From a virus, in the IMG/VR virus record IMGVR_UViG_3300024581_002845: a DNA stretch of 64,000 bases; one strand, given 5' to 3'. Both the position numbers and the translations under genes were made by a program. The notes beneath the pieces were generated by a model. The model had not been told where the DNA came from, ran no database searches, and worked only from the letters and a program-made list of their open reading frames with translations. Every line of letters begins with the position of its first letter. Positions within the stretch are counted from its first letter, which is position 1. Of this stretch, positions 1 to 64,000 are shown one piece after another.

Positions 1-224
1 ATGAAAAGAAGGTTATTGTTTTCTTTTTCCACGTCCAATCCCATGTAGTTAGGTAGTTTCGCAAATAAAGTCCTCTTAGATGGTTCCTTACTTAGTATTT
101 TAACCCTCATATTGATGGTAAAATCATTTCCACCCTCAAAAACGGAACCTATATCTCCTTTATTTATTCCATATGAGACCGTATCGGGCCACAATAACCA
201 TGGTTCTCCGTGTTCTATTGTCAT
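1..224 (-). CDS. Partial CDS (N-terminus MTIEHGEPWLLWPD...), runs off the window edge; possibly LamG-like
   Basis: ATG at 224-222 overlaps the TGA of the radical SAM gene (ATGA); frame stays open to position 1; not in the ORF track. Confidence 0.6.
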   Translation of the reverse strand, partial: MTIEHGEPWLLWPDTVSYGINKGDIGSVFEGGNDFTINMRVKILSKEPSKRTLFAKLPNYMGLDVEKENNNLLF

Positions 225-1603
225 ATCTTAATTTTATTAAAGAATTCTTCTAATTCGGGGAACGTCTTAATAAAATCAGTCCCTCTACGTCTATCATGTT
301 CAAGAACGAACCTTTTAAAGTTTTGTCTTTCGATGATTTTATCATCACCTGACTCAGAAATAGACCAATCATAAATTCTCTTTATTTTTTCGGTTTCAAC
401 TTCTGTCATACCCATGTGTTTATTATCAAAAACAGGAACACCTAAGTAAAGTGATAACTCAGCATTGGTTAGTATTAATTCCTTATGTTCATCGGTTAGT
501 AATTTAACCGATTGATGAGCTGGATATCTTAAATAAGAAGTATCTAATAATATCGGGTGTAACCAAAATCTATCTTCATTATGGTGGTCATATTTTAATT
601 GGTGGACATTCTTTATTAGTTTGTTATAAGTAAAGGGACTCATTAGGTTATAAGTGGACATAATGGTTACCGTAACTTTAGGTAATTCACTTAATACTTT
701 ATTAAGGTTATCCCAAAATTTATTAAACTCGAGTCCATTTCTTATATACTCCGCTTGTTCACCCCACGCATCCACTGAAGTGAATAGTATTACCTCTTTG
801 ACTCTATCCTCATCTATAATTCTCTTGAGTTTCTCAATCATTCTATCGATAAGTCCGTCAACCACACCTAAATTAGAATTAATTGCAAATTTTAATTCTT
901 TATTTGGGTTTGGGTGTTCTATTATGTAGTCCAACACTTTCCATGTGTCTTTAGATAGTAGAGGTTCTCCTCCTGTAATTCTAAATGTGTTTAAGTCTTC
1001 ATAGAGTTCGGGCCACCACTTCCAAAACGCCTCGACATAAGGATTGTATTCACTCTGTAGTATGGGTACACTACCTTCCGCAACCATAGTTTCATAACTA
1101 TTAAATGATGGTTGTGTTGGATATCCTCCGTGTTCTTTCGATTCCTGAAACCATTTAGATGAATATGCGGGTCCACAATAAGAACATTTGAAGTTACATG
1201 TGTTGGTAAATGATACCTCCACGTATCTCGGATTAAAATCTGACTTCCAATCCGAGTTAACGATTTCATCGAAGTGAGGTTTAGACCACGGTTCTGAGGA
1301 TTTATAGATACGATCAGAATACACATCTGAATTATCTTCAATGTTCCAACAGTATTCACACTCGGAAGGTCTACCTCCCGTTAACATTTCCTTTCTCTTA
1401 TACTTTTTGAAGATGGTGTTGTGTAATGCCTTAGGATTTTTCTCCACCTCCCTTACGGGAATTTTATGTACACTCGGGTGGTGACATGAGTGGTTAAAAC
1501 CTGTTTGTAAATGCATGGTGACTTGTGTCCATTTTGCAAGACACATCCCACACCCAACGGAATTTAATTTATTTTTAGTCTCTTCAAAATTAGTATTTGA
1601 CAT
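221..1603 (-). CDS. Radical SAM protein with N-terminal SPASM/twitch-like Cys cluster
   Basis: CxxxCxxC motif TCNFKCSYC; ITGGEPLL; INSN; SVDA; extra Cys motifs CGMCLAKW..HSCHH and ECEYCW. Confidence 0.9.
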   Translation of the reverse strand: MSNTNFEETKNKLNSVGCGMCLAKWTQVTMHLQTGFNHSCHHPSVHKIPVREVEKNPKALHNTIFKKYKRKEMLTGGRPSECEYCWNIEDNSDVYSDRIYKSSEPWSKPHFDEIVNSDWKSDFNPRYVEVSFTNTCNFKCSYCGPAYSSKWFQESKEHGGYPTQPSFNSYETMVAEGSVPILQSEYNPYVEAFWKWWPELYEDLNTFRITGGEPLLSKDTWKVLDYIIEHPNPNKELKFAINSNLGVVDGLIDRMIEKLKRIIDEDRVKEVILFTSVDAWGEQAEYIRNGLEFNKFWDNLNKVLSELPKVTVTIMSTYNLMSPFTYNKLIKNVHQLKYDHHNEDRFWLHPILLDTSYLRYPAHQSVKLLTDEHKELILTNAELSLYLGVPVFDNKHMGMTEVETEKIKRIYDWSISESGDDKIIERQNFKRFVLEHDRRRGTDFIKTFPELEEFFNKIKI

Positions 1604-3036
1604 TACAGTTTTACGTTTAACATTTCACAATCATCGTCAAACATAATAGTTTCCACTAATTCGTATTTGAGATTAGACATTCCGTCGTTTTTATAGTCGA
1701 TTTTCTTTTGTTGCATTTCCCTAACGAATCTCTTTTCGTTCTTTGCGGTAGTTTCTCCTTGATGCCACTTACCATTAACAAAACCTAAGTCCAAATGTGG
1801 TAAACAGTAAAACTTACCATCTCTTCTATATGGTAATATGTTTTCAACGATTTCGATGTCGGTATTTCTAATTTCTACATCATTTAAAGTACCAACAACA
1901 CCATTAACCTTATCTGTGATTTTACCATCACTAATATTTTCAAAGTCGAGATCCATAACTGCACCATCACTACCACCTTCAAAGACATGTGATATCTCTT
2001 CGGGTGAGAAGAATCTATTATATACCTTACACTCGGCAATTTCACCTTTGAGTCTTGTGTTTGCTTGTGGGTCGAAACCTAAATAAAATGGATTTCTTAG
2101 ATCATATCTTAATAATCTATTATCAAAATCTAATGGTCTTTCTTCCTTTTTATTCCTAACATTGGTAGCCAACTCATCATTTACGTAACAATACATTTTC
2201 TTATTCTCCGCATCAACAGATATGGTGAGTCTTGTCCACATGTTCTCAAACCTCTTTATCCAATTATAAATCGGTGCCCTTGTCATATCAAATAATTGAA
2301 AGGTCATTGCTCTCGAGTTGTTGAATGATATTCCATAGTTGAATCCCCCACTTTTTCTAAAGATTGGGTACTCGATGAACTGTCTATCCTCATCACCCAC
2401 TAACCATATTGGAACCTTATCCTCTTGTTGTTGGGTTTTGACTAATAAGGTTATCGTATGATTCCTATTTAAGTACTCCACAACCCTCCTATTCGATGGA
2501 ATTTCAACATGAGAAGTATCTCCATTAAAGTATAACGAAGGTCTATTAGTTTTACTGTCAATTACTTTACCGGTGGTATACCCCTCATAGTAAGCCCTCC
2601 AAAACAGGTCGTCATCCTCCATACCCCAATCCCAATAATCGTTAGAATATCCGTTAGTTCTTTCAACCTGTTCCTTATTGAAAAGGATGACACCACCGAA
2701 GTATTGATCATAACTCATATCATATCCGTACTTTGATAGTTGAGTGGCGATATGTATTGGGGTCTCTTCAGGATACGAATAATCACAAGTCTCATCATAG
2801 GGTAACATATCAACATCATGCCAAGCAATGTAATCACATCCATCCTCGAACGCTCTTTTTGCTGCAATATTTTTCATTGCACCCCTATTAAATAACTTAT
2901 CATCGACTTGGTGAGCAACATAAAATTTATGATCTATACCCTGTCTATTTAAGTGTTTTCTTAAGTGGGGTACCAATTTCTTTAAGTGTTCCTCCCTATC
3001 TCTATATGGTATACAAATACCTAATTTGTGACTCAT
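1603..3036 (-). CDS. GT7 (beta-1,4-galactosyltransferase-like) glycosyltransferase with inserted LamG/ConA domain
   Basis: IPYRDR, FNRG, HDVD, YFGGV, WDWGMEDDD; LamG-like insert (SLYFNG..IAECKVYNR); GT7 C-terminal segment resumes at RRDGKFYCLPH..DGMSNLKY. Confidence 0.85.
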   Translation of the reverse strand: MSHKLGICIPYRDREEHLKKLVPHLRKHLNRQGIDHKFYVAHQVDDKLFNRGAMKNIAAKRAFEDGCDYIAWHDVDMLPYDETCDYSYPEETPIHIATQLSKYGYDMSYDQYFGGVILFNKEQVERTNGYSNDYWDWGMEDDDLFWRAYYEGYTTGKVIDSKTNRPSLYFNGDTSHVEIPSNRRVVEYLNRNHTITLLVKTQQQEDKVPIWLVGDEDRQFIEYPIFRKSGGFNYGISFNNSRAMTFQLFDMTRAPIYNWIKRFENMWTRLTISVDAENKKMYCYVNDELATNVRNKKEERPLDFDNRLLRYDLRNPFYLGFDPQANTRLKGEIAECKVYNRFFSPEEISHVFEGGSDGAVMDLDFENISDGKITDKVNGVVGTLNDVEIRNTDIEIVENILPYRRDGKFYCLPHLDLGFVNGKWHQGETTAKNEKRFVREMQQKKIDYKNDGMSNLKYELVETIMFDDDCEMLNVKL

Positions 3037-4286
3037 ATTTGAACTGTTAATTTTCTATAACCCTTAAGGTTCTTATCTTTTATTAATTCATATTCTAAAC
3101 TATTCAAACCCTCATTAGTAAAATCGTTTAATCCTTGTTTTACTATGTTGTTATAATAGATTTGATTACTTCTCGTTTCCTTATGTATCCAATTCTTTTC
3201 TACTGATGCATTATTGTCATGGTATAACTCCCTAAAAATCCCATGCCTTCTTATTGGTTTAGGTATCGATGTCGAATGGTTAATTTCTCGATCGGTTACT
3301 TGTGACTTATACATCGTTAGATCTGTTGTTGAACATTTAAGACCATTCAACTTTAGGGTTATTAAGTTCATATCAAACTCAACTCTTTCCTTATCTGAAA
3401 TAGATCCCACATACATAAACTTATTTTGTAAATCTAATATATCGTTATCCATTGTAACCTCACCAACAAACACGTCATTCATAAACATAGAAAGGTTTCT
3501 ATCTTTTTTAATGATTCTAAATGATGATGTGACATCATCTAAAACATCAGTGGTGATTGAATAGGGTTTCTTATCCTTATCGAAGACCTGAAAAAAGAAT
3601 CGGTTGAATGAGTTATAGAATAGACCTATATTATAACCCGGTATACAAATTAATGGGTACTCATCATATTCTTTATTTTCGTTAAAGTACCTTGAATTAA
3701 CTTTAATTGTTGTATCAATATTGAAATCGTTGGTTAAGAAGTCTTCTTCTATCTCAACTCTGCAGTACCCATCCTCGATAATCTCGACAGAATACTTACT
3801 GTAATTGTCCACACCAACTTTCTCGGTGTCGAAGAATAAACCACCATGAGTAACTCTATGGAATAAGTCGTCATCTTCGAATCCCCATCCCCAATAGTTA
3901 TTTGAATATCCGTTGATACCAATGAAGTCCTCGGTGTTAAAGATGGTTACACCGCCGAAATATCTAAACAATATATCACCCTCTTTATTCTCAACTTTAG
4001 AAACTAATGATGTTGGGTATTTTGGATAACTGTAGTCCACATCGATAGGTAATAAATCAACATCATGAAAGCATAAGTAATCGAACCCTTCATCAATTGC
4101 AATTTTAGATCCAATATTTAGAAGTTTACCTCTATTAAAAGGTCCGTTATCCGACTGTTCCACCACGAATATTTGATATTCCTCTATCCCATTTTGGGGT
4201 AGGAAATCACTCATATACTTAATGAACGTTCTAAGATGGTTGGGTCTATCCCTATACGGTACTATTATCGCCAGATTCTTCTTCAT
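3033..4286 (-). CDS. GT7 glycosyltransferase with inserted LamG-like domain (paralog 2)
   Basis: ATG at 4286 (MKKNLAIIVPYRDR) preferred over the track start; FNRGKLLN, HDVD, WGWGFEDDD; C-terminal RRHGIFRELYH..EGLNSLEY. Confidence 0.85.
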   Translation of the reverse strand: MKKNLAIIVPYRDRPNHLRTFIKYMSDFLPQNGIEEYQIFVVEQSDNGPFNRGKLLNIGSKIAIDEGFDYLCFHDVDLLPIDVDYSYPKYPTSLVSKVENKEGDILFRYFGGVTIFNTEDFIGINGYSNNYWGWGFEDDDLFHRVTHGGLFFDTEKVGVDNYSKYSVEIIEDGYCRVEIEEDFLTNDFNIDTTIKVNSRYFNENKEYDEYPLICIPGYNIGLFYNSFNRFFFQVFDKDKKPYSITTDVLDDVTSSFRIIKKDRNLSMFMNDVFVGEVTMDNDILDLQNKFMYVGSISDKERVEFDMNLITLKLNGLKCSTTDLTMYKSQVTDREINHSTSIPKPIRRHGIFRELYHDNNASVEKNWIHKETRSNQIYYNNIVKQGLNDFTNEGLNSLEYELIKDKNLKGYRKLTVQI

Positions 4287-4491
4287 ATTCTCGTTTTGGT
4301 CTATTTGTCCCACCAATAGTCTTGGCTTTGCTTAATTCATAAAACTCATTTAGGTACCATTCAAGTCTTTGGGACCATGATGCGGTATCTAATTCGTAAA
4401 CAAAATTGTTTATTCCTTCTAATGAATCCGCAATTCTTTCGAGAGCTTCTACACCCCTCTTATTTAAATTCTCTTTATCAGATGTCGCCAT
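4252..4491 (-). CDS. Hypothetical protein, 79 aa
   Basis: Fills the gap in the operon and overlaps both neighbours. Confidence 0.6.
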   Translation of the reverse strand: MATSDKENLNKRGVEALERIADSLEGINNFVYELDTASWSQRLEWYLNEFYELSKAKTIGGTNRPKREYEEESGDNSTV

Positions 4492-5203
4492 ATTTTAGTC
4501 TTTTATTTAATATTAAATTATTTTTGATGGTCTCGAATACCTTCTCTTCGGGACTATCCAATTCCACTTTCCATTCAGAATCTTCTATGTGATTTTCTAT
4601 TTCAGAAAGTCTATGGTCAATAACCTCCACCTTCTTATATAAGTCGTCATTTTCCGCACTTATGGTAGAAGTGTTTTTATGTATGTCTTCGATATCGGAT
4701 TCTAAAGACTTAATCTCAAAATATTCCCCATCGACAATACCATTTCGTTCGGTTTCCAATTTTTTAATTTGGTCGTATTCCTCCTGTACTTTCCTTTGTA
4801 GTTCCTCCTCTATGGATTTTATATTTTCATAATGTTTTTCAATGGAAGAATTTAAGGTGTCCTCAGTTTCTTTTATAGTGTCGTAATGTTCCCTTACCTG
4901 ATCCCACTTTTCATTTACAATATTCGGTGACTCTTCTAACCTCTTGACGTTCTTATTAATTTCATCGAATAAGACCTTTTTTTCTTCTTGTAATTTCAAT
5001 TTTACGGACTTACTCTCGTCCGTTTTAAAAACAAAATCGTAGATGTTAGATTCATTAAGATTAGATTCGAGATACAATAAAAAGAGTGACACCACAACAG
5101 ACCAATCATCAGATTCATATCTGATATTTTCTAAGGTGTCCGCAAACCCCTCCAATTTATTAACTACGGGTTCCGTAAACTCTATGTAACTATCTTGTAC
5201 CAT
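4478..5203 (-). CDS. Coiled-coil hypothetical protein
   Basis: E/K-rich heptad character; operonic position. Confidence 0.65.
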   Translation of the reverse strand: MVQDSYIEFTEPVVNKLEGFADTLENIRYESDDWSVVVSLFLLYLESNLNESNIYDFVFKTDESKSVKLKLQEEKKVLFDEINKNVKRLEESPNIVNEKWDQVREHYDTIKETEDTLNSSIEKHYENIKSIEEELQRKVQEEYDQIKKLETERNGIVDGEYFEIKSLESDIEDIHKNTSTISAENDDLYKKVEVIDHRLSEIENHIEDSEWKVELDSPEEKVFETIKNNLILNKRLKYGDI

Positions 5204-6549
5204 TCTGTGTTATCATCATATGTTGTTTTATTCAGGACTTTGTAATTAATTGAGTTCAACCCATATTTCTTACTATCTATTTTACCTTCTAATAAATCCA
5301 TATAGGTTAGTTTGTTTTCAATTATGTCAGGATCATAGGTATCGATTAATTCTTCGAATTTTAATCCTTCGATATCAAACTGACCTTCCTTCCTGTTCGG
5401 AGTGTATATTTCTGTGGGATCCTTAAAATGAAATTTCGTTTTAATATCAATCATTCCACCAATCTGCCATACCGATGCGGTCATATCTAATAATACGGAA
5501 TTTTCCTTAAAAAGACAAGGTTTTCTAAGATCTAACCAATCCGCATCTATACCATAATAGTATTCTTTACTGATCTCAAAATCATTTAATTTTCTCTTAA
5601 ATAATTTAAAATCATATAGGTTAATAAAGTTGTGGTTGTCAACATCGCCTATCAACAATGTCGCAGACCTAACCCTTAACTCGCCATGATAGGTAATCTC
5701 TTCACTTAGGTTTGAATTGACGTATATATAAACAGACTTATTCTCACTATCATGTGTCACCACAAAATGATTTAATACTGATAAATCAAGATCTTTAATT
5801 TCGATTTGGAACATATTCATATCGGTATTGAACATTTGAACAATCACCTGATTGTCGTTAGAGAATACTTGAAAATCCCAACCATTATGTGTCCTAAAGA
5901 AGGTGTTCTTATTTATGGGGATTTCATCTTCCCTGTAAAAAAATGAAATAGTAAAATCATCCAATAGATCATTCGACGGTTTAGTCATAAAAATAGATTT
6001 AGGTTGTAATGAAATCAACGAACCATATCTACTTATCTTCCTATCTTTAAAATCTGTTTTGAATATTTCATTATTAGAGTATCCATACTTTTTGTTCATT
6101 TTAACCTTGGATGTTGCACACCTGTGTAGGAGATCTAAATCAATATATCCTTTACCCCAATAATCATTTGAAAATCCATTAATTTCGTCAAATACGTCTT
6201 TTGGAAATATCACAACACCACCAAAGAACTGTTCGTAGGGTAAGTCAGTACCATCACCTTCTCTATATCCAAATATTTGAGTGGGGGTGTCCACATAATA
6301 GTATTCGGAACTATCGTTCTTAGGTAGTAGATCAACATCGTGGAAACAGAAATAATCGAAGTTGTCTTTAATTTCATTTACAACCGCGTTACATAATTTA
6401 CCGTAATTGAAGGGTCTATCGTCAGATTGCTCCGCAACAAATATTTTATAGTCTATTTGTTTATTAGATAAAAACTCCACCATATGTGGTAGGAATACGT
6501 CTAACTCGTCTCTTCGGTCTCGATATGGTACTATTAATGCTAATCTCAT
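5182..6549 (-). CDS. GT7 glycosyltransferase with inserted LamG domain, degenerate catalytic motif (paralog 3)
   Basis: IVPYRDR, FNYGKL, HDVD, FFGGV; WGKGYIDLD replaces WGxGxEDDD; LamG insert FTISFF..HFVVTHD..YVNS. Confidence 0.8.
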   Translation of the reverse strand: MRLALIVPYRDRRDELDVFLPHMVEFLSNKQIDYKIFVAEQSDDRPFNYGKLCNAVVNEIKDNFDYFCFHDVDLLPKNDSSEYYYVDTPTQIFGYREGDGTDLPYEQFFGGVVIFPKDVFDEINGFSNDYWGKGYIDLDLLHRCATSKVKMNKKYGYSNNEIFKTDFKDRKISRYGSLISLQPKSIFMTKPSNDLLDDFTISFFYREDEIPINKNTFFRTHNGWDFQVFSNDNQVIVQMFNTDMNMFQIEIKDLDLSVLNHFVVTHDSENKSVYIYVNSNLSEEITYHGELRVRSATLLIGDVDNHNFINLYDFKLFKRKLNDFEISKEYYYGIDADWLDLRKPCLFKENSVLLDMTASVWQIGGMIDIKTKFHFKDPTEIYTPNRKEGQFDIEGLKFEELIDTYDPDIIENKLTYMDLLEGKIDSKKYGLNSINYKVLNKTTYDDNTEWYKIVT

Positions 6550-7400
6550 ATACTCACAATCTTTCTGATTAGTTTATCCCAATGTCTGTACGAACTAAAA
6601 TTAGGTTTATTAGATTTTAAAAACATAAAATCCCTATCTCTTAAATTCACTTTAAAATTTGTGGATTTAAGTTCGTTATACATTGTCATGTATTCTTTTG
6701 AGAATGCATAAGGTTGGTTTAACTCACCAACACTTTTCAATCTTTCCTTTACTGTTTTATCCCACTTAAAATGGTGTACCTGTACTGAGTAGTCTTGGAA
6801 TGGAGCTATGATTGGATGGTTCCATCCCTGCCATCTCCATGTGGTATGTCCATCGATAATTGCATAGTGTTGACCATTGGTTAATTCCACATCACCTCTC
6901 ATCACACAAACTTTGTTAGGACAAGCATTACTGAGTGGGTATCTGAAAAATCCCGCATAAGGGAATTGTTCAAATAGAGAAATATCTTTTTGTATTTCAG
7001 GAAACTCACCATTCTCCCCCACTCGGTCAATGAAACCACCTCTCACCATAGTCCAAAGGTTATCTTCACATTCATCAATGATTTTGGATAGGTCATTATT
7101 GGGGTATAGGTGGAATTCATCAATATCGGCAACTACCCACCAATCCTTTTTATTCTTAGATTTTATCATGTTGTATAATATGGTTACTTTCTCCCAATCA
7201 TACACTCTATCCCTCACAACCTTTACAATTTTTGCATTGTCGTATTGATTTATAATTGATTTAGATCTATTAAGAATCCTCGGGGACATCTCAGATTCGT
7301 ATATCACAAATTGTATCTCATCAACGAACTTGGAATAATGTTCGATGAAGTGGGGTAACAATTCATAACCATGACCTAAGACACAAATTAACCTTATCAT
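6546..7400 (-). CDS. GT-A fold glycosyltransferase (GT2-like/Glyco_tranf_2_4-like)
   Basis: LLPHFIEHY, WWVVADIDEF, HHFKW motifs. Confidence 0.7.
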   Translation of the reverse strand: MIRLICVLGHGYELLPHFIEHYSKFVDEIQFVIYESEMSPRILNRSKSIINQYDNAKIVKVVRDRVYDWEKVTILYNMIKSKNKKDWWVVADIDEFHLYPNNDLSKIIDECEDNLWTMVRGGFIDRVGENGEFPEIQKDISLFEQFPYAGFFRYPLSNACPNKVCVMRGDVELTNGQHYAIIDGHTTWRWQGWNHPIIAPFQDYSVQVHHFKWDKTVKERLKSVGELNQPYAFSKEYMTMYNELKSTNFKVNLRDRDFMFLKSNKPNFSSYRHWDKLIRKIVSI

Positions 7401-8467
7401 ATAATACCCGATTTAAATTTTCTATTTAGTTTATTCACTATCTCCTCAGCACCGTAATATTTTATACCCTTCTTTTTGATCATCTCAAGTACTTCCCTTG
7501 ATTCCTTCATCGGAGAACCTAAGTGAGTATACCCACCAAACGCGAAATCAACCAACTGTTCGATATTATAAGAATAATCCGCATGTAAAAACCTTTTAAT
7601 TTTTTTGCCGTGACATGTTATAACTTGTGATTTACCTTCCATAGATAAAGTAACAGGTACCTCACTACTCATAGGGACAATAGATGAATCAAAAAGGTTA
7701 TTCTCATTCATATCTTGTATCCTCAGATTTATATCATTGTCTTTGTCTAAAAGTTTTATTACGGGGAAATAAAGTAGTTGTTCTAAAATACAGGCATTGT
7801 AATGGTAGTTTTTATCCCATATCTCTCTCTTATCCTCGTAGAGATTTAAAATATAAGTCGCTGCTTTTGATATGATTTCATGGTCGTATCCACCAAATAC
7901 ATTGAAGTTGGGTGTAAAATCAATTAAGACCCTCTCTTGTAATTCTTGAGGTAACAGATCAGGATATCTATAAAGAGTGTCAAAGTAAGTGTGGAACCAA
8001 CCTAAGATATTCTGATCCCATTTGACATTAATCAAATCATCTAAACGGGGTCTATCTCTTTGAATCAATACTTGGATTTGTTCAGACATCTCCTTAAATA
8101 GATTTATGAAATTAAAATCAGGATGGGAATAAATTATCCTATGGTGTTCCTCAAAGGGTCTTCTCTCAAAAAAGAAGGTATCGTAGTCAATGTGTAAAAA
8201 GGGTTCTTTCTGATCTTCGAAAACTTTGATTTTAGGTATTGAAAATACGTCACCAAAATCATAGTTCTCAAATAATTCGGTATTAATTGTGTCATAAGGT
8301 ATACCAATCTCCTTAACAATCTCAGCACTCTCCTCATCACAGTATAGGTGTATATTACCCCAATGTTTTTTAGCACATAATGCGGATATTGACATGTACG
8401 TTAATACGAATTCGTCATTTAAATTCTTTCCCTTCTCTAATTTTTTAAACGAATGGATTATTTTCAT
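7397..8467 (-). CDS. DUF6734-like nucleotide-sugar transferase-type protein
   Basis: IHLYCD..FSIPKIKVF..PFLHIDYD (DxD) pattern. Confidence 0.55.
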   Translation of the reverse strand: MKIIHSFKKLEKGKNLNDEFVLTYMSISALCAKKHWGNIHLYCDEESAEIVKEIGIPYDTINTELFENYDFGDVFSIPKIKVFEDQKEPFLHIDYDTFFFERRPFEEHHRIIYSHPDFNFINLFKEMSEQIQVLIQRDRPRLDDLINVKWDQNILGWFHTYFDTLYRYPDLLPQELQERVLIDFTPNFNVFGGYDHEIISKAATYILNLYEDKREIWDKNYHYNACILEQLLYFPVIKLLDKDNDINLRIQDMNENNLFDSSIVPMSSEVPVTLSMEGKSQVITCHGKKIKRFLHADYSYNIEQLVDFAFGGYTHLGSPMKESREVLEMIKKKGIKYYGAEEIVNKLNRKFKSGII

Positions 8468-9189
8468 CTTTTCTTCACTAATGTTAATCCTGTTGATGAT
8501 GGTTTATCCTTAAGATTCCCAAAATTGAATAGGTTCATAACTGTCCAATCTTTATTCTCTTCTAATTCACTTATTAATTTAGATGGACCATCGAAGGGGA
8601 AGAAATCCTTTTTTGCATCTTCAGATGTAATTAAAGTTTCGGAATATGAAGAGTCAGTATCATGTATTAAAACGAGACCGTTTGGATTCAGTCTTTTCGT
8701 ATACAGATCAAAGTCTTTCTTCACACCTTCGTATGAATGGTCACCATCTATGAATAGTAGGTCAATCATAATATCTTCTCTAACGAAGAAATCATAATAC
8801 GCCCTTTCTGATGTTTCTTTTATAAATCGAGGATAGAAGGTTTTTTGGTAGAACCCATCCATGTCACAAACATTACTCTCCCCACCAATACCATTACATG
8901 GGTCAACAAGAAATGTTGTTCCTATATCTCCCCACGAATAGGTGTCGTTACCTTCAAATATTCCCTGTTTGTGTAAGTCTATTCTCGCTTGTGTCATTAT
9001 TCTTGGGATGTACCCACCCCCTGTACCAATACAAACACAATTTTTATATCTCATGTGTTGTATTAGTGAATAAACGATAATCCCATCACCCATGTGAGAT
9101 GATGTTGCACCATGAGTCCACAGAAACGGTAATTTATCACCATCATCTGTAGTTATATATTTCTGTATATATTCTTGGTTCGTTATCAC
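8464..9189 (-). CDS. Class I SAM-dependent methyltransferase (Methyltransf_24-like)
   Basis: CIGTGGGY motif I; IDLLFIDGDHSYEGVKKDF..GLVLIHDT. Confidence 0.85.
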   Translation of the reverse strand: MITNQEYIQKYITTDDGDKLPFLWTHGATSSHMGDGIIVYSLIQHMRYKNCVCIGTGGGYIPRIMTQARIDLHKQGIFEGNDTYSWGDIGTTFLVDPCNGIGGESNVCDMDGFYQKTFYPRFIKETSERAYYDFFVREDIMIDLLFIDGDHSYEGVKKDFDLYTKRLNPNGLVLIHDTDSSYSETLITSEDAKKDFFPFDGPSKLISELEENKDWTVMNLFNFGNLKDKPSSTGLTLVKKR

Positions 9190-9923
9190 TTCAAATAATT
9201 AGGTATTTCCTTTGTTGGTGTGTGTCTTGTAATTGGTTTAAGTGTTTGTTGTGTGATTGTCAATAATCTCCTATCTAAACTAATGGGGATACCATTTTTT
9301 AAACAAGAAACAGAGACAGATACACCTTCACCCGCACCTGAAACATCTTTATTTAACCTTACATCACAGAATTCCTTAACCACTTGTAGTTTTTCGTAAT
9401 CAGAGAAGAAGTTTTCTTTTTGGAAACCTTTCTTATTAAATACGATGAAGTACTCCCATATAGTTTCAACATTATCCACTTCGGGGTAGATAGATAAAAC
9501 GTAATTTTTGTACTCCAACCACTCTTTATCTACCATTGGTATGTCACCAACAGTTTTGAATTTTGCGGTATGGTTCCATAATGTATCAACATAGGAAACA
9601 CCCTCTTTAAAGTCATATTTTGATAACCTATCTAAGAGAGAATAATCGGATATATGTAAATCAGCGTCAAGTAATATTGCAATGTCATGGTTCTCATGAA
9701 TATTTTTAACAAGACTTACTTTATCGTAGAATGATTTGTAGTTTCTTTTATAAGGGATGAGTTCAATACCCGTACCCCAAAATTTCTTTAGAAAATATTC
9801 GGTATTATCTGTTAAAACATAACATTTATACCCCTTTTCTAAGATATTCTTTAATTTTTCTTCAGTCCCTTTAAAATAAAAGTCTTTACCGAAGCACATA
9901 ATTCCGAAACCTATGTTCTCCAT
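9186..9923 (-). CDS. Putative GT-A glycosyltransferase-like protein, first gene of the glycan operon
   Basis: YVLTDN, FYDKV, ILLDAD (DxD). Confidence 0.5.
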   Translation of the reverse strand: MENIGFGIMCFGKDFYFKGTEEKLKNILEKGYKCYVLTDNTEYFLKKFWGTGIELIPYKRNYKSFYDKVSLVKNIHENHDIAILLDADLHISDYSLLDRLSKYDFKEGVSYVDTLWNHTAKFKTVGDIPMVDKEWLEYKNYVLSIYPEVDNVETIWEYFIVFNKKGFQKENFFSDYEKLQVVKEFCDVRLNKDVSGAGEGVSVSVSCLKNGIPISLDRRLLTITQQTLKPITRHTPTKEIPNYLK

Positions 9924-9930
9924 AGGTAAT

Positions 9931-9959
9931 AATATAAAGAAAATATACTAAAAAGACAA
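9931..9959 (-). promoter_or_regulatory. Class I promoter TTGTCT-N17-TATATT
   Basis: Exact 17-nt spacer, 7 nt upstream of the ATG at 9923. Confidence 0.65.
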
Positions 9960-9961
9960 GT

Positions 9962-11290
9962 CTATTCTAAACCAAATCTTGATTTAAAGGAGAGATAATT
10001 TTGTTTTACCTCATTGGCGGGTAGTACTCTATCGTACATTCTTGTTACGGGAATTTGACCATCAACCCTTCTTTTATTAGTTGAGTTACCCTGTCCAATG
10101 TACCTAACCCTTAATCCTGAGTACGCACTATTCCAAACATATGACACGTGATCACCACCTTCGGGTTCTCCATTTAGGTACATCTGATAAGAAGTACCAT
10201 CATCACTACATGTTAATACCGCATGATACCATGTTTCGGGTTGTATGATTGTTGAACCATATTTCCATACTCCGGGTGATCTATTCCATAACGCCAACTT
10301 ATTACTTAACACCGACCAATACCAACTATTATTTACAATACTATCAGAACCTATGAAATTACCCGGTGATATAACATTATCATACCCACCCGGTACATTC
10401 CTATATTTTACAATCGACTCTACCGTCCATCCTCCTGTATTTTTGAAAACAATATCAGAACCTAAATCAATATATGTACTTGACGCATTAAAATCAGGAT
10501 ATTGATCCGATGTCCATAATACATTTGAAGTATCTATAGATGTTGTATTTGCGTGGTCATTAAATGCCTCCGTTCTTGTAAGGGTTGGTGAGAATTTGGT
10601 TGGGTGGTCTTTTAGTTCTAATTGAACGTCAGCAATTTTTAGTATTGTGGGTGCGGAGTTGTTACCAACACTATGACCATACATATAGACATTCCCATTA
10701 GCATCATTTAAATTACGATTTGGGCTTACTGTGTATGTATTCCAAACCCTCTCCCATGTATGTGTTTTAGTGTTTGTGGGTGCCGATAGTCCATCATGAA
10801 AATTCCAATTATTATTGGCATCCCTACTATAAAAACCCGTGTACGCCGCTTTAGTTAAATTACTTGTCCATTGTAACCATGATATGGTATACTTATCCCC
10901 CGCAGACATACCTAAGTTTGCCCACGCACCCATACCGGCACCCCAACTCTTCGCCTTCCAATTACTATCGTAACAATTCATGACCGTAACAGGTTTACCT
11001 AACTCATCGTCGTATTGCCAATGGGCATGGTGTGTATTTTCCCAACTACCCACACCTGTATTAACATAACCTGTTATAGATGTTCCATCAGAATTAACCA
11101 CCTGAATGGCGTGTGGGTGGTTAAATTCCCAACTACCTGATGATGTGGCACTGTATGTGGTGTAAGTTTCTTGTTTAATTGCATTTTGATTCCAAATATA
11201 ATTCGTGGTTGGTTCACCACTAAAATGTAAACCTTCAGAATCGTATCCGAATATTAAACCTTCATTATTTAAACCCCCACCCACTTTCAT
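9962..11290 (-). CDS. LamG/ConA-like lectin domain virion protein
   Basis: WTVESIVK, WYHAVLT, MYLNGE, RMYDRVL..QNYLSFKSRFG. Confidence 0.8.
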   Translation of the reverse strand: MKVGGGLNNEGLIFGYDSEGLHFSGEPTTNYIWNQNAIKQETYTTYSATSSGSWEFNHPHAIQVVNSDGTSITGYVNTGVGSWENTHHAHWQYDDELGKPVTVMNCYDSNWKAKSWGAGMGAWANLGMSAGDKYTISWLQWTSNLTKAAYTGFYSRDANNNWNFHDGLSAPTNTKTHTWERVWNTYTVSPNRNLNDANGNVYMYGHSVGNNSAPTILKIADVQLELKDHPTKFSPTLTRTEAFNDHANTTSIDTSNVLWTSDQYPDFNASSTYIDLGSDIVFKNTGGWTVESIVKYRNVPGGYDNVISPGNFIGSDSIVNNSWYWSVLSNKLALWNRSPGVWKYGSTIIQPETWYHAVLTCSDDGTSYQMYLNGEPEGGDHVSYVWNSAYSGLRVRYIGQGNSTNKRRVDGQIPVTRMYDRVLPANEVKQNYLSFKSRFGLE

Positions 11291-12015
11291 TATAAACCAA
11301 ATCTACCTTTTGTTGCATTATAGTTTTGCAATACCTCTTCCTGAGATAAAACTTTACTGTATTTTCTAAATAGTGCAACTCTACCCTGATTAGCGTGACC
11401 CGTATTTCCCGACCAACCTTGACCATAAAAATAGAGTGTCATTAACCCCAAGGGAAGTCCTGAATTACCATATTGTGGGACACCTTCAGTTATGTTATGT
11501 GTAATTGAATTTGATGATGAACCACCATCACAGTAATATCCCATTTGAATATTATTTGCCCATAGGACTAATTGGTGCCACTGACCATCTATGATATTTG
11601 TAAATCCTATTGAGTTACTTTGAGTACCCGCAAGTAGTGTAAAGTCATTTGGATATATTGATATGTTATATTGTCCCGAACCATTCCACGGTTTTGAAAT
11701 AATCCTACCCGATCCATCGGTACCTTTAAACCATATTTCGAAACAAAGTATGTCGCTACCCACACTATTGTCGGGTGTCCACGCATTATCGTTATTTGGA
11801 CCACTAATAGTCACATAATCGTTACTACCATCAAAGTCAAACAAACCACCATTATCTGTTGAGAATGTGGGTTCGTTTGTTAGGGTTCCATGACGACCGT
11901 TACCACTTCTATCGGTCCATTGTGTTCCACTACCCGAATACGATATCTCAGATGAACCGTCAAGGTTAACCTCTAAGTGATCTGTAACAATATGTGACCC
12001 AACACTAATACCCAT
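11290..12015 (-). CDS. LamG/ConA-like lectin domain protein
   Basis: WTDRSGNG, FDFDGSNDY, WHQLV, KYSKVLSQEEVLQNYNATKGRFGL. Confidence 0.85.
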   Translation of the reverse strand: MGISVGSHIVTDHLEVNLDGSSEISYSGSGTQWTDRSGNGRHGTLTNEPTFSTDNGGLFDFDGSNDYVTISGPNNDNAWTPDNSVGSDILCFEIWFKGTDGSGRIISKPWNGSGQYNISIYPNDFTLLAGTQSNSIGFTNIIDGQWHQLVLWANNIQMGYYCDGGSSSNSITHNITEGVPQYGNSGLPLGLMTLYFYGQGWSGNTGHANQGRVALFRKYSKVLSQEEVLQNYNATKGRFGL

Positions 12016-12131
12016 TATAAATTACTTTCAGCATCATCCAATGAATAGTATATACCAATTAAGTTCGCATTTTCCAATACAAACCAACATTGTAAACCAT
12101 CTTTATCTAAACCTTCTTCTATGGTTCTCAT
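12015..12131 (-). CDS. 38-aa micro-ORF MRTIEEGLDKDGLQCWFVLENANLIGIYYSLDDAESNL
   Basis: ATGA overlap upstream and TAATG overlap downstream; exactly fills the gap. Confidence 0.65.
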   Translation of the reverse strand: MRTIEEGLDKDGLQCWFVLENANLIGIYYSLDDAESNL

Positions 12132-12802
12132 AATCCAAATCTTGATTTCTGTGCATTATAGTTTTGTAGGACTTGATCTGATGTGAGTGGTGAATTATAA
12201 ACTTTAATCACTGATATACCACCTGAAAACTGTCTACCATCACCTTCCCAACCAATATTGAGATCTTGGTAATAGGAACCCGAACTCGCTGAGGTCGCAA
12301 CAGTGTTTTCTAAAACACCATTTATATATTGATATAGGTTACCATCTGATGAATTCCAAACACTCACTAAATGGTGCCACCTATTTCGATCCATCTGTGT
12401 TGATGGTTCGTGGTACCCATTTGGACTTGCGGAGTACCAATAATTACTCAATCTTCTATTCGATTTATTCCAACTTAGGTATATAAATCCCTGTATAACA
12501 CATCCTCTATCTCCTGAAGACACCTCATCTTGTGGGTATATCCATGCCTCTAAGGTTGCATCGTTAGTTGTAACATTATTATCTGTATTGGCGTTAAATC
12601 TTTTACCTACCGCATCTAATATGAAGCATTTTGCACCACCTAATTCACCGTGTGTGGGTGATCCGTATATATCCGCATTATGCCCGTTACCACTTAAATC
12701 ATACCAAATATCTCCACTACCTGAATATGATCTTGGAGACGCAGCATCCAAAATTAAGTTTGCCTGTACTTTACTTGTATTTGCTCCCCTGAATATTCCC
12801 AT
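12128..12802 (-). CDS. LamG/ConA-like lectin domain protein
   Basis: WYDLSGNG, TLEAWIYP, WHHLVSVW, YINGV, VYNSPLTSDQVLQNYNAQKSRFGL. Confidence 0.85.
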   Translation of the reverse strand: MGIFRGANTSKVQANLILDAASPRSYSGSGDIWYDLSGNGHNADIYGSPTHGELGGAKCFILDAVGKRFNANTDNNVTTNDATLEAWIYPQDEVSSGDRGCVIQGFIYLSWNKSNRRLSNYWYSASPNGYHEPSTQMDRNRWHHLVSVWNSSDGNLYQYINGVLENTVATSASSGSYYQDLNIGWEGDGRQFSGGISVIKVYNSPLTSDQVLQNYNAQKSRFGL

Positions 12803-12805
12803 ATC

Positions 12806-12813
12806 TATAAATA
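12806..12813 (-). promoter_or_regulatory. Class II motif TATTTATA (candidate late promoter)
   Basis: 3 nt upstream of the ATG at 12802. Confidence 0.55.
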
Positions 12814-12822
12814 TTCAATCTA

Positions 12823-13470
12823 CTACTTTGGGGAACCAAATTCGTAAATACCTAAATGACCAATTTCATGTGTTAAAGTGGTGTCTATATAAACCTTACA
12901 ACCCTTATTCCTAAGTTTCTCTAATAACCTAAAATCCTCACCTAACCAATTACCGTCATTTTCATTATACGTAAATTCAAAATAAGGTTTCTTGATTTTA
13001 TTAAAAATATTAGTTTTCATTAGGATACACCCCATACCAACACCTTCAACTTGTATCAATCCTTCGTCAATATCAAGTGGTAACCAACTATTCCAATCAT
13101 ACAGTTTCTTATATGCAACAGGTGTTTGTGGTTTTGATCTTTTCTTGTAGTTACAACCAACAATTTCTTCACCATGTGACAATAATCTAAGTGCGGTGGT
13201 TGATGGGAATGTCATATCACTATCTAACCATAAGATATAGTCTGAATCAACCTCTAAGGATGATTTTACAAGTTGTTCTCTTTGATTAAGAAGGATTGTA
13301 TTAGAATTAAAGAATAAATATGTTTCAATACCCGCATTTTCAGTGGTTTTTATAAGTTGTGATAGTGCAAAGGCAAAACCACTATGTACGGTGTCTCTTG
13401 TAGGTACAACAATGGATAGTTTTATGGGTTGGTTCAACCATATTGATGAATTATTCTTGGATTTTATCAT
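12823..13470 (-). CDS. GT2-like glycosyltransferase
   Basis: IVVPTR, QRE, YILWLDSDM, GVGMGCIL, GEDF..GH. Confidence 0.8.
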   Translation of the reverse strand: MIKSKNNSSIWLNQPIKLSIVVPTRDTVHSGFAFALSQLIKTTENAGIETYLFFNSNTILLNQREQLVKSSLEVDSDYILWLDSDMTFPSTTALRLLSHGEEIVGCNYKKRSKPQTPVAYKKLYDWNSWLPLDIDEGLIQVEGVGMGCILMKTNIFNKIKKPYFEFTYNENDGNWLGEDFRLLEKLRNKGCKVYIDTTLTHEIGHLGIYEFGSPK

Positions 13471-13909
13471 TTGGTATGTTTTCTCCGATTATGTCATCCT
13501 GTATGGTTACCCTCTGACCGATTTTTATTAGTTCTTGTATCCTCTTACTCACCAAATCATAGTCAGTTTTAGGTAAATTACTTATTTGATGGTAAGTGTT
13601 GGGGTTAAATGATCCTGTGGTGAGTATTTCAACCGACCCAAGACGAGATAATCTCTCTATATGTGCTAATCGTGAGGTGTAGTCGTCATTATTTATTAGG
13701 TTAAAGACTTTTGATCTACCATAATGATCTATAATACCATTTAGAACCTCTAATTCTTCTTTATAAGACTTAAATACCTTCGATAGTATCGTGATAAGAT
13801 TATATCTAAAGATGAATCTCTTTAGTTTGACTCTATCGTAATGAATCCCTTCCCATTTTAGGTAGGTGAGTTCATATTTGGATTGTTTGTTGTTGAATCT
13901 TATTCTCAT
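13451..13909 (-). CDS. Hypothetical protein, 152 aa
   Basis: ORF track; TATTTATA motif upstream at 13926-13933. Confidence 0.6.
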   Translation of the reverse strand: MRIRFNNKQSKYELTYLKWEGIHYDRVKLKRFIFRYNLITILSKVFKSYKEELEVLNGIIDHYGRSKVFNLINNDDYTSRLAHIERLSRLGSVEILTTGSFNPNTYHQISNLPKTDYDLVSKRIQELIKIGQRVTIQDDIIGENIPNDKIQE

Positions 13910-13968
13910 TATAAGTTATTTGACTTATAAATAAGAATATAAGGAATTTAACTTATATTATAAAGGTA

Positions 13969-14208
13969 TTAGTATGTATTAGGTGTGTTTAACCCCCCGA
14001 AATCACCCGACTCTTCTGTTGATGATCCTGATGGGATTGTTGGTGCGGTTATAGAAGTTCCTATGGTACCTAAATTCCTATTTATACCTAAAGTACCATT
14101 AAGTTTGATATTAGAACCAGCCGGTGGTGGGTACGCACCTGTAAGACCGAGAGCTCTCGATATTCTCCCCATACTTACTTCAGATCCTGTTGCCGGTATT
14201 TGTCCCAT
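13969..14208 (-). CDS. Small Gly-rich protein (possible fibre-associated)
   Basis: MGQIPATGSEVSMGRI; TAATG coupling. Confidence 0.6.
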   Translation of the reverse strand: MGQIPATGSEVSMGRISRALGLTGAYPPPAGSNIKLNGTLGINRNLGTIGTSITAPTIPSGSSTEESGDFGGLNTPNTY

Positions 14209-14312
14209 TATTCTATATCTTCTTCTGTTATAATTACATCACCATTACTAAACTCAGTGGTGATCATTCTTATACCATCAATTATTTCTTCGTATTCGTT
14301 TACAATTTCCAT
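14208..14312 (-). CDS. 34-aa acidic micro-ORF MEIVNEYEEIIDGIRMITTEFSNGDVIITEEDIE
   Basis: Starts 2 nt after the upstream TGA; TAATG overlap with the next gene. Confidence 0.6.
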   Translation of the reverse strand: MEIVNEYEEIIDGIRMITTEFSNGDVIITEEDIE

Positions 14313-14314
14313 AA

Positions 14315-15181
14315 TCAAATATTATTATATTCTCTTCCATCGGTAGATTTACCAAAGAAAATCCTACTTAAACCCCAAACATGATCTTGAGGGGATTCTG
14401 TCCTTCTATTATAATTCCTTAGAATTAAAAATCTAACATATTTTGTCCCATACCTAAACGGTGTACTACTGTTTCTATTCTCACCTGTGAATAACCCTGT
14501 CGAATATCTTGTCCATGTTGTTGGGTACGTTGGTGCACCTAAAGCATAATTATATGATCCTCCCGCACGACCATTTGTTACCGGAGTACCGGCAGGTAAT
14601 GAATATCCCCAATTAGGTAATGTCCCATCTAACGTAACACTATATTCACCACCACCAATATTAGTAACCCCGTCAAATTGATAGTAATCTAAAAATCTTG
14701 AATACCCCTTATCAATTGTGTAGTCGGGGTGTGATGATGGAAAAAAAGTTATTCCTCTTTGGTGGGACGCTGTACTATTTGAGAATCCCGAACCATCAGC
14801 CACATATACCACAGAATCTCCCGGTGATGCGGTTCTCGTTAGAGTTGTTTGTCCAATACCTTTTAAATATCTTAAATCAATAAAAGAATCGTTTTTATCA
14901 TAACAAGCAAACCCAATATGTCCACCCGCATTATTACCTGAACTACCCGGACTAAATGTTTTAGCGTAAACAATCAGTTTATAATTGGCGGATGTGTCAA
15001 CCTCAATTCGAGAACCTACCCATCCACTACCTCCACCACCGGTGATTTGTATGTATGGGTCGTTTCCGTTGGGTCCTCCTGTTGGTTGGTATGAACCTAA
15101 ACTCCATTCATTTGCATTACCTTTCCTAAAATCCCCATTTGTCCATAATCCGAAATTATCAGGTCCACCTATCGTACTCAT
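14315..15181 (-). CDS. Putative virion protein with carbohydrate-binding-like beta domain
   Basis: G/S/T/aromatic-rich; LWTNGDF..W N-terminus; operonic position. Confidence 0.5.
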   Translation of the reverse strand: MSTIGGPDNFGLWTNGDFRKGNANEWSLGSYQPTGGPNGNDPYIQITGGGGSGWVGSRIEVDTSANYKLIVYAKTFSPGSSGNNAGGHIGFACYDKNDSFIDLRYLKGIGQTTLTRTASPGDSVVYVADGSGFSNSTASHQRGITFFPSSHPDYTIDKGYSRFLDYYQFDGVTNIGGGEYSVTLDGTLPNWGYSLPAGTPVTNGRAGGSYNYALGAPTYPTTWTRYSTGLFTGENRNSSTPFRYGTKYVRFLILRNYNRRTESPQDHVWGLSRIFFGKSTDGREYNNI

Positions 15182-16410
15182 TATATATTAAATCTATTTT
15201 TATATGCTCTGAAGTTTTTCTTTACCTCAGTTGCACTTAATGCTTTATTATAAACCTTAAAAACAGGTATTTCACCAATCCACTCATAAGAACTTACGTT
15301 CCTCGCGCCGACATCAATATTACCATTAATATTAAATGCGGTGTAATTTTTAGTGTGTACTTGTTTTCCATTATCATAGACCCTACAGGTACTACCATCC
15401 ATGACAATGGTTTGATGATGATAATTCGTATCCTCTGCGTTGCCGTGTGACCACCCTTTATTTTGACAACCAAAATTACTTCTATTCGAAGTCACCAAAG
15501 AAGAATATAATCTTTGATTACTTCCGTTACCTTTGGTGTCTAACCACATCATGGCCTTTGAAGTAGAATCTGCCTTTACTATTGCTTCTATTGTAAATGG
15601 GGTTGTGGATGATCTACCCCCAAATATTCCTGTACTTATATAACTGTTCGTTCCATTGAAGTAGGGTAACCCATTACTATCATAAGTTAGGTTAGATACA
15701 TCTATCGTATGTGTTTTCGCTAAATCCAATAACACACCTGTACCACCTCTTGAACTATCAGTAAATGGACTTGGTACATTTGATTGTTCCATTTTAAAGT
15801 TATCCATTAGAACATCATAATCACCCATGTTATTACCGTTGTGTCCGCCTGTGAATAGGTTAATCCTTAACATGTTGTAACCTGTATAAGTTGCTTGGTA
15901 GGTAATACTGAATCTTTTCCATTTACCTCTACCCGGTACATTAACCGTAGTAGATGTTATGTTCGTAGCGTAGGTACTACTATCAGGACTTTTATAACCG
16001 TTACCATAGATCGAAACCCCCTCATTAAAAGTATCATCGTTACCTTTTAAGATTAGATAATCAAATGAGTATGAATAATAAGTACCTGATGTGTTTTGGA
16101 CACTGAATTGTTGGTTTATCATGTGATAACCCGTATTATTTGTTGATTGGAATCTTACTGTGTGGGGTCTTTTGGGTGAGTAATAATAATTTGGTGTTAC
16201 TGTAGTTGCATTCCCCGCATGGGAACCTCTATAAAGAATATCACTAACACCATTAGCACGATCAGAACCCCCACTAATCAAATTGGTTGTTTCTTTACCT
16301 CTAAAGAACCTCCTTTTCTTTAGTGAGTGGTTGAATGTTGATGATGGGTTTGTTCCCATATCATAACCCCATTCGAGTTCGTTTTTAATGATATTAGGTC
16401 CTGAAAACAT
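15181..16410 (-). CDS. LamG domain protein with upstream carbohydrate-binding-like module
   Basis: YFNGTNSYI, FTIEAIVK, VYDNGK, VYNKALSATEVKKNF..RFNI. Confidence 0.8.
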   Translation of the reverse strand: MFSGPNIIKNELEWGYDMGTNPSSTFNHSLKKRRFFRGKETTNLISGGSDRANGVSDILYRGSHAGNATTVTPNYYYSPKRPHTVRFQSTNNTGYHMINQQFSVQNTSGTYYSYSFDYLILKGNDDTFNEGVSIYGNGYKSPDSSTYATNITSTTVNVPGRGKWKRFSITYQATYTGYNMLRINLFTGGHNGNNMGDYDVLMDNFKMEQSNVPSPFTDSSRGGTGVLLDLAKTHTIDVSNLTYDSNGLPYFNGTNSYISTGIFGGRSSTTPFTIEAIVKADSTSKAMMWLDTKGNGSNQRLYSSLVTSNRSNFGCQNKGWSHGNAEDTNYHHQTIVMDGSTCRVYDNGKQVHTKNYTAFNINGNIDVGARNVSSYEWIGEIPVFKVYNKALSATEVKKNFRAYKNRFNI

Positions 16411-16414
16411 ATTA

Positions 16415-16627
16415 TTACCATTTATTTTCGGGACATGATCTATCCCTTAATAAGATTATGGTCTCACTTATACACCCACATTGAGAACAACTACCATTGT
16501 CAAAAAACTCACACGTTCCACAGATAGATAATCTTTGATCCTTTTCTTCTTGGGTACAGTAATCACTTTCTTCGTTGGTTGTGATATTATAAGTTATTCC
16601 GTTTTCTATGTATGTTTCTGTTCTCAT
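16415..16627 (-). CDS. Small Cys-rich DUF6171-like protein
   Basis: RLSICGTCEF..CSQCGC..CPENKW. Confidence 0.6.
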   Translation of the reverse strand: MRTETYIENGITYNITTNEESDYCTQEEKDQRLSICGTCEFFDNGSCSQCGCISETIILLRDRSCPENKW

Positions 16628-16628
16628 A

Positions 16629-17201
16629 TTATTCGTACCAAATATTAATATCCATTATTTTTACATTATGACCTGTACCACTTCCTTGACATGCGGTTGA
16701 ATGGTAAATACCCGCAAGGGATCCACTATCATTTCTCCTTCTTCTCATTATAAACATTTTGGGGTCACCTACATGGTAACTACCATGGTAAAAGTTATTA
16801 CTATTATTATCACAGGCAAATGTTCTACCATGTGATTGGAATTGTGCGTATCCCCAAGAATTAATCGATCTTTCTTCAGAAAAGAAATCATTTTGTGCAG
16901 GATCGTAAGACACTAAGTTGCCGTCATACGGTCCGGGTCCCCAACCACTTCCATCGTTAAAAGACCAACATGATGCATATCCATTAATTATAAATCTACA
17001 TGATATTCTATTCCATTGAATACCATCCTTCAATTCTATATAAACACCTGAACTGTCACAACCCGCAACCGTCTTATACCCCTCAAATACATAGTAACCA
17101 TCCACATCACCCGAAACGGTTTGTTGTGTGTTATGTAGGGTTACTGAATTCACCATCGATGCAGTAACTTTTGTTGTTTTAGGACCTCTTTTAAAACCCA
17201 T
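16629..17201 (-). CDS. Hypothetical protein, probably virion-associated
   Basis: MGFKRGPK start resembles the LamG paralog starts; TAATG coupling. Confidence 0.6.
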   Translation of the reverse strand: MGFKRGPKTTKVTASMVNSVTLHNTQQTVSGDVDGYYVFEGYKTVAGCDSSGVYIELKDGIQWNRISCRFIINGYASCWSFNDGSGWGPGPYDGNLVSYDPAQNDFFSEERSINSWGYAQFQSHGRTFACDNNSNNFYHGSYHVGDPKMFIMRRRRNDSGSLAGIYHSTACQGSGTGHNVKIMDINIWYE

Positions 17202-20200
17202 TACTTATTTTTTAGTTTTTTCTCTAACTCCTCAACCTTCTCAATTAATTCCTTATTCGATTGGATAAGTAGTGCTGTTAGTTTTTCATACCTAACCGCT
17301 TTATAACCATTAGATCTTGTTGTTACCACCTCAGGAAGTATTTTCTCAACTTCTTGCGCAATTACCCCAATATCGTGTCCCTCATTTTTACTTGATGAAT
17401 TCCAATCGAATTCGTAACCACTAATCATTCTAATCTTATCGATTGCATTTTCAATTGGTTTAACATTATCCTTCAACCTTTCATCAGATGAATAGTATGC
17501 TATTACATCACCCGTCACATGTAAAGTATCATCAATGGTGACAGTACCTGATGCATTAACTGTTAATATTGGAATACCTGAAATATCAGATACTTCGAAT
17601 AGGTCACCCGATAAGTCATCAGTAATTGAAAACAGTTGTCCTTGTGTACCTTGAACGTCAAATACTGTTGAACCTGAAGTCGATCCGTGTACCTCTAAAG
17701 GTATTGCGTTTGATGGAGCACCCACACTAAGATAAGATTGGACATACAGTCCATCTGTTGGTGCTGCCACCGCATCTAATGAACTACCTATTGTTGTACC
17801 ACCATCGATATGTAATTTCTTGCCTGATACGGATGAACCACCTCCACCAATAGCAAATGTACCTGTGGCTCCCCAATGCCAAATATAATCCGACCCCGCA
17901 GATGCACTATCATCGAAACCTATTCCCGTCCAACTATCGGCCGATTGTAATAGTATTTGTGCGTCAGCCGTAGAATTTACTGTCCAAACACCATTTGATT
18001 TACCACCGGTGAATGTACCATAACCTGCGGTAGATATACTCCAATTATTACCTGAAATTTGATTACCTCTAACGTAAATGTTATCTCCTGAGGAATCTCC
18101 TAAATATGTGTTATTACCATATAGGTAGGTATTTGAGTTATTGGTATAGAAATCTTGGTTAATTCTAACTCTCGAACCTGAGTCGTTATAGAAATATCCA
18201 CCACCACCTCCGACATAAACAGCACCTCCCGCACGAACATCACCTCGTGTATATAAATGACCTGTATCCGCGGTTATTTGTGCTAATGCAACTTCATTCG
18301 CATTTTCCCAAAGGAATCCTATTTGTGTTGCACTTTCATTAACTCTAAATCTTATAGCATGTTCAGTACGTCCGTCCAAACCACTTGCGGCTGTTCCATC
18401 TGCCAAAGATTTATTAGCCCCGGCTGTGGACATATATATACCCCAATTCGAATCGGTATCATCCCACATGAAGATACCCCTTGCACTTGTACCGTCTGTT
18501 TGGTTTTGTATTGTGATTTTATTACCTCCTGTTAGAGTATTTGTACTCGTTAGTCCCGCAAACCTACCATCGAGATCTCTCGTCCCCACCGCAGTTACGT
18601 GACCATTAGAGTCTACGGTAATGTCTTCAATAACTACCCCGTTATTCGCACCACCATATTGACCACTTAATGTGGATGTGTCTGCGTGTGATGTCCAATA
18701 ACCCTCTGCGCCATGGTCACCCCATCCGTATGCGGTATTCCATTGTGATGAATTACCATGGCTTGTTGTTGTTATTGTACCATCAGTCCATATACCACTA
18801 CCTAATGCGGTGTGTGTGACACCATTCATCATCAATAATAATTGGTGATTCAATCCATTTTTTGATTGTGTGTTTGAACCTACATATCCATAATCGGGGT
18901 TATAAGACCATGCAAGTCCATATAAATTACCTCCGTTACCCGACGAATCTCCATCTGCTGGAAGGTTATACGATGTACCCATGGACCAAACGTGTTGGTA
19001 TTTAGACGCACTGTATGTACCATACACACCATGACCATAGTTAGAAGCAACAAATGCCTTCTGAGTACTCATTGTTATTGTTGCCGTTAGGCTATCAGCC
19101 GCATCACTTCTAAGAAACTGAGAACTATCCAACCCATCTAACTTATTTGAATTAGGTGATTGTGTAGTTTGAATATCAGGTGTCTTCAAATAAACACTAT
19201 TATTACCTATACTTGTCCAATTAAGTACTACTAAACTAACATACCCATCTACCGGAGCGGTATACTCTCTAACGTGGGTAGTCCATGTTGTTGCAATGGC
19301 ATCATTTTCATACCAACCTGTATCTCCCCTATCATCTTCTTGTACATATACACCACCAGCATCATTAGAAACGTGTGTCTTACCATCAGGTAGGTTACCG
19401 TCGTGTTGGTATATTCTGAGATATAATCCCGCAGTACCTGCCGATGATCCTTTAACCATTACAGTAAACCTAATGGTTTCTCCCGCTTCTACTCTACGTG
19501 CCTTGTAAACCGCACCTGTGGCGGTATCTGAACTACTTTGTAATTCTAACGCGTCTTCAGTTCTATTCCATCTAACAGAACTATCGTCACTATTACTATA
19601 CCCGGGTACCCATCCCCTGAGGTGGGCTAAAGTTTCGTTAAGTGTTGTATTTTGGGTATCGATTTCAGTCTCTGTATAATACCTACTATCATGGTTGTGA
19701 GACGCCGCCGCGTAAAGTCCGGCATGATTACCCCAACCATATGCGGTATTCCATTCATCGGAATTACCCCCACCAACATAAATTGCCCCTGTATTTCCCG
19801 GAACACCCTGTGCGGTGTATTCACCAAAATGGAAATCACCTGTATAATCCATCCAAATAGATCGAGAAACCCTATTTCTCCAATGGAAATTAATATTTGG
19901 TGAATATGTATCAGACGTATCTCCACTCCCTATTGAATCCCTCTCAAGAACACTTATTGGGGAGTTTTCCCAATCCTCGTTCAAGGTTCGCGCCGTTTCA
20001 AAAGTGACCATGTCACCAAAAGAACTATGAGTGTGTGATGATAATGAAAATCTACCATCAATATCAACACTATACGTGTCACCGTCATTTCTTGTGAAAG
20101 TAATGATACCGTTGCCTGTGTTGAATGTTGCTCCTGTGGTGTATTCGTTATTATATGTGGTTAAATAACCCGCTTGTGAGTGATCACCCCAACCAACGGC

Positions 20201-23200
20201 GGTGTTCCATTGTGAGGAGTTACCACCACCCGCATGTACTTCACCGTTGAAGTAAACATTGTTATTACTATACGGGAATGCGAATACCTCGGTATTTGTC
20301 CCCGCTTCTCTTCTATAGAATGTAATATAATCTGCAGTTTCTCCATTAACAAATGCAGGTGAACCATCCCCATTATAAGAGATACCACCACCATAATCCG
20401 CAGATTGTCCAACATATAAATAACCTGTTCCTTGTCCATTACCGTAGGCTTCAAATCCTGTTTTATATGACTGATCGGCCAATACTCTAATAACACTATC
20501 AGATGTCTTACCAATAGATCCAACGGTTAAATCCCCTGTTAGAGTCCCACCGGCAAGTGGTAAGTGACCAACTTGTGAGTAGGTATATGCAGTATTCCAA
20601 TTACTATCATTATATCCTGATGCGGACAATGTACCACTCGCAACAATATTTCCACTACTACCATCGAGCCAAATCCTTGCATCACCATCAGCGGCAACAT
20701 ACATACCCCAACCACTTCCACTTGCAATTCCCATAAAAGAAGCATCGGCCCTTGTATAACCAATACCGTACATATTACCAAGAGTCGTTACTGATGGAAG
20801 GTAGGAAGTACCTATGGTGAATATAGGGTTTGTCGCACTTGCACTTACACCTACATTATTGTAACCACCAACTAAAAATCCTTTATTATGGGCACTTCTT
20901 CCAATATTTCCTGTCAACACACCACCATCTAATTGTAGGTATCTGTTGTCAATATCAACCGTCCAAGTACTACCATTATTTAAGGTACCGGTAATTACAC
21001 CATTACTCGTGCTGAAGGTCGCCCCTGTTGTATAGTAGTTAACGTCTGTATCTATTGCGAATCCACTTACACTTACGGTGTTCCCATCTGATTTGGTAAG
21101 GGTTAAGGTTTGATTACCACTGTTGTATGTACCACCTGTGACTGTTACGTCGGATAATGTATTTAATAAATTAACATTGAATGTGTCTCCATCATTTCTT
21201 GTGAAGGTTAATACGGCAGTACTACTGTTCCAACTCGCACCTGTCACATACTCATCATTTGTTACGTACCCACTATCGTTGGTGAACATTGATATGTTAC
21301 CTGACACATTCTGAAGAACCCTACTACTACTTATAACACTTGTACCTCCAACCTGTAATCCATATGCGGTATTAACACCAATATCATCTAAAATTTGGAA
21401 ATGTACTTTGTTACCGTCTTCAGGTTCATAAAAATCCAAACCTTCGGGTGTTGCTTTGATTGCCATGTCAATACCCACGTCTGATGAACCATTAAAGAAC
21501 AATGTTGGATTTGCAGTTCCTTGTAAATAAACATTTCTAAACTGAGGTGATGATGTAGTGGTGACATTTTGATCCATTGCTTCCGCAAATGAGTTATTGG
21601 TGTATCCCACTTGACTGTGATCACCCCATCCATATGCGGTGTTCCATTGTGTGGAATCACCCCCGTTAGCGTATATAGTTGCCCATCTATTACCACTACT
21701 ACCTAAATTTTTTGTGTTGTTTGAGTGTGGTATAACATCGGCATCAAATGAGAATAAACCACCGTTCGCCCACATATATACCGATCTATCGGCTTGGAAG
21801 TGTACCCAATTAGTATTCATGGAACCTAAATCCACATACCCCGTATTTGTTTGGATACGAAGTGCGTTAGCGGTTCCTTCAGTGAGTCTTGTATTTGAAT
21901 CGTTGATGTAAATGTCACCACCATCTAATTCAATGTCTCCACTGAAGTATAGTCTATCTCCCGAATTCGTGATTCTATATGAAAAATCACTTGTACCGGT
22001 ATCCGTGTCGTGGAAATCAATGTACTTACCAATTTCCATAACACCATCACTTAAAACCCTCGCATACCCATTATTCCACCAATCTCCACTTTGTGGTGTT
22101 GGGATCGATGTTAGATACCCCGCACTTGCGTGATTACCCCATCCATATGCGGTATCCCAATTTGTGTTGTTGTAACCTGATGCGGATAATGTACCCGTAA
22201 TTGCCACGTTTTGGTTTGTGTCGATGGTGATTGCGGTGGTTGAGTTTGTTTCTAAGTAAAGTTCATTTGCGGTGGTGGTTCTTATTGTACCTGTACCACT
22301 CGTAAATGAGAATCTCCTACTCGTACCATTAATATTTAAATCAGTAGATCCTTGTACATGTACATCACCACTAATTAAGAATCTCTCAGATGTCCCGCTA
22401 TATACGTGCAGTGCACCACTCGGATTAATTTTATTAATACCGACATTACCTCCAAATGGTTGTAATGACATATCCCAATCCGCGGTTCCCGCACCATTCG
22501 TAAACTGTAAACCAACTGAGTTACCACCATCGACTTGTGCAATTGCTAAAGTACCTGAGTTTGTTGAGTGTGGTTTAAACTTAGCAACCGCCATACTTAA
22601 CATCTCCGCCTTGGTCGTTGCATCTTGTGCTGATTGGTGAGATGCTTGGAAATCACCAACAGATATCGAATTTGATGTTGTAGATCCTCTTGAGGTGACA
22701 GTGTTTAAAGTATCCGTTTCACTATATGAAGTTAAGAACCTTCCATCAATGTCTACCGTAAATGTATCACCATCATTTCTTGTGAATGTGATAATACCGT
22801 TACCTGTATTGAAAGTCGCTCCTGTGGTATATTCATTATTATAAGAAGTTAAATAATTCTGGCTCGTTACCCACGATTGTGTTGCTAACTGTTGACTATT
22901 CGCATAAATATTACTTGGTACATATAAGTTACCCGATCTATCATAGATCATGGTATTAAAGTTTGAACTGTTTGCTTGTCTTGTATAAAAGTTCATTTGA
23001 CCACCTCTCGTGGTTGATGAACCTGCAGAAGTGTAAACTCTAATAACCCCAAGTCTGTCATCAGTACCTTCAGCGGCACTACTATTCCAAGTTATATCTC
23101 TAATTAATGTGTTATCACCTGCGGTGTTGTTTCTTAGAATGAGATCGCCCGTCATTGTATCTCCACCCACATTCACATAGTCACTATCGTGGTTGTGAGA

Positions 23201-26200
23201 TGTTAGTGAATATCTTCCATCTAAATCAACAGTGACATCTGACGATCCTTTAACTTTTAATGTTAGTACTCCATCTGAAGTATTAAAGGTGGACCCTGTT
23301 AAGTAGTAGTTGATGTCGGTGTCAATTGCAAACCCACTAACACTTATTGTTGACCCATCGTTTTTGGTTAACTCTAATGTTTGTGTTCCACTATCATAGG
23401 TACCACCTGTTACTGTGACATCTGATAAGGTATCTAACAATGTCACACTAAACGTATCACCATCATTTCTTGTGAAGGTCAATACCGCAGTACTATTATT
23501 CCACGACGCACCTGTTACATACTCATTATTATATGAAGTAAGGTATCCCGCTTGTGAATGGTCTCCCCATCCGTATGCTGTATTCCAATTACTTATGTTT
23601 GTCGATGTGAAATCACCAGCATCCCATATAAGATTACCGTCATTCTTTAAGCTACCATTTGTGAAGTTTATATCACCTCTAAGATTACCGATCGCAACAC
23701 CACCATTAACATGTTTAATGAAGAATTGGTCGGGTGTACCTGTTGCAGATGCATTACCCGAACTTAATATTGTACCGGTATCACCAACGTGTACATCAAG
23801 AGTACCTGTCATGGTATCCCCTCCGACATTGACATACGCACTGTCGTGGTTGTGTCCTGACTCAGCGTACTTACCATCAATATCAACAGTGAATGTATCA
23901 CCGTCATTTCTTGTGAAAGTGATGATTCCATTACCCGTGTTGAATGTTGCACCCGTCACATACTCATTGTTGTATGAGGTAAGGTATCCCGCTTGTGAAT
24001 GGTCTCCCCATCCATATGCCGTATTCCAATTCTCAATGTCACTATCTGCGATGTTTGCTGAAGGTGATGCGGAGAATATTGGATCTGTTTCTGTATATCC
24101 CGTAAGGTATCTTCCGTCCAAATCAACTGTAACGTCTGACATACCTTTACCTACTATGGTAAGAATACCATTTGTGTTATTAAAGGTTGCCCCTGTTGTG
24201 TACCAATTGGTGTCGGTGTCCACCGCAAATCCCGAAACATCAACAGTTGATCCGTCTGATTTTGTTAATCGTAGTGTTTGTGTTCCACTATTATACGTAC
24301 CACCTGTAACGGTGACATCTGATAATGTTTCTAACATGGTAACACTATATGTGTCTCCATCGTTTCTTGTAAAGGTGAGTACTGCAGTTGTTCCGTTCCA
24401 CGTAACCCCCGTTGTGTATTCGTCAGTATTAACCACCGTCTCTGTTGAGGTGGTTAATCCCGTAACATGACCATTACTATCCAATAAAATATCTTGGATA
24501 TAGGTTCTACCACTATTGTTGGATGAAGTGGCTGCAACTACATTTGGGTGTGAGGTTAAATATCCTTCTTGTGCATGATCACCCCACCCATGTGCCGTAT
24601 TCCAATTTTCAATGTTAGTATCAGTAATGTTTGCTGAAGGTGATGCCGAGAATATTGGGTCACTTTCTGTATAACCCGTTAAATATCTCCCATCAAGATC
24701 TACCGTGAATGTATCTCCATCGTTTCTTGTAAATGTAACCACACCATTAAGTTGATTGAATGTGGCACCTGTGGTGTATTCGTTGTTGTATGAAGTGAGG
24801 TATCCCGCTTGTGCGTGATCACCCCACCCATGTGCTAAATTCCAATTCTCTATATCACTATCTGCGATGTTTGCCGAAGGCGATGCTGAGAATATTGGGT
24901 CACTTTCTGTGTATCCTGTTAGGTACCTACCATCGAGATCCACGGTCCAAGTACCACCATCATTACGAGTACCTGTTACAACACCATTAAGTTGATTGAA
25001 TGTGGCACCTGTTGTATAATAATCTGTGGTAGTGTAACTACCTGTAGCCGATTCCAACGATGTTAACCTACTATTTTGTGTGGTATTCGTGGTATCATTG
25101 GAACTTGTGTATGTGTTAAAGTCTCCACGTAAATCTGTTATGTCTTGGTCAGTGGCGTATGTGTCATCAATAGATGAAGTAAAACTCTCTAATGAATCCA
25201 ATCTACCATCATGAGACCCTGAAGTCGTTTCTAATGAACCTAATCTCCCATCAATACCATTTATATTGTTATCATTAGAACTTGTGTATGAATTAAAATC
25301 AGATCTAATAGAACCACTATCAGTTTCTAAAGAATCCAATCTCCCATCTAAGTTTGTGAGGTCAGTATTCGTTAAAAGTCTTTCCTCGTTAGATTTTGTA
25401 CCTCCTAACCAATAGTTGTTGGTTGAATCCCATATAAGTGAACCTGAAAGTAATCCGGGTGAGGTTGTGTCTCTCACTTCAATACCCGCATTTGATGCCC
25501 CACTACCATTTAAAGAGATTATATTATCGGAAAGGTCAACAGTCGTTGAATCAACCCTTGTTTCAGTACCCTTAACCAATAAATTACCTTTTATAGTAAC
25601 ATTAGAACCCGTGAATTCTAATCCATTATCTACTTTAGTTTCAAAGGTTTCAAGATTCCCAATACGTGTATTGTGTGACCCACTTGTGGTTTCTAAAGAG
25701 TCTAATCTATCATCAGTTGATGATGTATAGGACATGAAATTGTCCGCATTATCTTCCGTAGACGACTCAACATTAAATAACCTCTGATTAACAGAAGTAG
25801 AGAATGTGGTCTCAATGGTATCTAATCTTCCATCAAGGGATCCTGTTGTTATCTCTAAACTATCTAACCTACCATCATGGGAACCACTTGTGGTTTCTAA
25901 CGAATCTAATCTATCATCAGTTGATGAAGTGTATAGGTTTAAATCATTTCTTAAATCAGTAACATCCTCATCAGTGGCATATGTTTCATCAATACTACTC
26001 GTAAATGATTCTATGGAATTAAACCTATCATTTACTGAACTTGTGTATGTTTCGAATGACCCTGTTTGGAGATATATACTTTCTTTCCATTCTGCAAATG
26101 TTCCGTCACTATTCACTGTTAGTAATCTACCTCCATAACTCGATGATATAGCAGGTAGTCCACCACCTATAGTTGCCGTTGCAACCCCTGTTTGTGGTGA

Positions 26201-26956
26201 AGAGAAAGTAATAACTAATTGTGTGGAACTTACCGCTTCGACGTTCTGTGGTATAATCACATAACCATCAGAATCAAATACTGTGATTGCGGGGTACTGT
26301 TCACCCAAACCATGATCAAAAGTCCATGTACTTGTGGCACCTGTTACTTCTAATTTTGCGGTAACACCAATACCACCATCATTTTCCGCGGCAACACCGT
26401 CTAAGTATATTTTTGCAGTTCCTGTTGACGTATCACCCGATACTTTAATACCTGTGGAATCATCAAATAAGAATTGTGTAAATTGTCCATCATATGTGAT
26501 TAAGTTCTCATCCGAACCTGACACATTAATTGGAACATTTGTTAGTCCTAAACCACTACCCGTAAATTCTGTTGCTGTTAGAGATCCTGTAATTGAAGTA
26601 TTTACGTTGATTTGTAATCCGTTTGCATCAATAGAAGCCGTAGATGCACCACTTGAAATTTTGTCTAAACTAAGACCTGTTACCCCCGATGCGGGAATAT
26701 TATATAAACCACTACCGTCCCCAATAAAGGAACCTGTTAGAAAGGAACCTGATATTGATCCTACAATATCTAATGATCCTGTGTTCTGTGTGTTTGTGAT
26801 TATTACTTCTTCGATTGACGGACCTTCTGACCCTGATTTGGCCAAGAATATTTTCCCGTCGGTTGTGTTCATTGATAACTCACCAAGTTGTAATTGGGAG
26901 TTATTTGGAACTCTACCGGATACAGCGCTTCTACGCAGTTTAACTGTCTGTCCCAT
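17201..26956 (-). CDS. Giant (3251 aa) tail fibre with C-terminal peptidase S74 intramolecular chaperone
   Basis: N-term KLRRSAV..GELSMNTTDGKIF; coiled-coil RLDSLE repeats; TRNDG and WNTAYGWGDH repeats; SSDERLKDNV..GVIAQEVE..VRYEKL. Confidence 0.9.
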   Translation of the reverse strand: MGQTVKLRRSAVSGRVPNNSQLQLGELSMNTTDGKIFLAKSGSEGPSIEEVIITNTQNTGSLDIVGSISGSFLTGSFIGDGSGLYNIPASGVTGLSLDKISSGASTASIDANGLQINVNTSITGSLTATEFTGSGLGLTNVPINVSGSDENLITYDGQFTQFLFDDSTGIKVSGDTSTGTAKIYLDGVAAENDGGIGVTAKLEVTGATSTWTFDHGLGEQYPAITVFDSDGYVIIPQNVEAVSSTQLVITFSSPQTGVATATIGGGLPAISSSYGGRLLTVNSDGTFAEWKESIYLQTGSFETYTSSVNDRFNSIESFTSSIDETYATDEDVTDLRNDLNLYTSSTDDRLDSLETTSGSHDGRLDSLEITTGSLDGRLDTIETTFSTSVNQRLFNVESSTEDNADNFMSYTSSTDDRLDSLETTSGSHNTRIGNLETFETKVDNGLEFTGSNVTIKGNLLVKGTETRVDSTTVDLSDNIISLNGSGASNAGIEVRDTTSPGLLSGSLIWDSTNNYWLGGTKSNEERLLTNTDLTNLDGRLDSLETDSGSIRSDFNSYTSSNDNNINGIDGRLGSLETTSGSHDGRLDSLESFTSSIDDTYATDQDITDLRGDFNTYTSSNDTTNTTQNSRLTSLESATGSYTTTDYYTTGATFNQLNGVVTGTRNDGGTWTVDLDGRYLTGYTESDPIFSASPSANIADSDIENWNLAHGWGDHAQAGYLTSYNNEYTTGATFNQLNGVVTFTRNDGDTFTVDLDGRYLTGYTESDPIFSASPSANITDTNIENWNTAHGWGDHAQEGYLTSHPNVVAATSSNNSGRTYIQDILLDSNGHVTGLTTSTETVVNTDEYTTGVTWNGTTAVLTFTRNDGDTYSVTMLETLSDVTVTGGTYNSGTQTLRLTKSDGSTVDVSGFAVDTDTNWYTTGATFNNTNGILTIVGKGMSDVTVDLDGRYLTGYTETDPIFSASPSANIADSDIENWNTAYGWGDHSQAGYLTSYNNEYVTGATFNTGNGIITFTRNDGDTFTVDIDGKYAESGHNHDSAYVNVGGDTMTGTLDVHVGDTGTILSSGNASATGTPDQFFIKHVNGGVAIGNLRGDINFTNGSLKNDGNLIWDAGDFTSTNISNWNTAYGWGDHSQAGYLTSYNNEYVTGASWNNSTAVLTFTRNDGDTFSVTLLDTLSDVTVTGGTYDSGTQTLELTKNDGSTISVSGFAIDTDINYYLTGSTFNTSDGVLTLKVKGSSDVTVDLDGRYSLTSHNHDSDYVNVGGDTMTGDLILRNNTAGDNTLIRDITWNSSAAEGTDDRLGVIRVYTSAGSSTTRGGQMNFYTRQANSSNFNTMIYDRSGNLYVPSNIYANSQQLATQSWVTSQNYLTSYNNEYTTGATFNTGNGIITFTRNDGDTFTVDIDGRFLTSYSETDTLNTVTSRGSTTSNSISVGDFQASHQSAQDATTKAEMLSMAVAKFKPHSTNSGTLAIAQVDGGNSVGLQFTNGAGTADWDMSLQPFGGNVGINKINPSGALHVYSGTSERFLISGDVHVQGSTDLNINGTSRRFSFTSGTGTIRTTTANELYLETNSTTAITIDTNQNVAITGTLSASGYNNTNWDTAYGWGNHASAGYLTSIPTPQSGDWWNNGYARVLSDGVMEIGKYIDFHDTDTGTSDFSYRITNSGDRLYFSGDIELDGGDIYINDSNTRLTEGTANALRIQTNTGYVDLGSMNTNWVHFQADRSVYMWANGGLFSFDADVIPHSNNTKNLGSSGNRWATIYANGGDSTQWNTAYGWGDHSQVGYTNNSFAEAMDQNVTTTSSPQFRNVYLQGTANPTLFFNGSSDVGIDMAIKATPEGLDFYEPEDGNKVHFQILDDIGVNTAYGLQVGGTSVISSSRVLQNVSGNISMFTNDSGYVTNDEYVTGASWNSSTAVLTFTRNDGDTFNVNLLNTLSDVTVTGGTYNSGNQTLTLTKSDGNTVSVSGFAIDTDVNYYTTGATFSTSNGVITGTLNNGSTWTVDIDNRYLQLDGGVLTGNIGRSAHNKGFLVGGYNNVGVSASATNPIFTIGTSYLPSVTTLGNMYGIGYTRADASFMGIASGSGWGMYVAADGDARIWLDGSSGNIVASGTLSASGYNDSNWNTAYTYSQVGHLPLAGGTLTGDLTVGSIGKTSDSVIRVLADQSYKTGFEAYGNGQGTGYLYVGQSADYGGGISYNGDGSPAFVNGETADYITFYRREAGTNTEVFAFPYSNNNVYFNGEVHAGGGNSSQWNTAVGWGDHSQAGYLTTYNNEYTTGATFNTGNGIITFTRNDGDTYSVDIDGRFSLSSHTHSSFGDMVTFETARTLNEDWENSPISVLERDSIGSGDTSDTYSPNINFHWRNRVSRSIWMDYTGDFHFGEYTAQGVPGNTGAIYVGGGNSDEWNTAYGWGNHAGLYAAASHNHDSRYYTETEIDTQNTTLNETLAHLRGWVPGYSNSDDSSVRWNRTEDALELQSSSDTATGAVYKARRVEAGETIRFTVMVKGSSAGTAGLYLRIYQHDGNLPDGKTHVSNDAGGVYVQEDDRGDTGWYENDAIATTWTTHVREYTAPVDGYVSLVVLNWTSIGNNSVYLKTPDIQTTQSPNSNKLDGLDSSQFLRSDAADSLTATITMSTQKAFVASNYGHGVYGTYSASKYQHVWSMGTSYNLPADGDSSGNGGNLYGLAWSYNPDYGYVGSNTQSKNGLNHQLLLMMNGVTHTALGSGIWTDGTITTTSHGNSSQWNTAYGWGDHGAEGYWTSHADTSTLSGQYGGANNGVVIEDITVDSNGHVTAVGTRDLDGRFAGLTSTNTLTGGNKITIQNQTDGTSARGIFMWDDTDSNWGIYMSTAGANKSLADGTAASGLDGRTEHAIRFRVNESATQIGFLWENANEVALAQITADTGHLYTRGDVRAGGAVYVGGGGGYFYNDSGSRVRINQDFYTNNSNTYLYGNNTYLGDSSGDNIYVRGNQISGNNWSISTAGYGTFTGGKSNGVWTVNSTADAQILLQSADSWTGIGFDDSASAGSDYIWHWGATGTFAIGGGGSSVSGKKLHIDGGTTIGSSLDAVAAPTDGLYVQSYLSVGAPSNAIPLEVHGSTSGSTVFDVQGTQGQLFSITDDLSGDLFEVSDISGIPILTVNASGTVTIDDTLHVTGDVIAYYSSDERLKDNVKPIENAIDKIRMISGYEFDWNSSSKNEGHDIGVIAQEVEKILPEVVTTRSNGYKAVRYEKLTALLIQSNKELIEKVEELEKKLKNK
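23880..25020. repeat. Near-identical ~240-bp internal repeat units in the giant fibre gene
   Basis: DPIFSASPSANI..WGDH.Q.GYLTS at ~23880-24127, ~24580-24700 and ~24700-24940. Confidence 0.8.
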
Positions 26957-27024
26957 ATATATGGATCTCTATTCTATGTGTAGTGGTATTTACCACAATT
27001 ATTATGACCTATATAGGTCTTATA

Positions 27025-27032
27025 TATAAATA
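27025..27032 (-). promoter_or_regulatory. Class II motif TATTTATA
   Basis: Upstream of the giant fibre gene, just after a terminator. Confidence 0.55.
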
Positions 27033-27051
27033 CTCCTTAATATCATTATAT

Positions 27052-27085
27052 AAAAAAAATCCCAAGATTTCTCAAGGGATTTTTT
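27052..27085 (-). terminator. Intrinsic terminator
   Basis: AAAAAATCCC..GGGATTTTTT inverted repeat with a U-tract on the minus strand, after 27108. Confidence 0.65.
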
Positions 27086-27107
27086 AAACAAATTCTATTG
27101 TATTTTA

Positions 27108-29108
27108 TTAGTACGTACCTCCGTCAATTACCGTAGAGAAACTTAGTGTACCATCTGATGATTTATAACCTAAAATACCGTCTAAAACATCAGTTCCGTT
27201 AGTAGTCGTAACAAAACCAACTTCACTATTTGAGTTCTTGAATGCCACCCATGAGGTTCTTGTTCCGTTATCGAGACCACCACCCGCTGAAAGAGTAAGG
27301 TTACCTGCGATAGTGGTTGCGCCATCATCAGTTGCCACTGTGAATTTATTTGTGTTGTACGATAAAACAGATCCATCATCAGTTAACAATGAGTCTTGGA
27401 TTGTATTGTCGGCACTTGCCACAGGAATGGTATTAACACTTAAACTACTTTCAGATCCGTATGTGCCCGCACTTGTACCAACCAATTTACTTGATTGTCC
27501 TGAAGATGACACGAACATCCAATAATCTTCTTGTGAATCCCACACTAAAGATGCCGATACACCTGAAGATCCTGAGTCCATTACTTCGAAACCTGCATAT
27601 CTCTCAAACGGTGAGTATGCATTTAATCTAATGATATTATCGTCAATCTCAACTGTTTGTGATTGCATCACCACTTCAGTTGCCGATCCTAATACCTCTA
27701 AATTACCTGATACGTATAAGTTCGCTTGTAGATTGGTATTTCCTGTTACAGTTAATTCTCCATGAACATCGGTATTACCTTGTAAGTCAGAATCACCCGT
27801 TACTGTTAGAGTATCGTCGATAGTTGTTGCACCACTAATAGATGTTGTTCCTGTTATTGATGCATTACCCTCAACATTCAAATTAGTTTCGATCGTTGCA
27901 GAACCTGTTACAATAACATTACCTGCAACACCCAAGTTACCTTTTAATTCTGAATCTGATCCCACAATTAAGTTAGAACCTACATTGACATTATCACCAA
28001 CTCTTGAAGATGCAACTGTTAATATGTTACCTACAGAATCGTAAAAGAAATCAGCGTCGTCTTGTAATGAATCACCATCCAATGCGAATGGTACTCTATT
28101 TGCGGTTAATGGTGTCCCATTATTATCAAGTAATGTGTCACCTAAAATTCTTTGATCTAAATTATCTTTTACTAATTTATTATTACCATCTAAACCGATA
28201 AAAATTGAAGTGTCTCCATCAGGAATGTTCGCCAATTCGATATCACCTGAGTTAACTGTAACAATGTCTGAAGATGCATCACCAATAGTTACTTGTCCTT
28301 TAAGGTCAGTAGTACCTGAAACAGTTAAGTCACCCGGTAGTGCTAAACTATTAACAGATATAGACCCTTCAAGATTCAAGTCTTGGATATTCGCAGTTCC
28401 ACTAACATATAAGTCTCTCCAAGACTGTGATGCCGAACCTAAGTCGAATGCATCATCAACATCAGGTATAATAGAAGATGAAACGTCAGCACCGAATTTA
28501 ACAAAATCCGTAGTTGCATCACCCACTGTAATATTACCACCAAGATTAATGTTACCCGCAATATCAGCATCACCACTTAATCTTAAGTTAGAACCTGTGA
28601 TATCACCCGTTACGTCGATATCACCACCCACTTCTGTATTTCCGGTCACACCTAAGGTACCATCAATTGTTTGGTTACCTGTCACAGTCACTGTTCCACC
28701 CGTAATATTGGTGTAGTCGGCATTTGTACCGTCAACATTTGTGATTGTTACATTCGTTATGGTATTACCCTCAATGTTACCTGTCAAATCAAGTCTTTCA
28801 TTCCCTACACCATCGTTGTTAAGAATATATAATGACTCATTTGAAGATGCATAGAAAGGTGTACCGTCTAATATTGATCCGTATGTACCTGCCGCAATTG
28901 ACGGTGCATTTGTACCCGTATAGACTTTTGATGTTGGTTTAAATGCCCCTGCAACCCCCTCATCTGTCGATGCGGGTGAACCAATGAATACGAAAGGTCC
29001 TGATAAGTCAGAAATAGAACCCGAAGCAATGAGTAATTCACCGTTTCTTGTGGTTGTTGTTTTAACATCACCAATGGAACCTCTCCTGTGTTTAATAATT
29101 TGAGCCAT
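27108..29108 (-). CDS. Tail fibre-like protein with beta-helix-type G/T/V repeats
   Basis: MAQIIKHRRG N-term; repeated TVTGN/GNL; DDNIIRLN..SASLVWD module; TATTTATA at 29142-29149. Confidence 0.7.
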   Translation of the reverse strand: MAQIIKHRRGSIGDVKTTTTRNGELLIASGSISDLSGPFVFIGSPASTDEGVAGAFKPTSKVYTGTNAPSIAAGTYGSILDGTPFYASSNESLYILNNDGVGNERLDLTGNIEGNTITNVTITNVDGTNADYTNITGGTVTVTGNQTIDGTLGVTGNTEVGGDIDVTGDITGSNLRLSGDADIAGNINLGGNITVGDATTDFVKFGADVSSSIIPDVDDAFDLGSASQSWRDLYVSGTANIQDLNLEGSISVNSLALPGDLTVSGTTDLKGQVTIGDASSDIVTVNSGDIELANIPDGDTSIFIGLDGNNKLVKDNLDQRILGDTLLDNNGTPLTANRVPFALDGDSLQDDADFFYDSVGNILTVASSRVGDNVNVGSNLIVGSDSELKGNLGVAGNVIVTGSATIETNLNVEGNASITGTTSISGATTIDDTLTVTGDSDLQGNTDVHGELTVTGNTNLQANLYVSGNLEVLGSATEVVMQSQTVEIDDNIIRLNAYSPFERYAGFEVMDSGSSGVSASLVWDSQEDYWMFVSSSGQSSKLVGTSAGTYGSESSLSVNTIPVASADNTIQDSLLTDDGSVLSYNTNKFTVATDDGATTIAGNLTLSAGGGLDNGTRTSWVAFKNSNSEVGFVTTTNGTDVLDGILGYKSSDGTLSFSTVIDGGTY

Positions 29109-29158
29109 CTTCTTTTTAAATTGTTTTTATGTTTAGTTTATTATAAATATTTGATTTA

Positions 29159-29893
29159 TTAGAAACCACCAAGGTCCATAATAGAATTATTTAATCTATC
29201 ACCTATTGAACCAAGATTTTCTATGGTTAATGACGCCTGTCTTATTTGTGCATCCAATTCATTCTTAAGTATACTCATCGCTCCCGATATAACTAATGAA
29301 TCTTGATTAATATCTTGTGAAACCATGGTGGTTTGTCCTTCCACCCTAAGGTCCCCCTTAATTACTACGGAACCGGTTACCTGTAAATCACTATTAGCGG
29401 ACCAAAAAGAACCCGAATCACCCCATATTAAGTGATCTTTTCTTGCAATCGCAACTTCACCCCCTTGGGGACCTGCAATCCACTCATCTTTGGTTGTATC
29501 CCACAATAGAGAACCCGACACCAAGTTTGGTTGTGTTGGATCCTTTATTAATAAACCACCGAACGACTCTTCGGACCCATTAAGTTCTATAATATTATCA
29601 TCTAACGTGACTGTTTCAGATTTAATCGAGGTAAATGTCCCCAAAACGTTTAAATCTCCCTTAACAGTCATGTTTGATCCCGTAAATTCTAATGATTGGG
29701 ATACTGACGATGTAAATTGTTCTAAAGCAAAAAGGTTATCACCGATATAACTACTCAATTCTTGTCCATTGAGTACAATATTTTCGGTGTAGATGTTGGA
29801 AATCGATGCGGTGGGGTTACCGAGGTTGACCGTTTGTCCTGAGGTGATATCCTCTGTTGCGATCTGTTCCCAATATATTTGTTGTAATGCCAT
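29159..29893 (-). CDS. Fibre-related structural protein
   Basis: Shares the LDDNIIELNG..SGSLLWD module; TATTTATA at 29911-29918. Confidence 0.65.
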   Translation of the reverse strand: MALQQIYWEQIATEDITSGQTVNLGNPTASISNIYTENIVLNGQELSSYIGDNLFALEQFTSSVSQSLEFTGSNMTVKGDLNVLGTFTSIKSETVTLDDNIIELNGSEESFGGLLIKDPTQPNLVSGSLLWDTTKDEWIAGPQGGEVAIARKDHLIWGDSGSFWSANSDLQVTGSVVIKGDLRVEGQTTMVSQDINQDSLVISGAMSILKNELDAQIRQASLTIENLGSIGDRLNNSIMDLGGF

Positions 29894-29970
29894 CTAAAAA
29901 GTACTTTAACTATAAATACCTTACAAATGGATCTTTATATAAAAAAGAGATAACTTTTTTGATATCCCCT

Positions 29971-30246
29971 TTATTTTTTCAAATTATCTAAAATTTTTTT
30001 GATTAAATCGTCCTGATCAAAGACATTCACATCAGGCATAAACACCATTCCTTGTGGTGTATCGGGTTCTCTTATGAAAACTGTAGGTAAGGCGTCATCT
30101 TTTAATTCGTTTGTGATTTGACCCCATAAAATAGGGTTATCATCGACATCATACTCCTCAAATAAAATGTCCATACTTGAAAGTCGTTTCTTTAGACTCT
30201 CACAGTATGGACACCCTTTCATTGTGAACACACAAACGGTATTCAT
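29971..30246 (-). CDS. Glutaredoxin-like protein
   Basis: GCPYC, EYDVD, LPTVF. Confidence 0.85.
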   Translation of the reverse strand: MNTVCVFTMKGCPYCESLKKRLSSMDILFEEYDVDDNPILWGQITNELKDDALPTVFIREPDTPQGMVFMPDVNVFDQDDLIKKILDNLKK

Positions 30247-30551
30247 TATAAACTCTCTAATATTGTAGTATAACTTTGATCAGGTTGTGCACCCGTAATT
30301 CTACTTACTTCGGTTTCCCCGTCAAAAATAATAACCGTAGGTACACTCCTAATACCTAAACCCTGTGCATATTGACCCTCTTCATCAACATTAACTTTAA
30401 CAAATTCGATGTTTTCGTATTGACCATCTAATTTTTCAAGTCTTGGGATTAATGACCTACATGGTCCACACCATGGTGCCCAAAGATCTAATAATACTTT
30501 CTTACCTTCTTTCTGTAGTGATACGACCTCCGCCGCTGATACGTTTTCCAT
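30246..30551 (-). CDS. trxA: Thioredoxin
   Basis: WAPWCGPC, KVNVD, IRSVPT. Confidence 0.92.
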   Translation of the reverse strand: MENVSAAEVVSLQKEGKKVLLDLWAPWCGPCRSLIPRLEKLDGQYENIEFVKVNVDEEGQYAQGLGIRSVPTVIIFDGETEVSRITGAQPDQSYTTILESL

Positions 30552-30553
30552 AA

Positions 30554-31642
30554 TTAATTAAAACCTATTTTATTTTTTCCATTTATTGATTTATAAATAT
30601 CAACATCAATATTATATAAATCAGATAAGACCATTTCCTCATCAATAGTCACCTCCTTACCCAATGATTTAAGAAGTTTGTTACCCGTTTCTACAGATAA
30701 TTTATTGAATTTATATTCAGCAATCAACCTACCCTTACGTAAGAACGCTTCATCAATATTCTCTCTCTTGGTGTTAAATGTTGCTATGATTTGGATATTT
30801 AAACAATCACCTAATATACCATCGGTCAGGTTTAATAGATTGGAAGTACTCTGAGAAGTCCCATTATTGGATTCTCTCGACCCTAAGACCTTTTCCGCAT
30901 CTTCAATAATCAAGATACTGTTTTTGTGGTCCATAAGAAAAGGAATGATTGCGGGATCAGTTAATGACTCTGCCATCATGGGGGGTACAAAAATTATTTT
31001 CTTATCCTTAATTTCTTTAGTTAAGTATTTTATGTAAGTGGTTTTACCCGTACCGGGTTCTCCATGTAACAAAACAATTCCCTTATCATTCTCAGTGTTT
31101 AATCTTTTAACGATAATGTCGTTAATCTCTTTAAAACCATCACCATAATTAGTTTCTAAGTCAACATTGGGTTGGTTTAGTTCATAATCTTCGAGATCCC
31201 AATAACCACCACCATGTGATCTGATTAGTGAAATATTACTCTCGGTATTAGGACTAATAGAATCTTTTAAGAAAGATAAATCCAATTGGGTTTCAACATC
31301 ACCTTTGTCTATTGAGTAGTAAATGTTCAATGTCAGTTTATTGGTTTTATTATTCTTTTTGGTTTTAATAATAATCTCTTTGGTGTCGTGGGTAAGTAGT
31401 GATTCCTCAACCTGATCCTCACTGACCTCCTTTAGAACTCCAAGTCTAAACCTTACTTTTTGTAGTGTTGTGATTTTTTTAAATCCTAAGTCTTTTAATT
31501 TTTGGAGAATACTCGCATCATAAGATGTCTTATCAACTCTTGATGATGGTAATTTTTCGAATTTTATGATGTATATCTGTTCTGCAGCTATCTCTTCCGA
31601 ATAACCCGTTTCGAACAGTGAATAATGTTTTGGTATCTTCAT
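30554..31642 (-). CDS. AAA+ ATPase
   Basis: Walker A GEPGTGKT, Walker B ILIIEDAE, ATFN, LRKGRL. Confidence 0.88.
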   Translation of the reverse strand: MKIPKHYSLFETGYSEEIAAEQIYIIKFEKLPSSRVDKTSYDASILQKLKDLGFKKITTLQKVRFRLGVLKEVSEDQVEESLLTHDTKEIIIKTKKNNKTNKLTLNIYYSIDKGDVETQLDLSFLKDSISPNTESNISLIRSHGGGYWDLEDYELNQPNVDLETNYGDGFKEINDIIVKRLNTENDKGIVLLHGEPGTGKTTYIKYLTKEIKDKKIIFVPPMMAESLTDPAIIPFLMDHKNSILIIEDAEKVLGSRESNNGTSQSTSNLLNLTDGILGDCLNIQIIATFNTKRENIDEAFLRKGRLIAEYKFNKLSVETGNKLLKSLGKEVTIDEEMVLSDLYNIDVDIYKSINGKNKIGFN

Positions 31643-31932
31643 TTAGTTATAATACGTTCAAGTCCTCTGTTATCAATGAATATCTTTGGTTCATAATAAC
31701 TATCATCCCGACTTGCAATGTGATCTATCTGTAACGTTTTTTTTACGATCTCAAATTGCTCCATAGTTAATGTTGGGTCGTTTTTTTCGTGGTAATTTTT
31801 TATTGCAACCTCATTAACCAAATCAAAAAATTTGTTTTCATCCATGTCACCGATGAAGTGTTCATACGCTTCTCTATTGGTGTTAAGGTATTTCCTCAAT
31901 TTACCTATATAGACTAAAACTTCCGCCTCCAT
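31639..31932 (-). CDS. Hypothetical protein, 97 aa
   Basis: Coupled overlaps on both sides. Confidence 0.65.
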   Translation of the reverse strand: MEAEVLVYIGKLRKYLNTNREAYEHFIGDMDENKFFDLVNEVAIKNYHEKNDPTLTMEQFEIVKKTLQIDHIASRDDSYYEPKIFIDNRGLERIITK

Positions 31933-32453
31933 TAGACTTTCTGTATTTGTTCGATTGTTAATGAAACTTTAGTAGGTCTACCGAAAACCTTTACATCAAC
32001 ATCTACTTTATCCCCCTCGACATTTCTCACCTCACCTTCGAATGTGTTGAATGGTCCATCAATGACTTTAACCACTTCACCAACACGATATTCGATTCTA
32101 CTTTTGACATCTTGACCTTTTTGACCCTCATTAAGGACTCTTTGAATTTCCCTATCACGTAATCTTACGGGTCTTTTATCGCCGAGAACCTTCATAATAT
32201 CGGGTAGGTATGATAGATTTTTCAACTCGTCCTGATCTAATTCGTGTTCTGCCTCAAAGTATAGGTAACCTGTATAGATCACTCTTTCCCTGATGACTCT
32301 TTTATTCTTAATCATTTTGTATTGTTTCTCCAACGGACATACAAAACGTTTGATACTCTTTATGTCACCTAATTCAATTTCAGTATTGAATTGTTCCATA
32401 AGTTGTCTCTCTTTACCCGGTAGTACCTTTACTAAATACCAATAGGTTGCCAT
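31932..32453 (-). CDS. nusG: Transcription elongation/antitermination factor NusG
   Basis: WYLVKVLPGKE, YTGYLYF (NGN domain); VKVIDGPFNTFEGEV KOW; VFGRPTKV. Confidence 0.9.
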   Translation of the reverse strand: MATYWYLVKVLPGKERQLMEQFNTEIELGDIKSIKRFVCPLEKQYKMIKNKRVIRERVIYTGYLYFEAEHELDQDELKNLSYLPDIMKVLGDKRPVRLRDREIQRVLNEGQKGQDVKSRIEYRVGEVVKVIDGPFNTFEGEVRNVEGDKVDVDVKVFGRPTKVSLTIEQIQKV

Positions 32454-32477
32454 AACTTATAATAATAGAAAAGTGAA

Positions 32478-33377
32478 TTACATCTCCTCGAACAACGATA
32501 GTTGTTCTCCCACTTTATATTTTGGTGATCCGTAATTCATTATCAGAATTTCGGTACCCTCATTTTGAGTACCGTCCTTCTTCGCGGCGGCAGACTTCTT
32601 GAAATTCTTATCCTGCCAATTATAATTGAAGTAAGGGAACCATTCCCTTAATAGAGGAAAATCGTAATAAGAAAGACTGAATCTACCCTCAATACTTTTT
32701 AGTGTGTCCGCCAATCTTTCATGGTCTGTTCTATCAAAATCGTGATTTGAATAGTAATTCTCAGTTTTCCAATATGGAGGATCCGTATAAAAGTATGATG
32801 TTGGTGAGTCGTACTTTTCAATGACTTGTTGAAAGTCGAGATTCTCCACAAACGTTATTTTATCGAAGTGTTCTCTATATTTTTTATTCTTCAACTTATC
32901 CATAAATATCAGAACTTTACAACGATACTTACCTTTGTAATCTGTGTATTTAGAAGTTTCAGGTTTTGACCCTGAGAAAACTTGGGTTAGGACAAATACA
33001 TACTTAACTGCCGCGTCAAACTCTTTTCCGGGTTCAATAACAAAAGATGGGTCGAATACTTCTTTTTGACATTTATTAAAGAACTCCTGACACTGAGGGG
33101 GTGTATTCTCTACACCCCTTTTTTGTATGTACTCGTCATACTTATCAAGTTCCTCATGTAAACGATCGTAATCTTTAGAACACTTCATAAGGTTAGTATT
33201 TAACCCGTTAAAGTCATTGTAGACAACCGTCTTAAGATTTGGGTATTGTTCTAAGTCCATATTGAAGAATACCCAAAACATACCTGAAAAAGGTTCTACG
33301 TATGTTTCGATATCACTCGGGATAAATGGCACAATCCACTTACCTATCCTCGCCTTTCCTCCAATATAACTTATCAT
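32478..33377 (-). CDS. dam: DNA adenine (N6) methyltransferase, Dam/D12 class
   Basis: YIGGK, YVEPFSG, YND, DFQQVI, FYTDPPY, LSYY, EILIMNY. Confidence 0.88.
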   Translation of the reverse strand: MISYIGGKARIGKWIVPFIPSDIETYVEPFSGMFWVFFNMDLEQYPNLKTVVYNDFNGLNTNLMKCSKDYDRLHEELDKYDEYIQKRGVENTPPQCQEFFNKCQKEVFDPSFVIEPGKEFDAAVKYVFVLTQVFSGSKPETSKYTDYKGKYRCKVLIFMDKLKNKKYREHFDKITFVENLDFQQVIEKYDSPTSYFYTDPPYWKTENYYSNHDFDRTDHERLADTLKSIEGRFSLSYYDFPLLREWFPYFNYNWQDKNFKKSAAAKKDGTQNEGTEILIMNYGSPKYKVGEQLSLFEEM

Positions 33378-33404
33378 GAATTACTTCGTTAACGTTCTTT
33401 ATAA

Positions 33405-33433
33405 AATATACAGAAAAAGAACGAGGAAGTCAA
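33405..33433 (-). promoter_or_regulatory. Class I promoter TTGACT-N17-TATATT
   Basis: Exact 17-nt spacer upstream of the methyltransferase. Confidence 0.7.
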
Positions 33434-33499
33434 CCACCTATGGGATTATAAGGTCACATTTTCTATTTAAAAATCCACTTATAAAGTATATATTGTATT

Positions 33500-33652
33500 A
33501 TGGCGTGCAGTAAGTGTAAAAAGAAACAACAGAGGGAGGAAATACTGAAAGAGTTTGAGAAAACAGAAAGAGTCGTTAAAGTCTTTGGTTTTATCATTCT
33601 TGGTCTATCACTATATGGTGTATTTTCCTTGATTTACAACCTCGTTACGTGA
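33500..33652 (+). CDS. 50-aa membrane protein MACSKCKKK..., not in the ORF track
   Basis: ATG 33500; CxxC N-term; hydrophobic C-term; GTGA overlap with the next gene; TTTAAA-N17-TATATT upstream. Confidence 0.65.
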   Translation: MACSKCKKKQQREEILKEFEKTERVVKVFGFIILGLSLYGVFSLIYNLVT

Positions 33653-34296
33653 AAAAGAAGAAGAAATACAAGATTATTCTTTTCTGTAACAAGGAGAGAA
33701 AGAAGTTGGTCTATCAAACAGTTAGTCTTCCCGCAATTAGAGATCTTTGGTACGAATTAAAGACCGAAAAGAAACCCCGTTATGTAAAAGAGTATGGGGG
33801 TAAAAGAAATCAACAATTAGATTATGAATTGGCATTGATCTATCCCGATAATAGATGGGCTAAGAAGAAAACAGTCACTAAGAGAGATGAAATCGGTCGT
33901 TTATATGAGGCGGCGGTGGACACTAAAGGTTTTAGACTTAAAGAGATAATCCCATATTGGCAAGAGGAAAAGATTTATGACCATGATAATGGTAAACACA
34001 TTAGATATCACGAATTAATGTCAATATTGGAGTCGGTGGATGAGATTGCACAAATATTCACATTAAATACCAAACTATTCCTTCAGATTGAAGATACAAT
34101 TAGGATGTTCGGTAATAAGAATCTAAATGATTCGGATAGGTTATTCGATTTACTGAGAGAGGACCTACTAAAAAACAAAAAAGGTAATTTTATCTTTGTT
34201 AAAGACATAACTACCTCACAGAGAAAATCCCTATATGATATGTTAGAAAAAAAGGGATATAAAAGAACCGACTTATTTAGACACTATTCTTACTAA
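33649..34296 (+). CDS. Basic hypothetical protein, 215 aa
   Basis: Long plus-strand ORF with no competing minus-strand gene. Confidence 0.75.
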   Translation: MKKKKKYKIILFCNKERKKLVYQTVSLPAIRDLWYELKTEKKPRYVKEYGGKRNQQLDYELALIYPDNRWAKKKTVTKRDEIGRLYEAAVDTKGFRLKEIIPYWQEEKIYDHDNGKHIRYHELMSILESVDEIAQIFTLNTKLFLQIEDTIRMFGNKNLNDSDRLFDLLREDLLKNKKGNFIFVKDITTSQRKSLYDMLEKKGYKRTDLFRHYSY

Positions 34297-34516
34297 ACAC
34301 GAAAGGTATCTCACCAATCACAATTGAGAATGTACCTGAATCGTCATCTTCTACTCGTCCCCCGTATTTCTCATTTACGTACTCAAGTATCCTATTAAAT
34401 TCCCCTTCCGTTAGTTCAAAGAATGCAGTTGTGTTAACAGACTCAAGATTTACCTTCTCAAGTAAATCCGATACGATTGCCAACTGATTTAATATGTCAC
34501 CCTTTTTATCGCTCAC
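34277..34516 (-). CDS. Hypothetical protein, 79 aa
   Basis: ATGA-type coupling. Confidence 0.6.
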   Translation of the reverse strand: MSDKKGDILNQLAIVSDLLEKVNLESVNTTAFFELTEGEFNRILEYVNEKYGGRVEDDDSGTFSIVIGEIPFVFSKNSV

Positions 34517-34716
34517 AGACCTAAGAGAGTTTTAATTTTACTAAATAATTTATTTACTTTCGACTTCGGCTTCGGAGTCACGAAAAGATCCTCTTTCTTC
34601 ATACTCTTCAGTTGTTGGATCATCTGTTTCTTGTGATTCTCCACCTCCAACTGATCCTTCTTCATCTCCTTCTCCAACCAAGCTAAGTCTTCCTTCTGTT
34701 GGCTCATCGTTTTCAA
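34513..34716 (-). CDS. Basic coiled-coil hypothetical protein, nested in the 3' end of the upstream gene
   Basis: Amphipathic K/E/Q/M composition; coupled to the downstream gene. Confidence 0.55.
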   Translation of the reverse strand: MKTMSQQKEDLAWLEKEMKKDQLEVENHKKQMIQQLKSMKKEDLFVTPKPKSKVNKLFSKIKTLLGL

Positions 34717-35065
34717 ATTTTAATCTTTCGAGTTGTTCAAGAGTTAATGATTCAAACATACCTCTCATTTCTCGAACCTTCTTATCAAAAAGTTCTCTTT
34801 TCTTCTCTTCCTCTAAGTTCTTCTCTACAACTTCATTGGCACATTTAAACGTTGTATCGTACCCATTTTGGGTTGCGGAGGAAACGAAAGAGATAAGTAC
34901 GTCTTTATCATTCTTATCCTGAACTTTAACTTGTAGGGTTTTATATACTGATACAATCTTCTCGTACTTCCAAGAAGATGGTAATTTCAAATCCAAACTG
35001 ACATTATCTTTTATTTCTCTCAAAGAGAAGAAGTATGGTCTTAATGATTTTATAATATCGTACAC
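34550..35065 (-). CDS. Hypothetical protein with acidic C-tail (GTG start)
   Basis: ORF track; tail overlaps the next gene by 167 nt. Confidence 0.65.
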   Translation of the reverse strand: MYDIIKSLRPYFFSLREIKDNVSLDLKLPSSWKYEKIVSVYKTLQVKVQDKNDKDVLISFVSSATQNGYDTTFKCANEVVEKNLEEEKKRELFDKKVREMRGMFESLTLEQLERLKFENDEPTEGRLSLVGEGDEEGSVGGGESQETDDPTTEEYEERGSFRDSEAEVESK

Positions 35066-35074
35066 TATGGTATT

Positions 35075-35254
35075 TTAAATTAAAATATATGTTATTATAT
35101 ATGAAATGGTAAAATAGAAAATTACCTTCTCGTATGTATTAACGGACAATGGTTTTGCATCGGTAACAAATAACTTTACAACGAATTCCACCACAAACCT
35201 TAGAATGAAGGTTATTGATAAGACAAATAAGAATAAATCAATATTATTTATCAT
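35075..35254 (-). CDS. 59-aa two-TM membrane protein (MINNIDLFLFVLSITF...), not in the ORF track
   Basis: ATG 35254, TAA 35077-35075; two hydrophobic stretches; fills the gap. Confidence 0.6.
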   Translation of the reverse strand: MINNIDLFLFVLSITFILRFVVEFVVKLFVTDAKPLSVNTYEKVIFYFTISYIITYILI

Positions 35255-35426
35255 GTCTCTTAATTTCGTCTAAAATTTCTTTCCTGAAATCGGAAATTAG
35301 GGTCTTAACTTGTTGAGCATACTTACGAGCCCTGATAGATGCCGATCTATTACCTTTCTCGTATACCTTGTTAGTATCGACCGACATTTTCTCTACGAGA
35401 TCCTTAATTTTACTTAACGTTTCCAT
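35244..35426 (-). CDS. Histone H1-like Hc1-family small DNA-binding protein
   Basis: GNRSASIRARK..FRKE resembles the GNKAAGTRARK..FRK pattern of Bacteroidota/Chlamydia Hc1 proteins. Confidence 0.7.
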   Translation of the reverse strand: METLSKIKDLVEKMSVDTNKVYEKGNRSASIRARKYAQQVKTLISDFRKEILDEIKRHDK

Positions 35427-35449
35427 ATATTTTTACCGTTTCTGATACT

Positions 35450-35478
35450 AATATACGGAATTTTTTTTATTAGTTCAA
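35450..35478 (-). promoter_or_regulatory. Class I promoter TTGAAC-N17-TATATT
   Basis: Upstream of the Hc1-like gene. Confidence 0.65.
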
Positions 35479-35925
35479 GTTCTTTTCTAATAATTTATAG
35501 ATTTCCGTAAGTACTGAAAGTTCTGATCTCGTCTTCTTGTGTTTGTAATTAAATAATTTGTATAGGTACTCCTCCACTTTAATTTCTTCTTCATCCATCT
35601 TTAAAAAATAGAACGACTCTAAGAAGAAATCCCAAAAATATTCATAGTGTATCCCCCTTTTATTTAGATTGATCTTCTCTTTGGATAGATTGTCGACCGT
35701 TTTATCCCAACACCACGTGAAATGGATTCTTTGTTCTTCTTCCGTGATAATTGCATCAGGACCTAAGTAAGTTTGGTTGATTAAGAGATAGACGGAGTTT
35801 ACAAAATCATAAAACAACTCTATCTTTTCTGTTGTAATACCATAAGCACGGTACCAAACTTCCGCTTGGTAACCGTAATCTTGCTTATTAAGTATTTCTT
35901 TGAGATTCATGTCTTTATTTCCCAT
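35470..35925 (-). CDS. Hypothetical protein, 151 aa
   Basis: ORF track; has its own class I promoter. Confidence 0.7.
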   Translation of the reverse strand: MGNKDMNLKEILNKQDYGYQAEVWYRAYGITTEKIELFYDFVNSVYLLINQTYLGPDAIITEEEQRIHFTWCWDKTVDNLSKEKINLNKRGIHYEYFWDFFLESFYFLKMDEEEIKVEEYLYKLFNYKHKKTRSELSVLTEIYKLLEKNLN

Positions 35926-35936
35926 ATTTCTACTAA

Positions 35937-35965
35937 AATATACGAATAAAAGAAAATAAAGACAA
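35937..35965 (-). promoter_or_regulatory. Class I promoter TTGTCT-N17-TATATT
   Basis: Same hexamers and spacing as the promoter at 9931-9959. Confidence 0.65.
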
Positions 35966-35970
35966 TAGTA

Positions 35971-37173
35971 TTACTGAGTCTTTTCGTTGTAAGAAGAGAG
36001 TTTTTTCATTTTTTGGATTTCCTCTTCTAACACACTTTTCTTTTCTTCTACCGTTTCAGTTAAGTCCTCTTTCGATTCTTTAACAATCTTAACAGGTTGA
36101 ACATCTTTTACGTACATCGGTTTTTCTTCGTCTCTTTTCTTTCTTTTCTCCGCCGTTTTCGCAATGTTTTTACCTGTATCGGTTGGAATGGTGTTTCCTC
36201 CATCTGCATTACCCATTGTAGAGTCTCCCTCTAATGCTTTCTTAAGTCTATCTTTAAACTCATCTGTAGGTTCGTGATCGTAATCTAAATCCAATGGATT
36301 TTCTCCCCTTTCCATTTCCATCTCTTCGTTTTGGTCGTCAGTGTTGTGTACCACTTTCTTAGGATCCAATGTTTCAGGTCCTCCTTTACCGACCGCCTTT
36401 GGAAATTCAGGATTATCATTACCCTCAACAGATAATGCATCTTTGATTTTCTTATCTACGTTACCCATATGTTCTTTAGTTTCTTTTCCACCTACTTTGT
36501 GTGAATCTTCCACCGCTTTTAGTCCCGGTATCGCCTCATTCACCATTTTAGTGATCATCTCTACTAATTCAGATTCAGTCATTCTTATGACTTTCTTATT
36601 TTCAGAAATTGTTTCCGTTTCGCTCATGTCTCCACATTCACAAATACCCTTACCACATTTTTCACATGTAGTCTCATCAATATCCATTTCGATTTCACCC
36701 TTTCCTTCGTCTTCTTGCATGTCCCCACACTCACATAGTTCTTTACCACATTTTTCGCAGGTACTTTCATTGGTTTCACCCTTTCTTAATTTTGCAAGAT
36801 CTGACGCTTCGATCTTACCATCGTTATCAACATCTAATTTATGTTGGTCACCATGTAATTTTTCGTCAACTGATTGATTTTCTTCCATGTTTTCTGAATC
36901 TAATTCTTCACCTAACTGATCTAATTTGTCGATTAATTCTTCTTTAGACTCGTAGGTTTCTATTTCCACAACAAATTTCTTGTCAGGATTATTTTTATTG
37001 TATTCTTCACACTTAGAGTCTGCCTCCTCTTTAGTGTCGCAAATTTCAACGTATTCACCCTCACACTTAACACAGTATGCGGTTTTACTACCCTCACCTT
37101 CGTTAAGGATGGTATTTTTTATCTCGTTGGAGATAGTCTCTTCAATTATTTTATTTAAATCTGAAACTTTCAT
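35971..37173 (-). CDS. Acidic low-complexity protein with EF-hand-like loop and duplicated Cys motifs (possible head/scaffold protein)
   Basis: LDVDNDGKIEASDL; TCEKCGKxxCECGDM x2; TATTTATA at 37178-37185. Confidence 0.65.
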   Translation of the reverse strand: MKVSDLNKIIEETISNEIKNTILNEGEGSKTAYCVKCEGEYVEICDTKEEADSKCEEYNKNNPDKKFVVEIETYESKEELIDKLDQLGEELDSENMEENQSVDEKLHGDQHKLDVDNDGKIEASDLAKLRKGETNESTCEKCGKELCECGDMQEDEGKGEIEMDIDETTCEKCGKGICECGDMSETETISENKKVIRMTESELVEMITKMVNEAIPGLKAVEDSHKVGGKETKEHMGNVDKKIKDALSVEGNDNPEFPKAVGKGGPETLDPKKVVHNTDDQNEEMEMERGENPLDLDYDHEPTDEFKDRLKKALEGDSTMGNADGGNTIPTDTGKNIAKTAEKRKKRDEEKPMYVKDVQPVKIVKESKEDLTETVEEKKSVLEEEIQKMKKLSSYNEKTQ

Positions 37174-37174
37174 A

Positions 37175-37669
37175 CTATATAAATATGCTCTTTATCTCAT
37201 TTATCACGATTTTTTCCACCTCATTGTATGGTATTCCGTACTTTTTAGAGACTTCTTTTACTGCTTCGTTTAATTCCTCACTTTCATAGAATTCTAAGGC
37301 GTTTATATCACCTTCATTACAATAGGGGAATTTCTTACATTTTTCTTTAACCTTTACGAAAACACCTTCAGGACCACCATATAATGGGAAATTACTCTTT
37401 CTGAGTTGTTTCATCCTTTTTTTAATTGAATCAGGTCCGTCAATCTTAAGTGGATTACTCTTTCCTGTTCCAAATGGTGCATCGTATTGACCCGCCGAAG
37501 AAGTTGCAGTTGATAGGGCTTCAGTAAACTCACCCTCTTCAACTTCATCCTCGTTGTATTTCTTTTTATTGTGGATTTTATATATCTCTCTTTTGGTAAT
37601 GAAGTTCATCGGTGCTTCAAAGGAACCCGCAGAACCTGACATTGTCGCCTCTTTAGTTTCTTTTTTCAT
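37175..37669 (-). CDS. Hypothetical protein, 164 aa
   Basis: ORF track; KCKKFPYC motif. Confidence 0.65.
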   Translation of the reverse strand: MKKETKEATMSGSAGSFEAPMNFITKREIYKIHNKKKYNEDEVEEGEFTEALSTATSSAGQYDAPFGTGKSNPLKIDGPDSIKKRMKQLRKSNFPLYGGPEGVFVKVKEKCKKFPYCNEGDINALEFYESEELNEAVKEVSKKYGIPYNEVEKIVINEIKSIFI

Positions 37670-37908
37670 TACTTAACGTTTTTTAATGGTCCCTCCCAAA
37701 AAGACTTACGTTGCCATAACTGTTTGAATAACTCTACAACAACCTTTGTAGATAAATCCACCACTTTTTGGTTTATGTCTCTCGTACCCATTTCTTTTTT
37801 AACCATATCAATTACGGTTTTATGTGCTTGGGTACCCTTCAAGAAATCTTTGATCTCTTTCTTGACAATAGTTTCAATTTGTTTTTTATCTGTTGCTGTT
37901 AATGACAT
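37669..37908 (-). CDS. Hypothetical protein, 79 aa
   Basis: TAATG coupling. Confidence 0.65.
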   Translation of the reverse strand: MSLTATDKKQIETIVKKEIKDFLKGTQAHKTVIDMVKKEMGTRDINQKVVDLSTKVVVELFKQLWQRKSFWEGPLKNVK

Positions 37909-37909
37909 C

Positions 37910-38413
37910 TTAATCTATTCTTCTTTGTGATATTACATCATTCATCGCATCCGCAAATACATCCTCAAACTTTAATAGTTTTTCAATGGACTCTAAAGAC
38001 TCATAAGAGACCTTTAACATCGCAGTGTTCAGATAAACACCTTTATTTTTACCCGCAATAATAACAAAGTCAATCTCCACGTCAGGTAAATTACCGTCTA
38101 ACCTAACCTGATTAGGTTGTATGGTGATGCCAGGACGAAGATCTCCCAAATCAGATACCTGAGTACCAAAATTAGAAATTACGTCACTCACGGACTTCTT
38201 TTGTTGGTCGTTCAACTGTAAATCCTCTTCAGTAGATGCGATCATAGTGACTACAACCCCATCAACAACAGTTGATACGTTTTCCATCTTCTTTTCGGAG
38301 TTATCTTCCTGTTCGTTAAGGGATTTTTTGTTTAGTTGAGATTCATTAAGGTTTCTTAATGTATTCAACATCCTTTTTGTCTTGTCGTAGTCCATATGTG
38401 TTTCAAATTTCAT
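37910..38413 (-). CDS. Hypothetical protein, 167 aa
   Basis: ORF track. Confidence 0.65.
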   Translation of the reverse strand: MKFETHMDYDKTKRMLNTLRNLNESQLNKKSLNEQEDNSEKKMENVSTVVDGVVVTMIASTEEDLQLNDQQKKSVSDVISNFGTQVSDLGDLRPGITIQPNQVRLDGNLPDVEIDFVIIAGKNKGVYLNTAMLKVSYESLESIEKLLKFEDVFADAMNDVISQRRID

Positions 38414-39008
38414 CTTCTATAAAATTTTTAAAATTAAACGAAGGGTTTATATCTGTATAAATATTTGAAAAGTTGGATTTACATACAATTCCCTTAAAAT
38501 TCTCTACGTTTTCTATGAATCCGTTACTTGGGACAACCCTTTCTTCGATATTATACCTCTCACAGAGGTATCTACAAAGTTCTACTGTGGTTTCCTGTTG
38601 TTGATCGGTATATCTGTCCCAATAAAACCTATCTCTCCAACTCCTAACATAAGGTTCAGACCTATGTGGGTCATTGATCCAATTACTGAAGTACCCCGTG
38701 ATGGTATTTTTTTGTAACCATCCTAAGTTTTCTATTGCAATTTTGATCTGTTTACGATCAACTTTATCATTACCGAAGGTTTTTGAGGAAAATTCAGGAT
38801 CAAGGACTTTATAAACATCCCCCATTTTACTTATAATGAAATGAGGAATATCATCGTATTCCCCATTGTATCTGTACTTAATTTTATTTACGAAATCGTC
38901 AATCCTTCTCTTAGTATCATATAAAAAGATCTGTTTCTTTTTATATTTTCTTTTAGAGTGGTTAAGTGTTTTACTATCTATTGTTTCTACGTCTCGAATT
39001 TCCAACAT
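38403..39008 (-). CDS. N-acetylmuramoyl-L-alanine amidase (Amidase_2)-like protein with apparently missing Zn-His ligands
   Basis: IPHFIISKMGDV, IAIENLG, YTDQQQETTVELCRYLCERYNI, TDINP. Confidence 0.65.
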   Translation of the reverse strand: MLEIRDVETIDSKTLNHSKRKYKKKQIFLYDTKRRIDDFVNKIKYRYNGEYDDIPHFIISKMGDVYKVLDPEFSSKTFGNDKVDRKQIKIAIENLGWLQKNTITGYFSNWINDPHRSEPYVRSWRDRFYWDRYTDQQQETTVELCRYLCERYNIEERVVPSNGFIENVENFKGIVCKSNFSNIYTDINPSFNFKNFIEDEI

Positions 39009-39255
39009 TCCTTACAATTACTTTAGATCCTACTTGAATGAAGTTATTTTGGGGTGGTGGTGATTTTTCCATATATAAATCATCCACGTATTCAGTAGGT
39101 AATGGTGTTGGGAGGGGTGTTTCTGTAGGTGAGGGGGTAGAAGTTGGTATAGGGGTTACGGTTGGGCTTGGTGTTGATGTTGGGTCGGGTGTGTTAGAAG
39201 GAGTTAAAGTTAATGTCGGAGTTGGGGTTCCTGAAGGTGTTACCTCTATTAATTT
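38974..39255 (-). CDS. -1 frame extension (93 aa, Pro/Thr-rich) of the 39249-40523 protein
   Basis: After the A10 run the frame reads KLIEVTPSGTPTPTLTLTPSNTPDPT...RRRNNR* with no start codon before the PT tract. Confidence 0.7.
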   Translation of the reverse strand, partial: KLIEVTPSGTPTPTLTLTPSNTPDPTSTPSPTVTPIPTSTPSPTETPLPTPLPTEYVDDLYMEKSPPPQNNFIQVGSKVIVRNVGNSRRRNNR

Positions 39256-40523
39256 TTTTTTTCAGGGTCTTCTTGATCCTGAATGGGTTCTCTAACAATA
39301 AAGTTTGGTTTAGGTTGTTCTGTTGGTTCGGGTGTGGTTATTTTACCTGTTTGGATATCCAACTGTGCGGTTTCAACACTATCGGGTAATTGAACGTCCT
39401 CTTCTTGTTCTGTTTGATCCCAAGATCTTGTTTGTACTAAGTATTCCTCCAATTGTTCGTATCGATTTGCAGGTCTATTTGTTGCCGTTGGTTCGGGTGT
39501 CTCCGTTTTTACTTCAACATCAAACTCAATATTTGTGGATTCGGGTAACTCATCCAACACGACATCAATCTTTTTGATTTCTTCAGTTGTTTCTATAACC
39601 TCTTCTTGTGGTAAGTCTTCAACCATATCATTAAGGACCTGATCCAATGCATGATCCTCATCCCATTCTTCATTCTCTAAACCGTCTTCTAACGTTGAAT
39701 CCCAATCTCTGTAATCCTCCTCTGTTGGTTCAGGGATCTCATCCATCCAACTTGGTGGTTCCACTCCTCTTGCCTCATCAGGTAATGGTTCGTTGTAAAG
39801 ACCAAGATCCTCATCATTTCGAATCATCTCCTTTAGGAGTTCTCTTTGTTCCTCCTTAGTGATTCTTTCCTTTGGTTCTTTTTTGGTTTCATCATGAGGG
39901 TACTTCTTAAGTAACTCTTCAATCCTATCCAACTCTTCTTGTGTTGGCCTGAAACGAGAAACCTCCGCAACCAAATCAGATGCGTCTATCTTGTCTTCCT
40001 GTTTAGTTTCGTCACCTAATTCGGAATTTTCCCGATTAACCTCTTCTTTTTTAGCATTATTCTCTTCTTGGAACTTAACTAACATATGTAAGAATGAAAG
40101 TGAGATTAGTGGTAACATTCCACCCGCAAAAATTGCAAGGAATCGTCTATGTGATTGTAAGTCTCCCTGTTCAATACCTGAATATTCTAAAATGGGTCCA
40201 ACTAATTCAACCCATGAAAGAAATTGTTCGCTATCTATTTTGATATATTCAAACGCAAAAAATATGTTACCCACAAACTGAATTAAGGTAACAATTCCAA
40301 AGGGTACATATACTTTAGACCCCATTTGTGCGGATATCGCAGCTAACGCCGACAATGCCGCAATCTCAATACCTATTGAAAGGTATACCGCCCATGATAA
40401 TGGATTAGAAATACCATACCACTGAGTTACGTGTGATATCGATACAATTGCAACAGTAATGATTGGTACAAGAAACGCAAAATATATTATTGCCTTAAAA
40501 TTCTTACTAAACCACTTACCCAT
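39249..40523 (-). CDS. Multi-pass membrane protein (about 4 TM) with long acidic cytoplasmic tail
   Basis: Hydrophobic N-terminal ~150 aa; D/E-rich C-term ending EKKN on an A10 run. Confidence 0.8.
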   Translation of the reverse strand: MGKWFSKNFKAIIYFAFLVPIITVAIVSISHVTQWYGISNPLSWAVYLSIGIEIAALSALAAISAQMGSKVYVPFGIVTLIQFVGNIFFAFEYIKIDSEQFLSWVELVGPILEYSGIEQGDLQSHRRFLAIFAGGMLPLISLSFLHMLVKFQEENNAKKEEVNRENSELGDETKQEDKIDASDLVAEVSRFRPTQEELDRIEELLKKYPHDETKKEPKERITKEEQRELLKEMIRNDEDLGLYNEPLPDEARGVEPPSWMDEIPEPTEEDYRDWDSTLEDGLENEEWDEDHALDQVLNDMVEDLPQEEVIETTEEIKKIDVVLDELPESTNIEFDVEVKTETPEPTATNRPANRYEQLEEYLVQTRSWDQTEQEEDVQLPDSVETAQLDIQTGKITTPEPTEQPKPNFIVREPIQDQEDPEKKN

Positions 40524-40526
40524 TTA

Positions 40527-40814
40527 TTATTTGAGTTGTCCTTCCAACACTTCCAACTCCTTTTCAATCTCTGTTTGTCTATCTAAATCGAACATCTTTC
40601 TATCCGTGGCTTGGATCATTCTGTGTTCACTCTTAAGACCTTCTATTTTAAGTCTGAGATTAAGTTCTTCCTTGTTGAATGTGTTTTCTTTTATGTCCTG
40701 TATCTCTTTTTTAATTGCAGTGAGTTCTCTACTATCACCACATCCTCTAAAGAAGGTCAGTATTAGGACTACAAAGACCACTATTGTAAAATATTTGTCT
40801 AAAAACTTCTTCAT
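40527..40814 (-). CDS. Membrane-anchored coiled-coil protein, possible lipoprotein/spanin-like
   Basis: N-terminal TM then FRGC lipobox-like site; TATTTATA at 40834-40841. Confidence 0.6.
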   Translation of the reverse strand: MKKFLDKYFTIVVFVVLILTFFRGCGDSRELTAIKKEIQDIKENTFNKEELNLRLKIEGLKSEHRMIQATDRKMFDLDRQTEIEKELEVLEGQLK

Positions 40815-40832
40815 ATCTAAATGTTTATACTT

Positions 40833-41645
40833 TTATAAATACTTAAGTAAGGTAAAACTCTCATTACGTAGTTTTTTCATTGCCTTCTCCTTAAGTTGTC
40901 TTATTCTTTCTTTTGTACACCCGAATTCTTCACCCAAATCTTCCAAATTACTTTGGATCCCATTTAAACCGAAGTACTTTTCGATTATCGTTCTTTCCTT
41001 TTCACTTAAGATTGAGAGTGCCTTTCTAACGTGTTTCTTTCTTTCGTTCTCATTATCTAAATAGTTTTCGGGGTTAGGTGAATCTTTATTCACAATGATA
41101 TCGATCAATTGGTCCCCTTCACTATTTATCTCATCACTTAAATTTACGGTTTTAGGTATTAATTGTAAAGACTGTTTTTCGTATTTCGACAAGAAATTAG
41201 GGTCGTCCTCAGTAAATGTGAGTTTTTTATTTTTTTGATGTTCCTGAATTACGTTAGATGGTACACGGATAGTCCTTCCATTATCATTCAGGGACGACAT
41301 GATTGCCTGTCTAATCCACCAAACCGCATAAGAAATAAATTTAACTCTCTTATTAGGGTTAAACTCTTTGGCCGCCCTCATCATACCCAAATTACCCTCA
41401 GATACAAGATCGGGTAAATCCAAACCTTGATTCATATATTGTTTCGCAACACTTATCACAAAACGAAGATTCCCGACAACCAATTCGTTCTCTAATTGAA
41501 CTTTTTGTTCGGGAGTGATGTTTTTGTTTTTGAGTAGTTTGATAATTTGTTTAAGACGTTCGTTGGTGGTAACGGGTATCTTTTTTATGTCTTTGAGATA
41601 GAACGAGATCTCTTCGGCGTTTAGATACGAGTTTGGTTTCTGCAT
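40833..41645 (-). CDS. rpoD: RNA polymerase sigma-70 family factor (Bacteroidota RpoD-like)
   Basis: NLRFVISVAKQY, DLVSEGNLG, KFISYAVWWIRQAI, RTIRVP, region 4 LSEKER..TKERIRQL. Confidence 0.92.
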   Translation of the reverse strand: MQKPNSYLNAEEISFYLKDIKKIPVTTNERLKQIIKLLKNKNITPEQKVQLENELVVGNLRFVISVAKQYMNQGLDLPDLVSEGNLGMMRAAKEFNPNKRVKFISYAVWWIRQAIMSSLNDNGRTIRVPSNVIQEHQKNKKLTFTEDDPNFLSKYEKQSLQLIPKTVNLSDEINSEGDQLIDIIVNKDSPNPENYLDNENERKKHVRKALSILSEKERTIIEKYFGLNGIQSNLEDLGEEFGCTKERIRQLKEKAMKKLRNESFTLLKYL

Positions 41646-41696
41646 AGGTTGTTGTATTATAAAGTGAAAACGAGTAACTAATATAAAAAAATTTAT

Positions 41697-42146
41697 TTAA
41701 TATTCAAAATCATCTAAGAACTTTTTTTCGTCTTTTGTTAAACTATCGATACCCTCCTTCTTAATCTTCTCTAACACCTGATCTAAATCTAATGATTCAA
41801 TCCTACTTTGTTTAGAATATTGTATCATTAAGAATTGATCGGGTTTGTCAAGTTTAAAAATAAATTCCTTAACTTCTTGTGGTAGGTGTGCAGAAATTAT
41901 CTCATCCTTTCTAAACAAGAAATAAAACTTTATGTTTTGATCCAACAAGTCTTCATGTATCGACGTAGACAAGTCTGTCTGATCTTTCTTGGAATCTAAT
42001 ATGACAATTAAATTCTTATTATTCTCCACTATGAATTTTAATTTATCAACAGCGGGATTCTGTAATAATACCTCATTACAGTAGAATTCAATGTCTTCGA
42101 TATCATCAAACATACCGTAGATAAAGAGTACGTAACTATTTAACAT
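41697..42146 (-). CDS. Hypothetical protein with DUF6576-like C-terminus
   Basis: LDQVLEKIKKEGIDSLTKDEKKFLD. Confidence 0.6.
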   Translation of the reverse strand: MLNSYVLFIYGMFDDIEDIEFYCNEVLLQNPAVDKLKFIVENNKNLIVILDSKKDQTDLSTSIHEDLLDQNIKFYFLFRKDEIISAHLPQEVKEFIFKLDKPDQFLMIQYSKQSRIESLDLDQVLEKIKKEGIDSLTKDEKKFLDDFEY

Positions 42147-42836
42147 TTATTTTTTCTTGTTAAGGTTAATTTTCCAATACATTCCACCACTTACATATGG
42201 TGACACTCCGAAATCGGGTGTTGTCTGTACCCCTAAGTTTAGTTGATACAGTCTATCTTTTTTGGTTTTCCAAATAAGACCTCCACTTGCACTGTTGAAG
42301 ATATCTTGTTTGTTCATACCAATATTAAATCCATAATAAAATTGATTCTTCGGAAGATCCTTGACTATTGTCGTATTATAGACTGTGGGGATCTTAAAGA
42401 ACCAATTAACATCTCTCGATTGTATTTGATTTTGGGTGATTACGTCCGTTAAAATACCATAACCCAAATCTGAAGGTGGTTTATTACCTAACGAATCCGT
42501 AACGTTTTCAGGGAAATCGTAAGTTAGGTTAAGTGTGTCAACCACTTGGTATTTGGCAAAGTATTCTTTTAGAATTGCAGTTGTATCCACATCTACAGGG
42601 ATCTCAACTTCTAAGGTCTCTACTTTAGTTATGTATTTTGGGACGTATGTGGGTACTTCCACTGTTTTCTCAACATACACCGTATCTATTTTTTGGTCTA
42701 ATAGTTCATATTTCTTACCATCAACCTTAACGATGTCTATAGTACCATCCTGATCACCCGAACAATTTCTGAGTAAAAGGAATACACACAACCCCATGAT
42801 AATAACAGTCTTAATGTCAATATTATATCTTCTCAT
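42147..42836 (-). CDS. Putative lipoprotein (spanin-like candidate)
   Basis: Signal peptide plus LRNC lipobox-like site; aromatic beta-strand C-term; TATTTATA at 42856-42863. Confidence 0.55.
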   Translation of the reverse strand: MRRYNIDIKTVIIMGLCVFLLLRNCSGDQDGTIDIVKVDGKKYELLDQKIDTVYVEKTVEVPTYVPKYITKVETLEVEIPVDVDTTAILKEYFAKYQVVDTLNLTYDFPENVTDSLGNKPPSDLGYGILTDVITQNQIQSRDVNWFFKIPTVYNTTIVKDLPKNQFYYGFNIGMNKQDIFNSASGGLIWKTKKDRLYQLNLGVQTTPDFGVSPYVSGGMYWKINLNKKK

Positions 42837-42865
42837 GATGGTCTTTGTGTTTTCCTATAAATACT

Positions 42866-43540
42866 CTACTTTTTCTTCTTAACTACTTTATCGATAATAC
42901 CGTAATCGAGTGCCTCCTCCGCAGATAACCACATATCTCTTGTGGCATCATTCATCACTTGTTCTGCAGGTTTGTCACAATAAGACCCAAGAAGATCGAA
43001 TAATTGTCTATTGAGTTTTTTCCACTCTGTCATATCAATCTCCGCATCTTGAATGTTTCCTCTAAACCCACCACTTGATTGGTGTAACATAGTTCGTGAG
43101 AATGATAAAGAACCTCTCTTACCTTTAGTACCCGCACCTAATAGTATTGAACCCATAGACGCCGCCATACCCGTGTTGATTGTTTGGATATCAGACTCAA
43201 TGTAATCCATGACATCTACCATTGACAGTCCTGATTTAACAGAACCACCCGGTGTGTCAATATGCATCGTAATGTCGTTGTGGTCCATACTATCCAAGAA
43301 CATTAATTGTGCTTGTACAATAGTTGACATGTTATCGTTAACAGGTCCCGCAACCCAAATGATTCTCTCCATCATTAATCTTGAGAATACATCCATCACA
43401 GTCACGTTCATTTGTCTTTCCTCAAGAATGTATGGAGTAAGACTGTTTTCTATTTGTTTGTTGTAATAATGTAGGTTAAGTCCACTTACATTTTTGTCTC
43501 TTGCATAGAGGTCGAAATCTTTATATTCTTTTGATATCAT
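42866..43540 (-). CDS. clpP: Clp protease proteolytic subunit
   Basis: DVFSRLMMERII, DTPGGSV, AASMG (Ser), MLHQ (His), RDMW (Asp), EEALDYGIID. Confidence 0.95.
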   Translation of the reverse strand: MISKEYKDFDLYARDKNVSGLNLHYYNKQIENSLTPYILEERQMNVTVMDVFSRLMMERIIWVAGPVNDNMSTIVQAQLMFLDSMDHNDITMHIDTPGGSVKSGLSMVDVMDYIESDIQTINTGMAASMGSILLGAGTKGKRGSLSFSRTMLHQSSGGFRGNIQDAEIDMTEWKKLNRQLFDLLGSYCDKPAEQVMNDATRDMWLSAEEALDYGIIDKVVKKKK

Positions 43541-43558
43541 GATTAATTTTTAGTTTTT

Positions 43559-43589
43559 CAAAGTTAAACAAAATTTGTGTTATTCCAAA
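43559..43589 (-). promoter_or_regulatory. Bacteroidota housekeeping-type promoter TTTG-N19-TAACTTTG
   Basis: Perfect match to the -33/-7 consensus, 18 nt upstream of the clpP ATG. Confidence 0.75.
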
Positions 43590-43599
43590 TATATGGATG

Positions 43600-45945
43600 T
43601 TAAATTTTCACATTTAATGATTCTATCTTGGATATATTGTCATCCTTCTCGATCATTAATAAGTTGTCAGACCAAGTCCTAATTAGTGGGTTGTGAGATA
43701 TGACAAGAATATTATCAAAATAATCTTTTATCTTTTTAAAGAATTCACCCACCATTTCAATATTGTCATCCGCAACTTTACCAAAGACCTCATCCATCAC
43801 AACGAGGTTCGGTTTTGGTAGTGCAGAAACTTTCGTCAATACACTTCTTAATGCTAATGAAGCAATCGTTCTTTCATATCCCGAACCCGCCATGAGAGGT
43901 TTAACTACTCGAGTCTCATTATCAATCATAACAAACCCTAAGTCGTTTTTCTCGTTGATTCTGATCTCCAATTTAAACAAACAACTATCCTCTAACAAAT
44001 GACTTAGTTCGTTATTTAAAAATGGTATCATGTCTTTAAGGATGGTTTTTGAAATACCTGATTTACCAAACGCCGCACGATATGCCTTAAACACGTCTTC
44101 AGTCTTCTTTTCCTTTTCAATTGTCTTAATCAAATCACGGTTAGTGGTGATCTTCTTTTTGAAATTATCGATCTCGTTAGTGTAACGTTCAATGAGAATG
44201 TTACATTGTTTGATGTCGGAATTTGCGGTCTCTATTTTAGTACCGTAGATCAAAAGTTGTTTATCGATTTCAAGATTGCGTTCGTGTTTCTTTTTGTTAG
44301 CTTCAAAGTATTCTAACAACTTTATTTTGTTTGATTTATCTATTTCAAACTGTTTAATCTCCAACTCATAACGAGTGTTAATTAGTTTATTTTTTTCGTA
44401 TAAATCATACTCTTTTTTGAGGGTAGAGTGTTTAGTTTCTTCCGCTTTTAATTCTTTTTGATTTTTCTCTTTTTTGGTGATTTCACTTTTAATGTTTTTT
44501 ATCTCACCTTTCTTAGATTTAATTTCTTTAGTATTATCTACATTCTCTAAAGGTCTATTACATGCCGAACATATACTACCATCCTCTAAGTTCTTTATTT
44601 CCTTCTCAAGTTGGGTAATATTGTTATTTAAGACTTTTAGATCGAAATCGATATCCCTAATCTTGTCTTTGACCTCTTCATGGGTTTCCTCCAAATAATA
44701 CTCCTTAGGTTCTTTTACTAAGGTTTCACTTAGGACTTTATTAGTCTTAGATATCTTAGTGTCAATATCTGCAATCTCATTCTCAATTGTTTTGGGGTTG
44801 GTTTTAAATAATGTCTCGTCAACATCCCCGTGTTTCTCACTTAGAAGTTTATCCTTTTCATCGTTGAGTGTTTTGAGTCTTTGGGTTGACTCCTCCAAAT
44901 CTTTTTTGGTTTTGGTGATGTCATTATCTTTACCCTCGATCTGTTTATGTAAGTCCTCTATTTCACTTTGTAAGGTAAACGTATCGTAATGATTCGAAAC
45001 CATCTTATTAGTGAACTTATTCATCTCATCTCGAGCAACCTCATCTTTTTCTTTTAGTGCATCCAAACCAATGAATCGAGTAAGTAGTCTTCCTCTCTCA
45101 GTTGCTGTTGAACCTATTAAGTCTTCTAAGTTGGATCCCGTAGTTAAGATGGTTTGTAGGAAGTCACTCTCTGAACCTATTGCTTCTTGTATGAAGGTTT
45201 CGGTCTCACGTCTTTGTTCACCACTTAGATTCTGATGAGTACCATCAGGTAGTATTTTAAAGAACTCTAACTCCGCCTTAACTGTATAGTTATTGGTTCT
45301 CCCTAATTTTCTTGTAAAGTTCCGTTCAATGATATAATCATGTCCGTCAATTTCTATCACACCCTTAACTTTTACGTGGTCTTTATCACTGAATCGGTTG
45401 AAGACCTCGATATTGTTTTTGTGTTTAGTACTACTATTAAAGAATAAGAATAGTAGGGCGTCGATTGTTGCCGTTGTTTTACCCCCAAAGTTTCGAGGAT
45501 TAGATTCTACCGCAGTGATACCATCCAACTCAGTGAAATCAATCTTATTATTTTCACCAAACGAAAGGAAGTTAGAGTATTCAATACTCTTAATCTCCCA
45601 TTTATTATATTTTAATTTTCTCTCACCTTTCTGAGAGATGATCTCATTAACTTTCTTATCGAGTCTATCTAAATGGTCATAGTTGATGTCAGGAAAGTCG
45701 TTAGATTGTTTAACATACTCCTTAAGTAACTTATTTTGATAAGTCAGGTCTAAAATACTTTCACTTATCTCAAGGGATTTAAGTTTTGTATCACTCTTAT
45801 TACTAATAACCTTAGTATTAATAATAACATGACGTGTATTGTATTTTTCTTTAAAGTATTCCTTTACCCTGCGAACTGACTCCTTACTAAATGCACTTGC
45901 GGTGTCAGGCCACGTGACTTTTATGTATGCGTTTTCGTGTTCCAT
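43600..45945 (-). CDS. sbcC: SbcC/Rad50/T4 gp46-like recombination ATPase with N-terminal extension
   Basis: SNFLSFG, Walker A FGGKTT, Zn-hook CSAC, signature GSGYER, Walker B VMDEVF, ISHN. Confidence 0.9.
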   Translation of the reverse strand: MEHENAYIKVTWPDTASAFSKESVRRVKEYFKEKYNTRHVIINTKVISNKSDTKLKSLEISESILDLTYQNKLLKEYVKQSNDFPDINYDHLDRLDKKVNEIISQKGERKLKYNKWEIKSIEYSNFLSFGENNKIDFTELDGITAVESNPRNFGGKTTATIDALLFLFFNSSTKHKNNIEVFNRFSDKDHVKVKGVIEIDGHDYIIERNFTRKLGRTNNYTVKAELEFFKILPDGTHQNLSGEQRRETETFIQEAIGSESDFLQTILTTGSNLEDLIGSTATERGRLLTRFIGLDALKEKDEVARDEMNKFTNKMVSNHYDTFTLQSEIEDLHKQIEGKDNDITKTKKDLEESTQRLKTLNDEKDKLLSEKHGDVDETLFKTNPKTIENEIADIDTKISKTNKVLSETLVKEPKEYYLEETHEEVKDKIRDIDFDLKVLNNNITQLEKEIKNLEDGSICSACNRPLENVDNTKEIKSKKGEIKNIKSEITKKEKNQKELKAEETKHSTLKKEYDLYEKNKLINTRYELEIKQFEIDKSNKIKLLEYFEANKKKHERNLEIDKQLLIYGTKIETANSDIKQCNILIERYTNEIDNFKKKITTNRDLIKTIEKEKKTEDVFKAYRAAFGKSGISKTILKDMIPFLNNELSHLLEDSCLFKLEIRINEKNDLGFVMIDNETRVVKPLMAGSGYERTIASLALRSVLTKVSALPKPNLVVMDEVFGKVADDNIEMVGEFFKKIKDYFDNILVISHNPLIRTWSDNLLMIEKDDNISKIESLNVKI

Positions 45946-46459
45946 TAACTCTTTGTTTAATGTATTTTCCGTTTTTTAAATCGTATGTTTCTACGTCCTC
46001 TCGTCTAAAAGACAACCATTCCTCCACCTCATTACTATTTGATGGTTTGAAATGTGTACGAACTAATTTTTTAGGATCCCTAACAGTTTCGGCTCGTACA
46101 ACTATAAATTGAGTGAAATCAATGTTAGATCTCACAAATATATTTTTGGTGGAACTTACATTCTCCCTGAGTTTGTTATAATACATAAACTCGTCCTTCC
46201 AATACTTCTCTTTTCTCGACGGTATATTCACCGTTCTAAAGTCTTGTTCCGATATGAGTGAGTACACATCATTATCCCAAAAATTACCTTCCCACTTTCC
46301 GTGTTCGACTTCGACCCCTAATTCAGGATCTTTGACTCCCACTAAATCGATCTTATTATGAACTTCATTGTGTTTTAATAAGATCTTGAACTTGTTTTCG
46401 AAAAATTCTATTACCGCATTCCTTATCAGTGTGTCATTATATTTTGCGGGTACAAACAT
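45905..46459 (-). CDS. PD-(D/E)XK restriction-endonuclease-like protein
   Basis: KIDLVG..GVEVEHGKW catalytic-like pattern. Confidence 0.5.
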   Translation of the reverse strand: MFVPAKYNDTLIRNAVIEFFENKFKILLKHNEVHNKIDLVGVKDPELGVEVEHGKWEGNFWDNDVYSLISEQDFRTVNIPSRKEKYWKDEFMYYNKLRENVSSTKNIFVRSNIDFTQFIVVRAETVRDPKKLVRTHFKPSNSNEVEEWLSFRREDVETYDLKNGKYIKQRVNGTRKRIHKSHVA

Positions 46460-46465
46460 TCATAA

Positions 46466-46777
46466 TCATTTTATTCTACTCTCCTCGAAGAATTCGATGA
46501 TTGAGTTTATCGCCCATACGGCTCCCGCTGTAAACACCCCATCATAGAATATACCTACATATCCTACGTTAAATAATTCAGAACTAATACTACCTAATGT
46601 CGCAGACAAAAAGAAACCCACCCATGTAGATGTACATAAGGGACAATTTATTAATTCACCAAAAAATTTAGATCTGTTTGATATCCAATTACGTAATCCT
46701 TCGAATATGGATCCGTACACAATTATGGTCGTCATACCATACGCCATAAAAGTCCAAAAAATTAATAGTCCGATCAT
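46466..46777 (-). CDS. DUF1360-like membrane protein
   Basis: ELINCPLCTSTWVG; three hydrophobic segments. Confidence 0.6.
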   Translation of the reverse strand: MIGLLIFWTFMAYGMTTIIVYGSIFEGLRNWISNRSKFFGELINCPLCTSTWVGFFLSATLGSISSELFNVGYVGIFYDGVFTAGAVWAINSIIEFFEESRIK

Positions 46778-46782
46778 ATTAA

Positions 46783-46811
46783 AAGATACGGAAATTAATT
46801 TTAAGAATCAA
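46783..46811 (-). promoter_or_regulatory. Class I promoter TTGATT-N17-TATCTT
   Basis: Exact 17-nt spacer, 5 nt upstream of the ATG at 46777. Confidence 0.6.
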
Positions 46812-46817
46812 CCCCCA

Positions 46818-47402
46818 CTACTCGTCATATAACGAACTTAGGTTAGAATTTTTAAGATATTTCGCTTTATTTAAGTTAGATAACGAAGATGTTATTTTAT
46901 CCAACTCTTCCTTAAGTTTGGTGTTTTCGTCTCTTAACTTTTCAAGTTCCGAATCATTAACAACCTCCTTAATTACCTCTTTAGGTTTCTTTTTAAGTTT
47001 TGTCCCCAACTTAGATAATTTTTCAGACAACTCCTTCTTTTCTTTTTCCAAGTCGGCAATTTTATTACCAAGTTCATTTACCTGTTCATCGTCTGTGATG
47101 TAGACTTCTTTCTCAACAATAACTTCAATGGGTTTTTCAACCTCTACGATTTTTTCGACTTCTTTGATTACTTCAAAGGGTACTTTAACTTCTTTTACAA
47201 TCTCAACCTCTTTTATTACCTCTTTCTCTATCTCCTTTATGGTCTCTTTCCCTTTAACTATCGAGGGTGTTTCCCCGAATTTTAGAATTGCAAACCCTCT
47301 TTTAAATGTATCTTTTGCAAGTTTATTCGGGTCCTTTATATTGTTTAGTTTACAATACTCTAAGAACTCACTATCCAATATTAAGGAGGGTTTCAGACTC
47401 AT
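46818..47402 (-). CDS. Hypothetical protein with KEVIKEV repeats and coiled coil
   Basis: Repeated E-V/I-I-K-E-V units. Confidence 0.65.
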   Translation of the reverse strand: MSLKPSLILDSEFLEYCKLNNIKDPNKLAKDTFKRGFAILKFGETPSIVKGKETIKEIEKEVIKEVEIVKEVKVPFEVIKEVEKIVEVEKPIEVIVEKEVYITDDEQVNELGNKIADLEKEKKELSEKLSKLGTKLKKKPKEVIKEVVNDSELEKLRDENTKLKEELDKITSSLSNLNKAKYLKNSNLSSLYDE

Positions 47403-48174
47403 TTTCGATATCTTTTATATCGTTTATTGAGAAATGTAAAAACGGTTGATCGTTCTTGAGATCATGAAAATCGTATTTATCGTTCTCTATATCATAAATA
47501 CCATATCCATGATGTTTTACTGTTTCACCGAAATTCTGTTGTATTAAAGAACCTACCATCACAGCACGACCACCATCAGGTAACTCGAATACTTGTCTTT
47601 TGTGGATGTCACCACAAAGTAGGATGTCTAAATCCACAAAATTAAGTGGGGAATACCCTTCTTCAAACTCATATCCTGTATCAGTAGACAATCCCGCAAT
47701 CGGACTATGGAATAAACCAACATATAACCCCTCTCCTTTTTCAAATTCAGGTCTTTGATTATGTTGGTACAAAGAATAGACCACCCAATTTATATTTTCA
47801 TCCTCATACACCCCACTATCTTTATAGTATGATATCTTATCATTCTGTAACATATCTACAACAGGAGTTATACTATCAACTCTCTCATGGTTGTTCTCAA
47901 GAAAGTCATGATTACCCGGTATGATAACGACCTTACCCAACTCATTAGTAATATCGGTCAGGAACTTGGATGTGATAACTAATTGTTCATTAGATATATT
48001 GATCTTTTCATGCACGAGATCTCCCGCAATAACCACTCTAACCTCATCATATGAGTAATCTTTGATGCGTTCTTTTGCATCATCAATAAACCTTCTAAAC
48101 TGTCTTTCATAGTTATCGTGGTACTTATTTCGACGTATATGTATGTCGGCTGTATGTACAATTACTTTAATCAT
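47371..48174 (-). CDS. sbcD: SbcD/Mre11/T4 gp47-like metallophosphoesterase nuclease (short form)
   Basis: ADIH, AGDL, PGNHD, LFH, GDIHK motifs. Confidence 0.88.
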   Translation of the reverse strand: MIKVIVHTADIHIRRNKYHDNYERQFRRFIDDAKERIKDYSYDEVRVVIAGDLVHEKINISNEQLVITSKFLTDITNELGKVVIIPGNHDFLENNHERVDSITPVVDMLQNDKISYYKDSGVYEDENINWVVYSLYQHNQRPEFEKGEGLYVGLFHSPIAGLSTDTGYEFEEGYSPLNFVDLDILLCGDIHKRQVFELPDGGRAVMVGSLIQQNFGETVKHHGYGIYDIENDKYDFHDLKNDQPFLHFSINDIKDIENESETLLNIG

Positions 48175-48604
48175 CTAATTTCATTTTTTTACGATACTCA
48201 TCGTGTATTAAACTCTTGAATTTGGTAGTTGACCACCCATGAGATCGGTCAATCCAATGTATTGGGACATTTAACTCATCACCTGTAAAGGACTTATCCT
48301 TGTAATCGTCACCTAAGAACCTTACATCGGGTTGTATGTCTTTAATAAGTGTAAGAAGGTCCTCTTCGTATGTATATGTATATATGTTTGATACATATCG
48401 TAGTGAGAATAGAATTTTCATTCTTTCCTGAACCGATAAAATAGGTTTTAATTTCTCTTTAGGTCTCTCTATTGAAGGGTCAGTGTGTAATAATATGATA
48501 AACTGTTCACAGGTATCTGAACATTCCTTAAACATGTCTATATAACCCGGATGAATTACATCGAAGTTACCCGCAATAATACCTTTATCGTATTTTTTAC
48601 TCAT
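48167..48604 (-). CDS. Cytidylyltransferase-like protein (TagD family) 1
   Basis: GNFDVIHPGY, ER, RFLGDDY, RSHGWSTT. Confidence 0.85.
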   Translation of the reverse strand: MSKKYDKGIIAGNFDVIHPGYIDMFKECSDTCEQFIILLHTDPSIERPKEKLKPILSVQERMKILFSLRYVSNIYTYTYEEDLLTLIKDIQPDVRFLGDDYKDKSFTGDELNVPIHWIDRSHGWSTTKFKSLIHDEYRKKMKLDD

Positions 48605-49043
48605 TACCTATGTTTGGGTTTTGTTTTAATGTCTGTTTTGTGATCAAATCCTTGATTTTTGTTGTTGACCAATCGTGTGAACGAGTGGTGTAGATCACTT
48701 CAATATCTAAATCATCCCCTGTAAAGGATTTACCTATATAATCCTCACCCAAAATCCTAACTTGGGGTTTGAAGAACTTGATAAGGTCAAGTAGTTCCTC
48801 TTCTGTTTGGTATATGAACACCTCATCTATATATTTTATCGATGTTAGTGTTTTATACCTCTCATATATCGGAATTACAGGTTTATATTTTGATTTTCTG
48901 TGGAGTGATGGGTCTCTTTGTAAGAACACAATAAACCAATCACAATGTTGTTTTGCCGTTTCAAATGTATAGATGTAACCGGGGTGTAGAAGGTCAAAAT
49001 TACCCGCAGTAAATCCAATTTTCTTACCCTCGTACCTATTCAT
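48597..49043 (-). CDS. Cytidylyltransferase-like protein (TagD family) 2
   Basis: GNFDLLHPGY, YERY, RILGEDY, RSHDWSTT. Confidence 0.85.
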   Translation of the reverse strand: MNRYEGKKIGFTAGNFDLLHPGYIYTFETAKQHCDWFIVFLQRDPSLHRKSKYKPVIPIYERYKTLTSIKYIDEVFIYQTEEELLDLIKFFKPQVRILGEDYIGKSFTGDDLDIEVIYTTRSHDWSTTKIKDLITKQTLKQNPNIGNE

Positions 49044-49897
49044 TACTTTAAAACTTTAGACATATCCATTAATAGTATTTTTTGGATCACCTCCATTGGA
49101 ACTTTATATTCCTCAAAAGTCGAATCCTCTTTAACTAAGACAACGATAGACCCTAATAACTTTTTAGATGCGTATTCCGTACCCTCTAACATCTTTAATA
49201 GTAATTTACCATAGAATGGTAATTGTAGGTAGTAATGTCCAAGTGCGGTACTATCGATATTATCAAATGGTGGGTACATTTTCTTAGTATACCTCTGTTT
49301 TTTAAAATTTTCAGGTTTATTAGTTTTCCAATCAGTAATCAATATACCGTAATCAGTACCTTGTTTATTTTCAACTAACCAAACCTTGTCGGGTTGTCCC
49401 ACATAACCTAAATCGGGGTCACCTAATACTATTTCTGTATCAAGTAACACCGCATTTCTCTCGTGCATTAAATCAAGAAAGTCTTTACCCGCATCAATCA
49501 TGTTATTACTTCGAACAATCTGTTCTTCATCACATTCATATATGGGTTCCCTCACACTTTTATAATCCCCGTACTGAGAAATGAGTTCCTTCTCTAAAAT
49601 ATAATGTACTCGGCTACCTTGGTTGGTAGCATATGTACCTTTGTCTGCCCATTCTTTGAGTAATTCTTTTTGTTTTTGTTTATCACCTTTAGACATTCTA
49701 AGTGAGATACCTTCTGCATCGAACTCCTCGTAAAACTTCTTTATGATTTTAGATACTGATGGGTAATTGGATCTAATAATCCCATTCTCATCTCTCATAA
49801 AGTATAAATGGTCTTCTTCTATAAATGATAAATCAATATTTTTCCTTCTTTTATTAAGGATTTTTCTAATCTTCTCTGCTTCTTCTTTTAAATTCAT
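49043..49897 (-). CDS. PD-(D/E)XK (RecB/Cas4-like) exonuclease
   Basis: PSVSKI, GSRVH, TE, GQPD, DWKT, YYLQLPFY. Confidence 0.8.
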   Translation of the reverse strand: MNLKEEAEKIRKILNKRRKNIDLSFIEEDHLYFMRDENGIIRSNYPSVSKIIKKFYEEFDAEGISLRMSKGDKQKQKELLKEWADKGTYATNQGSRVHYILEKELISQYGDYKSVREPIYECDEEQIVRSNNMIDAGKDFLDLMHERNAVLLDTEIVLGDPDLGYVGQPDKVWLVENKQGTDYGILITDWKTNKPENFKKQRYTKKMYPPFDNIDSTALGHYYLQLPFYGKLLLKMLEGTEYASKKLLGSIVVLVKEDSTFEEYKVPMEVIQKILLMDMSKVLK

Positions 49898-50838
49898 TAA
49901 TCAAGTTGTATTTCTTCGTATCCACTTAAATTACCTCTCAAATCCGCAATATCGGAGTTACCTTCGATTTTGATTGTCCAAACCTTACCCATTAGTTTAC
50001 CCACATTCATTCTATGAAAGAGTTTCACACTGTCAACCCACGCATCACTGTCTAAAACGATAACCACCTTTTTTGCGTTATCGTAGACCTTTTCGAATAA
50101 ATTGTCTGTAATGAACTTACCTAACATGGGAACTGAGTTTTCTAAAAAAATACTATCAAAAACACCCTCCACTAAGTAAATTGGTTTGTCCCAATCAATC
50201 ATATGTTCGTTCCAAATCAAAGTATTTTTATCCGCTTGGGGATTCATGTACTTTCTCTTACTATAATTAAGGTAAGATCTTGCAACGAAGTAATTCAAGT
50301 CATCGTATTCATCATACGACGGTATAATTATTCTATTTTCATAAAGACCCTCATCACAATAACCGATATTGAACTTTTTAATCATTTCATCGGTTATATT
50401 TCTCGATCTGAGGTATTTGTATGCTTGTTTATATTTGTGTGTTAGTTTTCTACCGTATGATACGTCCGAAAAAGGGATGAATTCTTTTGGTAACCTAACT
50501 TTCTTATATGAACCCGTTGATCTTGATACAAATTCATCAGGTGTATACAGTTTAAAATCCCTTATTTGTGTTGGATTCCCATATTTAAAGACAAGTTTAT
50601 TAAGGTGTCCATGTGTGTAGTGTGATTCCGCACACACCCAACACTTATAAACAAACATTTTATAATTTATTTCTAAATTACCTTTACCGTCACCTTCGTC
50701 TAAGTCCTTTATATCATAAGAACAAACAGGACAATCGAAAGTAATCTGACCCCTCACGTCGTTATGTGACCTACTCTCACCAAATATATCGTGGAGTACA
50801 TCTACTAACGGTATAAAATCTACTTCTTGGGTCATCAT
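49897..50838 (-). CDS. DNA primase (Zn finger plus Toprim)
   Basis: CPVC..CWVC, YLRSRNI, IIIP, YFVARS, LVEGVFD, LDSD; start reassigned to MMTQEV. Confidence 0.88.
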   Translation of the reverse strand: MMTQEVDFIPLVDVLHDIFGESRSHNDVRGQITFDCPVCSYDIKDLDEGDGKGNLEINYKMFVYKCWVCAESHYTHGHLNKLVFKYGNPTQIRDFKLYTPDEFVSRSTGSYKKVRLPKEFIPFSDVSYGRKLTHKYKQAYKYLRSRNITDEMIKKFNIGYCDEGLYENRIIIPSYDEYDDLNYFVARSYLNYSKRKYMNPQADKNTLIWNEHMIDWDKPIYLVEGVFDSIFLENSVPMLGKFITDNLFEKVYDNAKKVVIVLDSDAWVDSVKLFHRMNVGKLMGKVWTIKIEGNSDIADLRGNLSGYEEIQLD

Positions 50839-50865
50839 ATATAAAATATACGAAAAATTTTTGAC

Positions 50866-50901
50866 AAAAAAAAGTCCCCGAGAACACCACTCCTCGGGGA
50901 C
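50866..50901 (-). terminator. Strong intrinsic terminator within the primase leader
   Basis: GTCCCCGAG/CTCGGGGAC perfect 9-bp stem followed by U8. Confidence 0.8.
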
Positions 50902-50951
50902 AACCAACCAACGTATAAGAAATACATCTTATACGCCCCGTCCTGTAATAA

Positions 50952-50980
50952 AATATAAGAAATTAAAAAGAGAAAGTAAA
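50952..50980 (-). promoter_or_regulatory. Class I promoter TTTACT-N17-TATATT
   Basis: Exact 17-nt spacer; reads into the structured leader. Confidence 0.55.
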
Positions 50981-50989
50981 GTACTTGAT

Positions 50990-51595
50990 CTACTTTTCTT
51001 CAGACTTTATTTTATTAACATATCCAATTACCGCCGTTGCGGCATCGCTCATATCGTAATTCTCTTTTTTGAGATTACCCGTTCTTGCATGTAACCATTC
51101 AACTTCGGGGAATAGGTCATTAACGTGTTCCCATATAACATGTTTCTTATCTATGTCTTTAGGGTATCCACCAAATAATACTCTTCTCCCTTTGGCATTT
51201 TCTCCAACTAAATCGGGGAATGCAAACTTACGTGCGTTATATGTTGAGATGAATGTTGGGACAATCCCTAACACATCAAAACATGACTTCAATACCATAC
51301 TATTATATCTTAATAGGGTACCTACCGTATAAACATTATTCGAATTTAATAGGGGTTCCTCAATAATGACTTTGGTAATACCCATATCCTTATAATTCTC
51401 CAAGTGTTTTCTAAACCCATCCGCCTTTTTGAGGAGTTCTTCTATTTTATCCTCAGGTTTGGGTTTTATTTTAGGTGAGAAATGAGTCAATTCTAACAAA
51501 TGTGAGGCAGTAATATCAAATAACGCCCATCCAATTGTTTTGGTTGATATATCTAAACCCAAAATCTTTGGTTTATTTTTAAATTTCTTGTCCAT
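50990..51595 (-). CDS. RuvC-like Holliday junction resolvase
   Basis: ILGLDISTKTIGWA, IIEE, DMSDA; TTTACT-N17-TATTAA upstream. Confidence 0.75.
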   Translation of the reverse strand: MDKKFKNKPKILGLDISTKTIGWALFDITASHLLELTHFSPKIKPKPEDKIEELLKKADGFRKHLENYKDMGITKVIIEEPLLNSNNVYTVGTLLRYNSMVLKSCFDVLGIVPTFISTYNARKFAFPDLVGENAKGRRVLFGGYPKDIDKKHVIWEHVNDLFPEVEWLHARTGNLKKENYDMSDAATAVIGYVNKIKSEEK

Positions 51596-51643
51596 ATAAA
51601 GTTATATGGTAATTAATAAGGAATTTTTTGGTGGAAGTAAAGA

Positions 51644-53935
51644 TTAAAAATCTATTTTAATAGAAAATACTTGAGTTCCGACACGTTTTACGGGTGAGGA
51701 TGTTTTAGCATTAACTAAAATTTCTTTGTTTTGATCCAATAGTGCAACCTCAGTAACGTATTTGTCATTGACCCTCGCAGCATTACTGTAGGTTGGGTTC
51801 TGTGTTTGATTCCATTGGCTATGTGGTAAGTTTACTAAAAATCTCATCTCCTCGATATCAGTACATCTAACTAATTTTATCGATCCGGGGAACGTTTGTT
51901 CATCACCAAACTGTGGTTCGTTTGTAGATGTTTCTGTACCTAAGTATTCGTTATCTGTTGATGTATTTACTACGTGATCTTCGAAGTCAAACAACGATCC
52001 GTTGTCAATATCTGCACCTGTAATAATAAAACTATTTTCTCTTAAGTTAGTTGGGTTAATTAAATTACCGACCGTGTGGTTTGGGATCATTGATGTGATA
52101 TCTATCTTGGTCCATTGTGATGGATCAGGTAATTTATCGTCGTATTCCGTTGTTTCCTGTACAAGAACATAAAGTCTATCAGCAATATACCCTTGGGTTA
52201 CGTCTGTGAATGATGTTTTTAAGTGTTGGAACGATCCTATTCCGTTCGGATGGTCAACCCCTCCCCATTTTATTGCGATGTTTGCGGGATAATTAATTTC
52301 ACACTCACCCTCTACCACATTAACCTGTACTTTACTAAAGTTATTACATGGAAGACCATTTAATTGAGTGTCTCCACTATATTCTAACATATATGAAATC
52401 CAATAGGTTTGACTTGTGGATCCACTAAATGCAGCATCCGCTATTGCACCGTCACTTGGTACATGATAAACTTTAGGTGTTGGTAATGTATGTCTTCTAT
52501 TACTTCTGTAATCTAATAATGCAACCATTTCTTGATCATCAAAAACAATCACTTTTTTATCTACGAAGACTTTACCCACCTTCTCACCTATCTCATCTAA
52601 TAGGTATCTATATTTAATATATTTCGTTCTAATATCACCGGGTCTACCCGCCACTGTAGAATCTAAGTAATAGTCAGTGGTATCCATTTTAAACTCAGCA
52701 CCAATCGTGGTTCCTGTACCATTCTCATAATAGATGTATGGTATATAGACATTAAAGAATTCAACGTCTGTTACAATATCTTCATCGACAAGTACTCCAT
52801 CGGTAGTTGAACTACCTATGTAATCATCGTATTTAAAAAATCTATCAGGATCATCATATATGTGACCTAACTGTGAGTAATGAATTACCGCAATACATTT
52901 TTGTTCTTCAGGAGAGACTGTTATTGTTTCCCCATATGAATTTGTGTACGTTGTTCCCGTATTGGTAACTTGACCTTCTGATGTTCCGTATCCAAGATAT
53001 TCTTTTGTGGATATGTGTTTAGCACTTGTAAAACCACTAATACTTTCATCTGTACCATTCACGTCAGAACCAATTGGTTTTTCACTCCACACGACGTTTA
53101 AACTCCATGGATCGTGTTGTTCACTTGGGTCTACTTGATTAGATACACAAGCATCCGACACTTCTAAATTCAAAGGGTTTTCAATTCTACAATCATTTTT
53201 AATAACTTGAGCAAACCCCGAAATAGATGATAGGTCAGGTGTTGATCTATCTAAATATAGTGTTGTTTGACCCGTAATTACCTCATCACAATTTGGTGTT
53301 GTTGTACTACCTGTAACTGTTGTTGATCCCGTAACTCTATAAACTAAACTCATTGAGTTACCTGAAATGACTTGGTCTTCATTTAATAATTCATTTCCAA
53401 ATGCCACTGTTATGTATTCAGTATCATTAAAACTATGTAGGAGTAGTAAATCTGTATCTGTTTGAGTAACTCCACTACATGTACCATAGTTAATGGTCTC
53501 TGTAAATGTGATAGTATTGGTACCTGTAAAACCTGACAGTGGTAATCTAACACTTGTACATTCTATAGTAGTTCCCGAACATTCCGCGGCATCATATTCT
53601 TTATACTCTGTAACAAATCCCGCGGGACCCATTCCATTCCTAATCGTTGTTGTTATAGAGTCCATAATTGGAACACCGTAGGTTGTTGAATCAGAATCGA
53701 TTGTTAATTTATATGGGTATTTTACTTGGGAGTCTTTATCAAAAGGCGCAAATACATTTTGTTGTGGAGTATCCTGTACACCATCTAAAGAATTAAATGG
53801 GACAGTATAGTCAAATTCAGAATCCCCTACTTGGAAAAATTTAATTTGAAAGTTTCCCTCTGCAATGGATTTTCTACCCTTTTGGGTTAATCTTGCTGAG
53901 AGAAATTCTGCATTATTTTGACTTAGGAAACTCAT
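51644..53935 (-). CDS. Large virion (baseplate/tail-collar-like) protein
   Basis: N-term LTQKGRKSIAEG..FQVGDSE and C-term YVTEVALLD resemble tail-collar fibre motifs; TATTTATT variant upstream. Confidence 0.6.
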   Translation of the reverse strand: MSFLSQNNAEFLSARLTQKGRKSIAEGNFQIKFFQVGDSEFDYTVPFNSLDGVQDTPQQNVFAPFDKDSQVKYPYKLTIDSDSTTYGVPIMDSITTTIRNGMGPAGFVTEYKEYDAAECSGTTIECTSVRLPLSGFTGTNTITFTETINYGTCSGVTQTDTDLLLLHSFNDTEYITVAFGNELLNEDQVISGNSMSLVYRVTGSTTVTGSTTTPNCDEVITGQTTLYLDRSTPDLSSISGFAQVIKNDCRIENPLNLEVSDACVSNQVDPSEQHDPWSLNVVWSEKPIGSDVNGTDESISGFTSAKHISTKEYLGYGTSEGQVTNTGTTYTNSYGETITVSPEEQKCIAVIHYSQLGHIYDDPDRFFKYDDYIGSSTTDGVLVDEDIVTDVEFFNVYIPYIYYENGTGTTIGAEFKMDTTDYYLDSTVAGRPGDIRTKYIKYRYLLDEIGEKVGKVFVDKKVIVFDDQEMVALLDYRSNRRHTLPTPKVYHVPSDGAIADAAFSGSTSQTYWISYMLEYSGDTQLNGLPCNNFSKVQVNVVEGECEINYPANIAIKWGGVDHPNGIGSFQHLKTSFTDVTQGYIADRLYVLVQETTEYDDKLPDPSQWTKIDITSMIPNHTVGNLINPTNLRENSFIITGADIDNGSLFDFEDHVVNTSTDNEYLGTETSTNEPQFGDEQTFPGSIKLVRCTDIEEMRFLVNLPHSQWNQTQNPTYSNAARVNDKYVTEVALLDQNKEILVNAKTSSPVKRVGTQVFSIKIDF

Positions 53936-53985
53936 ACTTAAAATATATCTGTTTTAATCTTATTAATAAATATCAAATTATAAAT

Positions 53986-54831
53986 TTATTGTTGACAATG
54001 TAAGAAATCACTACAACCATCAACTACTGCTTCCCTCGATATATAGGCAGTCTCACTATCAACCGCCGCTTGGTAATTTATATCTATTATGGTTCCACAA
54101 TACGTTGCACTGCCACAACCCGCACTTGCGTATATAAATTGTACAACATCCCCAACACTGTAGGAACTGATAGGTAAAATAAAATTACCCCCTTGACATT
54201 GCATATCTTGAGGTGCGTGGAAATCAAATCCATTTACACAGTCTTGGATTCTATAATATGATTCCTGTGGATTTAATGTTCTTGTTGGTGTATTTGTTGG
54301 TTCTAATGTTGGTAGTGGTGTTGCACTATCGGTTGGGTTCGGTGTTGGTTCGTTTGTTGGATTTGGAGTTGGTTCGTTTGTTGGATTAGGTGTTCCTTGT
54401 GGTGTTGATGTGGGGTTTGCTGTTTTTTCAGGTGTAGGTTGAGGAGTTGCATTAGGTGTTGATGTTGGTGCATTCGTTGGTAAAATAGTTGGTGTTGGAT
54501 TAGGTGTTGGGTTTGGTGTTGCAGTAGGTTGTGGTGGAACGTGTTCCATAAAAGATACACATAGATCACAATCAACTCTCGGAGATTCGATATATATATC
54601 TTGTTCGTGACACCCATCACTCTGTAATCTTATACCGAAGGATAATAATTCATCATCAACATAAAATTCAAGAGGTGAAGTGTTTACTTCAGGAAATGTC
54701 AATACAGGTTCTTCAGTGAACCCCCAATTACTTGTGTCCCCACTTGTGGTTCCTGTATATACATTAACAGGAAAATCACTAATACTGTGATTAGGGTCTG
54801 TACTTAAACCTATTCTAATTAACTTACTCAT
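53986..54831 (-). CDS. Mucin-like Pro/Thr stalk protein with C-terminal Cys-rich domain
   Basis: ~95-aa PT tract; C-term DC..C..VGDVVQF..C..ATYCG..DGC..C. Confidence 0.75.
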   Translation of the reverse strand: MSKLIRIGLSTDPNHSISDFPVNVYTGTTSGDTSNWGFTEEPVLTFPEVNTSPLEFYVDDELLSFGIRLQSDGCHEQDIYIESPRVDCDLCVSFMEHVPPQPTATPNPTPNPTPTILPTNAPTSTPNATPQPTPEKTANPTSTPQGTPNPTNEPTPNPTNEPTPNPTDSATPLPTLEPTNTPTRTLNPQESYYRIQDCVNGFDFHAPQDMQCQGGNFILPISSYSVGDVVQFIYASAGCGSATYCGTIIDINYQAAVDSETAYISREAVVDGCSDFLHCQQ

Positions 54832-54834
54832 CTA

Positions 54835-56010
54835 TTAACAACTTGGAACGTTATATCCTAAATTATTCATTGCACTAACTATTAAATCGGCATAGTATTG
54901 TGGGGTAGATCCCGCGATTACATCTTGGACACCCGAGACTTCATTCTTGTCACTCAATCCCGAAGTACCTGCATAATACCCAAGACCATTAAATACCGCA
55001 TTTATGAAATTTTGGTACTGTGGGTAGATATCCTGTCCACCTGATAATGTATCTACTTGGAAAATTATACCTCTATGGGATGTTGGTGTTGTTGCATTAT
55101 CCAATTCGTTTCTAAGTTGTGCAATATCCGCATCACCACTTACACTACCATCGGTCCACCCACTCACAGTTATTCTTTCCGCTTCATATCTATTATTACT
55201 TTCATCAGCAAAGGCCAAGTTCACCACATTATACGAAGGATTTGATGGTGGAGTTGCAATCCATTGAATTGCCCTTTCATCATTTTTATTAGTAATCGTT
55301 ACTCTTTGATTATATAAACTCACATCGTTATTATAGAATGGTAATAAACAGTTCTGTAGTATGTTATCCCTCATATTAACAAGTGGGGATAATGTTGTAT
55401 TCATCGAACCTGAACTATCAAAGAATATATTAATCTCAGTTTCCGTATTAATTAAAATCGTGGGTGTTGGTGTTGGTGATGGTTGTACTGTTGATTGTGG
55501 TGTTGCCGTTGGGAATTGTGTTGGTGTGGGGTTCGGTGTTGCAAATGGTGTTGCTGTTGGTGGTGCGGTAATCTCTAATGTGGGGTATGGTGTTGGAGTT
55601 GGACATGTGTCAGGGTCATAAACCACTTCAAAAGATATTCTATCATAACACTCAAAGGTCTTAGAATCATTTATATATATATTTTCAACTATATATCTTG
55701 GTGTATTATCACCATCACATAGACTAATCACATTAACATTATCTTCTAATTTCAACCAATACTGAGTGTCAAACTCGATGTCATGAAAAACAATTTCAGA
55801 AGGTTGTGGTGTTCCATTTGTTATTAATGGATCATTATCTCCAATGTATATGGGATAATCTCTATAATTTCTCGCATTTGATGATGGCCAAGAACCATTT
55901 GCGGTATTTGGGTTGTTCAAAGGTGTGAATGGTCCATAAGGAGATAACCCAATACTTAAATCAAAGTTATTAGGTGATTCAATATCATAAACACGAATTA
56001 ATAGTCCCAT
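54835..56010 (-). CDS. Pro/Thr stalk protein with C-terminal vWA-like domain
   Basis: PT tract followed by INIFFDSSGSM (MIDAS DxSxS); TATTTATA at 56017-56024. Confidence 0.7.
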   Translation of the reverse strand: MGLLIRVYDIESPNNFDLSIGLSPYGPFTPLNNPNTANGSWPSSNARNYRDYPIYIGDNDPLITNGTPQPSEIVFHDIEFDTQYWLKLEDNVNVISLCDGDNTPRYIVENIYINDSKTFECYDRISFEVVYDPDTCPTPTPYPTLEITAPPTATPFATPNPTPTQFPTATPQSTVQPSPTPTPTILINTETEINIFFDSSGSMNTTLSPLVNMRDNILQNCLLPFYNNDVSLYNQRVTITNKNDERAIQWIATPPSNPSYNVVNLAFADESNNRYEAERITVSGWTDGSVSGDADIAQLRNELDNATTPTSHRGIIFQVDTLSGGQDIYPQYQNFINAVFNGLGYYAGTSGLSDKNEVSGVQDVIAGSTPQYYADLIVSAMNNLGYNVPSC

Positions 56011-56053
56011 ACTTCATATAAATACTTACGAATAGACTTTATATATAAAACAA

Positions 56054-56497
56054 TTAAGATAAAAGGTTAATGTATTTTAAGATCTTTTCTTTAAATTGTC
56101 CATGGTAATCGTATTTATCAAAATCATAGTTTTCTAAAATGTTTTTGTAATGATTTAAGTAACTATCCTTACTTCTAATTTTAATCTCTTGATCATTAAT
56201 TGTTTTAGTGATGTAGTTAGGGTAATTCATATCCAAATACACATCAATGAACTCTCTATTGGGCATCGTAATAAACATTCTTTTCTTTTCTCTAAAGGGT
56301 GTTCTCTCACCATTTTCATTTATTTCATACTCCCCCAAAGATTTTAGTTTATTAAAAACCTCTTCATCTATAACAATAATGTCAACTTCTCTTTTTCTTG
56401 ATTTTATATCAATTCCATGATGAATCATTGATCTTGACCCTACAAGGACAAAATCACCCCCAATTAAATCGTATATTTCTTTAATTAAATGATCCAT
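56054..56497 (-). CDS. Putative nucleotidyltransferase-fold protein
   Basis: LVGSRSM..EVDII..IDVY resembles the GS/DxD/D pattern; start MDHLIKE. Confidence 0.45.
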   Translation of the reverse strand: MDHLIKEIYDLIGGDFVLVGSRSMIHHGIDIKSRKREVDIIVIDEEVFNKLKSLGEYEINENGERTPFREKKRMFITMPNREFIDVYLDMNYPNYITKTINDQEIKIRSKDSYLNHYKNILENYDFDKYDYHGQFKEKILKYINLLS

Positions 56498-56522
56498 AAA
56501 AAAAACCCTCAATGAGGGTTTT
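56498..56522 (-). terminator. Intrinsic terminator
   Basis: AAAACCCTC-AAT-GAGGGTTTT with A8/U8 tract. Confidence 0.7.
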
Positions 56523-56527
56523 AATTT

Positions 56528-58585
56528 TTATTGTGGTGTTGATGTTGGTTCAATACCTTCATTGAGTTGGTTTCCTCCACCACCATCACCTGAACAATCG
56601 ATTTGACCGATATCAGTAACTTGTCCATTAATATCAATCACTATGTACCGTGGTCCTATTACTTGTGTAGAACTCGCATTTTGTTGTTCGCTTACAAAGT
56701 AATATCTCGATGGGTTACCCGGATATGGGTTACCTGAACTATTGTAAACCGTAGTACCTACCAATAAGTTGATACTTGATGCACTTGATGTTATCAATGT
56801 ACCCGCCAAGAAACTTTCACAGAAATCACTTACCGCGAATCTTGCAGTAGAGATATAGAAGTTATTTTGTGTCAGTGTTTGTGTAGGTTCCGGTGTTGCT
56901 GGTGGTGTGTTCGTTGGTGCCGGAGTAGTTCCTGTCGAACATGGACCTTCAGCCGTAACATCTGTTGTGTTTTGAGCCGAAACCGTACCTGTTTGTGCAC
57001 AGAACGTACCATATCCTCCCGGAGGGAAACTAAATGATGCTGGATTACCACTACAATCTGTGTAAATTATCGTTCTATCGGGGTCACCGAATGAACCTGA
57101 ATCACTGTAGCTGTATTCCGTACATGATACCGCCGCTGTTGGAGATGCAGTTGGGTTAGGGGTTGCTTGTGGTGTAGACGTAGGTCCTACTCCACCACCT
57201 GATGTACAATCACCCTCTAATGATATGTTAGTTGTACCGAATACTGCTGATGCCGATCCTTGTTCTGCACAGAATATACCATATCCTCCCGGTGGGAAAC
57301 TAAATGATTGTGTATTACCCTCACAATCAGTGTAATTTATCATTCTATCAGGAACACCGGCCGATGCTGAATCGTCGTAACTATATTCCACACAGACAAG
57401 TGCCTCGGTTGGAGTTGGTGTTAGTGTTGGTTCAAGAGTTGGTGTTGCCGTTGGTGGTTGCCACACACATGGTGCTGTTGTACACACACCTCCTTGTGGT
57501 AATAAGTTTACATCAACAGGGTATACCGATGTTGTATTACTAAATGAATCCCAATATTGAGGTGTGATTGTTGAACACACACCGAAGATTTGTGATGTAC
57601 CCGTATCAAACGACATCATCTGATTAAAAGTAGATTGTTCTATACCATTCACAGGGTGGTTCCATCTAAGACCGAATCTCTCAGTATCAAATGGAGCATC
57701 ATTACCCACCTCAACAAATTCACAATATCCAACAGGTGTTAATGTTGGTGTTGATGTTGCAGTTGGTGTTGGTGTTTCGGTTGGTTCGGGGTCAAAGACA
57801 CAATCAGTATCCTTAAGACAAACACCTCCATTACCTAAATCTACAGTTAATATACCATCAATAGGTGTTACTGTATTACTTTGTTGATCCCAAACACTTG
57901 GTGTTAACGTACTACATACAGAAACAACAGATCCTTCCATGTTGTTGTAGGTGTAAGGAACGCTAAGCATACTATTAAACGCCTGATTAGTTAATCCATT
58001 TTCAGGGTTATTCCATCTAAGTCCTGTTCTTGCACTATCAACTTCGGGTGATACCCAAATGTTGAAACACGTACCGCTTATTTGTTCGGTTGGTGAAGGT
58101 GTCGGTGTTGGTGGTAGTGTTACGGTTGTACTCGGAGTTGGTGTTGGTGTATCCGCAGTTGGGCTTGGTGTTGGTGTTAATGTTTCAGTTAACGATGGTG
58201 TTGGTGTTGGTGTGTTTGGTGTTTCAGTTACAGTAACGGATGGTGTTGGTGTTAATGTTTCAGTTAACGATGGTGTTGGTGTTGGATCATTAGTTGCGGT
58301 TGGGAACGGTGTTGATGTTGGGTTCGCAGTTAACGGATATTCAACAAAATATGTTGGACAATCCGATTGTACTAATGGGTTGGTATTAACTAAAAAGACA
58401 CTCGTGGCATTATCAGGTACACTAACTAAAACACCATTTTGAACCTGTGTTAATGTTAGGTTTTCCGCCAAATCCGAGGTACCGTATATGGTAGCAATGT
58501 TATTACTATCAATTGATGTGTGATAAATCGTGTATGGTCCTGAGTTCGTTCCTGATGTTAACGTGACCGTAAAATGTCTTGCCAT
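56528..58585 (-). CDS. Multi-module mucin-like virion protein (PT linkers plus duplicated Cys-rich domains)
   Basis: Two GLRWN..VCST.TP..WD..GGVC and two [23 protein letters not shown] modules; TATTTATA at 58607-58614. Confidence 0.8.
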
Positions 58586-58639
58586 GTTCTTTTTTTTTAT
58601 ATACTTTATAAATATCGTAGAATTACAAAATGTCCTGAT

Positions 58640-59239
58640 TTAAACAGGATCATCGAAAAATTCTTCTATTGTCCCCGCTAATTCACAATCCAATGTTGCG
58701 GTTGGACTTGGTGTTGGTGGTAATGTTGATGTTAAAGTTGGACTCGGAGTAGGTTCATTAAACTCAACCACCGAAATAATCATATCACAATCTGTCTGTT
58801 CTACAACTGAGATAGTCATATCGCAATTAGTTTGTTCCACAACTGAGATAGTCATGTCACAATCTGTCTGTTCTACAACTGAGATAGTCATAGTACAGTC
58901 TAATGCGAACATTTCGACGACAGAGATTCCAATATTACAATCTAAAGGTGGTGGTGTTGGATTTGGTGGACATTGTTCACAATCTATGTTTAATAATTGT
59001 ACCTGAAATCCACCCTGTTTTTTAGGATTTTCCGATGGTGGTGGATCAATATGTCCATCACAGTGTTCAACAAAAACGTAAAGTGGTCCCGTGTAACTAC
59101 CTCCGTCCCAAGTATGTGGTAAACTGTGTGTTCCTAATACATTTGCATTATCTATATTATATGTAGTACCTGTATATATGTTGTATTGATCACATACACC
59201 GTTATCGTATAGATTTGTAATGGTAATTAGTACACCCAT
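58640..59239 (-). CDS. Cys/PT-rich protein with 12-aa tandem repeats
   Basis: (D/N)C.MTISVVEQT repeats; TATTTATA at 59257-59264. Confidence 0.75.
   Translation of the reverse strand: MGVLITITNLYDNGVCDQYNIYTGTTYNIDNANVLGTHSLPHTWDGGSYTGPLYVFVEHCDGHIDPPPSENPKKQGGFQVQLLNIDCEQCPPNPTPPPLDCNIGISVVEMFALDCTMTISVVEQTDCDMTISVVEQTNCDMTISVVEQTDCDMIISVVEFNEPTPSPTLTSTLPPTPSPTATLDCELAGTIEEFFDDPV
58762..58943. repeat. 36-bp in-frame tandem repeat (4 near-perfect copies plus a degenerate one)
   Basis: ACAACTGAGATAGTCAT..CAAT..GT.TGTTC units. Confidence 0.85.
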
Positions 59240-59289
59240 GAGTTTTTACTTCTTATTATAAATACTTTGTTAGAAGGATTACTTTAAAT

Positions 59290-59316
59290 AAAAAAACCCA
59301 CCGAAGTGGGTTTTTT
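59290..59316. terminator. Intrinsic terminator with cUUCGg tetraloop, possibly bidirectional
   Basis: A7-CCCAC-CGAA-GTGGG-T6; the minus strand reads CCCAC-UUCG-GUGGG-U7. Confidence 0.85.
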
Positions 59317-59335
59317 AATATAGTCTTTGTTTTTA

Positions 59336-59881
59336 TTATAATTCGTTATCACACGATCCTCCAACCTCACTGATTGTAGAATCCGCCAAGGCGATGACAT
59401 CTTGTGAGAATGAATAAATTGTACTTTGGTATAATGAATTACCCGCATTAACGGTAATATTATCACCTGCAACAGGATTTGGTGTTCCTCCTTTTTGAAT
59501 CCAATCGGCATTTGAGATAATAACAGTTTGTGGCGATTCACCATTGAGACTGTTACATTTTTGGAATTGGTGATTGGTTTCAGGGTTGTCGTCTCTCACT
59601 GTTGGTGACGGTGTAGGTCCGGGAGTATCTCCCTCACAATTATCTAATCCCGTCCACGGAACTGAGTTAGGACATGTTCCTGTTGATGTTACAGTACCTC
59701 CTGAAATGGTATCTGCAACTTGATACGTCACACCATTTATTAGGTCTTGTTTACTTACCCCCGTAGCAATAGTTGTATTTGCTGGGGACCCATTACAATG
59801 TATCCCTACGATTGTAAAGTTATCTGCCTCTGTGGTTCCCGTAAATTGGGACTGCATCGTAAATGTTACTTGATATGCCAT
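59336..59881 (-). CDS. Small virion protein with short PT linker
   Basis: IATGVSKQDLINGV..TSTGTC domain plus TPGPTPSPT; TATTTATA at 59909-59916. Confidence 0.7.
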   Translation of the reverse strand: MAYQVTFTMQSQFTGTTEADNFTIVGIHCNGSPANTTIATGVSKQDLINGVTYQVADTISGGTVTSTGTCPNSVPWTGLDNCEGDTPGPTPSPTVRDDNPETNHQFQKCNSLNGESPQTVIISNADWIQKGGTPNPVAGDNITVNAGNSLYQSTIYSFSQDVIALADSTISEVGGSCDNEL

Positions 59882-59954
59882 TTTATTTTATTTTTTTAAT
59901 CTGTTTATTATAAATATCTCTGTTTTTAGAAATGTTTAGTTTATTATTTATTTG

Positions 59955-62900
59955 TTATTGGAAACATCTTAAATCCTCACAACCATCCATTAAATCTTGA
60001 TCCGTAATTATGGCGGTGGCGTCAACACCTAATCCTGTTTCTACGACTCGACCACAGTAAGTTGCCTCATGAGGACAATCAGTACCATACGCGAATTGTA
60101 CATAATCACCAACATTGATTTCAAAAGGATTTAGACTTAAAAGACCATTTTGACAAATTTCTATACTACTCGCATAATATATTTGGTCTGTAATACAATC
60201 TCTAATACTAATGTCTGCAATCATTCCACCTCCTCCCGGATCCTCAGTAAATGTAGATTGTATTAAACTACTCTCCGTACATCCATTCGCATCTGTGACT
60301 ACCACATAGTAATACCCTTCAGCCAAACCTGTAAATGTTTGTGATGGGTTACCCGATGTTACATTACTTATAGTTGCAACTAAAGTTCCACCACCAACGG
60401 TATATGGTGATGTGGTATCTCTGTAAAGTCTATATGTTTTATTCCATGTACCACCACCCGAGGTAACTGTAATAGATCCATTTGCACCTGTAACAAATCC
60501 TGTTATCAATACTGTGTTCGCCGTTGGTTGTGAAACCACAACACTATACGATTCAGTACAACCTAATTGATCCCTCAAATGAACAGTATATGTACCTGAT
60601 GAAAGGTTTGTATAACTATACGATGTACTTGAGAATGGAATCCATGAACCGGTGTTAAGTCTAACTTCATAATTCTGTGCGGTTCCACCACCATTCGCCC
60701 CTGTCGGATTAGACACTAAGATTCCTCCGTCTGATCCACCGGCACACGATACTGAATTTGCATTGAATGTCGCACTCGGTGCTGATTTACTTAAAGTAAC
60801 ACTACTTGTAGATGATAGACATGAACTTCCATCTTTAACTCGAATACTATAAGTCCCAACACTTAAAGAACTAAATGAATTAGATGTTTGCCATGTTGAC
60901 CCTCCATTCTTAGAATATTGGTAGGACCCTACACCGCCCGATGCTGTTACAGTAATACTACCATCTTTACTATCGTGACATGTTGGGTTTGATTTAGTTG
61001 TAGTAAAAGTAACTGCCGCCGGTTGTGTTATTGTTTTACTATAGGACCTTGTACAACCATCAGTGTCTCTAACAGTGATTGTATATGTTCCTGATGATAG
61101 ATTTGAATAAGTTTTAGGGAATGTTGTTGTGTAACTACCACTACCTAATTTAACACTATAAGGTACTCCATTACCCCCACTTGGGTTAGAAACCGTGATT
61201 GATCCATCAGATCCACCGTTACATGTTACATTTGATTGGGTTACAGTCGCTGCAACCGCACTTTTAGAAAGAGTAACAGTTCGGGATGCGGTACAACCAT
61301 TCTGATCTGTAGCAATTAAAGTATATGACCCTTCACTTAAGTTTGTGTGTGATAATGAAGTAGTTGCCGACCCATTTAAAGTATATGTCTTACTACCCGT
61401 ACCACCGCCAACGGTGAAAGTGATAGACCCGTCAGATCCACCATCACAAGTCGGATCGGTATGACTATCAGAAATTGTTATTGCTGATGGTTGTGATATT
61501 GTTACTGAGTATGATCTCGTACACTCATCTTGGTCTCTTAGGTATACGGTATGATTCGCAACCGAAACGCCAGTAAATAGGTATGAGGTACTTGAGAAAT
61601 TAATCCAAGAACCACTATCTAACTTAACTTGGTAATTAGAGAACGTTCCACCACCATTACCACCTGTTGGGTTGGATATTTCTATCGACCCTCTATCACC
61701 ATTACATAATGGATTTGATGGTGTAACTGTTGCACTTGGTTTAGATTTACTTAAAGTAAATGATACGGTATCAACACACGCATTGGAATCTTTCACATAA
61801 CCCGTATATGAACCTACACTCAAATTAGAGAAAGTGGCTGACGTGTAATATGTGGTTCCATTTATTGAATAGAGTTTTGATCCCGTACCCCCTGTCGACG
61901 AAAGAGTAACACTACCGTCACTTCCATCCCAACATGTTGGATGGCTCACACTCGCAGATGCAACTAATGCGGTTGGTTGAGTTATTGTTCTCGTATATGT
62001 GGTTGTACATTCCTGACTATCCCTAACACTGAAAGTATAGGTACCCGCACTTAGATTACTAAATGTCTTAGTACTGTTAAATGTGGTCCAAGTTCCTCCT
62101 TGCCATTGGTATTGGTATGTTGGTCCATTACCACCCGCAGGTGTCTGTGCTGTTAAACTACCATTTGACCCACCGTTACAGGATACATTGGATGTTGATA
62201 TACTTGAAGTTACCTGTGATTTAGATAGTGTTCTCGATGTAGTTCCTGTACATCCATTACCATCTCTAATTGTAATTGTGTACGATCCCGTACTTAAGTT
62301 TGAGAATGTGTTTGATGTTTGGTAACTACCACTATTTAATTTGTATTCATATGATCCATTACCTCCACTTGCATTAACAGTAATACTACCATCAGTGCTG
62401 TCATGACATAACGGATTAGAATATGTTGTTGTCGCAGTAACGGCATTTGGTTGTGTTAATGTACGATCGTATATCGTCTCACATCCGTTACCGTCTTTAA
62501 CTGTAATTCTATAAGAACCTGCGGTTAAGTTTTCATGTGTGACACTTTCTTCTGATGTTAACGGTTGGTATTCTCCCCCACCTAATTTAACTTCATAATC
62601 CGCACCTGTTCCACCCGACGGGTTTGATATAACAATAGAACCGTCTGATCCACCGTTACATGTAATATGTGTTAAGGTAATAGTTGCACTAACCGCGGCT
62701 TTACTAATGTTGACCGAAACACTGTCAGTACACCCATTAGCATCACGAACAATAATTCCGTAAGTCCCTTGAGAAAGGTTTGAGAATGTACCTGAGGATT
62801 GGTAATTTATCAGGTCTTTCGTGTATTCATATGGTGATGTACCACCCGTTGCAGATACTGTGATTTCACCATCAGTACTATTATGACAGGTAGGGTATGT

Positions 62901-64000
62901 TTTAGATGATTCTGTTACATTCAATACGTTTGGTTGTGTTACAACCGTTGTGAATGCATATTCACATCCATTTGAATCTTTTACATAAACAGTTTTAGTT
63001 CCCGCAGATAAATTTGAATATGTTTTAGGGAATGTTGGACTCTCGTAAGTACCTCCCGTACCTAACTTAACTTCATATCCACCACTACCTCCTGTTGGTT
63101 GTGCAACTGTTACTGATCCGTCACCCGAACCATTACATGTTAGGTTGGTTTTTGTTAATGTCGTTGTAACAACAGTTCTATTTAGTGTTTTAGAAACTGA
63201 TTTTAAACATCCGTTTTCATCTCTGACTCTAATTGTATATGTCCCATTAGGTAAACCTTCAAATACATCTTCACTTTGCCAATTAACAAGGTCTTTTGAA
63301 TATTCTAATTCTCCCGTACCACCACTTGCGGAGACTGTAATAGATCCATCAGAATCAGAGTTACATGTTGGTAGTGTAAAGTCTTGTATTGATATAGTAA
63401 CCAATGATGGTTCTGATATCGTACCGTCTACTGTTCCAACCTCATCATTAGAATCTTTAATGTAAACTGTATAGTCACCCGCGGGTCTGCTAAATGATGT
63501 GGATGTCTGATAATTAACCCCATCTAATGAATATCTGTAAGGTGAATCCCCTCCTGTTTGTGTTGCAACCGCAATTGTACCATTCCCACCATTACAAAGT
63601 GGATCCGTAATAGTTAAAGTACCTGAAACAGTGATGTTTGTAATGGATATACTAACAATTTCTTCTCTATATAAACCACCTTGGTCAGTAGATCTCACCC
63701 TGATTGAGTAAGAAGATTTTGTTTCGTAATCAAAAACTTCATTGCTTTTAAGTACCGCCCCGTCTAAATAGAAACTACCATTATCACCTGAACCCGTTCC
63801 ATTTACTAATGTATAAGTAAAGGTATTACTCGAATCGGGATCCGTAGTTGAGAATGTACCAACCGTTGATCCTGTTGGAGTATTTTCATCAATGGATGAG
63901 TTAGATAGTGTTATATCGGTTGGTGTTTCATTAACATCCAACACCGTTATTGTAAATGTGTCTGTATATGTGTTGTTACCACTGTCCGTTACAGTAACCT
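59955..64000 (-). CDS. Partial giant protein: cadherin-like domain(s), about 15 SprB-like repeats and a Cys-rich C-terminal domain
   Basis: DVNETPTDI..IDEN..DPD..FDYE..YSIRV cadherin; repeated C.G..DGSITV...GG...Y.Y......G.Y...V.D..GC; frame open beyond 64000. Confidence 0.85.
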   Translation of the reverse strand, partial: VTVTDSGNNTYTDTFTITVLDVNETPTDITLSNSSIDENTPTGSTVGTFSTTDPDSSNTFTYTLVNGTGSGDNGSFYLDGAVLKSNEVFDYETKSSYSIRVRSTDQGGLYREEIVSISITNITVSGTLTITDPLCNGGNGTIAVATQTGGDSPYRYSLDGVNYQTSTSFSRPAGDYTVYIKDSNDEVGTVDGTISEPSLVTISIQDFTLPTCNSDSDGSITVSASGGTGELEYSKDLVNWQSEDVFEGLPNGTYTIRVRDENGCLKSVSKTLNRTVVTTTLTKTNLTCNGSGDGSVTVAQPTGGSGGYEVKLGTGGTYESPTFPKTYSNLSAGTKTVYVKDSNGCEYAFTTVVTQPNVLNVTESSKTYPTCHNSTDGEITVSATGGTSPYEYTKDLINYQSSGTFSNLSQGTYGIIVRDANGCTDSVSVNISKAAVSATITLTHITCNGGSDGSIVISNPSGGTGADYEVKLGGGEYQPLTSEESVTHENLTAGSYRITVKDGNGCETIYDRTLTQPNAVTATTTYSNPLCHDSTDGSITVNASGGNGSYEYKLNSGSYQTSNTFSNLSTGSYTITIRDGNGCTGTTSRTLSKSQVTSSISTSNVSCNGGSNGSLTAQTPAGGNGPTYQYQWQGGTWTTFNSTKTFSNLSAGTYTFSVRDSQECTTTYTRTITQPTALVASASVSHPTCWDGSDGSVTLSSTGGTGSKLYSINGTTYYTSATFSNLSVGSYTGYVKDSNACVDTVSFTLSKSKPSATVTPSNPLCNGDRGSIEISNPTGGNGGGTFSNYQVKLDSGSWINFSSTSYLFTGVSVANHTVYLRDQDECTRSYSVTISQPSAITISDSHTDPTCDGGSDGSITFTVGGGTGSKTYTLNGSATTSLSHTNLSEGSYTLIATDQNGCTASRTVTLSKSAVAATVTQSNVTCNGGSDGSITVSNPSGGNGVPYSVKLGSGSYTTTFPKTYSNLSSGTYTITVRDTDGCTRSYSKTITQPAAVTFTTTKSNPTCHDSKDGSITVTASGGVGSYQYSKNGGSTWQTSNSFSSLSVGTYSIRVKDGSSCLSSTSSVTLSKSAPSATFNANSVSCAGGSDGGILVSNPTGANGGGTAQNYEVRLNTGSWIPFSSTSYSYTNLSSGTYTVHLRDQLGCTESYSVVVSQPTANTVLITGFVTGANGSITVTSGGGTWNKTYRLYRDTTSPYTVGGGTLVATISNVTSGNPSQTFTGLAEGYYYVVVTDANGCTESSLIQSTFTEDPGGGGMIADISIRDCITDQIYYASSIEICQNGLLSLNPFEINVGDYVQFAYGTDCPHEATYCGRVVETGLGVDATAIITDQDLMDGCEDLRCFQ

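Follow-up and report, generated by a model that had tools for sequence, protein, structure and literature searches.

The window, a 64,000-nucleotide stretch of DNA, comes from an uncultured aquatic phage with a genome of roughly 330 kb. It carries two modules, a glycan-building island and a block of proteins with Pro/Thr (PT) linkers, each of which is conserved independently. Both belong to the core of the window lineage, and in the relative G002 they lie about 48 kb apart, matching the spacing in the window. The island has the following parts.

221-13470, minus strand: module 1, the glycan-building island, which runs on past the window start
221-1603, minus strand: N-terminal-twitch radical SAM enzyme, cassette core (NCBIfam NF033640)
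1603-3036, minus strand: GT7 (beta4GalT-like) with a LamG domain nested in the catalytic fold (Pfam, PDB match, AF2, Foldseek)
3033-4316, minus strand: second GT7 paralogue with a homologous insertion (Pfam GT7N/7C; 31% identity across alignment A1)
4478-5203, minus strand: coiled-coil-like ORF, specific to the window phage (weak sub-threshold Pfam matches only)
5182-6549, minus strand: third GT7-LamG paralogue (Pfam GT7N, GT7C, Laminin_G_3)
6546-7400, minus strand: GT2-like glycosyltransferase, cassette core (Glyco_tranf_2_4, Pfam PF13704, 27.9 bits)
7397-8467, minus strand: DUF6734 protein (Pfam, 71.5 bits)
8464-9189, minus strand: class-I SAM methyltransferase, Methyltransf_24, cassette core (Pfam)
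9186-9923, minus strand: conserved protein encoded between cassette and fibre genes; its LLDAD motif is conserved (alignment A5)
12823-13470, minus strand: Anp1-like GT (Pfam PF03452; PHROG 1574 and 34859)

The initial annotation described lectin-bearing GT7 enzymes with accessory GTs and a methyltransferase, and this is borne out by Pfam, which finds three GT7 genes, Glyco_tranf_2_4, DUF6734, Methyltransf_24, and the Anp1-like GT. Glyco_transf_7N and 7C are called in all three GT7 ORFs, at 71-83 bits and 48-69 bits, respectively (gathering cut-offs, 27 and 23 bits). Laminin_G_3 is called in 1603-3036, which has 249 IMG/VR relatives, and in 5182-6549; the 3033-4316 product aligns over its full length with LamG-bearing paralogues. 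The GT7 part of the 1603-3036 product matches beta4GalT7 in the PDB with an E-value of 2.1e-35. Its residues 1-156 align with animal B4GalT7 and B4GalT1 (CAZy GT7; PDB 3lw6, 4irq, 6fwt, and 1nf5; E 2e-35) at 39-41% identity and an rmsd of 1.2-2.3 Å, and the C-terminal piece of the fold resumes as a second matching piece at residues 420-463. The HDVD and EDDD motifs shared with beta4GalT7/T1 are retained. Among 39 GT7 sequences, H73, D74, D76, and D141 are invariant, and E140, D142, and D143 are nearly so; from this motif conservation the enzymes look active. The AF2 model (pLDDT 89.8) was recognized by Foldseek as a GT7 fold plus a ConA-like jelly roll. Unlike the animal enzymes, the phage GT7 has a LamG jelly roll, about 250 residues long, inside the fold and no membrane anchor, and its genes are triplicate within a radical SAM/methyltransferase operon. 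The fold is nearest to sugar-acceptor enzymes; solved GT7 relatives use Xyl or GlcNAc acceptors, not a peptide. Since GT7 enzymes extend sugars and do not initiate mucin-type chains, the earlier term "mucin-type" is wrong in its animal sense: these are beta4GalT homologues, not GT27 initiators. The animal system relies on a GT27 ppGalNAc-T with a C-terminal ricin lectin, whereas the lectin-like domain in the window is a LamG nested in GT7, and a GT27-type initiating transferase acting on peptide Ser/Thr is absent among the 53 window ORFs as searched with Pfam.

How well is the cassette conserved? Of 80 IMG/VR loci, all 80 have GT7-LamG, 73 the radical SAM enzyme, 70 the GT2-like enzyme, and 68 the methyltransferase. 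The radical SAM enzyme of the window scores 341.5 bits against NF033640 (cut-off 170). Homologues of the 9186-9923 protein occur in 23 of the 80 loci and that of the 4478-5203 ORF in only one. In the PDB, the DUF6734 protein has no sequence relative and the 9186-9923 protein has no match. TM segments are not predicted in any island protein, and neither the window island nor the 68 recurrent clusters include an initiating phosphoglycosyl transferase, a flippase, a polymerase, a ligase, or a TM protein. The island enzymes are thus predicted to be soluble.

The fibre genes of the window (9962-29893) adjoin the cassette and include the following.

9962-12802, minus strand: three fibre-module proteins, the last with LamG (12128-12802, Pfam) (PHROG 8510 "virion structural protein", PHROG 24074)
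15181-16410, minus strand: LamG-bearing fibre-module protein (Pfam, PHROG 8510)
17201-26956, minus strand: tail fibre of 3251 aa with a C-terminal S74 chaperone domain (Pfam PF13884, PHROG tail-fibre families)

Ser and Thr make up 24% of the 3251-aa tail fibre. Of the 48 loci with at least 5 kb of upstream sequence, 44 have a fibre-like ORF no more than 7 kb upstream of the cassette, and the S74 domain is present in 21 of those. The Anp1-like GT adjoins an S74 fibre in G002 and L040 and thus travels with the fibre gene. At the same site, the relative G016 has another island (GT2, GT25, GT11, two GT10, and a GDP-mannose dehydratase) after Ser/Thr-rich fibre ORFs. Since the island is tied to fibre genes while its content is exchanged, its likeliest product would be a variable glycan carried by fibre proteins or by others of the virion.

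The PT-linker block and its borders are as follows.

53986-59239, minus strand: module 2, PT-linker proteins, with four clear members
51644-53935, minus strand: conserved 763-aa protein at the downstream edge of the block (145 IMG/VR relatives)
53986-54831, minus strand: PT-linker protein with the tract at residues 96-183 and an N-domain common to orthologues (composition)
54835-56010, minus strand: PT-linker protein with a conserved N-domain, an invariant PTPT linker start, and an exchangeable C-domain (alignment A3)
56528-58585, minus strand: 685-aa protein with five PT linkers separating small Cys-rich modules (composition)
58640-59239, minus strand: PT-linker protein with a 12-aa tandem repeat (composition, repeat)
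59336-59881, minus strand: marginal PT case, with a nine-residue TPGPTPSPT only (composition)
59955-63944, minus strand: SprB/cadherin-repeat structural protein upstream of the block (Pfam SprB, E 5.5e-75; PHROG 26672 "virion structural protein")

I scored a PT tract wherever 20 consecutive residues include 6 or more Pro and Pro, Thr, and Ser together number 13 or more. Four ORFs (53986-54831, 54835-56010, 56528-58585, and 58640-59239) have one. At least five PT proteins had been proposed; four are clear, while the fifth (59336-59881) is marginal and 56054-56512 has no tract as defined here. The PT tracts are not due to chance, since the PTPTP-coding DNA pattern occurs six times in the window and not at all in a shuffle. 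The block was found in 73 of 79 loci. Its biggest N-domain family, with 40 members, is that of the 56528-58585 protein. The AF2 model of the 54835-56010 product was unusable (pLDDT 49), and the 51644-53935 protein belongs to no Pfam or PHROG family. As judged from the alignments, the PT proteins consist of a conserved N-domain, a PT linker, and an exchangeable distal domain.

A further PT tract lies elsewhere in the window.

38974-39263, minus strand: A10 slippery run and a 95-codon -1 extension with a PT tract, in a 4-TM protein adjoining an amidase

The ORF at 39249-40523 ends directly after the A10 run (T10 at 39253-39262 on the plus strand), which contains an A_AAA_AAA slippery motif, and the -1 frame is open for 95 codons, to 38977, with the PT tract inside. 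The relative G002 has an equivalent frameshift layout at 48% identity, and G016 encodes the fused form in frame. The PT tail made by frameshifting that had been noted at 38974-39255 is thus upheld as a predicted product: the run, the open -1 frame, and their conservation in relatives all point to a programmed -1 frameshift or transcriptional slippage. The -1 tail is PT-rich in the window and in G016 but acidic in G002. Since PT tracts also occur in this non-virion membrane protein and are replaced by acidic linkers in orthologues, they are first of all linkers. PT linkers are also widespread among bacterial proteins that carry no glycan.

Is the GT7 cassette tied to the PT tracts? Co-occurrence of GT7-LamG and PT genes across relatives had been proposed as a check, and it does not hold throughout. 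The complete genome G008 has the cassette with 0 PT ORFs out of 281, G009 has it with 2 out of 202, both short, and all six records of the G008-type cassette flavour have no PTPTP-coding match. Nor are PT genes confined to phages with the GT cluster: the PT block is kept in G016 and G017, where no GT7 was found in 186 kb and a GT2/GT10/GT11/GT25 island is present instead. The GT island and the PT proteins are both real, without a specific tie to each other.

Other enzymes are found beside Pro/Thr-rich genes in relatives. A GlcNAc-transferase of PF11397, a family which I take to be CAZy GT60 (polypeptide and hydroxyproline alpha-GlcNAc transferases), is present at 126-248 bits in five window-lineage records, namely G001 (the nearest relative), G002, G006, G007, and G011. 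In G007, it is fused to a GT7. No PDB relative of these GTs was found. The gene order in G006 is PT811, collagen-repeat 794, PT187, PT334, PF11397 GT, and GT25. In the G006 clade, a PT ORF lies directly upstream of the PF11397 gene in every one of the 54 loci whose upstream sequence extends to 3 kb or more; these are close relatives, with GTs 83-100% identical, and their upstream DNA falls into 32 groups. The PF11397 gene does not adjoin PT genes in G001, G002, and G011, and in the 10 kb on either side of each of the 79 window-type PT blocks no PF11397 homologue was found; none was seen either in L001, which is the same phage, or in the 64-kb window. The family is also missing from the complete genomes G008 and G009, the PT-less ones; the PF11397-PT association among complete genomes concerns two lineages and counts as one contrast.

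In other relatives, a collagen-type prolyl 4-hydroxylase (P4H) gene lies directly after that of a Pro-repeat protein in 7 out of 7 distinct contigs (L041, L052, L063, L066, L300, L303, and L304), and all six matches of an IMG/VR scan have the same order. The best PDB match of these enzymes is the Bacillus anthracis P4H (E 7e-21). HPAT-like and/or PF11397 GTs, as separate genes or fused, are present in six of the seven contigs. L052 and L063 have HPAT (PF23452) matches of 41.7-42.6 bits (cut-off 23.9) immediately following the P4H and Pro-repeat genes; L066 has an HPAT-like orthologue of 89% identity, and the L303 fusion scores 23.6 bits, slightly under the cut-off. PF11397 is linked to Pro/Thr-rich or Pro-repeat genes also in L052, L063, L066, and L303, and adjoins P4H in L052 and L303. 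Sister islands have GT_PLOD/GT25-type and collagen-repeat genes. Collagen-type P4H was not found in the window, G002, G008, G009, or G016/G017; an oxygenase of the window phage (L001:12196-12951) is OGFOD1/Tpa1-like (E 1.9e-7), not collagen-type. The proposal that the phage glycosylates its own PT proteins thus gains from the Pro/Thr-rich genes of relatives that adjoin PF11397, P4H, and HPAT-like genes, but not in the proposed pairing of GT7-LamG with PT tracts. Judging from these gene neighbourhoods, it is very probable that phages of this group encode soluble enzymes with which they glycosylate proteins.

I tentatively favour, at somewhat less than even chances, a model of two independent modules. 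The soluble cytoplasmic island enzymes would build and tailor a glycan. The three beta4GalT-type GT7s would extend a sugar acceptor, probably held by the LamG domain that lies nested next to the active site; the GT2-like and Anp1-like enzymes, and possibly the 9186-9923 protein, would add more sugars; and the methyltransferase and N-twitch radical SAM enzymes would edit the glycan. The variable product would be placed on fibre or other virion proteins before assembly. The PT tracts, as the alignment shows, are extended linkers joining a conserved anchoring N-domain to exchangeable distal domains. They are plausible O-glycan acceptors, not of the GT7 cassette specifically, but of a PF11397 GlcNAc-transferase island or, as in other relatives, of P4H with HPAT-like/PF11397 GTs. 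The window phage would have such sets, to judge from its nearest relative, and both lie outside the window.

A more ambitious version, in which huge aquatic phages perform a eukaryote-like cytoplasmic O-glycosylation of their own Pro/Thr-repeat proteins, seems doubtful. Here P4H and a GT60-like alpha-GlcNAc transferase, joined in some phages by an HPAT-like arabinosyltransferase, would start on Hyp/Thr, GT7 with its LamG as acceptor clamp would extend, and radical SAM enzymes and methyltransferases would edit, making mucin- or extensin-like glycosylated stalks out of the PT linkers in fibres and adhesins; the window cassette would be the elongation and tailoring arm and the PT block one substrate. 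It is, on balance, unlikely that the PT tracts are plain unglycosylated spacers or recombination joints, with the island acting solely on non-PT targets such as fibres and with no bearing of the relatives' PF11397/P4H neighbourhoods on the window phage. The interchange of PT-rich and acidic -1 tails, the exchange of C-domains at the invariant PTPT joint, and the lack of PF11397 within 10 kb of the 79 window-type blocks agree with plain spacers, while the tight adjacency of PT or Pro-repeat genes to protein-type GT or P4H genes (54/54 loci and 7/7 contigs) and the PF11397 gene of the nearest relative argue against them. The original idea, that GT7-LamG with the accessory GTs and the methyltransferase directly glycosylates the tracts at 53986-59881, is now very improbable. 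Both modules are core to the lineage, G002 has both, and the G007 fusion indicates that GT7 and PF11397 domains can work together; against this stand the cassette of the PT-less G008 flavour, the PT block persisting in G016/G017 without GT7, the absence of a GT27-type enzyme from the window, and the sugar acceptors of solved GT7 relatives.

Does the glycan go elsewhere than to phage proteins? It is improbable that the island serves, during infection, to remodel the envelope of the host, be it LPS, capsule, or S-layer glycan. O-antigen GTs are often soluble, and lipid-linked host glycans can be substrates of soluble GTs. The islands are rich in sugar-nucleotide genes, and similar GT10/GT11/GT25 and sugar-epimerase clusters of cyanomyoviruses are read in this way in the available part of PMC12801897. 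However, the island and the 68 recurrent clusters lack the initiating transferase, flippase, polymerase, ligase, and TM protein, the island is consistently behind fibre genes, and the sister islands contain protein-type families (P4H, HPAT-like, PF11397, and GT_PLOD). Hypermodification of phage DNA, with sugar added to hydroxymethylated bases, is extremely unlikely. GT-A fold DNA glycosyltransferases exist in phages, as described in the available part of bioRxiv 10.1101/2023.12.21.572611, a Thymidylat_synt-family gene is present in three of four relatives searched, and PHROG weakly labels the cassette methyltransferase as a DNA methyltransferase. Nevertheless, the island has no C5-MT, TET/JBP, or ThyS-like gene, Tet_JBP was found in none of five near-complete cassette genomes in a search run without a positive control, a ThyA-like gene is missing from the complete, cassette-bearing G002 and elsewhere lies far from the cassette, and the GT7 fold is nearest to that of sugar-acceptor enzymes.

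Virus-encoded virion glycosylation is known in giant eukaryotic viruses and mycobacteriophages. Chlorovirus PBCV-1 and mimivirus (fibril and collagen glycosylation) have cytoplasmic GTs with methyltransferases and rare-sugar pathways. The collagen-repeat and GT_PLOD/GT25-type genes of the sister islands form a parallel to the giant viruses, and the P4H homologue of phage relatives matches the PBCV-1 P4H (PDB 5c5t) at E 2.3e-8, whereas the window lineage consists of bacterial viruses. In the mycobacteriophage system (Freeman et al. 2023, as reported in the available part of PMC12619734), soluble phage GTs beside structural genes are thought to decorate virion proteins. The window is alike in this placement; as far as that account goes, it differs in host phylum, GT families, island size and variability, radical SAM tailoring, and a fibre rather than a capsid/tail-tube neighbourhood. 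In protists, GT60 includes the Skp1 hydroxyproline alpha-GlcNAc transferase Gnt1 and, in Dictyostelium and Trypanosoma cruzi, the polypeptide alpha-GlcNAc transferases that initiate O-glycans of the mucin type (available parts of PMC8724618 and PMC6939170). The order of P4H and then GlcNAc transferase in the phage relatives mirrors the Skp1 pathway, although the phage substrates would be long PT or AP repeats instead of Skp1. Plant hydroxyproline O-arabinosyltransferases act on extensin-type Pro-rich proteins; HPAT-family genes of phages were confined to a few relatives with the other flavour of cassette and are not present in the window. In the literature searched, "hydroxyproline O-arabinosyltransferase" with "bacteriophage" gave no match, and "GT60" with "phage" gave only unrelated papers among the matches listed.

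Two things resembling one system, the GT island and the PT linkers, are now separated, and there are two kinds of candidate enzyme-substrate pairs: Pro-repeat proteins with P4H and HPAT-like/PF11397 GTs, and PT-linker proteins with a PF11397 GT. If true, a bacterial virus would for the first time be credited with glycosylation of the hydroxyproline or protist-mucin type; this would explain stiff, protease-resistant, antigenically variable phage fibres and provide new soluble enzymes for glyco-engineering. The many GT islands of large aquatic phages lack a known target so far. Large GT/sugar-epimerase clusters of cyanomyoviruses and freshwater "moraphages" with four core GT groups have been described, and host-surface or DNA roles are proposed generically for such GTs, in the available parts of PMC12801897 and PMC12619734. 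According to the latter, moraphages, predicted to infect Bacteroidota, have a sigma factor; the window also encodes one.

The gene content of the window points to a large tailed phage, as judged from the encoded proteins. The minus strand carries all 53 substantial ORFs, and the GC content is about 35%. Pfam and PHROGs searches found a sigma-70-type factor, NusG, ClpP, a primase, SbcC/D-like proteins, a Dam-type methylase, and an amidase, together with a 3251-aa tail fibre carrying an S74 chaperone domain and a structural protein with SprB/cadherin repeats. The best deposited relatives of the SbcC-like protein are metagenomic huge phages with 25% identity. Since the syntenic IMG/VR genome G002 (rated 100% complete, with homologues for 41 of the 53 window proteins) is 335,630 bp in length, the genome of the window phage is probably about 330 kb. 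According to passages of a 2025 paper (PMC12619734), freshwater 'moraphages' have four core glycosyltransferase (GT) groups and predicted Bacteroidota hosts. The main features of the window are:

221-13470, minus strand, the glyco-island with the GT7-LamG cassette
38974-39263, minus strand, the frameshift region
39249-40523, minus strand, an ORF with four predicted transmembrane (TM) segments, adjoining the amidase gene
51644-53935, minus strand, a 763-aa protein beside the PT block
53986-59881, minus strand, the PT block, with Pro/Thr(/Ser)-rich (PT) tracts (20-aa stretches with at least 6 Pro and at least 13 Pro, Thr, and Ser in total)

It was found that three ORFs of the island (1603-3036, 3033-4316, and 5182-6549) match both Glyco_transf_7N and 7C of Pfam, and that Laminin_G_3 is called in two of the three. 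In a PDB profile search, residues 3-156 of the 1603-3036 protein were aligned with beta4GalT7/beta4GalT1 (E = 2e-35), and the fold resumes at residues 420-463. Thus, the LamG domain is inserted within the catalytic fold. An AF2 model of the GT7-LamG protein based on an alignment of 39 sequences (pLDDT 89.8) resembled beta4GalT7/T1 in a Foldseek search (39-41% identity, rmsd 1.2-2.3 A), and its insert matched ConA-like and pentraxin folds. The HDVD and EDDD motifs are unchanged or almost so in the alignment. The neighbouring genes encode a GT2-like protein, DUF6734, Methyltransf_24, an Anp1-like GT, and an N-terminal-twitch radical SAM enzyme (NF033640). L001, a 100%-identical IMG/VR contig extending past the window start, adds at least three radical SAM enzymes (two over the NF033640 cut-off), a 2OG oxygenase, and a DegT/LegC-like aminotransferase. 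The oxygenase was rejected as a collagen-type prolyl 4-hydroxylase (P4H), since its nearest profiles are the ribosomal prolyl hydroxylases OGFOD1 (E = 1.9e-7) and Tpa1. PDB sequence and profile searches gave no significant match for DUF6734, the GT2-like protein, or the 9186-9923 family; the family encoded after the radical SAM gene likewise had no significant PDB match, with weak ConA-like hints (E = 0.02). No relevant report on N-twitch radical SAM enzymes of phages emerged from a literature search. Elsewhere in the window (48167-49043), two neighbouring cytidylyltransferase-like genes, RfaE domain II- or TagD-like and both under the NCBIfam cut-offs, could serve to activate a sugar phosphate or glycerol phosphate for a glycan.

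How widespread is the cassette? In IMG/VR, 249 relatives of GT7-LamG were confirmed, and a protein collection yielded 1682 relatives at E <= 0.001 out of 4116 candidates, while no match was found among 50,697 deposited phage records. I analyzed the loci of the best 80 of the 249 IMG/VR relatives. The radical SAM enzyme, two GT7s, the GT2-like gene, and the methyltransferase are each present in 68-80 of the 80 loci, and a sixth core family, following the radical SAM gene, is made up of three clusters (c6, c11, and c12; hhalign probability 94-99.5%) that jointly cover 66 loci. The variable part includes NDP-sugar epimerases/dehydratases (32 loci), TPP-E1-like proteins (26), dTDP-sugar isomerases (25), aminotransferases (10), an Asp/Asn hydroxylase (4), PhyH (3), UDP-glucose dehydrogenase, carbamoyltransferase, and APS kinase. 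Where at least 5 kb of sequence lies upstream of the methyltransferase (48 loci), an ORF for an S74-domain fibre ends within 6 kb in 21 loci and some fibre-like ORF lies within 7 kb in 44, the latter count admitting the loose criterion of at least 500 aa with at least 20% Ser+Thr. In the complete genomes G008 (89.6-95.7 kb) and G009, the cassette proteins are 47-60% identical to those of the window (221-9189 in the comparison with G008), whereas identity among the remaining full-length shared proteins is only 26-45% and just 14-15 of the 53 window proteins have homologues. This difference suggests that the cassette has been transferred horizontally between huge-phage lineages.

The initial annotation had described a GT island accompanied by at least five proteins with PT tracts and a further PT tail made by frameshifting. 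This description largely holds, as the GT7-LamG enzymes, the PT tracts, and the frameshift tail are real, but the PT block has four ORFs with long PT tracts, one marginal ORF, and one ORF inside without a tract. The 763-aa neighbour has 145 IMG/VR relatives, and in 73 of the 79 loci kept from them at least one PT ORF lies upstream of its homologue. Among plus-strand ORFs, PT ORFs account for 189 of 1301 in these 79 loci versus 7 of 1385 across the 80 GT loci. The 101 unique N-domains (the region ahead of the first PT tract) fall into clusters of 40, 17, 11, 6, 6, and 4 members. A single family of N-domains was rejected, because only one of the 15 cluster pairs is detectably related (hhalign, 94% probability). 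In the alignment of the 54835-56010 family, the N-domain is conserved and the linker always starts with P-T-P-T, while the linker lengths differ widely and the C-terminal domains are unrelated. Thus, the PT proteins are built as an anchor, a spacer, and an exchangeable tip. At the DNA level, the tandem repeats of the PT tracts are short and degenerate; therefore, the tracts show no recent expansion. The AF2 model of 54835-56010, based on the same alignment, had a pLDDT of 49, too low for a fold search, and in an ESM Atlas search with 56528-58585, the only matches were viral clusters without names, all scoring below 0.9.

Some details of the PT block may be added. The 152-aa ORF at 56054-56512 has neither a PT tract nor a family, and its homologue is absent from G002, G008, and G009. 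A 36-bp tandem repeat (58776-58892, 3.2 copies) encodes the unit DC(D/T)MTISVVEQT in the PT protein 58640-59239. The PT proteins have Cys-rich distal modules, and the phage encodes a thioredoxin at 30246-30551. In 54835-56010, the distal domain contains a DSSGS motif resembling a vWA MIDAS site, without Pfam support.

The initial annotation further proposed that the GT7-LamG enzymes glycosylate the PT tracts in the manner of mucins. The link was tested in both directions, as a cassette without PT tracts and as PT tracts without a cassette. G008 (245,436 bp, with direct terminal repeats) has the cassette and no PT ORF among 281, and G009 (198,534 bp, rated 100% complete) has the cassette and two PT ORFs among 202, both short; G002 has nine among 365. 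A PTPTP-coding DNA pattern, calibrated on G002 (67 matches), G008 (0), G009 (0), and shuffled sequences (0), had matches in 12 of the 27 records scanned and was absent from all six records with a G008-type cassette (816 kb combined). In the opposite direction, the fragments G016 and G017 overlap with 99.998% identity and jointly represent 186 kb of one phage of the window lineage that has the PT block, and no GT7 was found in these 186 kb. At the syntenic spot of G016 (about 63-77 kb, L203:3053-16886), after Ser/Thr-rich fibre-like ORFs, lies a non-GT7 island encoding GT2, GT25, GT11, two GT10s, FkbM and other methyltransferases, DegT, GDP-mannose dehydratase, and an epimerase. The other fragments covering the spot (G012, G013, G014, G015, G018, and G019) have GT7 there. 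The glyco-island thus resembles a replaceable cassette behind the fibre genes. Since there are both genomes with the cassette and no PT tracts and genome fragments with PT tracts in which no GT7 was found, the comparison indicates that the GT7 cassette is independent of PT tracts and that the fibre module is the stable partner of the island. The expected co-occurrence was therefore not borne out, and the GT7-LamG cassette is not supported as a mucin-type glycosylator of PT tracts, while the more general part of the proposal gains support: a phage-encoded protein glycosylation system is likely.

Would the island act on something other than protein? It may remodel the host envelope; this is how such clusters are commonly interpreted in cyanophages, according to passages of one paper (PMC12801897). 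No TM segment was predicted among the island proteins, and soluble GTs are able to use lipid-linked acceptors; no lipid-carrier initiating transferase, flippase, or polymerase was found among the 68 recurrent clusters of the 80 GT loci. However, envelope remodelling leaves the linkage with fibre genes and the protein-type families unexplained. Hypermodification of phage DNA by GT-A enzymes also exists, as stated in part of a preprint (bioRxiv 10.1101/2023.12.21.572611), but the partners of such a pathway are missing: C5-MT, TET, and ThyS are all absent from the island, Tet_JBP was found in none of five genomes in a search without a positive control, and a ThyA-like gene is present in three of the four relatives searched, at a large distance from the cassette, and is lacking in G002.

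It is a well-founded hypothesis, resting on gene neighbourhoods, that the Pro/Thr-rich proteins are glycosylated by other enzymes of this phage group. These P4H and PF11397 neighbourhoods, together with the PT-tract test of the cassette, are what is new here. Exactly four of the 80 GT loci (L041, L052, L063, and L066) have a 350-399-aa 2OG oxygenase (cluster 46), in every case directly behind a protein whose long, alternating Pro repeats are of the (TP)n or (APTP / PNVTPQVTPA)n type. Its PDB relatives are all peptidyl P4Hs, from Bacillus anthracis (E = 7e-21), Chlamydomonas (1.7e-12), human (P4HA2), and PBCV-1 (2.3e-8). In L052, L063, and L066, genes for an HPAT-family GT and a PF11397 'GlcNAc' GT come after the P4H gene, with the GT7 cassette behind them. 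An IMG/VR scan with the P4H returned six loci, all with a Pro-repeat ORF immediately upstream; including L041, this arrangement holds for seven of seven distinct contigs, which represent three sequence groups (88-100%, 40%, and 26% identity). In L303 and L304, the P4H is followed by a fused PF11397 and HPAT-like protein and a PIG-L deacetylase, and the set is placed behind glycine-rich fibre-type proteins. No collagen-type P4H was found in the window or L001. The Pro-repeat proteins L052:337-1986, L063:368-1987, and L066:263-1966 share an end region of about 170 residues that starts with Cys and finishes with VHN, resembling a Hint/intein-type self-cleaving domain; weaker copies occur in G008, G009, L055, L075, and L107.

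PF11397 presumably corresponds to CAZy family GT60. According to parts of two papers (PMC8724618, PMC6939170), GT60 includes the Skp1 hydroxyproline GlcNAc transferase as well as polypeptide GlcNAc transferases that initiate mucin-type glycans in protists. Among the related phages, PF11397 is present in G002, G006, G007, and G011 (126-226 bits); G001, the nearest relative in the set, carries it as well (248 bits). The domain is absent from the complete G008 and G009 and was not found in the fragments G010, G012, G013, G015, G016, G017, G019, and G025, nor in the window or L001. The gene order in G006 is a PT protein (811 aa), a collagen-repeat protein (794 aa), two PT proteins (187 and 334 aa), the PF11397 GT, GT25, and HtrL. 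This GT, which had no significant PDB match in sequence and profile searches, has 179 IMG/VR relatives, 80 of which (83-100% identity) were analyzed. Upstream sequence of 3 kb or more is available for 54 of these loci, and all 54 have a PT ORF on the same strand no more than 5 kb ahead of the GT gene, mostly directly adjacent. Clustered at 90% identity, the upstream stretches form 32 groups. On the other hand, the PF11397 gene has no PT neighbour in G001, G002, and G011, no PF11397 homologue was found in the 79 window-type PT-block loci, and the co-occurrence of PF11397 and PT tracts at the whole-genome level is drawn from two lineages. G007 has a natural fusion joining the PF11397 and GT7 families (L214:5590-7989, 799 aa), in which the GT7 domain has no LamG and the C-terminal part, some 280 residues long, matches no family. 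In G001, the island headed by PF11397 also encodes a GT_PLOD domain. The collagen triple-helix repeat protein of G006 (L213:11545-13929; Pfam E = 6.6e-23) lies within the PT block, ahead of the genes for the PF11397 GT and GT25.

The frameshift tail is a separate case. Just before the stop codon of 39249-40523 lies an A10 run, and the -1 frame is open for 95 further codons, which include a PT tract. In G002 (about 216.6 kb), the orthologue is 48% identical and shares the A10 run, the stop, and the open -1 frame; its tail has the R-N-V-x-x-S-x-R-R end in common with the window, but its linker is acidic and not PT-rich. In G016 (about 42.3 kb), the two parts are fused in a single frame via an A10C run, with a long PT tract. 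Thus, the full-length product requires a -1 shift or an extra A in the window and G002 and is in frame in G016. Because the layout recurs in G002 and a fused form exists in G016, the slippage site is conserved. The PT tract of the tail is an interchangeable linker in a protein without an obvious virion role, and this protein may be a holin-like lysis protein with two isoforms.

Follow-up and report, generated by a model that had tools for sequence, protein, structure and literature searches.

A conserved hairpin and poly-A run in a membrane-protein gene of large Bacteroidota phages: a probable site of programmed recoding by transcriptional slippage

The RNA:DNA hybrid held by RNA polymerase is 9-10 bp long, and runs of nine A or T slip efficiently in vivo (PMC5009743). 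In Citrobacter rodentium tssM1 and Yersinia pseudotuberculosis tssM3 (Gueguen et al. 2014, PMC4256274), genes for membrane proteins carry a poly-A tract that is closely followed by a stop (A11 and out of frame in tssM1, A9 and in frame in tssM3), and the polymerase adds A's, so that each gene gives a short and a full-length variant, at 15-25%. Some members of that family are out of frame, the long form being recoded, and others are in frame, the short form being recoded. RNA structure can take part. In IS1447, an IS3-family element of Clostridium thermocellum, an A9 run directly follows an mRNA stem-loop and slips at about 16% in each direction, a one-base deletion fusing the transposase frames ORFA and ORFB; the stem-loops of IS1447-like elements vary in sequence (PMC6211511). 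In a Roseiflexus IS630 element (Penno et al. 2015, via PMC5009743) a 5'-adjacent nascent stem-loop of terminator-like geometry, with a G+C-rich 6-bp stem, enables slippage on heteropolymeric T5C5, its proposed action being to melt the hybrid at the upstream end; the outcome is a unidirectional one-base deletion. In Shigella spa13/spa32, a type III secretion gene, transcriptional slippage adds a C-terminal extension (25-30% of the product) whose end overlaps the start of the next gene, with a measured effect on that neighbour (via PMC5009743). The lambda G/GT tail chaperone is a conserved case of phage recoding, ribosomal in nature; a short heptamer in genes for tail assembly, lacking both a long homopolymer and a 5' hairpin, keeps the short and the C-terminally extended protein at a fixed ratio (PMC5009743).

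The site described here represents a known kind of recoding, found in a new gene family; our literature search found no description of recoding in this family of phage membrane proteins. It lies on the minus strand of a 64,000-nt stretch of viral DNA, called the window below, and its features are as follows.

40527..40814, minus strand: upstream 95-aa open reading frame, a conserved neighbour given for context (N-terminal hydrophobic segment and Cys, then a coiled coil)
39249..40523, minus strand: frame-0 open reading frame of 424 aa, the proposed short isoform, ending DPEKKN and then TAA
39263..39281, minus strand: 19-nt hairpin predicted by folding, CAGG.AT-loop-GA.CCTG, its 3' arm reaching the base before the A-run
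39253..39262, minus strand: A10 run, the candidate slippage site (T10 on the plus strand), read from the sequence; A9-A11 in relatives
39246..39251, minus strand: frame-0 double stop TAA TAG, read from the sequence
38974..39261, minus strand: -1 frame extension, 95 codons and then TAG (38974-38976)
39091..39240, minus strand: Pro/Thr-rich linker of the extension, 62% P+T, clade-specific in the alignment
39067..39084, minus strand: DDLYME, the conserved (D/E)xLY(W/M/L)E motif of the extension, outside the amidase overlap
38977..39012, minus strand: conserved basic C-terminus RNVGNSRRRNNR, with Arg codon switches in the alignment
38403..39008, minus strand: Amidase_2-family gene (201 aa) that follows downstream and shares the reading frame of frame 0

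The original prediction had placed a recoding site here from the layout of the minus strand, GAC CCT GAA AAA AAA AAT TAA TAG, and we confirm this layout, with A10 at 39253-39262. The -1 frame is shut by a TGA (39262-39264) directly before the run and is open beyond it for 95 sense codons (KKKLIEVTPSG ... RNVGNSRRRNNR). It has no start before the Pro/Thr tract, the first ATG/GTG/TTG being the GTG of YVDD, after the tract. Between the stop of frame 0 and the ATG of the amidase (39008) lie 240 nt; the extension spans them and overlaps the amidase gene by 35 nt, with that ATG (39006-39008) sitting within the N-V codons of its C-terminus. The A10 run is the longest homopolymer in the window; about 1.3 T runs of at least 10 are expected there at this base composition, and chance could account for the run by itself. 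What exceeds chance is its position at the frame junction, together with its conservation. An independent DNA contig from an estuary covers this stretch gap-free and reads A10, as do two RNA-library contigs from two sequencing runs, and the run is therefore A10, not an A11 shortened by assembly error; the RNA/DNA comparison of run length rests on assembled contigs, in which rare variants are lost and a minority A11 RNA species would be invisible.

We compared 42 distinct out-of-frame relatives from IMG/VR, which fall into 28 sequence clusters and have 43-65% amino-acid identity. Every one of them keeps a run of A9-A11 at the end of frame 0, never fewer than nine, and every one needs an identical shift to -1, which one added A would also achieve. 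The sites are phylogenetically related, and p-values from them overstate their independence. The frame-0 stop comes 0-12 nt past the run (0-4 nt at most sites), and the -1 frame is closed 0-36 nt upstream of it. Beyond the run the -1 frame is open for 53-154 codons in most relatives, the exceptions being three that end after 36-37 codons and one truncated where its contig stops. In the +1 frame only 5-42 codons are open. Among the 120 best clusters of homologous proteins, 113 end at KK plus 0-4 residues, and the close relatives P0002-P0008 (92-100% identity) all end identically. The lineages with A11 have arisen via T-to-A substitution and still need +1.

Other relatives (P0052, P0105, P0107, P0108, L013, L043, L047 and L052) encode the same C-terminus in frame, which indicates that frame 0 and the extension make up one polypeptide. 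L081/P0052 is in frame via A11, with an otherwise identical layout and a strong hairpin, and L082 and L083 via an added C after an intact A10; L081-L083 have the same amidase overlap as the window. In five of seven in-frame relatives A10 is kept but the hairpin is absent, an indirect hint that the efficiency of slippage may depend on it.

Judging from codon-level comparison, the extension is under selection as a protein across lineages, at 22-66% identity within the -1 frame. In the alignment, conservation is concentrated in LY(W/M)E and in the end RNVGNxxRRRxxR, with variable linkers between them. Among 21 distinct versions the Leu of the LYWE motif is written with six synonymous codons, the Tyr with two and the Glu with two, and the Arg codons of the C-terminus alternate between AGA/AGG and CGT/CGC/CGA. 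A conserved, selected alternative-frame polypeptide that is entered only through an A-run, and a run of about nine or more A or T within coding sequence at the frame junction, are both features of programmed transcriptional slippage at A/T homopolymers (Thermus dnaX, tssM1, spa13, IS1447). The tail had been described as mucin-like; it is indeed rich in Pro and Thr in the window's clade, whereas other clades have acidic linkers, and by the positive-inside rule it is probably cytoplasmic, so the term describes composition only.

These observations bear on two rival explanations. The extension might be a decaying remnant of a frameshifted gene, or a separate small gene using a non-canonical start or reinitiation; gene callers do report the short open reading frame alone, and the fusion protein is so far a prediction from sequence. 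However, amino-acid selection acts on the -1 frame across diverged lineages, in the window no start codon precedes the conserved parts of the extension, a hairpin and an A-run are conserved exactly at the junction, and the in-frame relatives share the C-terminus. We regard this explanation as highly improbable. Phase variation at the DNA level, which the original prediction had offered as an alternative, supposes that replication slippage changes the run length, so that the gene alternates between a state giving only the short form and one giving the long form. In its favour, homopolymers of ten are mutable, and L081/P0052 is in frame through A11. Yet the 113 clusters, drawn from many independent assemblies, share one out-of-frame state, as do P0002-P0008; the A11 lineages remain out of frame, L082 and L083 were restored by a C past an unchanged A10, and the independent DNA contig carries A10 too. 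Phase variation thus finds little support, and we consider it quite unlikely.

The 5' hairpin abutting the A-run in most clusters is a new observation of this analysis. A hairpin of at least 4 kcal/mol stability (-4 or stronger), ending no more than 3 nt 5' of the run, occurs in 23 of the 28 clusters as against 7.7% of controls. The mean minimum free energy (MFE) of 32-nt segments ending at the run is -6.1 kcal/mol versus -1.95 for about 14,000 control segments of the same genes, these being unconstrained ViennaRNA energies set against matched controls; the comparison was used in place of a count of contiguous stems, which under-detects interrupted ones. The stems are A+T-rich, 4-10 bp long and different in sequence from lineage to lineage, and compensatory changes are found at three of seven stem pairs in a subset of equal geometry that we picked by hand. 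The window's own hairpin is weak (-4.6 kcal/mol, only within the top 21% of segments in its gene), and five of the 28 clusters have no clear abutting hairpin. A covariance-model search over whole loci returned many off-site A-rich matches, and its alignment was left unused for covariation; two off-site matches that scored better were discarded as recoding sites, being in-frame A6/A9 stretches. As for the downstream hairpin GAGGT-AAC-ACCTT of the original prediction, it is present in the window, where it is weak (MFE -5.3 over 60 nt, z -1.0), and it is absent in relatives. We found no conserved 3' structure in the 60 nt downstream of the relatives' runs (mean z -0.85, no consistent fold) and no conserved Shine-Dalgarno-like element upstream of the run among them, the GAGG before some runs being confined to some clades. 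Conserved structure on the 5' side of the run, and not on the 3' side, points to slippage of RNA polymerase rather than of the ribosome, and a nascent-RNA hairpin directly 5' of the motif, as in those 23 clusters, is characteristic of stem-loop-stimulated slippage.

The main competing route is -1 ribosomal frameshifting on A_AAA_AAA or A_AAA_AAT, tRNA-Lys slipping back one base with help from the near stop. A canonical X_XXY_YYZ heptamer is in phase at every site, a trivial consequence of the long run, the stop follows within 0-4 nt at most sites, and -1 shifts without strong stimulators are known in phages, as in lambda G/GT (PMC5009743). Nonetheless the run is never shorter than nine A's in the 42 sites, though seven would do for a ribosome, which we count in favour of the polymerase, and the structure that is conserved abuts the run on its 5' side. 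Structure in this position attenuates -1 shifting rather than stimulating it. Use of Shine-Dalgarno sequences is also largely absent from Bacteroidota mRNAs, making an upstream stimulator of that type unlikely. On this evidence RNA polymerase slippage is favoured over ribosomal frameshifting, which as the main route appears doubtful though it is the most plausible of the rivals. Against a polymerase-only view, every run of at least nine A's holds an in-frame A_AAA_AAA, and a ribosomal -1 shift may contribute.

Taken against the described systems, the site shares with tssM1/tssM3 the poly-A tract in a membrane-protein gene, the stop soon after it, the proposed outcome of two product lengths and the division of relatives into out-of-frame and in-frame members. 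It differs in that TssM is part of a bacterial T6SS and the function of its C-terminus is known, and ours is a phage protein known from its gene, and in that the portions of the tssM report used here describe no abutting 5' hairpin, unlike the phage family (PMC4256274). A's directly after a stem-loop of variable sequence recall IS1447, where a base is deleted, whereas the phage site needs an insertion or -1 reading (PMC6211511). The Roseiflexus element has the same 5'-adjacent geometry; the phage site is homopolymeric (A9-11) and has weaker stems. It also needs an insertion where the Roseiflexus hairpin promotes a deletion, a difference that we count against the polymerase model. As in spa13/spa32, the extension ends within the start of the next gene, and an effect on Amidase_2 may be expected here from the conserved 35-nt overlap.

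We estimate at roughly two in three the probability that this is a programmed recoding site acting mainly at transcription. That recoding at A10 adds a tail to the C-terminus, with two isoforms as the result, was the core of the original prediction and is supported by the kept A-run, the frame-0 stop, the selected -1 frame and the in-frame relatives. In the mechanism we propose, the RNA polymerase of the host, guided by a sigma factor that the phage encodes, would transcribe the short hairpin and then ten A's. Once rA:dT pairs make up the whole 9-10 bp hybrid and the hairpin folds in the emerging RNA at the upstream edge of that hybrid, the transcript could slip on the template, and a fraction of the mRNAs would be A11. 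Translation of A10 mRNA would give the 424-aa short isoform, a membrane anchor with an acidic tail. A11 mRNA would give a 516-aa long isoform, comprising residues 1-424 (with K at 424) and 92 more, with the predicted junction peptide ...DPEKKKLIEVTPSG... and would gain a flexible linker, LY(W/M)E and the basic end RNVGNxxRRRxxR. Ribosomes on A11 mRNA would read across the start codon of Amidase_2 and terminate 35 nt into that gene, and slippage may in this way influence how the amidase is translated; both the isoform ratio and this amidase effect are inferred. In the literature we found no documentation of how Bacteroidota RNA polymerase behaves in slippage.

In the short isoform, four membrane helices are predicted within an N-terminal domain of about 150 aa, which 37 relatives share at 60-90% identity; a 274-aa acidic tail (85 D/E, 31 K/R) follows. 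When this domain was modelled with AF2 (pLDDT 77), neither AFDB clusters nor the PDB yielded a significant fold match. The protein has no match in Pfam, PHROGs, NCBIfam or PADLOC, and its matches in the Atlas were all unnamed viral clusters. The Amidase_2 sequence found nothing meaningful in the PDB; its gene is conserved as a neighbour. Gene order allows no more than a weak guess at a part in the envelope or lysis module. Holin-like traits are present, namely the predicted membrane helices, the Amidase_2 neighbour and the basic C-terminus of the long form, but the protein is not classed as a holin, given 424/516 aa versus the usual length of under about 220 aa and the lack of a PHROG or Pfam holin match. 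A holin/antiholin pair, an anti-sigma factor and, in view of a nearby phage ClpP gene, a ClpX-type basic C-terminal degron were considered and are not claimed. A DNA search with 2.2 kb against INPHARED phages found no match, and tblastn with the membrane protein gave only a distant match at 29% and, in Flavobacterium phage immuto, a motif of 32 aa, which indicates that there is no cultured relative; the phage sigma factor matched at no more than 34% identity. The lineage of these relatives, large Bacteroidota phages, occurs in marine, estuarine and freshwater metagenomes.

What does the site mean for these phages? Gene callers give a truncated protein, 113 of the 120 best clusters ending at the run, and a conserved C-terminal module is thereby missing from protein databases. 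A run of A9-11, a nearby stop and a start-less conserved -1 open reading frame are offered as a rule for annotation. Recoding has received little study in Bacteroidota phages, to which this family of sites belongs, and the family's roughly 28 diverged natural hairpin-plus-poly-A signals, together with in-frame relatives mostly lacking the hairpin, form a comparative series for the tuning of slippage by RNA structure. More speculatively, and in our judgement unlikely, the hairpin and A10 might act as a terminator-like 'error generator' that fixes the isoform ratio and, since translation of the long form passes over the start codon of the amidase, gates expression of that cell-wall enzyme, a lysis or envelope timer. 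If true, a widespread lineage of large Bacteroidota phages would have a timer based on polymerase slippage.

We find that the membrane-protein gene of the window ends at a frame junction, where the minus strand reads GAC CCT GAA AAA AAA AAT TAA TAG. The junction and its surroundings comprise:

39249-40523, minus strand: frame-0 ORF of the membrane protein, 424 aa, C-terminus DPEKKN, closed by TAA TAG
39253-39262, minus strand: A10 run
39262-39264, minus strand: TGA of the -1 frame
38974-38976, minus strand: TAG ending the -1 frame
39263-39281, minus strand: hairpin, -4.6 kcal/mol, weak and marginal
38403-39008, minus strand: Amidase_2-family gene, 201 aa (Pfam E 1.2e-8)
40527-40814, minus strand: 95-aa ORF, with its stop codon 1 nt ahead of the membrane-protein ATG
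58590-58598, minus strand: A9 run, the second-longest homopolymer of the window

The layout agrees with the original prediction of an A10 run, a frame-0 stop and a TGA that closes the -1 frame ahead of the run. Past this TGA the -1 frame holds 95 sense codons, beginning with KKKLIEVTPSG and proceeding through a stretch of 62% Pro/Thr and DDLYME to RNVGNSRRRNNR and the TAG. The earliest ATG, GTG or TTG of this frame is downstream of the PT tract, as had been claimed. The extension occupies the 240-nt gap between the frame-0 ORF and the next gene and overlaps the start of the Amidase_2-family gene by 35 nt, an overlap common to relatives as well; the amidase ATG sits within the N-V codons of RNVGN. 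A10 is the longest homopolymer in the 64-kb window, yet by itself it is unremarkable, because about one T run of at least 10 nt is expected by chance per 64 kb at the window's composition. The A9 run at 58590-58598 marks no frame junction: it sits in the spacer between two ORFs of the minus strand, as an A-rich leader to a 685-aa ORF whose ATG (58585) follows 5 nt later.

Metagenomic homologs of the 424-aa protein number in the thousands, on contigs of up to about 335 kb. Of the 120 top-ranking clusters, all at 44% identity or more, 113 stop at the same site with KK and 0-4 further residues, and four are longer, in frame, with the C-terminus RNVGN(S/T)xRRRxxR. Eighty IMG/VR loci were retrieved, yielding 42 distinct out-of-frame junctions at 43-65% identity to the window protein. 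The run is A9 at two of these, A10 at 32 and A11 at eight; at all 42, which share descent so that the statistics overstate independence, the frame-0 stop falls 0-12 nt past the run, and the -1 frame is shut 0-36 nt upstream of the run and open downstream. The predicted arrangement is thus conserved. After the run the -1 frame extends for 53-154 codons at most sites, the four shorter ones being three of 36-37 codons and one ended by a contig edge, while the +1 frame is open for just 5-42 codons at every junction. In the A11 lineages a T-to-A substitution lengthened the run, and the same additional A or -1 shift is still required. The three short extensions belong to related A11 loci (L061, L076, L079) and end in ...IYWE.DDKK without the RNVGN...RRR end, which points to truncation in this lineage or to a second change of frame.

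Alignment of 36 extensions reveals a conserved (D/E)xLY(W/M/L)E motif and a basic C-terminus, joined by variable linkers. PT-rich linkers typify the window's clade, the others having acidic ones, and the mucin-like tail originally proposed therefore holds for that one clade. Outside the amidase overlap the motif Leu is encoded by six synonymous codons, spanning the two codon families, and the Tyr and Glu by two codons each; the C-terminal Arg codons alternate between AGA/AGG and CGT/CGC/CGA. Given that such synonymous switches are expected under nothing else, they argue that the extension is translated and selected at the amino-acid level in the -1 frame. In-frame relatives (clusters P0052, P0105, P0107, P0108; loci L013, L043, L047, L052) encode membrane anchor and tail together, indicating that the two form one polypeptide. 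In L043, L047 and L052 the gene, from position 4001, carries two A9-A10 runs, each encoding E-(E/D)-K-K-(N/K); this poly-A/KKN element appears to be repeated and kept even without need of a frameshift.

Is the A10 run real, and which machinery would slip on it? Four public runs were aligned to window positions 38700-39800. An independent estuary DNA contig covering 38980-39800 gives A10 without a gap, and two contigs from two metatranscriptome libraries bridge the run gap-free, so that A10 is not an assembly artefact. Because assembled contigs lose rare variants and RNA libraries can hold DNA, this agreement shows the genomic state and is silent on minority A11 transcripts. Phase variation of the DNA at the homopolymer, which had also been proposed, is unlikely, since nearly all independent assemblies share one state and, in two in-frame relatives, an extra C sets the frame with the run length unchanged. 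L081 (ENA contig, P0052; 4328-4338) has A11 for A10 between the same flanks, with a strong 5' hairpin (-10.5 kcal/mol); the longer run puts its entire 551-aa protein in frame; this single contig could represent a genuine run-length variant or the consensus of a mixed population.

Slippage by RNA polymerase fits the sequences better than ribosomal -1 frameshifting, because the length of the run corresponds at every site to the 9-10 bp RNA:DNA hybrid and a hairpin abuts it on the 5' side. The downstream hairpin first put forward is weak and not conserved; across all sites we found no conserved 3' structure in the 60 nt after the run (mean z -0.85). The 30-32 nt ahead of the run, on the other hand, form a hairpin whose 3' arm reaches the first A or comes within 3 nt of it. 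Mean MFE of these windows is -6.1 kcal/mol, versus -1.95 in about 14,000 control windows drawn from these genes outside the membrane part, and abutting hairpins occur in 23 of 28 clusters (sites clustered at 75% identity) versus 7.7% of controls. The stems are lineage-specific (CAGG/CCTG, CATCATC/GATGATG, CTTCC/GGAAG, CTTCGTCA/TGACGAAG, CTTTATCTG/CAGATGAAG, and a 10-bp stem in L014), with compensatory changes at three of seven pairs in a same-geometry subset that we chose ourselves and that is hence biased. In-frame relatives retain A10 runs, and the hairpin is absent in five of seven; the two carriers, L081 (A11) and L082 (A10 plus an added C), are near out-of-frame types. Published cases lend support to the polymerase: in vivo, 9-nt A/T runs slip with high efficiency, and a nascent stem-loop adjacent on the 5' side enables slippage in an IS element of Roseiflexus (PMC5009743); IS1447, with a stem-loop followed by an A9 run, shows about 16% slippage each way (PMC6211511); and poly-A runs in tssM1 and tssM3, which have both out-of-frame and in-frame relatives, yield two length variants (PMC4256274). 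The ribosome may also contribute, by slipping on the A_AAA_AAA heptamer within the run. In one relative the gene carries, near codon 205 (L001:4592-4628), a further, in-frame A9 preceded by GAGGAAG; it is absent from the window, and slippage there would end the protein early.

The N-terminal ~150 aa, 60-90% identical across the family, comprise four to five helices (AF2 model, pLDDT 77), and searches for fold and family matches to this domain found none. Three N-terminal Lys and four hydrophobic helices would, by the positive-inside rule, place the C-terminal tail in the cytoplasm. In frame 0 the tail is strongly acidic (85 D/E vs 31 K/R in 274 aa), and the long form would end in 20 residues that include six basic and zero acidic ones. 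In some homologs the helical segment right after the membrane domain (SRFRP..EL..LE..L; about aa 178-210 in the window protein) exceeds the Pfam threshold for the C-terminal part of the TacA1/DUF1778 antitoxin (PF08681; 24.1 bits, E 3.7e-5, at residues 173-216 of homologous cluster P0109). A 32-aa acidic Trp/Asp-rich motif (aa 272-303, DWD.TL.DGL...WDEDH) is 69% identical to L084:4001-4096 in Flavobacterium phage immuto_3-5A; there it belongs to immuto35A_85, a hypothetical protein of cultured Baltic Flavobacterium phages otherwise unrelated to the window protein, and may represent a short interaction motif common to both.

Gene order is conserved as ClpP, one ORF, DUF6576, sigma-70, the 95-aa ORF, the membrane-protein gene and Amidase_2. 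In the 95-aa ORF a hydrophobic N-terminal segment precedes a Cys and a coiled-coil-like remainder, and NCBIfam gives sub-threshold matches to small lipoprotein families; the synteny of this ORF is kept in L081-L083, and in relatives it ends abutting the membrane-protein gene. The Amidase_2 match spans only profile positions 37-112 of 131, and no sequence relatives were found in the PDB; the predicted amidase could be a divergent or non-catalytic cell-wall-binding protein. With a small lipoprotein-like ORF on one side and an amidase on the other in conserved order, the membrane protein may act in the envelope or in lysis, which gene order suggests only weakly.

The class of slippage mechanism is already known, as is the hairpin-plus-A-run layout, from IS1447. 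The phage family resembles IS1447 in this layout and tssM1/tssM3 in its poly-A run with both out-of-frame and in-frame relatives. A literature search for recoding in this membrane-protein family found no published description. The novelty lies in the gene family and in its breadth, across a widespread uncultured large-phage lineage whose sigma factor is of Bacteroidota type. There the recoded state is the norm, with only the truncated product in public protein sets.

Follow-up and report, generated by a model that had tools for sequence, protein, structure and literature searches.

Introduction

The PR′-tR′ 6S RNA of phage lambda and the NusG-paralogue leaders of RfaH/ops, UpxY and LoaP share one layout, in which a promoter is soon followed by a strong intrinsic terminator and then by a long operon. 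The put RNA of phage HK022 consists of two adjacent stem-loops that make RNA polymerase resistant to terminators. We know of few small RNAs from virulent or large phages and of none from phages of Bacteroidota, a phylum in which the mapping of RNA-based regulation is only beginning.

Phage-encoded regulatory small RNAs have been reported, for example lambda PreS (bioRxiv 10.1101/2024.10.31.621285), and reviewed (PMC12197685). In Bacteroides thetaiotaomicron, the GibS and FopS family comprises trans-acting small RNAs that combine a single-stranded seed with a Rho-independent terminator (PMC11697453). RbpB, a Bacteroides RRM protein that binds small RNAs of the GibS/FopS type, prefers single-stranded G/U/A-rich RNA in vitro (bioRxiv 10.1101/2021.04.27.441718). 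Bacteroides has neither Hfq nor CsrA (PMC13370968). This absence is believed to extend to the Flavobacterium lineage and to the whole phylum, and RRM-type proteins appear to replace Hfq and CsrA in Bacteroidota.

The DNA analysed here, called the window below, is a stretch of 64,000 nt from a virus (IMG/VR record IMGVR_UViG_3300024581_002845). The element under study lies between a RuvC-like gene and a primase gene.

Results and Discussion

Genomic Context of the Element

All genes in the part of the window around the element were found on the minus strand. The element lies in the 151-nt gap that leads from the RuvC-like gene to the primase gene (Table 1), among genes for resolvase-like, primase, exonuclease and SbcD-like proteins. 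Between the end of the RuvC-like gene and the element, there is no separate terminator. The G+C content of the element was 0.47, compared with 0.36 for the genome and 0.10–0.34 for the other intergenic gaps, so that the unusual GC-richness pointed out in an earlier note on this DNA was borne out.

Table 1. Positions of the element, its parts and the flanking genes in the window.
Feature	Position	Strand	Details
RuvC-like (RNase H-fold) Holliday-junction resolvase candidate, 201 aa	50990–51595	−	PHROG 159, E 5e-8
P1, Bacteroidota-type promoter-like site	50950–50980	−	−33 TTTA at 50977–50980, 19-nt spacer, −7 box TATATTTT at 50950–50957
Predicted small RNA, ~80 nt	50866–50945	−	From inferred start (50944–50945) to end of U-tract
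5′ single-stranded purine-rich tail, (A)CAGGACGGGG	50936–50945	−	Alignments A5 and A6; conserved core ACGGG(A/G)
Hairpin 1, CGUAUAAGA / UCUUAUACG, 6-nt loop	50912–50935	−	Perfect 9 bp, 11 with G-U pairs
Single-stranded linker, UUGGUUGGUU	50902–50911	−	GUUGG in nearly all primase-anchored relatives
Hairpin 2, terminator stem of 11 bp (7 G-C), 6-nt loop, GUGGUG(U)	50874–50901	−	
U8 tract	50866–50873	−	Completes intrinsic terminator; relatives carry 8–9 T
P2, −7-type box TATATTTT	50843–50850	−	4 nt before primase ATG
DnaG-type DNA primase, 313 aa, downstream	49897–50838	−	Pfam DNAG_N, E 3e-9; PHROG 47, E 1e-38

Pfam and PDB sequence searches with the 201-aa RuvC-like protein gave no match. Its N-terminal motif KILGLDISTKTIGWALFD was kept in relatives; this is the RNase H-fold motif common to RuvC and YqgF, and it is similar to the RuvC-I motif of Cas9. 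In a tblastn comparison with the homologues in the collected loci (L001–L166), the identity of the RuvC-like protein (50990–51595) was 78–94%, compared with 57–90% for the primase. Behind the exonuclease gene, two adjacent cytidylyltransferase-like genes (PF01467) were observed at 48167–49043 on the minus strand. The corresponding neighbourhood of Flavobacterium phage immuto contains a gene for an NMN adenylyltransferase of the NadR type.

Architecture of the Element

The ends of the RNA were derived from the promoter geometry and the terminator. The layout given in the earlier note, with a tail, two hairpins, a U8 tract, upstream hexamers and a 27-nt gap, was present throughout. The hexamers TTTACT and TATATT lie at 50980–50952 with 17 nt between them. 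The purine-rich stretch between the promoter-like site and hairpin 1 is ACAGGACGGGG, and 27 nt separate the U-tract from the primase ATG (50838). Covariance model R1 matched positions 50866–50944 with 86 bits (E 6e-20), and this was its sole match in the 64-kb window.

The folding energies of hairpin 1 and hairpin 2 were −12.2 and −19.9 kcal/mol, respectively. A 91-nt stretch of the element folded at −35.7 kcal/mol, compared with −20.4 ± 2.8 kcal/mol for dinucleotide shuffles (z = −5.5), and none of 200 shuffles was as good. Hairpin 2 was the strongest terminator-like site in 12 kb according to a terminator scan. Its GC-rich stem-loop is directly followed by the U-tract on the transcribed strand, which is the form of an intrinsic terminator.

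Promoter-Like Sites P1 and P2

The yardstick for a promoter of the sigma-A type was a −33 TTTG and a −7 TAnnTTTG about 19–21 nt apart, the latter spanning −12 to −5. The −7 box TAnnTTTG of Flavobacterium psychrophilum sigma-A is located at −12 to −5 (PMC9723704). With this box position, transcription from P1 would begin with the A of AGGAC or a directly neighbouring position, at ~50944–50945. A TAnnTT box (consensus TATATTTA) was present in 94 of 100 distinct relatives, mostly 3–7 nt ahead of the start of the RNA model. The general form of P1 in relatives was TTT-N20-TATATTTA. Its TTT was 95–97% conserved at a fixed spacing of ~20 nt before the box, and the spacer drifted. The frequencies of the box positions in relatives were 0.85–1.0, and those of the upstream TT were 0.95–0.97. 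Judged by its sequence, P1 has the form of a promoter of the Bacteroidota sigma-A type.

A P2 box was present in 81 sequences, and 19 others had none in range; in 76 of the 81, it began exactly 15 nt past the T-run, and it ended 3–9 nt ahead of the ATG. The P2 motif was also found upstream of five other genes of the window, with 7 matches, 6 of them on the sense strand, compared with 2.0 expected by chance. Since the box recurs at a fixed distance, the primase appears to have a promoter of its own, P2. This putative promoter probably uses the T-run of the U8 tract as its T-rich −33 region.

With the flavobacterial box position, the mRNAs of the primase and of several other genes would be leaderless or nearly so. 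Leaderless mRNAs are rare (5.5%) in F. psychrophilum (PMC9723704). A T-rich run followed by TATATT, with its end just 3–9 nt from a start codon, was observed at 50839–50873 (minus strand), 9929–9954, 27045–27059, 33403–33417 and 35935–35949. At two sites of the window, a terminator apparently supplies, with its T-run, the −33 region of the promoter that follows.

Distribution of the RNA Family

The primase-anchored set consisted of 6 IMG/VR loci and 80 metagenome loci, whose primases were 54–98% identical. The element was located upstream of the primase in at least 72 of the 80 metagenome loci. A covariance model was built from 24 primase-anchored sequences. In the primase-anchored loci, it gave one match per locus and 65 matches altogether, representing 47 distinct sequences. 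A motif-pattern scan of IMG/VR yielded more than 119 stretches among the matches listed; 69 of the 74 new loci among them were true members according to the covariance model. The family covers more than 100 uncultured large phages and at least ~90 distinct sequences, on marine and freshwater contigs of up to 333 kb. Each of four contigs of 142–183 kb contained one strong match, and two of the four also contained one weak match each (17–20 bits).

A search of Rfam 15 gave no match at the gathering thresholds and only noise at E values up to 10, the best sub-threshold score being 19.6 bits against a cut-off of 58.7 bits. The Rfam search, which the earlier note had proposed as a check, thus gave no match to a known aptamer or leader family. 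ARAGORN found no tRNA or tmRNA, and a search of GenBank phage DNA found no similar sequence. The nearest cultured primase was that of Flavobacterium phage immuto, with 32% identity. The covariance model had no match in the 160-kb genome of this phage, where a plain terminator occupies the corresponding place. The predicted small RNA family is absent from Rfam 15 and new to the catalogues. That the family is real and widespread is strongly supported.

Conservation of Structure and Sequence

Two alignments were used for the analysis of base pairing. Alignment A5 was gathered by primase homology, and alignment A6 came from the IMG/VR pattern scan; both were fitted to the covariance model before pairs were counted. 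Compensatory changes were observed in 15 of 15 modelled pairs (6/6 in hairpin 1 and 9/9 in hairpin 2). Covariation across homologous leaders, which the earlier note had named as a check, was thus found for every modelled stem pair. Paired cells reached 98.0% in A5, compared with 77.3% in shuffles, and 98.6% in A6, compared with 58.0% (0/500 shuffles in both cases). The covariation score was 0.633 in A5 and 0.989 in A6, compared with 0.215 and 0.248 in the respective shuffles (0/500 each), and it did not exceed 0.29 in slid controls. Compensatory changes above both shuffled and slid controls characterize the element as a predicted structured non-coding RNA.

When folded individually, 46 of the 47 distinct relatives formed two or more hairpins, the last of which had its stem directly against the U-run, and the swaps in the stems can readily be recognized by eye. 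Because MAFFT had misaligned one clade, hairpin 1 was missed when RNAalifold was given the raw alignment; the covariance model recovered it. Among the paired positions, 52 G-U and 2 A-C combinations were counted. The excess of G-U over A-C indicated that folding takes place on the sense strand.

The apex of hairpin 1 was a GNRA tetraloop (GAAA, GCAA or GUAA) in most relatives, and the stem was longer in the clade of the window. In one marine subclade (L053, 7312–7436 on the minus strand; L109, L117, L123, L129, L130, L140 and L191), an insertion of ~55 nt was observed in this apex. By eye, the insertion appears to lengthen the stem into a long, imperfectly paired helix, and the short reading frames inside it are not conserved. 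The terminator stem was rewritten throughout in many IMG/VR members, including an exchange of the G-rich and C-rich arms, while its loop GUGGUGU was nearly invariant.

In the primase-anchored set, the RNA core was 0.8–0.93 identical to the copy of the window, compared with 0.65–0.70 for the primase DNA, and the unpaired parts ranked among the best-kept positions of the core. The unpaired ACGGGA, GUUGGU and loop GUGGUGU were all conserved above the primase gene. The invariance of the motifs in A6 was partly imposed by the search pattern, and A5 alone is unbiased in this respect.

Independence from the Flanking Genes

The position of the element relative to its neighbours was found to vary among relatives. 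In three loci (L004, L101 and L105), the element stays behind RuvC, and a gene for a 407-aa class-III aminotransferase lies between the element and the primase. The inserted gene has a P2-like box of its own. In another clade, the element is still ahead of the primase and is 250–880 nt away from RuvC. The modules of the element are rearranged in L138 and L141, in which UUGGUUGG occupies a hairpin loop beside a small hairpin of the GNRA type; the GUGGUGU terminator is present there, and the 5′ tail is missing. L152 has decayed to a plain terminator and has lost the conserved motifs. With a predicted promoter and terminator of its own, and separable from both neighbours, the element has the layout expected of a small RNA gene.

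The aminotransferase gene was observed in some marine relatives, and the copy in L004 (1732–2955) belongs to Pfam PF00202 (E 3e-69). L144 (2300–2500) has, on either side of the RNA, promoter-like regions that match each other almost completely over ~30 nt. This suggests that a local duplication may have created or renewed the RNA unit in that locus.

Host and Genome Size

The hosts are probably Flavobacteriia, because the nearest cultured primases come from Flavobacterium and Maribacter phages, because the putative promoters are of the Bacteroidota type, and because a 248-kb contig with the same module was binned in a Flavobacteriaceae MAG. When 185,579 species genomes were scanned for the exact pattern, this phage-like contig was the one true match. 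It carries a RuvC-RNA-primase-exonuclease module (L191, CBFHJJ010000001.1) and may be either a binned phage genome or a hint of the host. A homologue in host genomes was sought with the covariance model in 151 genomes of Flavobacteriaceae, the family to which a Winogradskyella genome (G005) belongs, and only matches of 24–28 bits were obtained. These look like chance matches, with UUGGUUGG beside a terminator, and they probably lie within or after coding sequence. CheckV-type completeness values of 43–59% for the 142–183 kb contigs, together with contigs of 315–333 kb, suggest genomes of ~300 kb.

Possible Function of the RNA

The element may be a gene in its own right, encoding a small structured non-coding RNA that is transcribed from P1, terminates itself and acts in trans, and the chance of this is put at somewhat better than even. 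The RNA would be ~70–80 nt long (~125 nt in one subclade). Its own intrinsic terminator would end it and would also end the RuvC-like transcript. It would be made and would accumulate during infection of a Flavobacteriia-like host, and it would act through its exposed G/U-rich motifs. These might pair with C/A-rich sites in a highly conserved RNA of host or phage, or the RNA might bind or titrate a conserved RNA-binding protein. The earlier note had also offered an independent small RNA as an option, and this option gained ground from the conserved putative promoter and terminator, the covarying stems, the invariant unpaired motifs and the autonomy from the neighbours.

Three unpaired G/U/A-rich motifs were recognized: ACGGGA at the 5′ end, UUGGUUGGU in the linker and GUGGUGU in the terminator loop. 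Marine and freshwater phages share these motifs unchanged although their primases are only ~55% identical, and a partner of the RNA must therefore be strongly conserved. Some of the conservation has ordinary causes, because the terminator is needed for the RuvC transcript and the T-run may be constrained by P2.

Targets of the motifs were sought in several ways. In the 55 translation-start regions of the window, seed duplexes were no better than those of shuffled seeds. In duplex scans of the flanks of 47 loci, complementarity recurred at a single site, which lies in the exonuclease gene. This site was rejected because it encodes a T-N-Q codon motif whose synonymous positions vary freely. Complements of the motifs occurred in the window more often than in shuffles, scattered through coding sequence, and the raised counts were tentatively attributed to codon usage. 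The complement of the linker was not enriched in two flavobacterial genomes relative to a reversed control.

Other roles were also considered. Pairing with the 16S 3′ end would leave one central mismatch. A G-quadruplex would have to do without conservation of its first GG. Against a guide role with the RuvC-like protein stand the absence of a variable guide segment and the small size of that protein, 201 aa. A CRISPR-repeat mimic and Chi-like or primase-recognition motifs were further possibilities.

A more specific role is possible, though unlikely: the RNA could be a decoy or sponge, made by the phage, that captures a universally conserved host component. Three exposed motifs containing UGGU would serve for this purpose, two in the UUGGUUGGU linker and one in the GUGGUGU loop. 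RRM-type global RNA-binding proteins or the ACCA-3′ ends of tRNAs would be candidates for the captured component. If this were true, host RNA metabolism would be reprogrammed during infection. The RNA would then be, to our knowledge, the first riboregulator of Bacteroidota phages, with a mechanism new in phages.

The family is a well-defined candidate for Rfam and for experiment. Its conserved partner, once found, could reveal how abundant environmental phages take over their hosts.

Alternative Explanations

The earlier note had proposed, among other readings, an attenuator or riboswitch-like switch in which the 5′ GGAC/CGGGG can pair with the 5′ arm of the terminator, so that two structures exclude each other. 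Such a switch in cis would use the alternative pairing as an antiterminator, and the choice between the structures, made by a ligand or protein, would control the primase. The complementarity itself was confirmed in the window sequence, where GGAC:GUCC and CGGGG:CCCCG amount to 4–5 bp, and a partial transcript pairs GGAC with GUCC before the 3′ arm emerges. This held for the one sequence; across relatives, the alternative pairs showed no excess covariation, and the mutually exclusive structures were not upheld. In A5, 68.6% of cells were paired for one set of alternative pairs and 71.3% for the other, which is the level of shuffles (126/500 and 169/500, respectively); in A6, 46.3% were paired, compared with 48.0% in shuffles. 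In ~15 distinct relatives, the polarity of the terminator arms is swapped and the 5′ tail is unchanged, which makes the alternative pairing impossible. Forced alternatives folded at −19.5 and −28.1 kcal/mol, compared with −35.5 kcal/mol, a cost of 7–16 kcal/mol, and the better of the two still contained a 7-bp terminator. No Rfam aptamer matched, the downstream gene is not always the primase, and the downstream gene has a promoter-like box of its own. With no covariation, the energy cost, P2 and the inserted genes, the proposed primase attenuator or riboswitch is contradicted by the comparative data and excluded, and a cis-acting switch of any such kind is scarcely credible. A promoter, a hairpin and a terminator in a row do not necessarily make a switch, and a tempting misreading is corrected here. 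The order of a promoter, ~80 nt, a strong terminator and a long co-oriented gene block would also suit a module for factor-dependent readthrough. P1 would then be constitutive, most transcripts would stop at the terminator with the short RNA as a by-product, and a phage factor, for example NusG, loaded on the 5′ tail or hairpin 1 would carry the polymerase into the replication operon. The conservation of the promoter-proximal sequence and of the hairpin is consistent with such loading. It is unlikely all the same, for L138 and L141 lose the 5′ tail and keep the linker and loop motifs, the invariant terminator loop and linker would be left unexplained, and there is one such site per contig of ~150 kb. 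Readthrough is also not needed, since the primase has a promoter-like box of its own that belongs to a recurring class.

The element might also be simple punctuation between two genes. Hairpin 2 would be the terminator of RuvC, the T-run the −33 region of the primase, hairpin 1 a stabilising or insulating 3′ structure, and P1 no working promoter. The RuvC-like gene has no other terminator, compact terminator-then-promoter arrangements occur elsewhere in the window (for example at 27045–27090), and L152 keeps a plain terminator with the conserved motifs gone, all of which would fit. Plain terminators, however, do not keep an invariant loop and an upstream linker across completely rewritten stems. 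P1 has kept its box and its spacing in spite of drift in the spacer sequence, the near-identical duplicates P1 and P2 of L144 suggest sites of the same kind, and the unpaired parts are conserved above the primase coding sequence. Punctuation alone is accordingly regarded as distinctly unlikely. More doubtful still is an element that works at the DNA level beside an ordinary terminator, its hairpins and G/T-rich motifs acting in single-stranded or duplex DNA as a replication origin, as a primer site for an R-loop, as a signal on the lagging-strand template for the loading of primase or helicase, as a recombination signal of the Chi type or as a site bound by a regulator. It would agree with the location among replication and recombination genes, and the G/T-rich motifs may be similar to known Chi sites and primase recognition sites. 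Covariation and G-U bias are also compatible with a same-strand hairpin in single-stranded DNA, and the strand bias is compatible with a lagging-strand template if replication is co-directional with transcription. On the other hand, a GC-rich stem that runs straight into a U8–9 tract, together with a promoter immediately ahead, marks a transcription unit, the GNRA tetraloops of hairpin 1 are an RNA motif, and no AT-rich unwinding element was identified at the site. The cumulative GC skew was monotonic across the site, which counts weakly, since the skew follows the direction of transcription.

Comparison with Known Systems

Like the PR′-tR′ and NusG-paralogue leaders, the element has a strong terminator at a short distance from a promoter-like site and ahead of a long operon. 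It differs from them in that the downstream gene has a promoter-like site of its own and that no qut- or ops-like element was established. In addition, the most conserved parts here are the linker and the terminator loop, which are unused in those systems. The put RNA of HK022 is likewise a phage RNA of ~70 nt with two stem-loops right after a promoter. However, put has no terminator and acts in cis on its own polymerase, whereas the second stem-loop of the element is a canonical terminator, and the two have no sequence or Rfam similarity.

The predicted small RNA resembles small RNAs of the lambda PreS type in being a small non-coding RNA carried by a phage, with a presumed action on host or phage expression during infection. 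Known phage small RNAs come mostly from temperate coliphages of Hfq-containing hosts, whereas the present family occurs in uncultured large phages and has no homology to them. With GibS and FopS, it shares the short length, a promoter sequence of the Bacteroidota type, conserved unpaired regions and a terminal GC-rich hairpin with a U-tail. The unpaired motifs consist only of G, U and A, the composition that RbpB prefers in vitro, which is a weak hint that they may bind a protein. Compared with GibS and FopS, the phage RNA has no sequence similarity, is phage-encoded and single-copy, and contains an extra internal hairpin.
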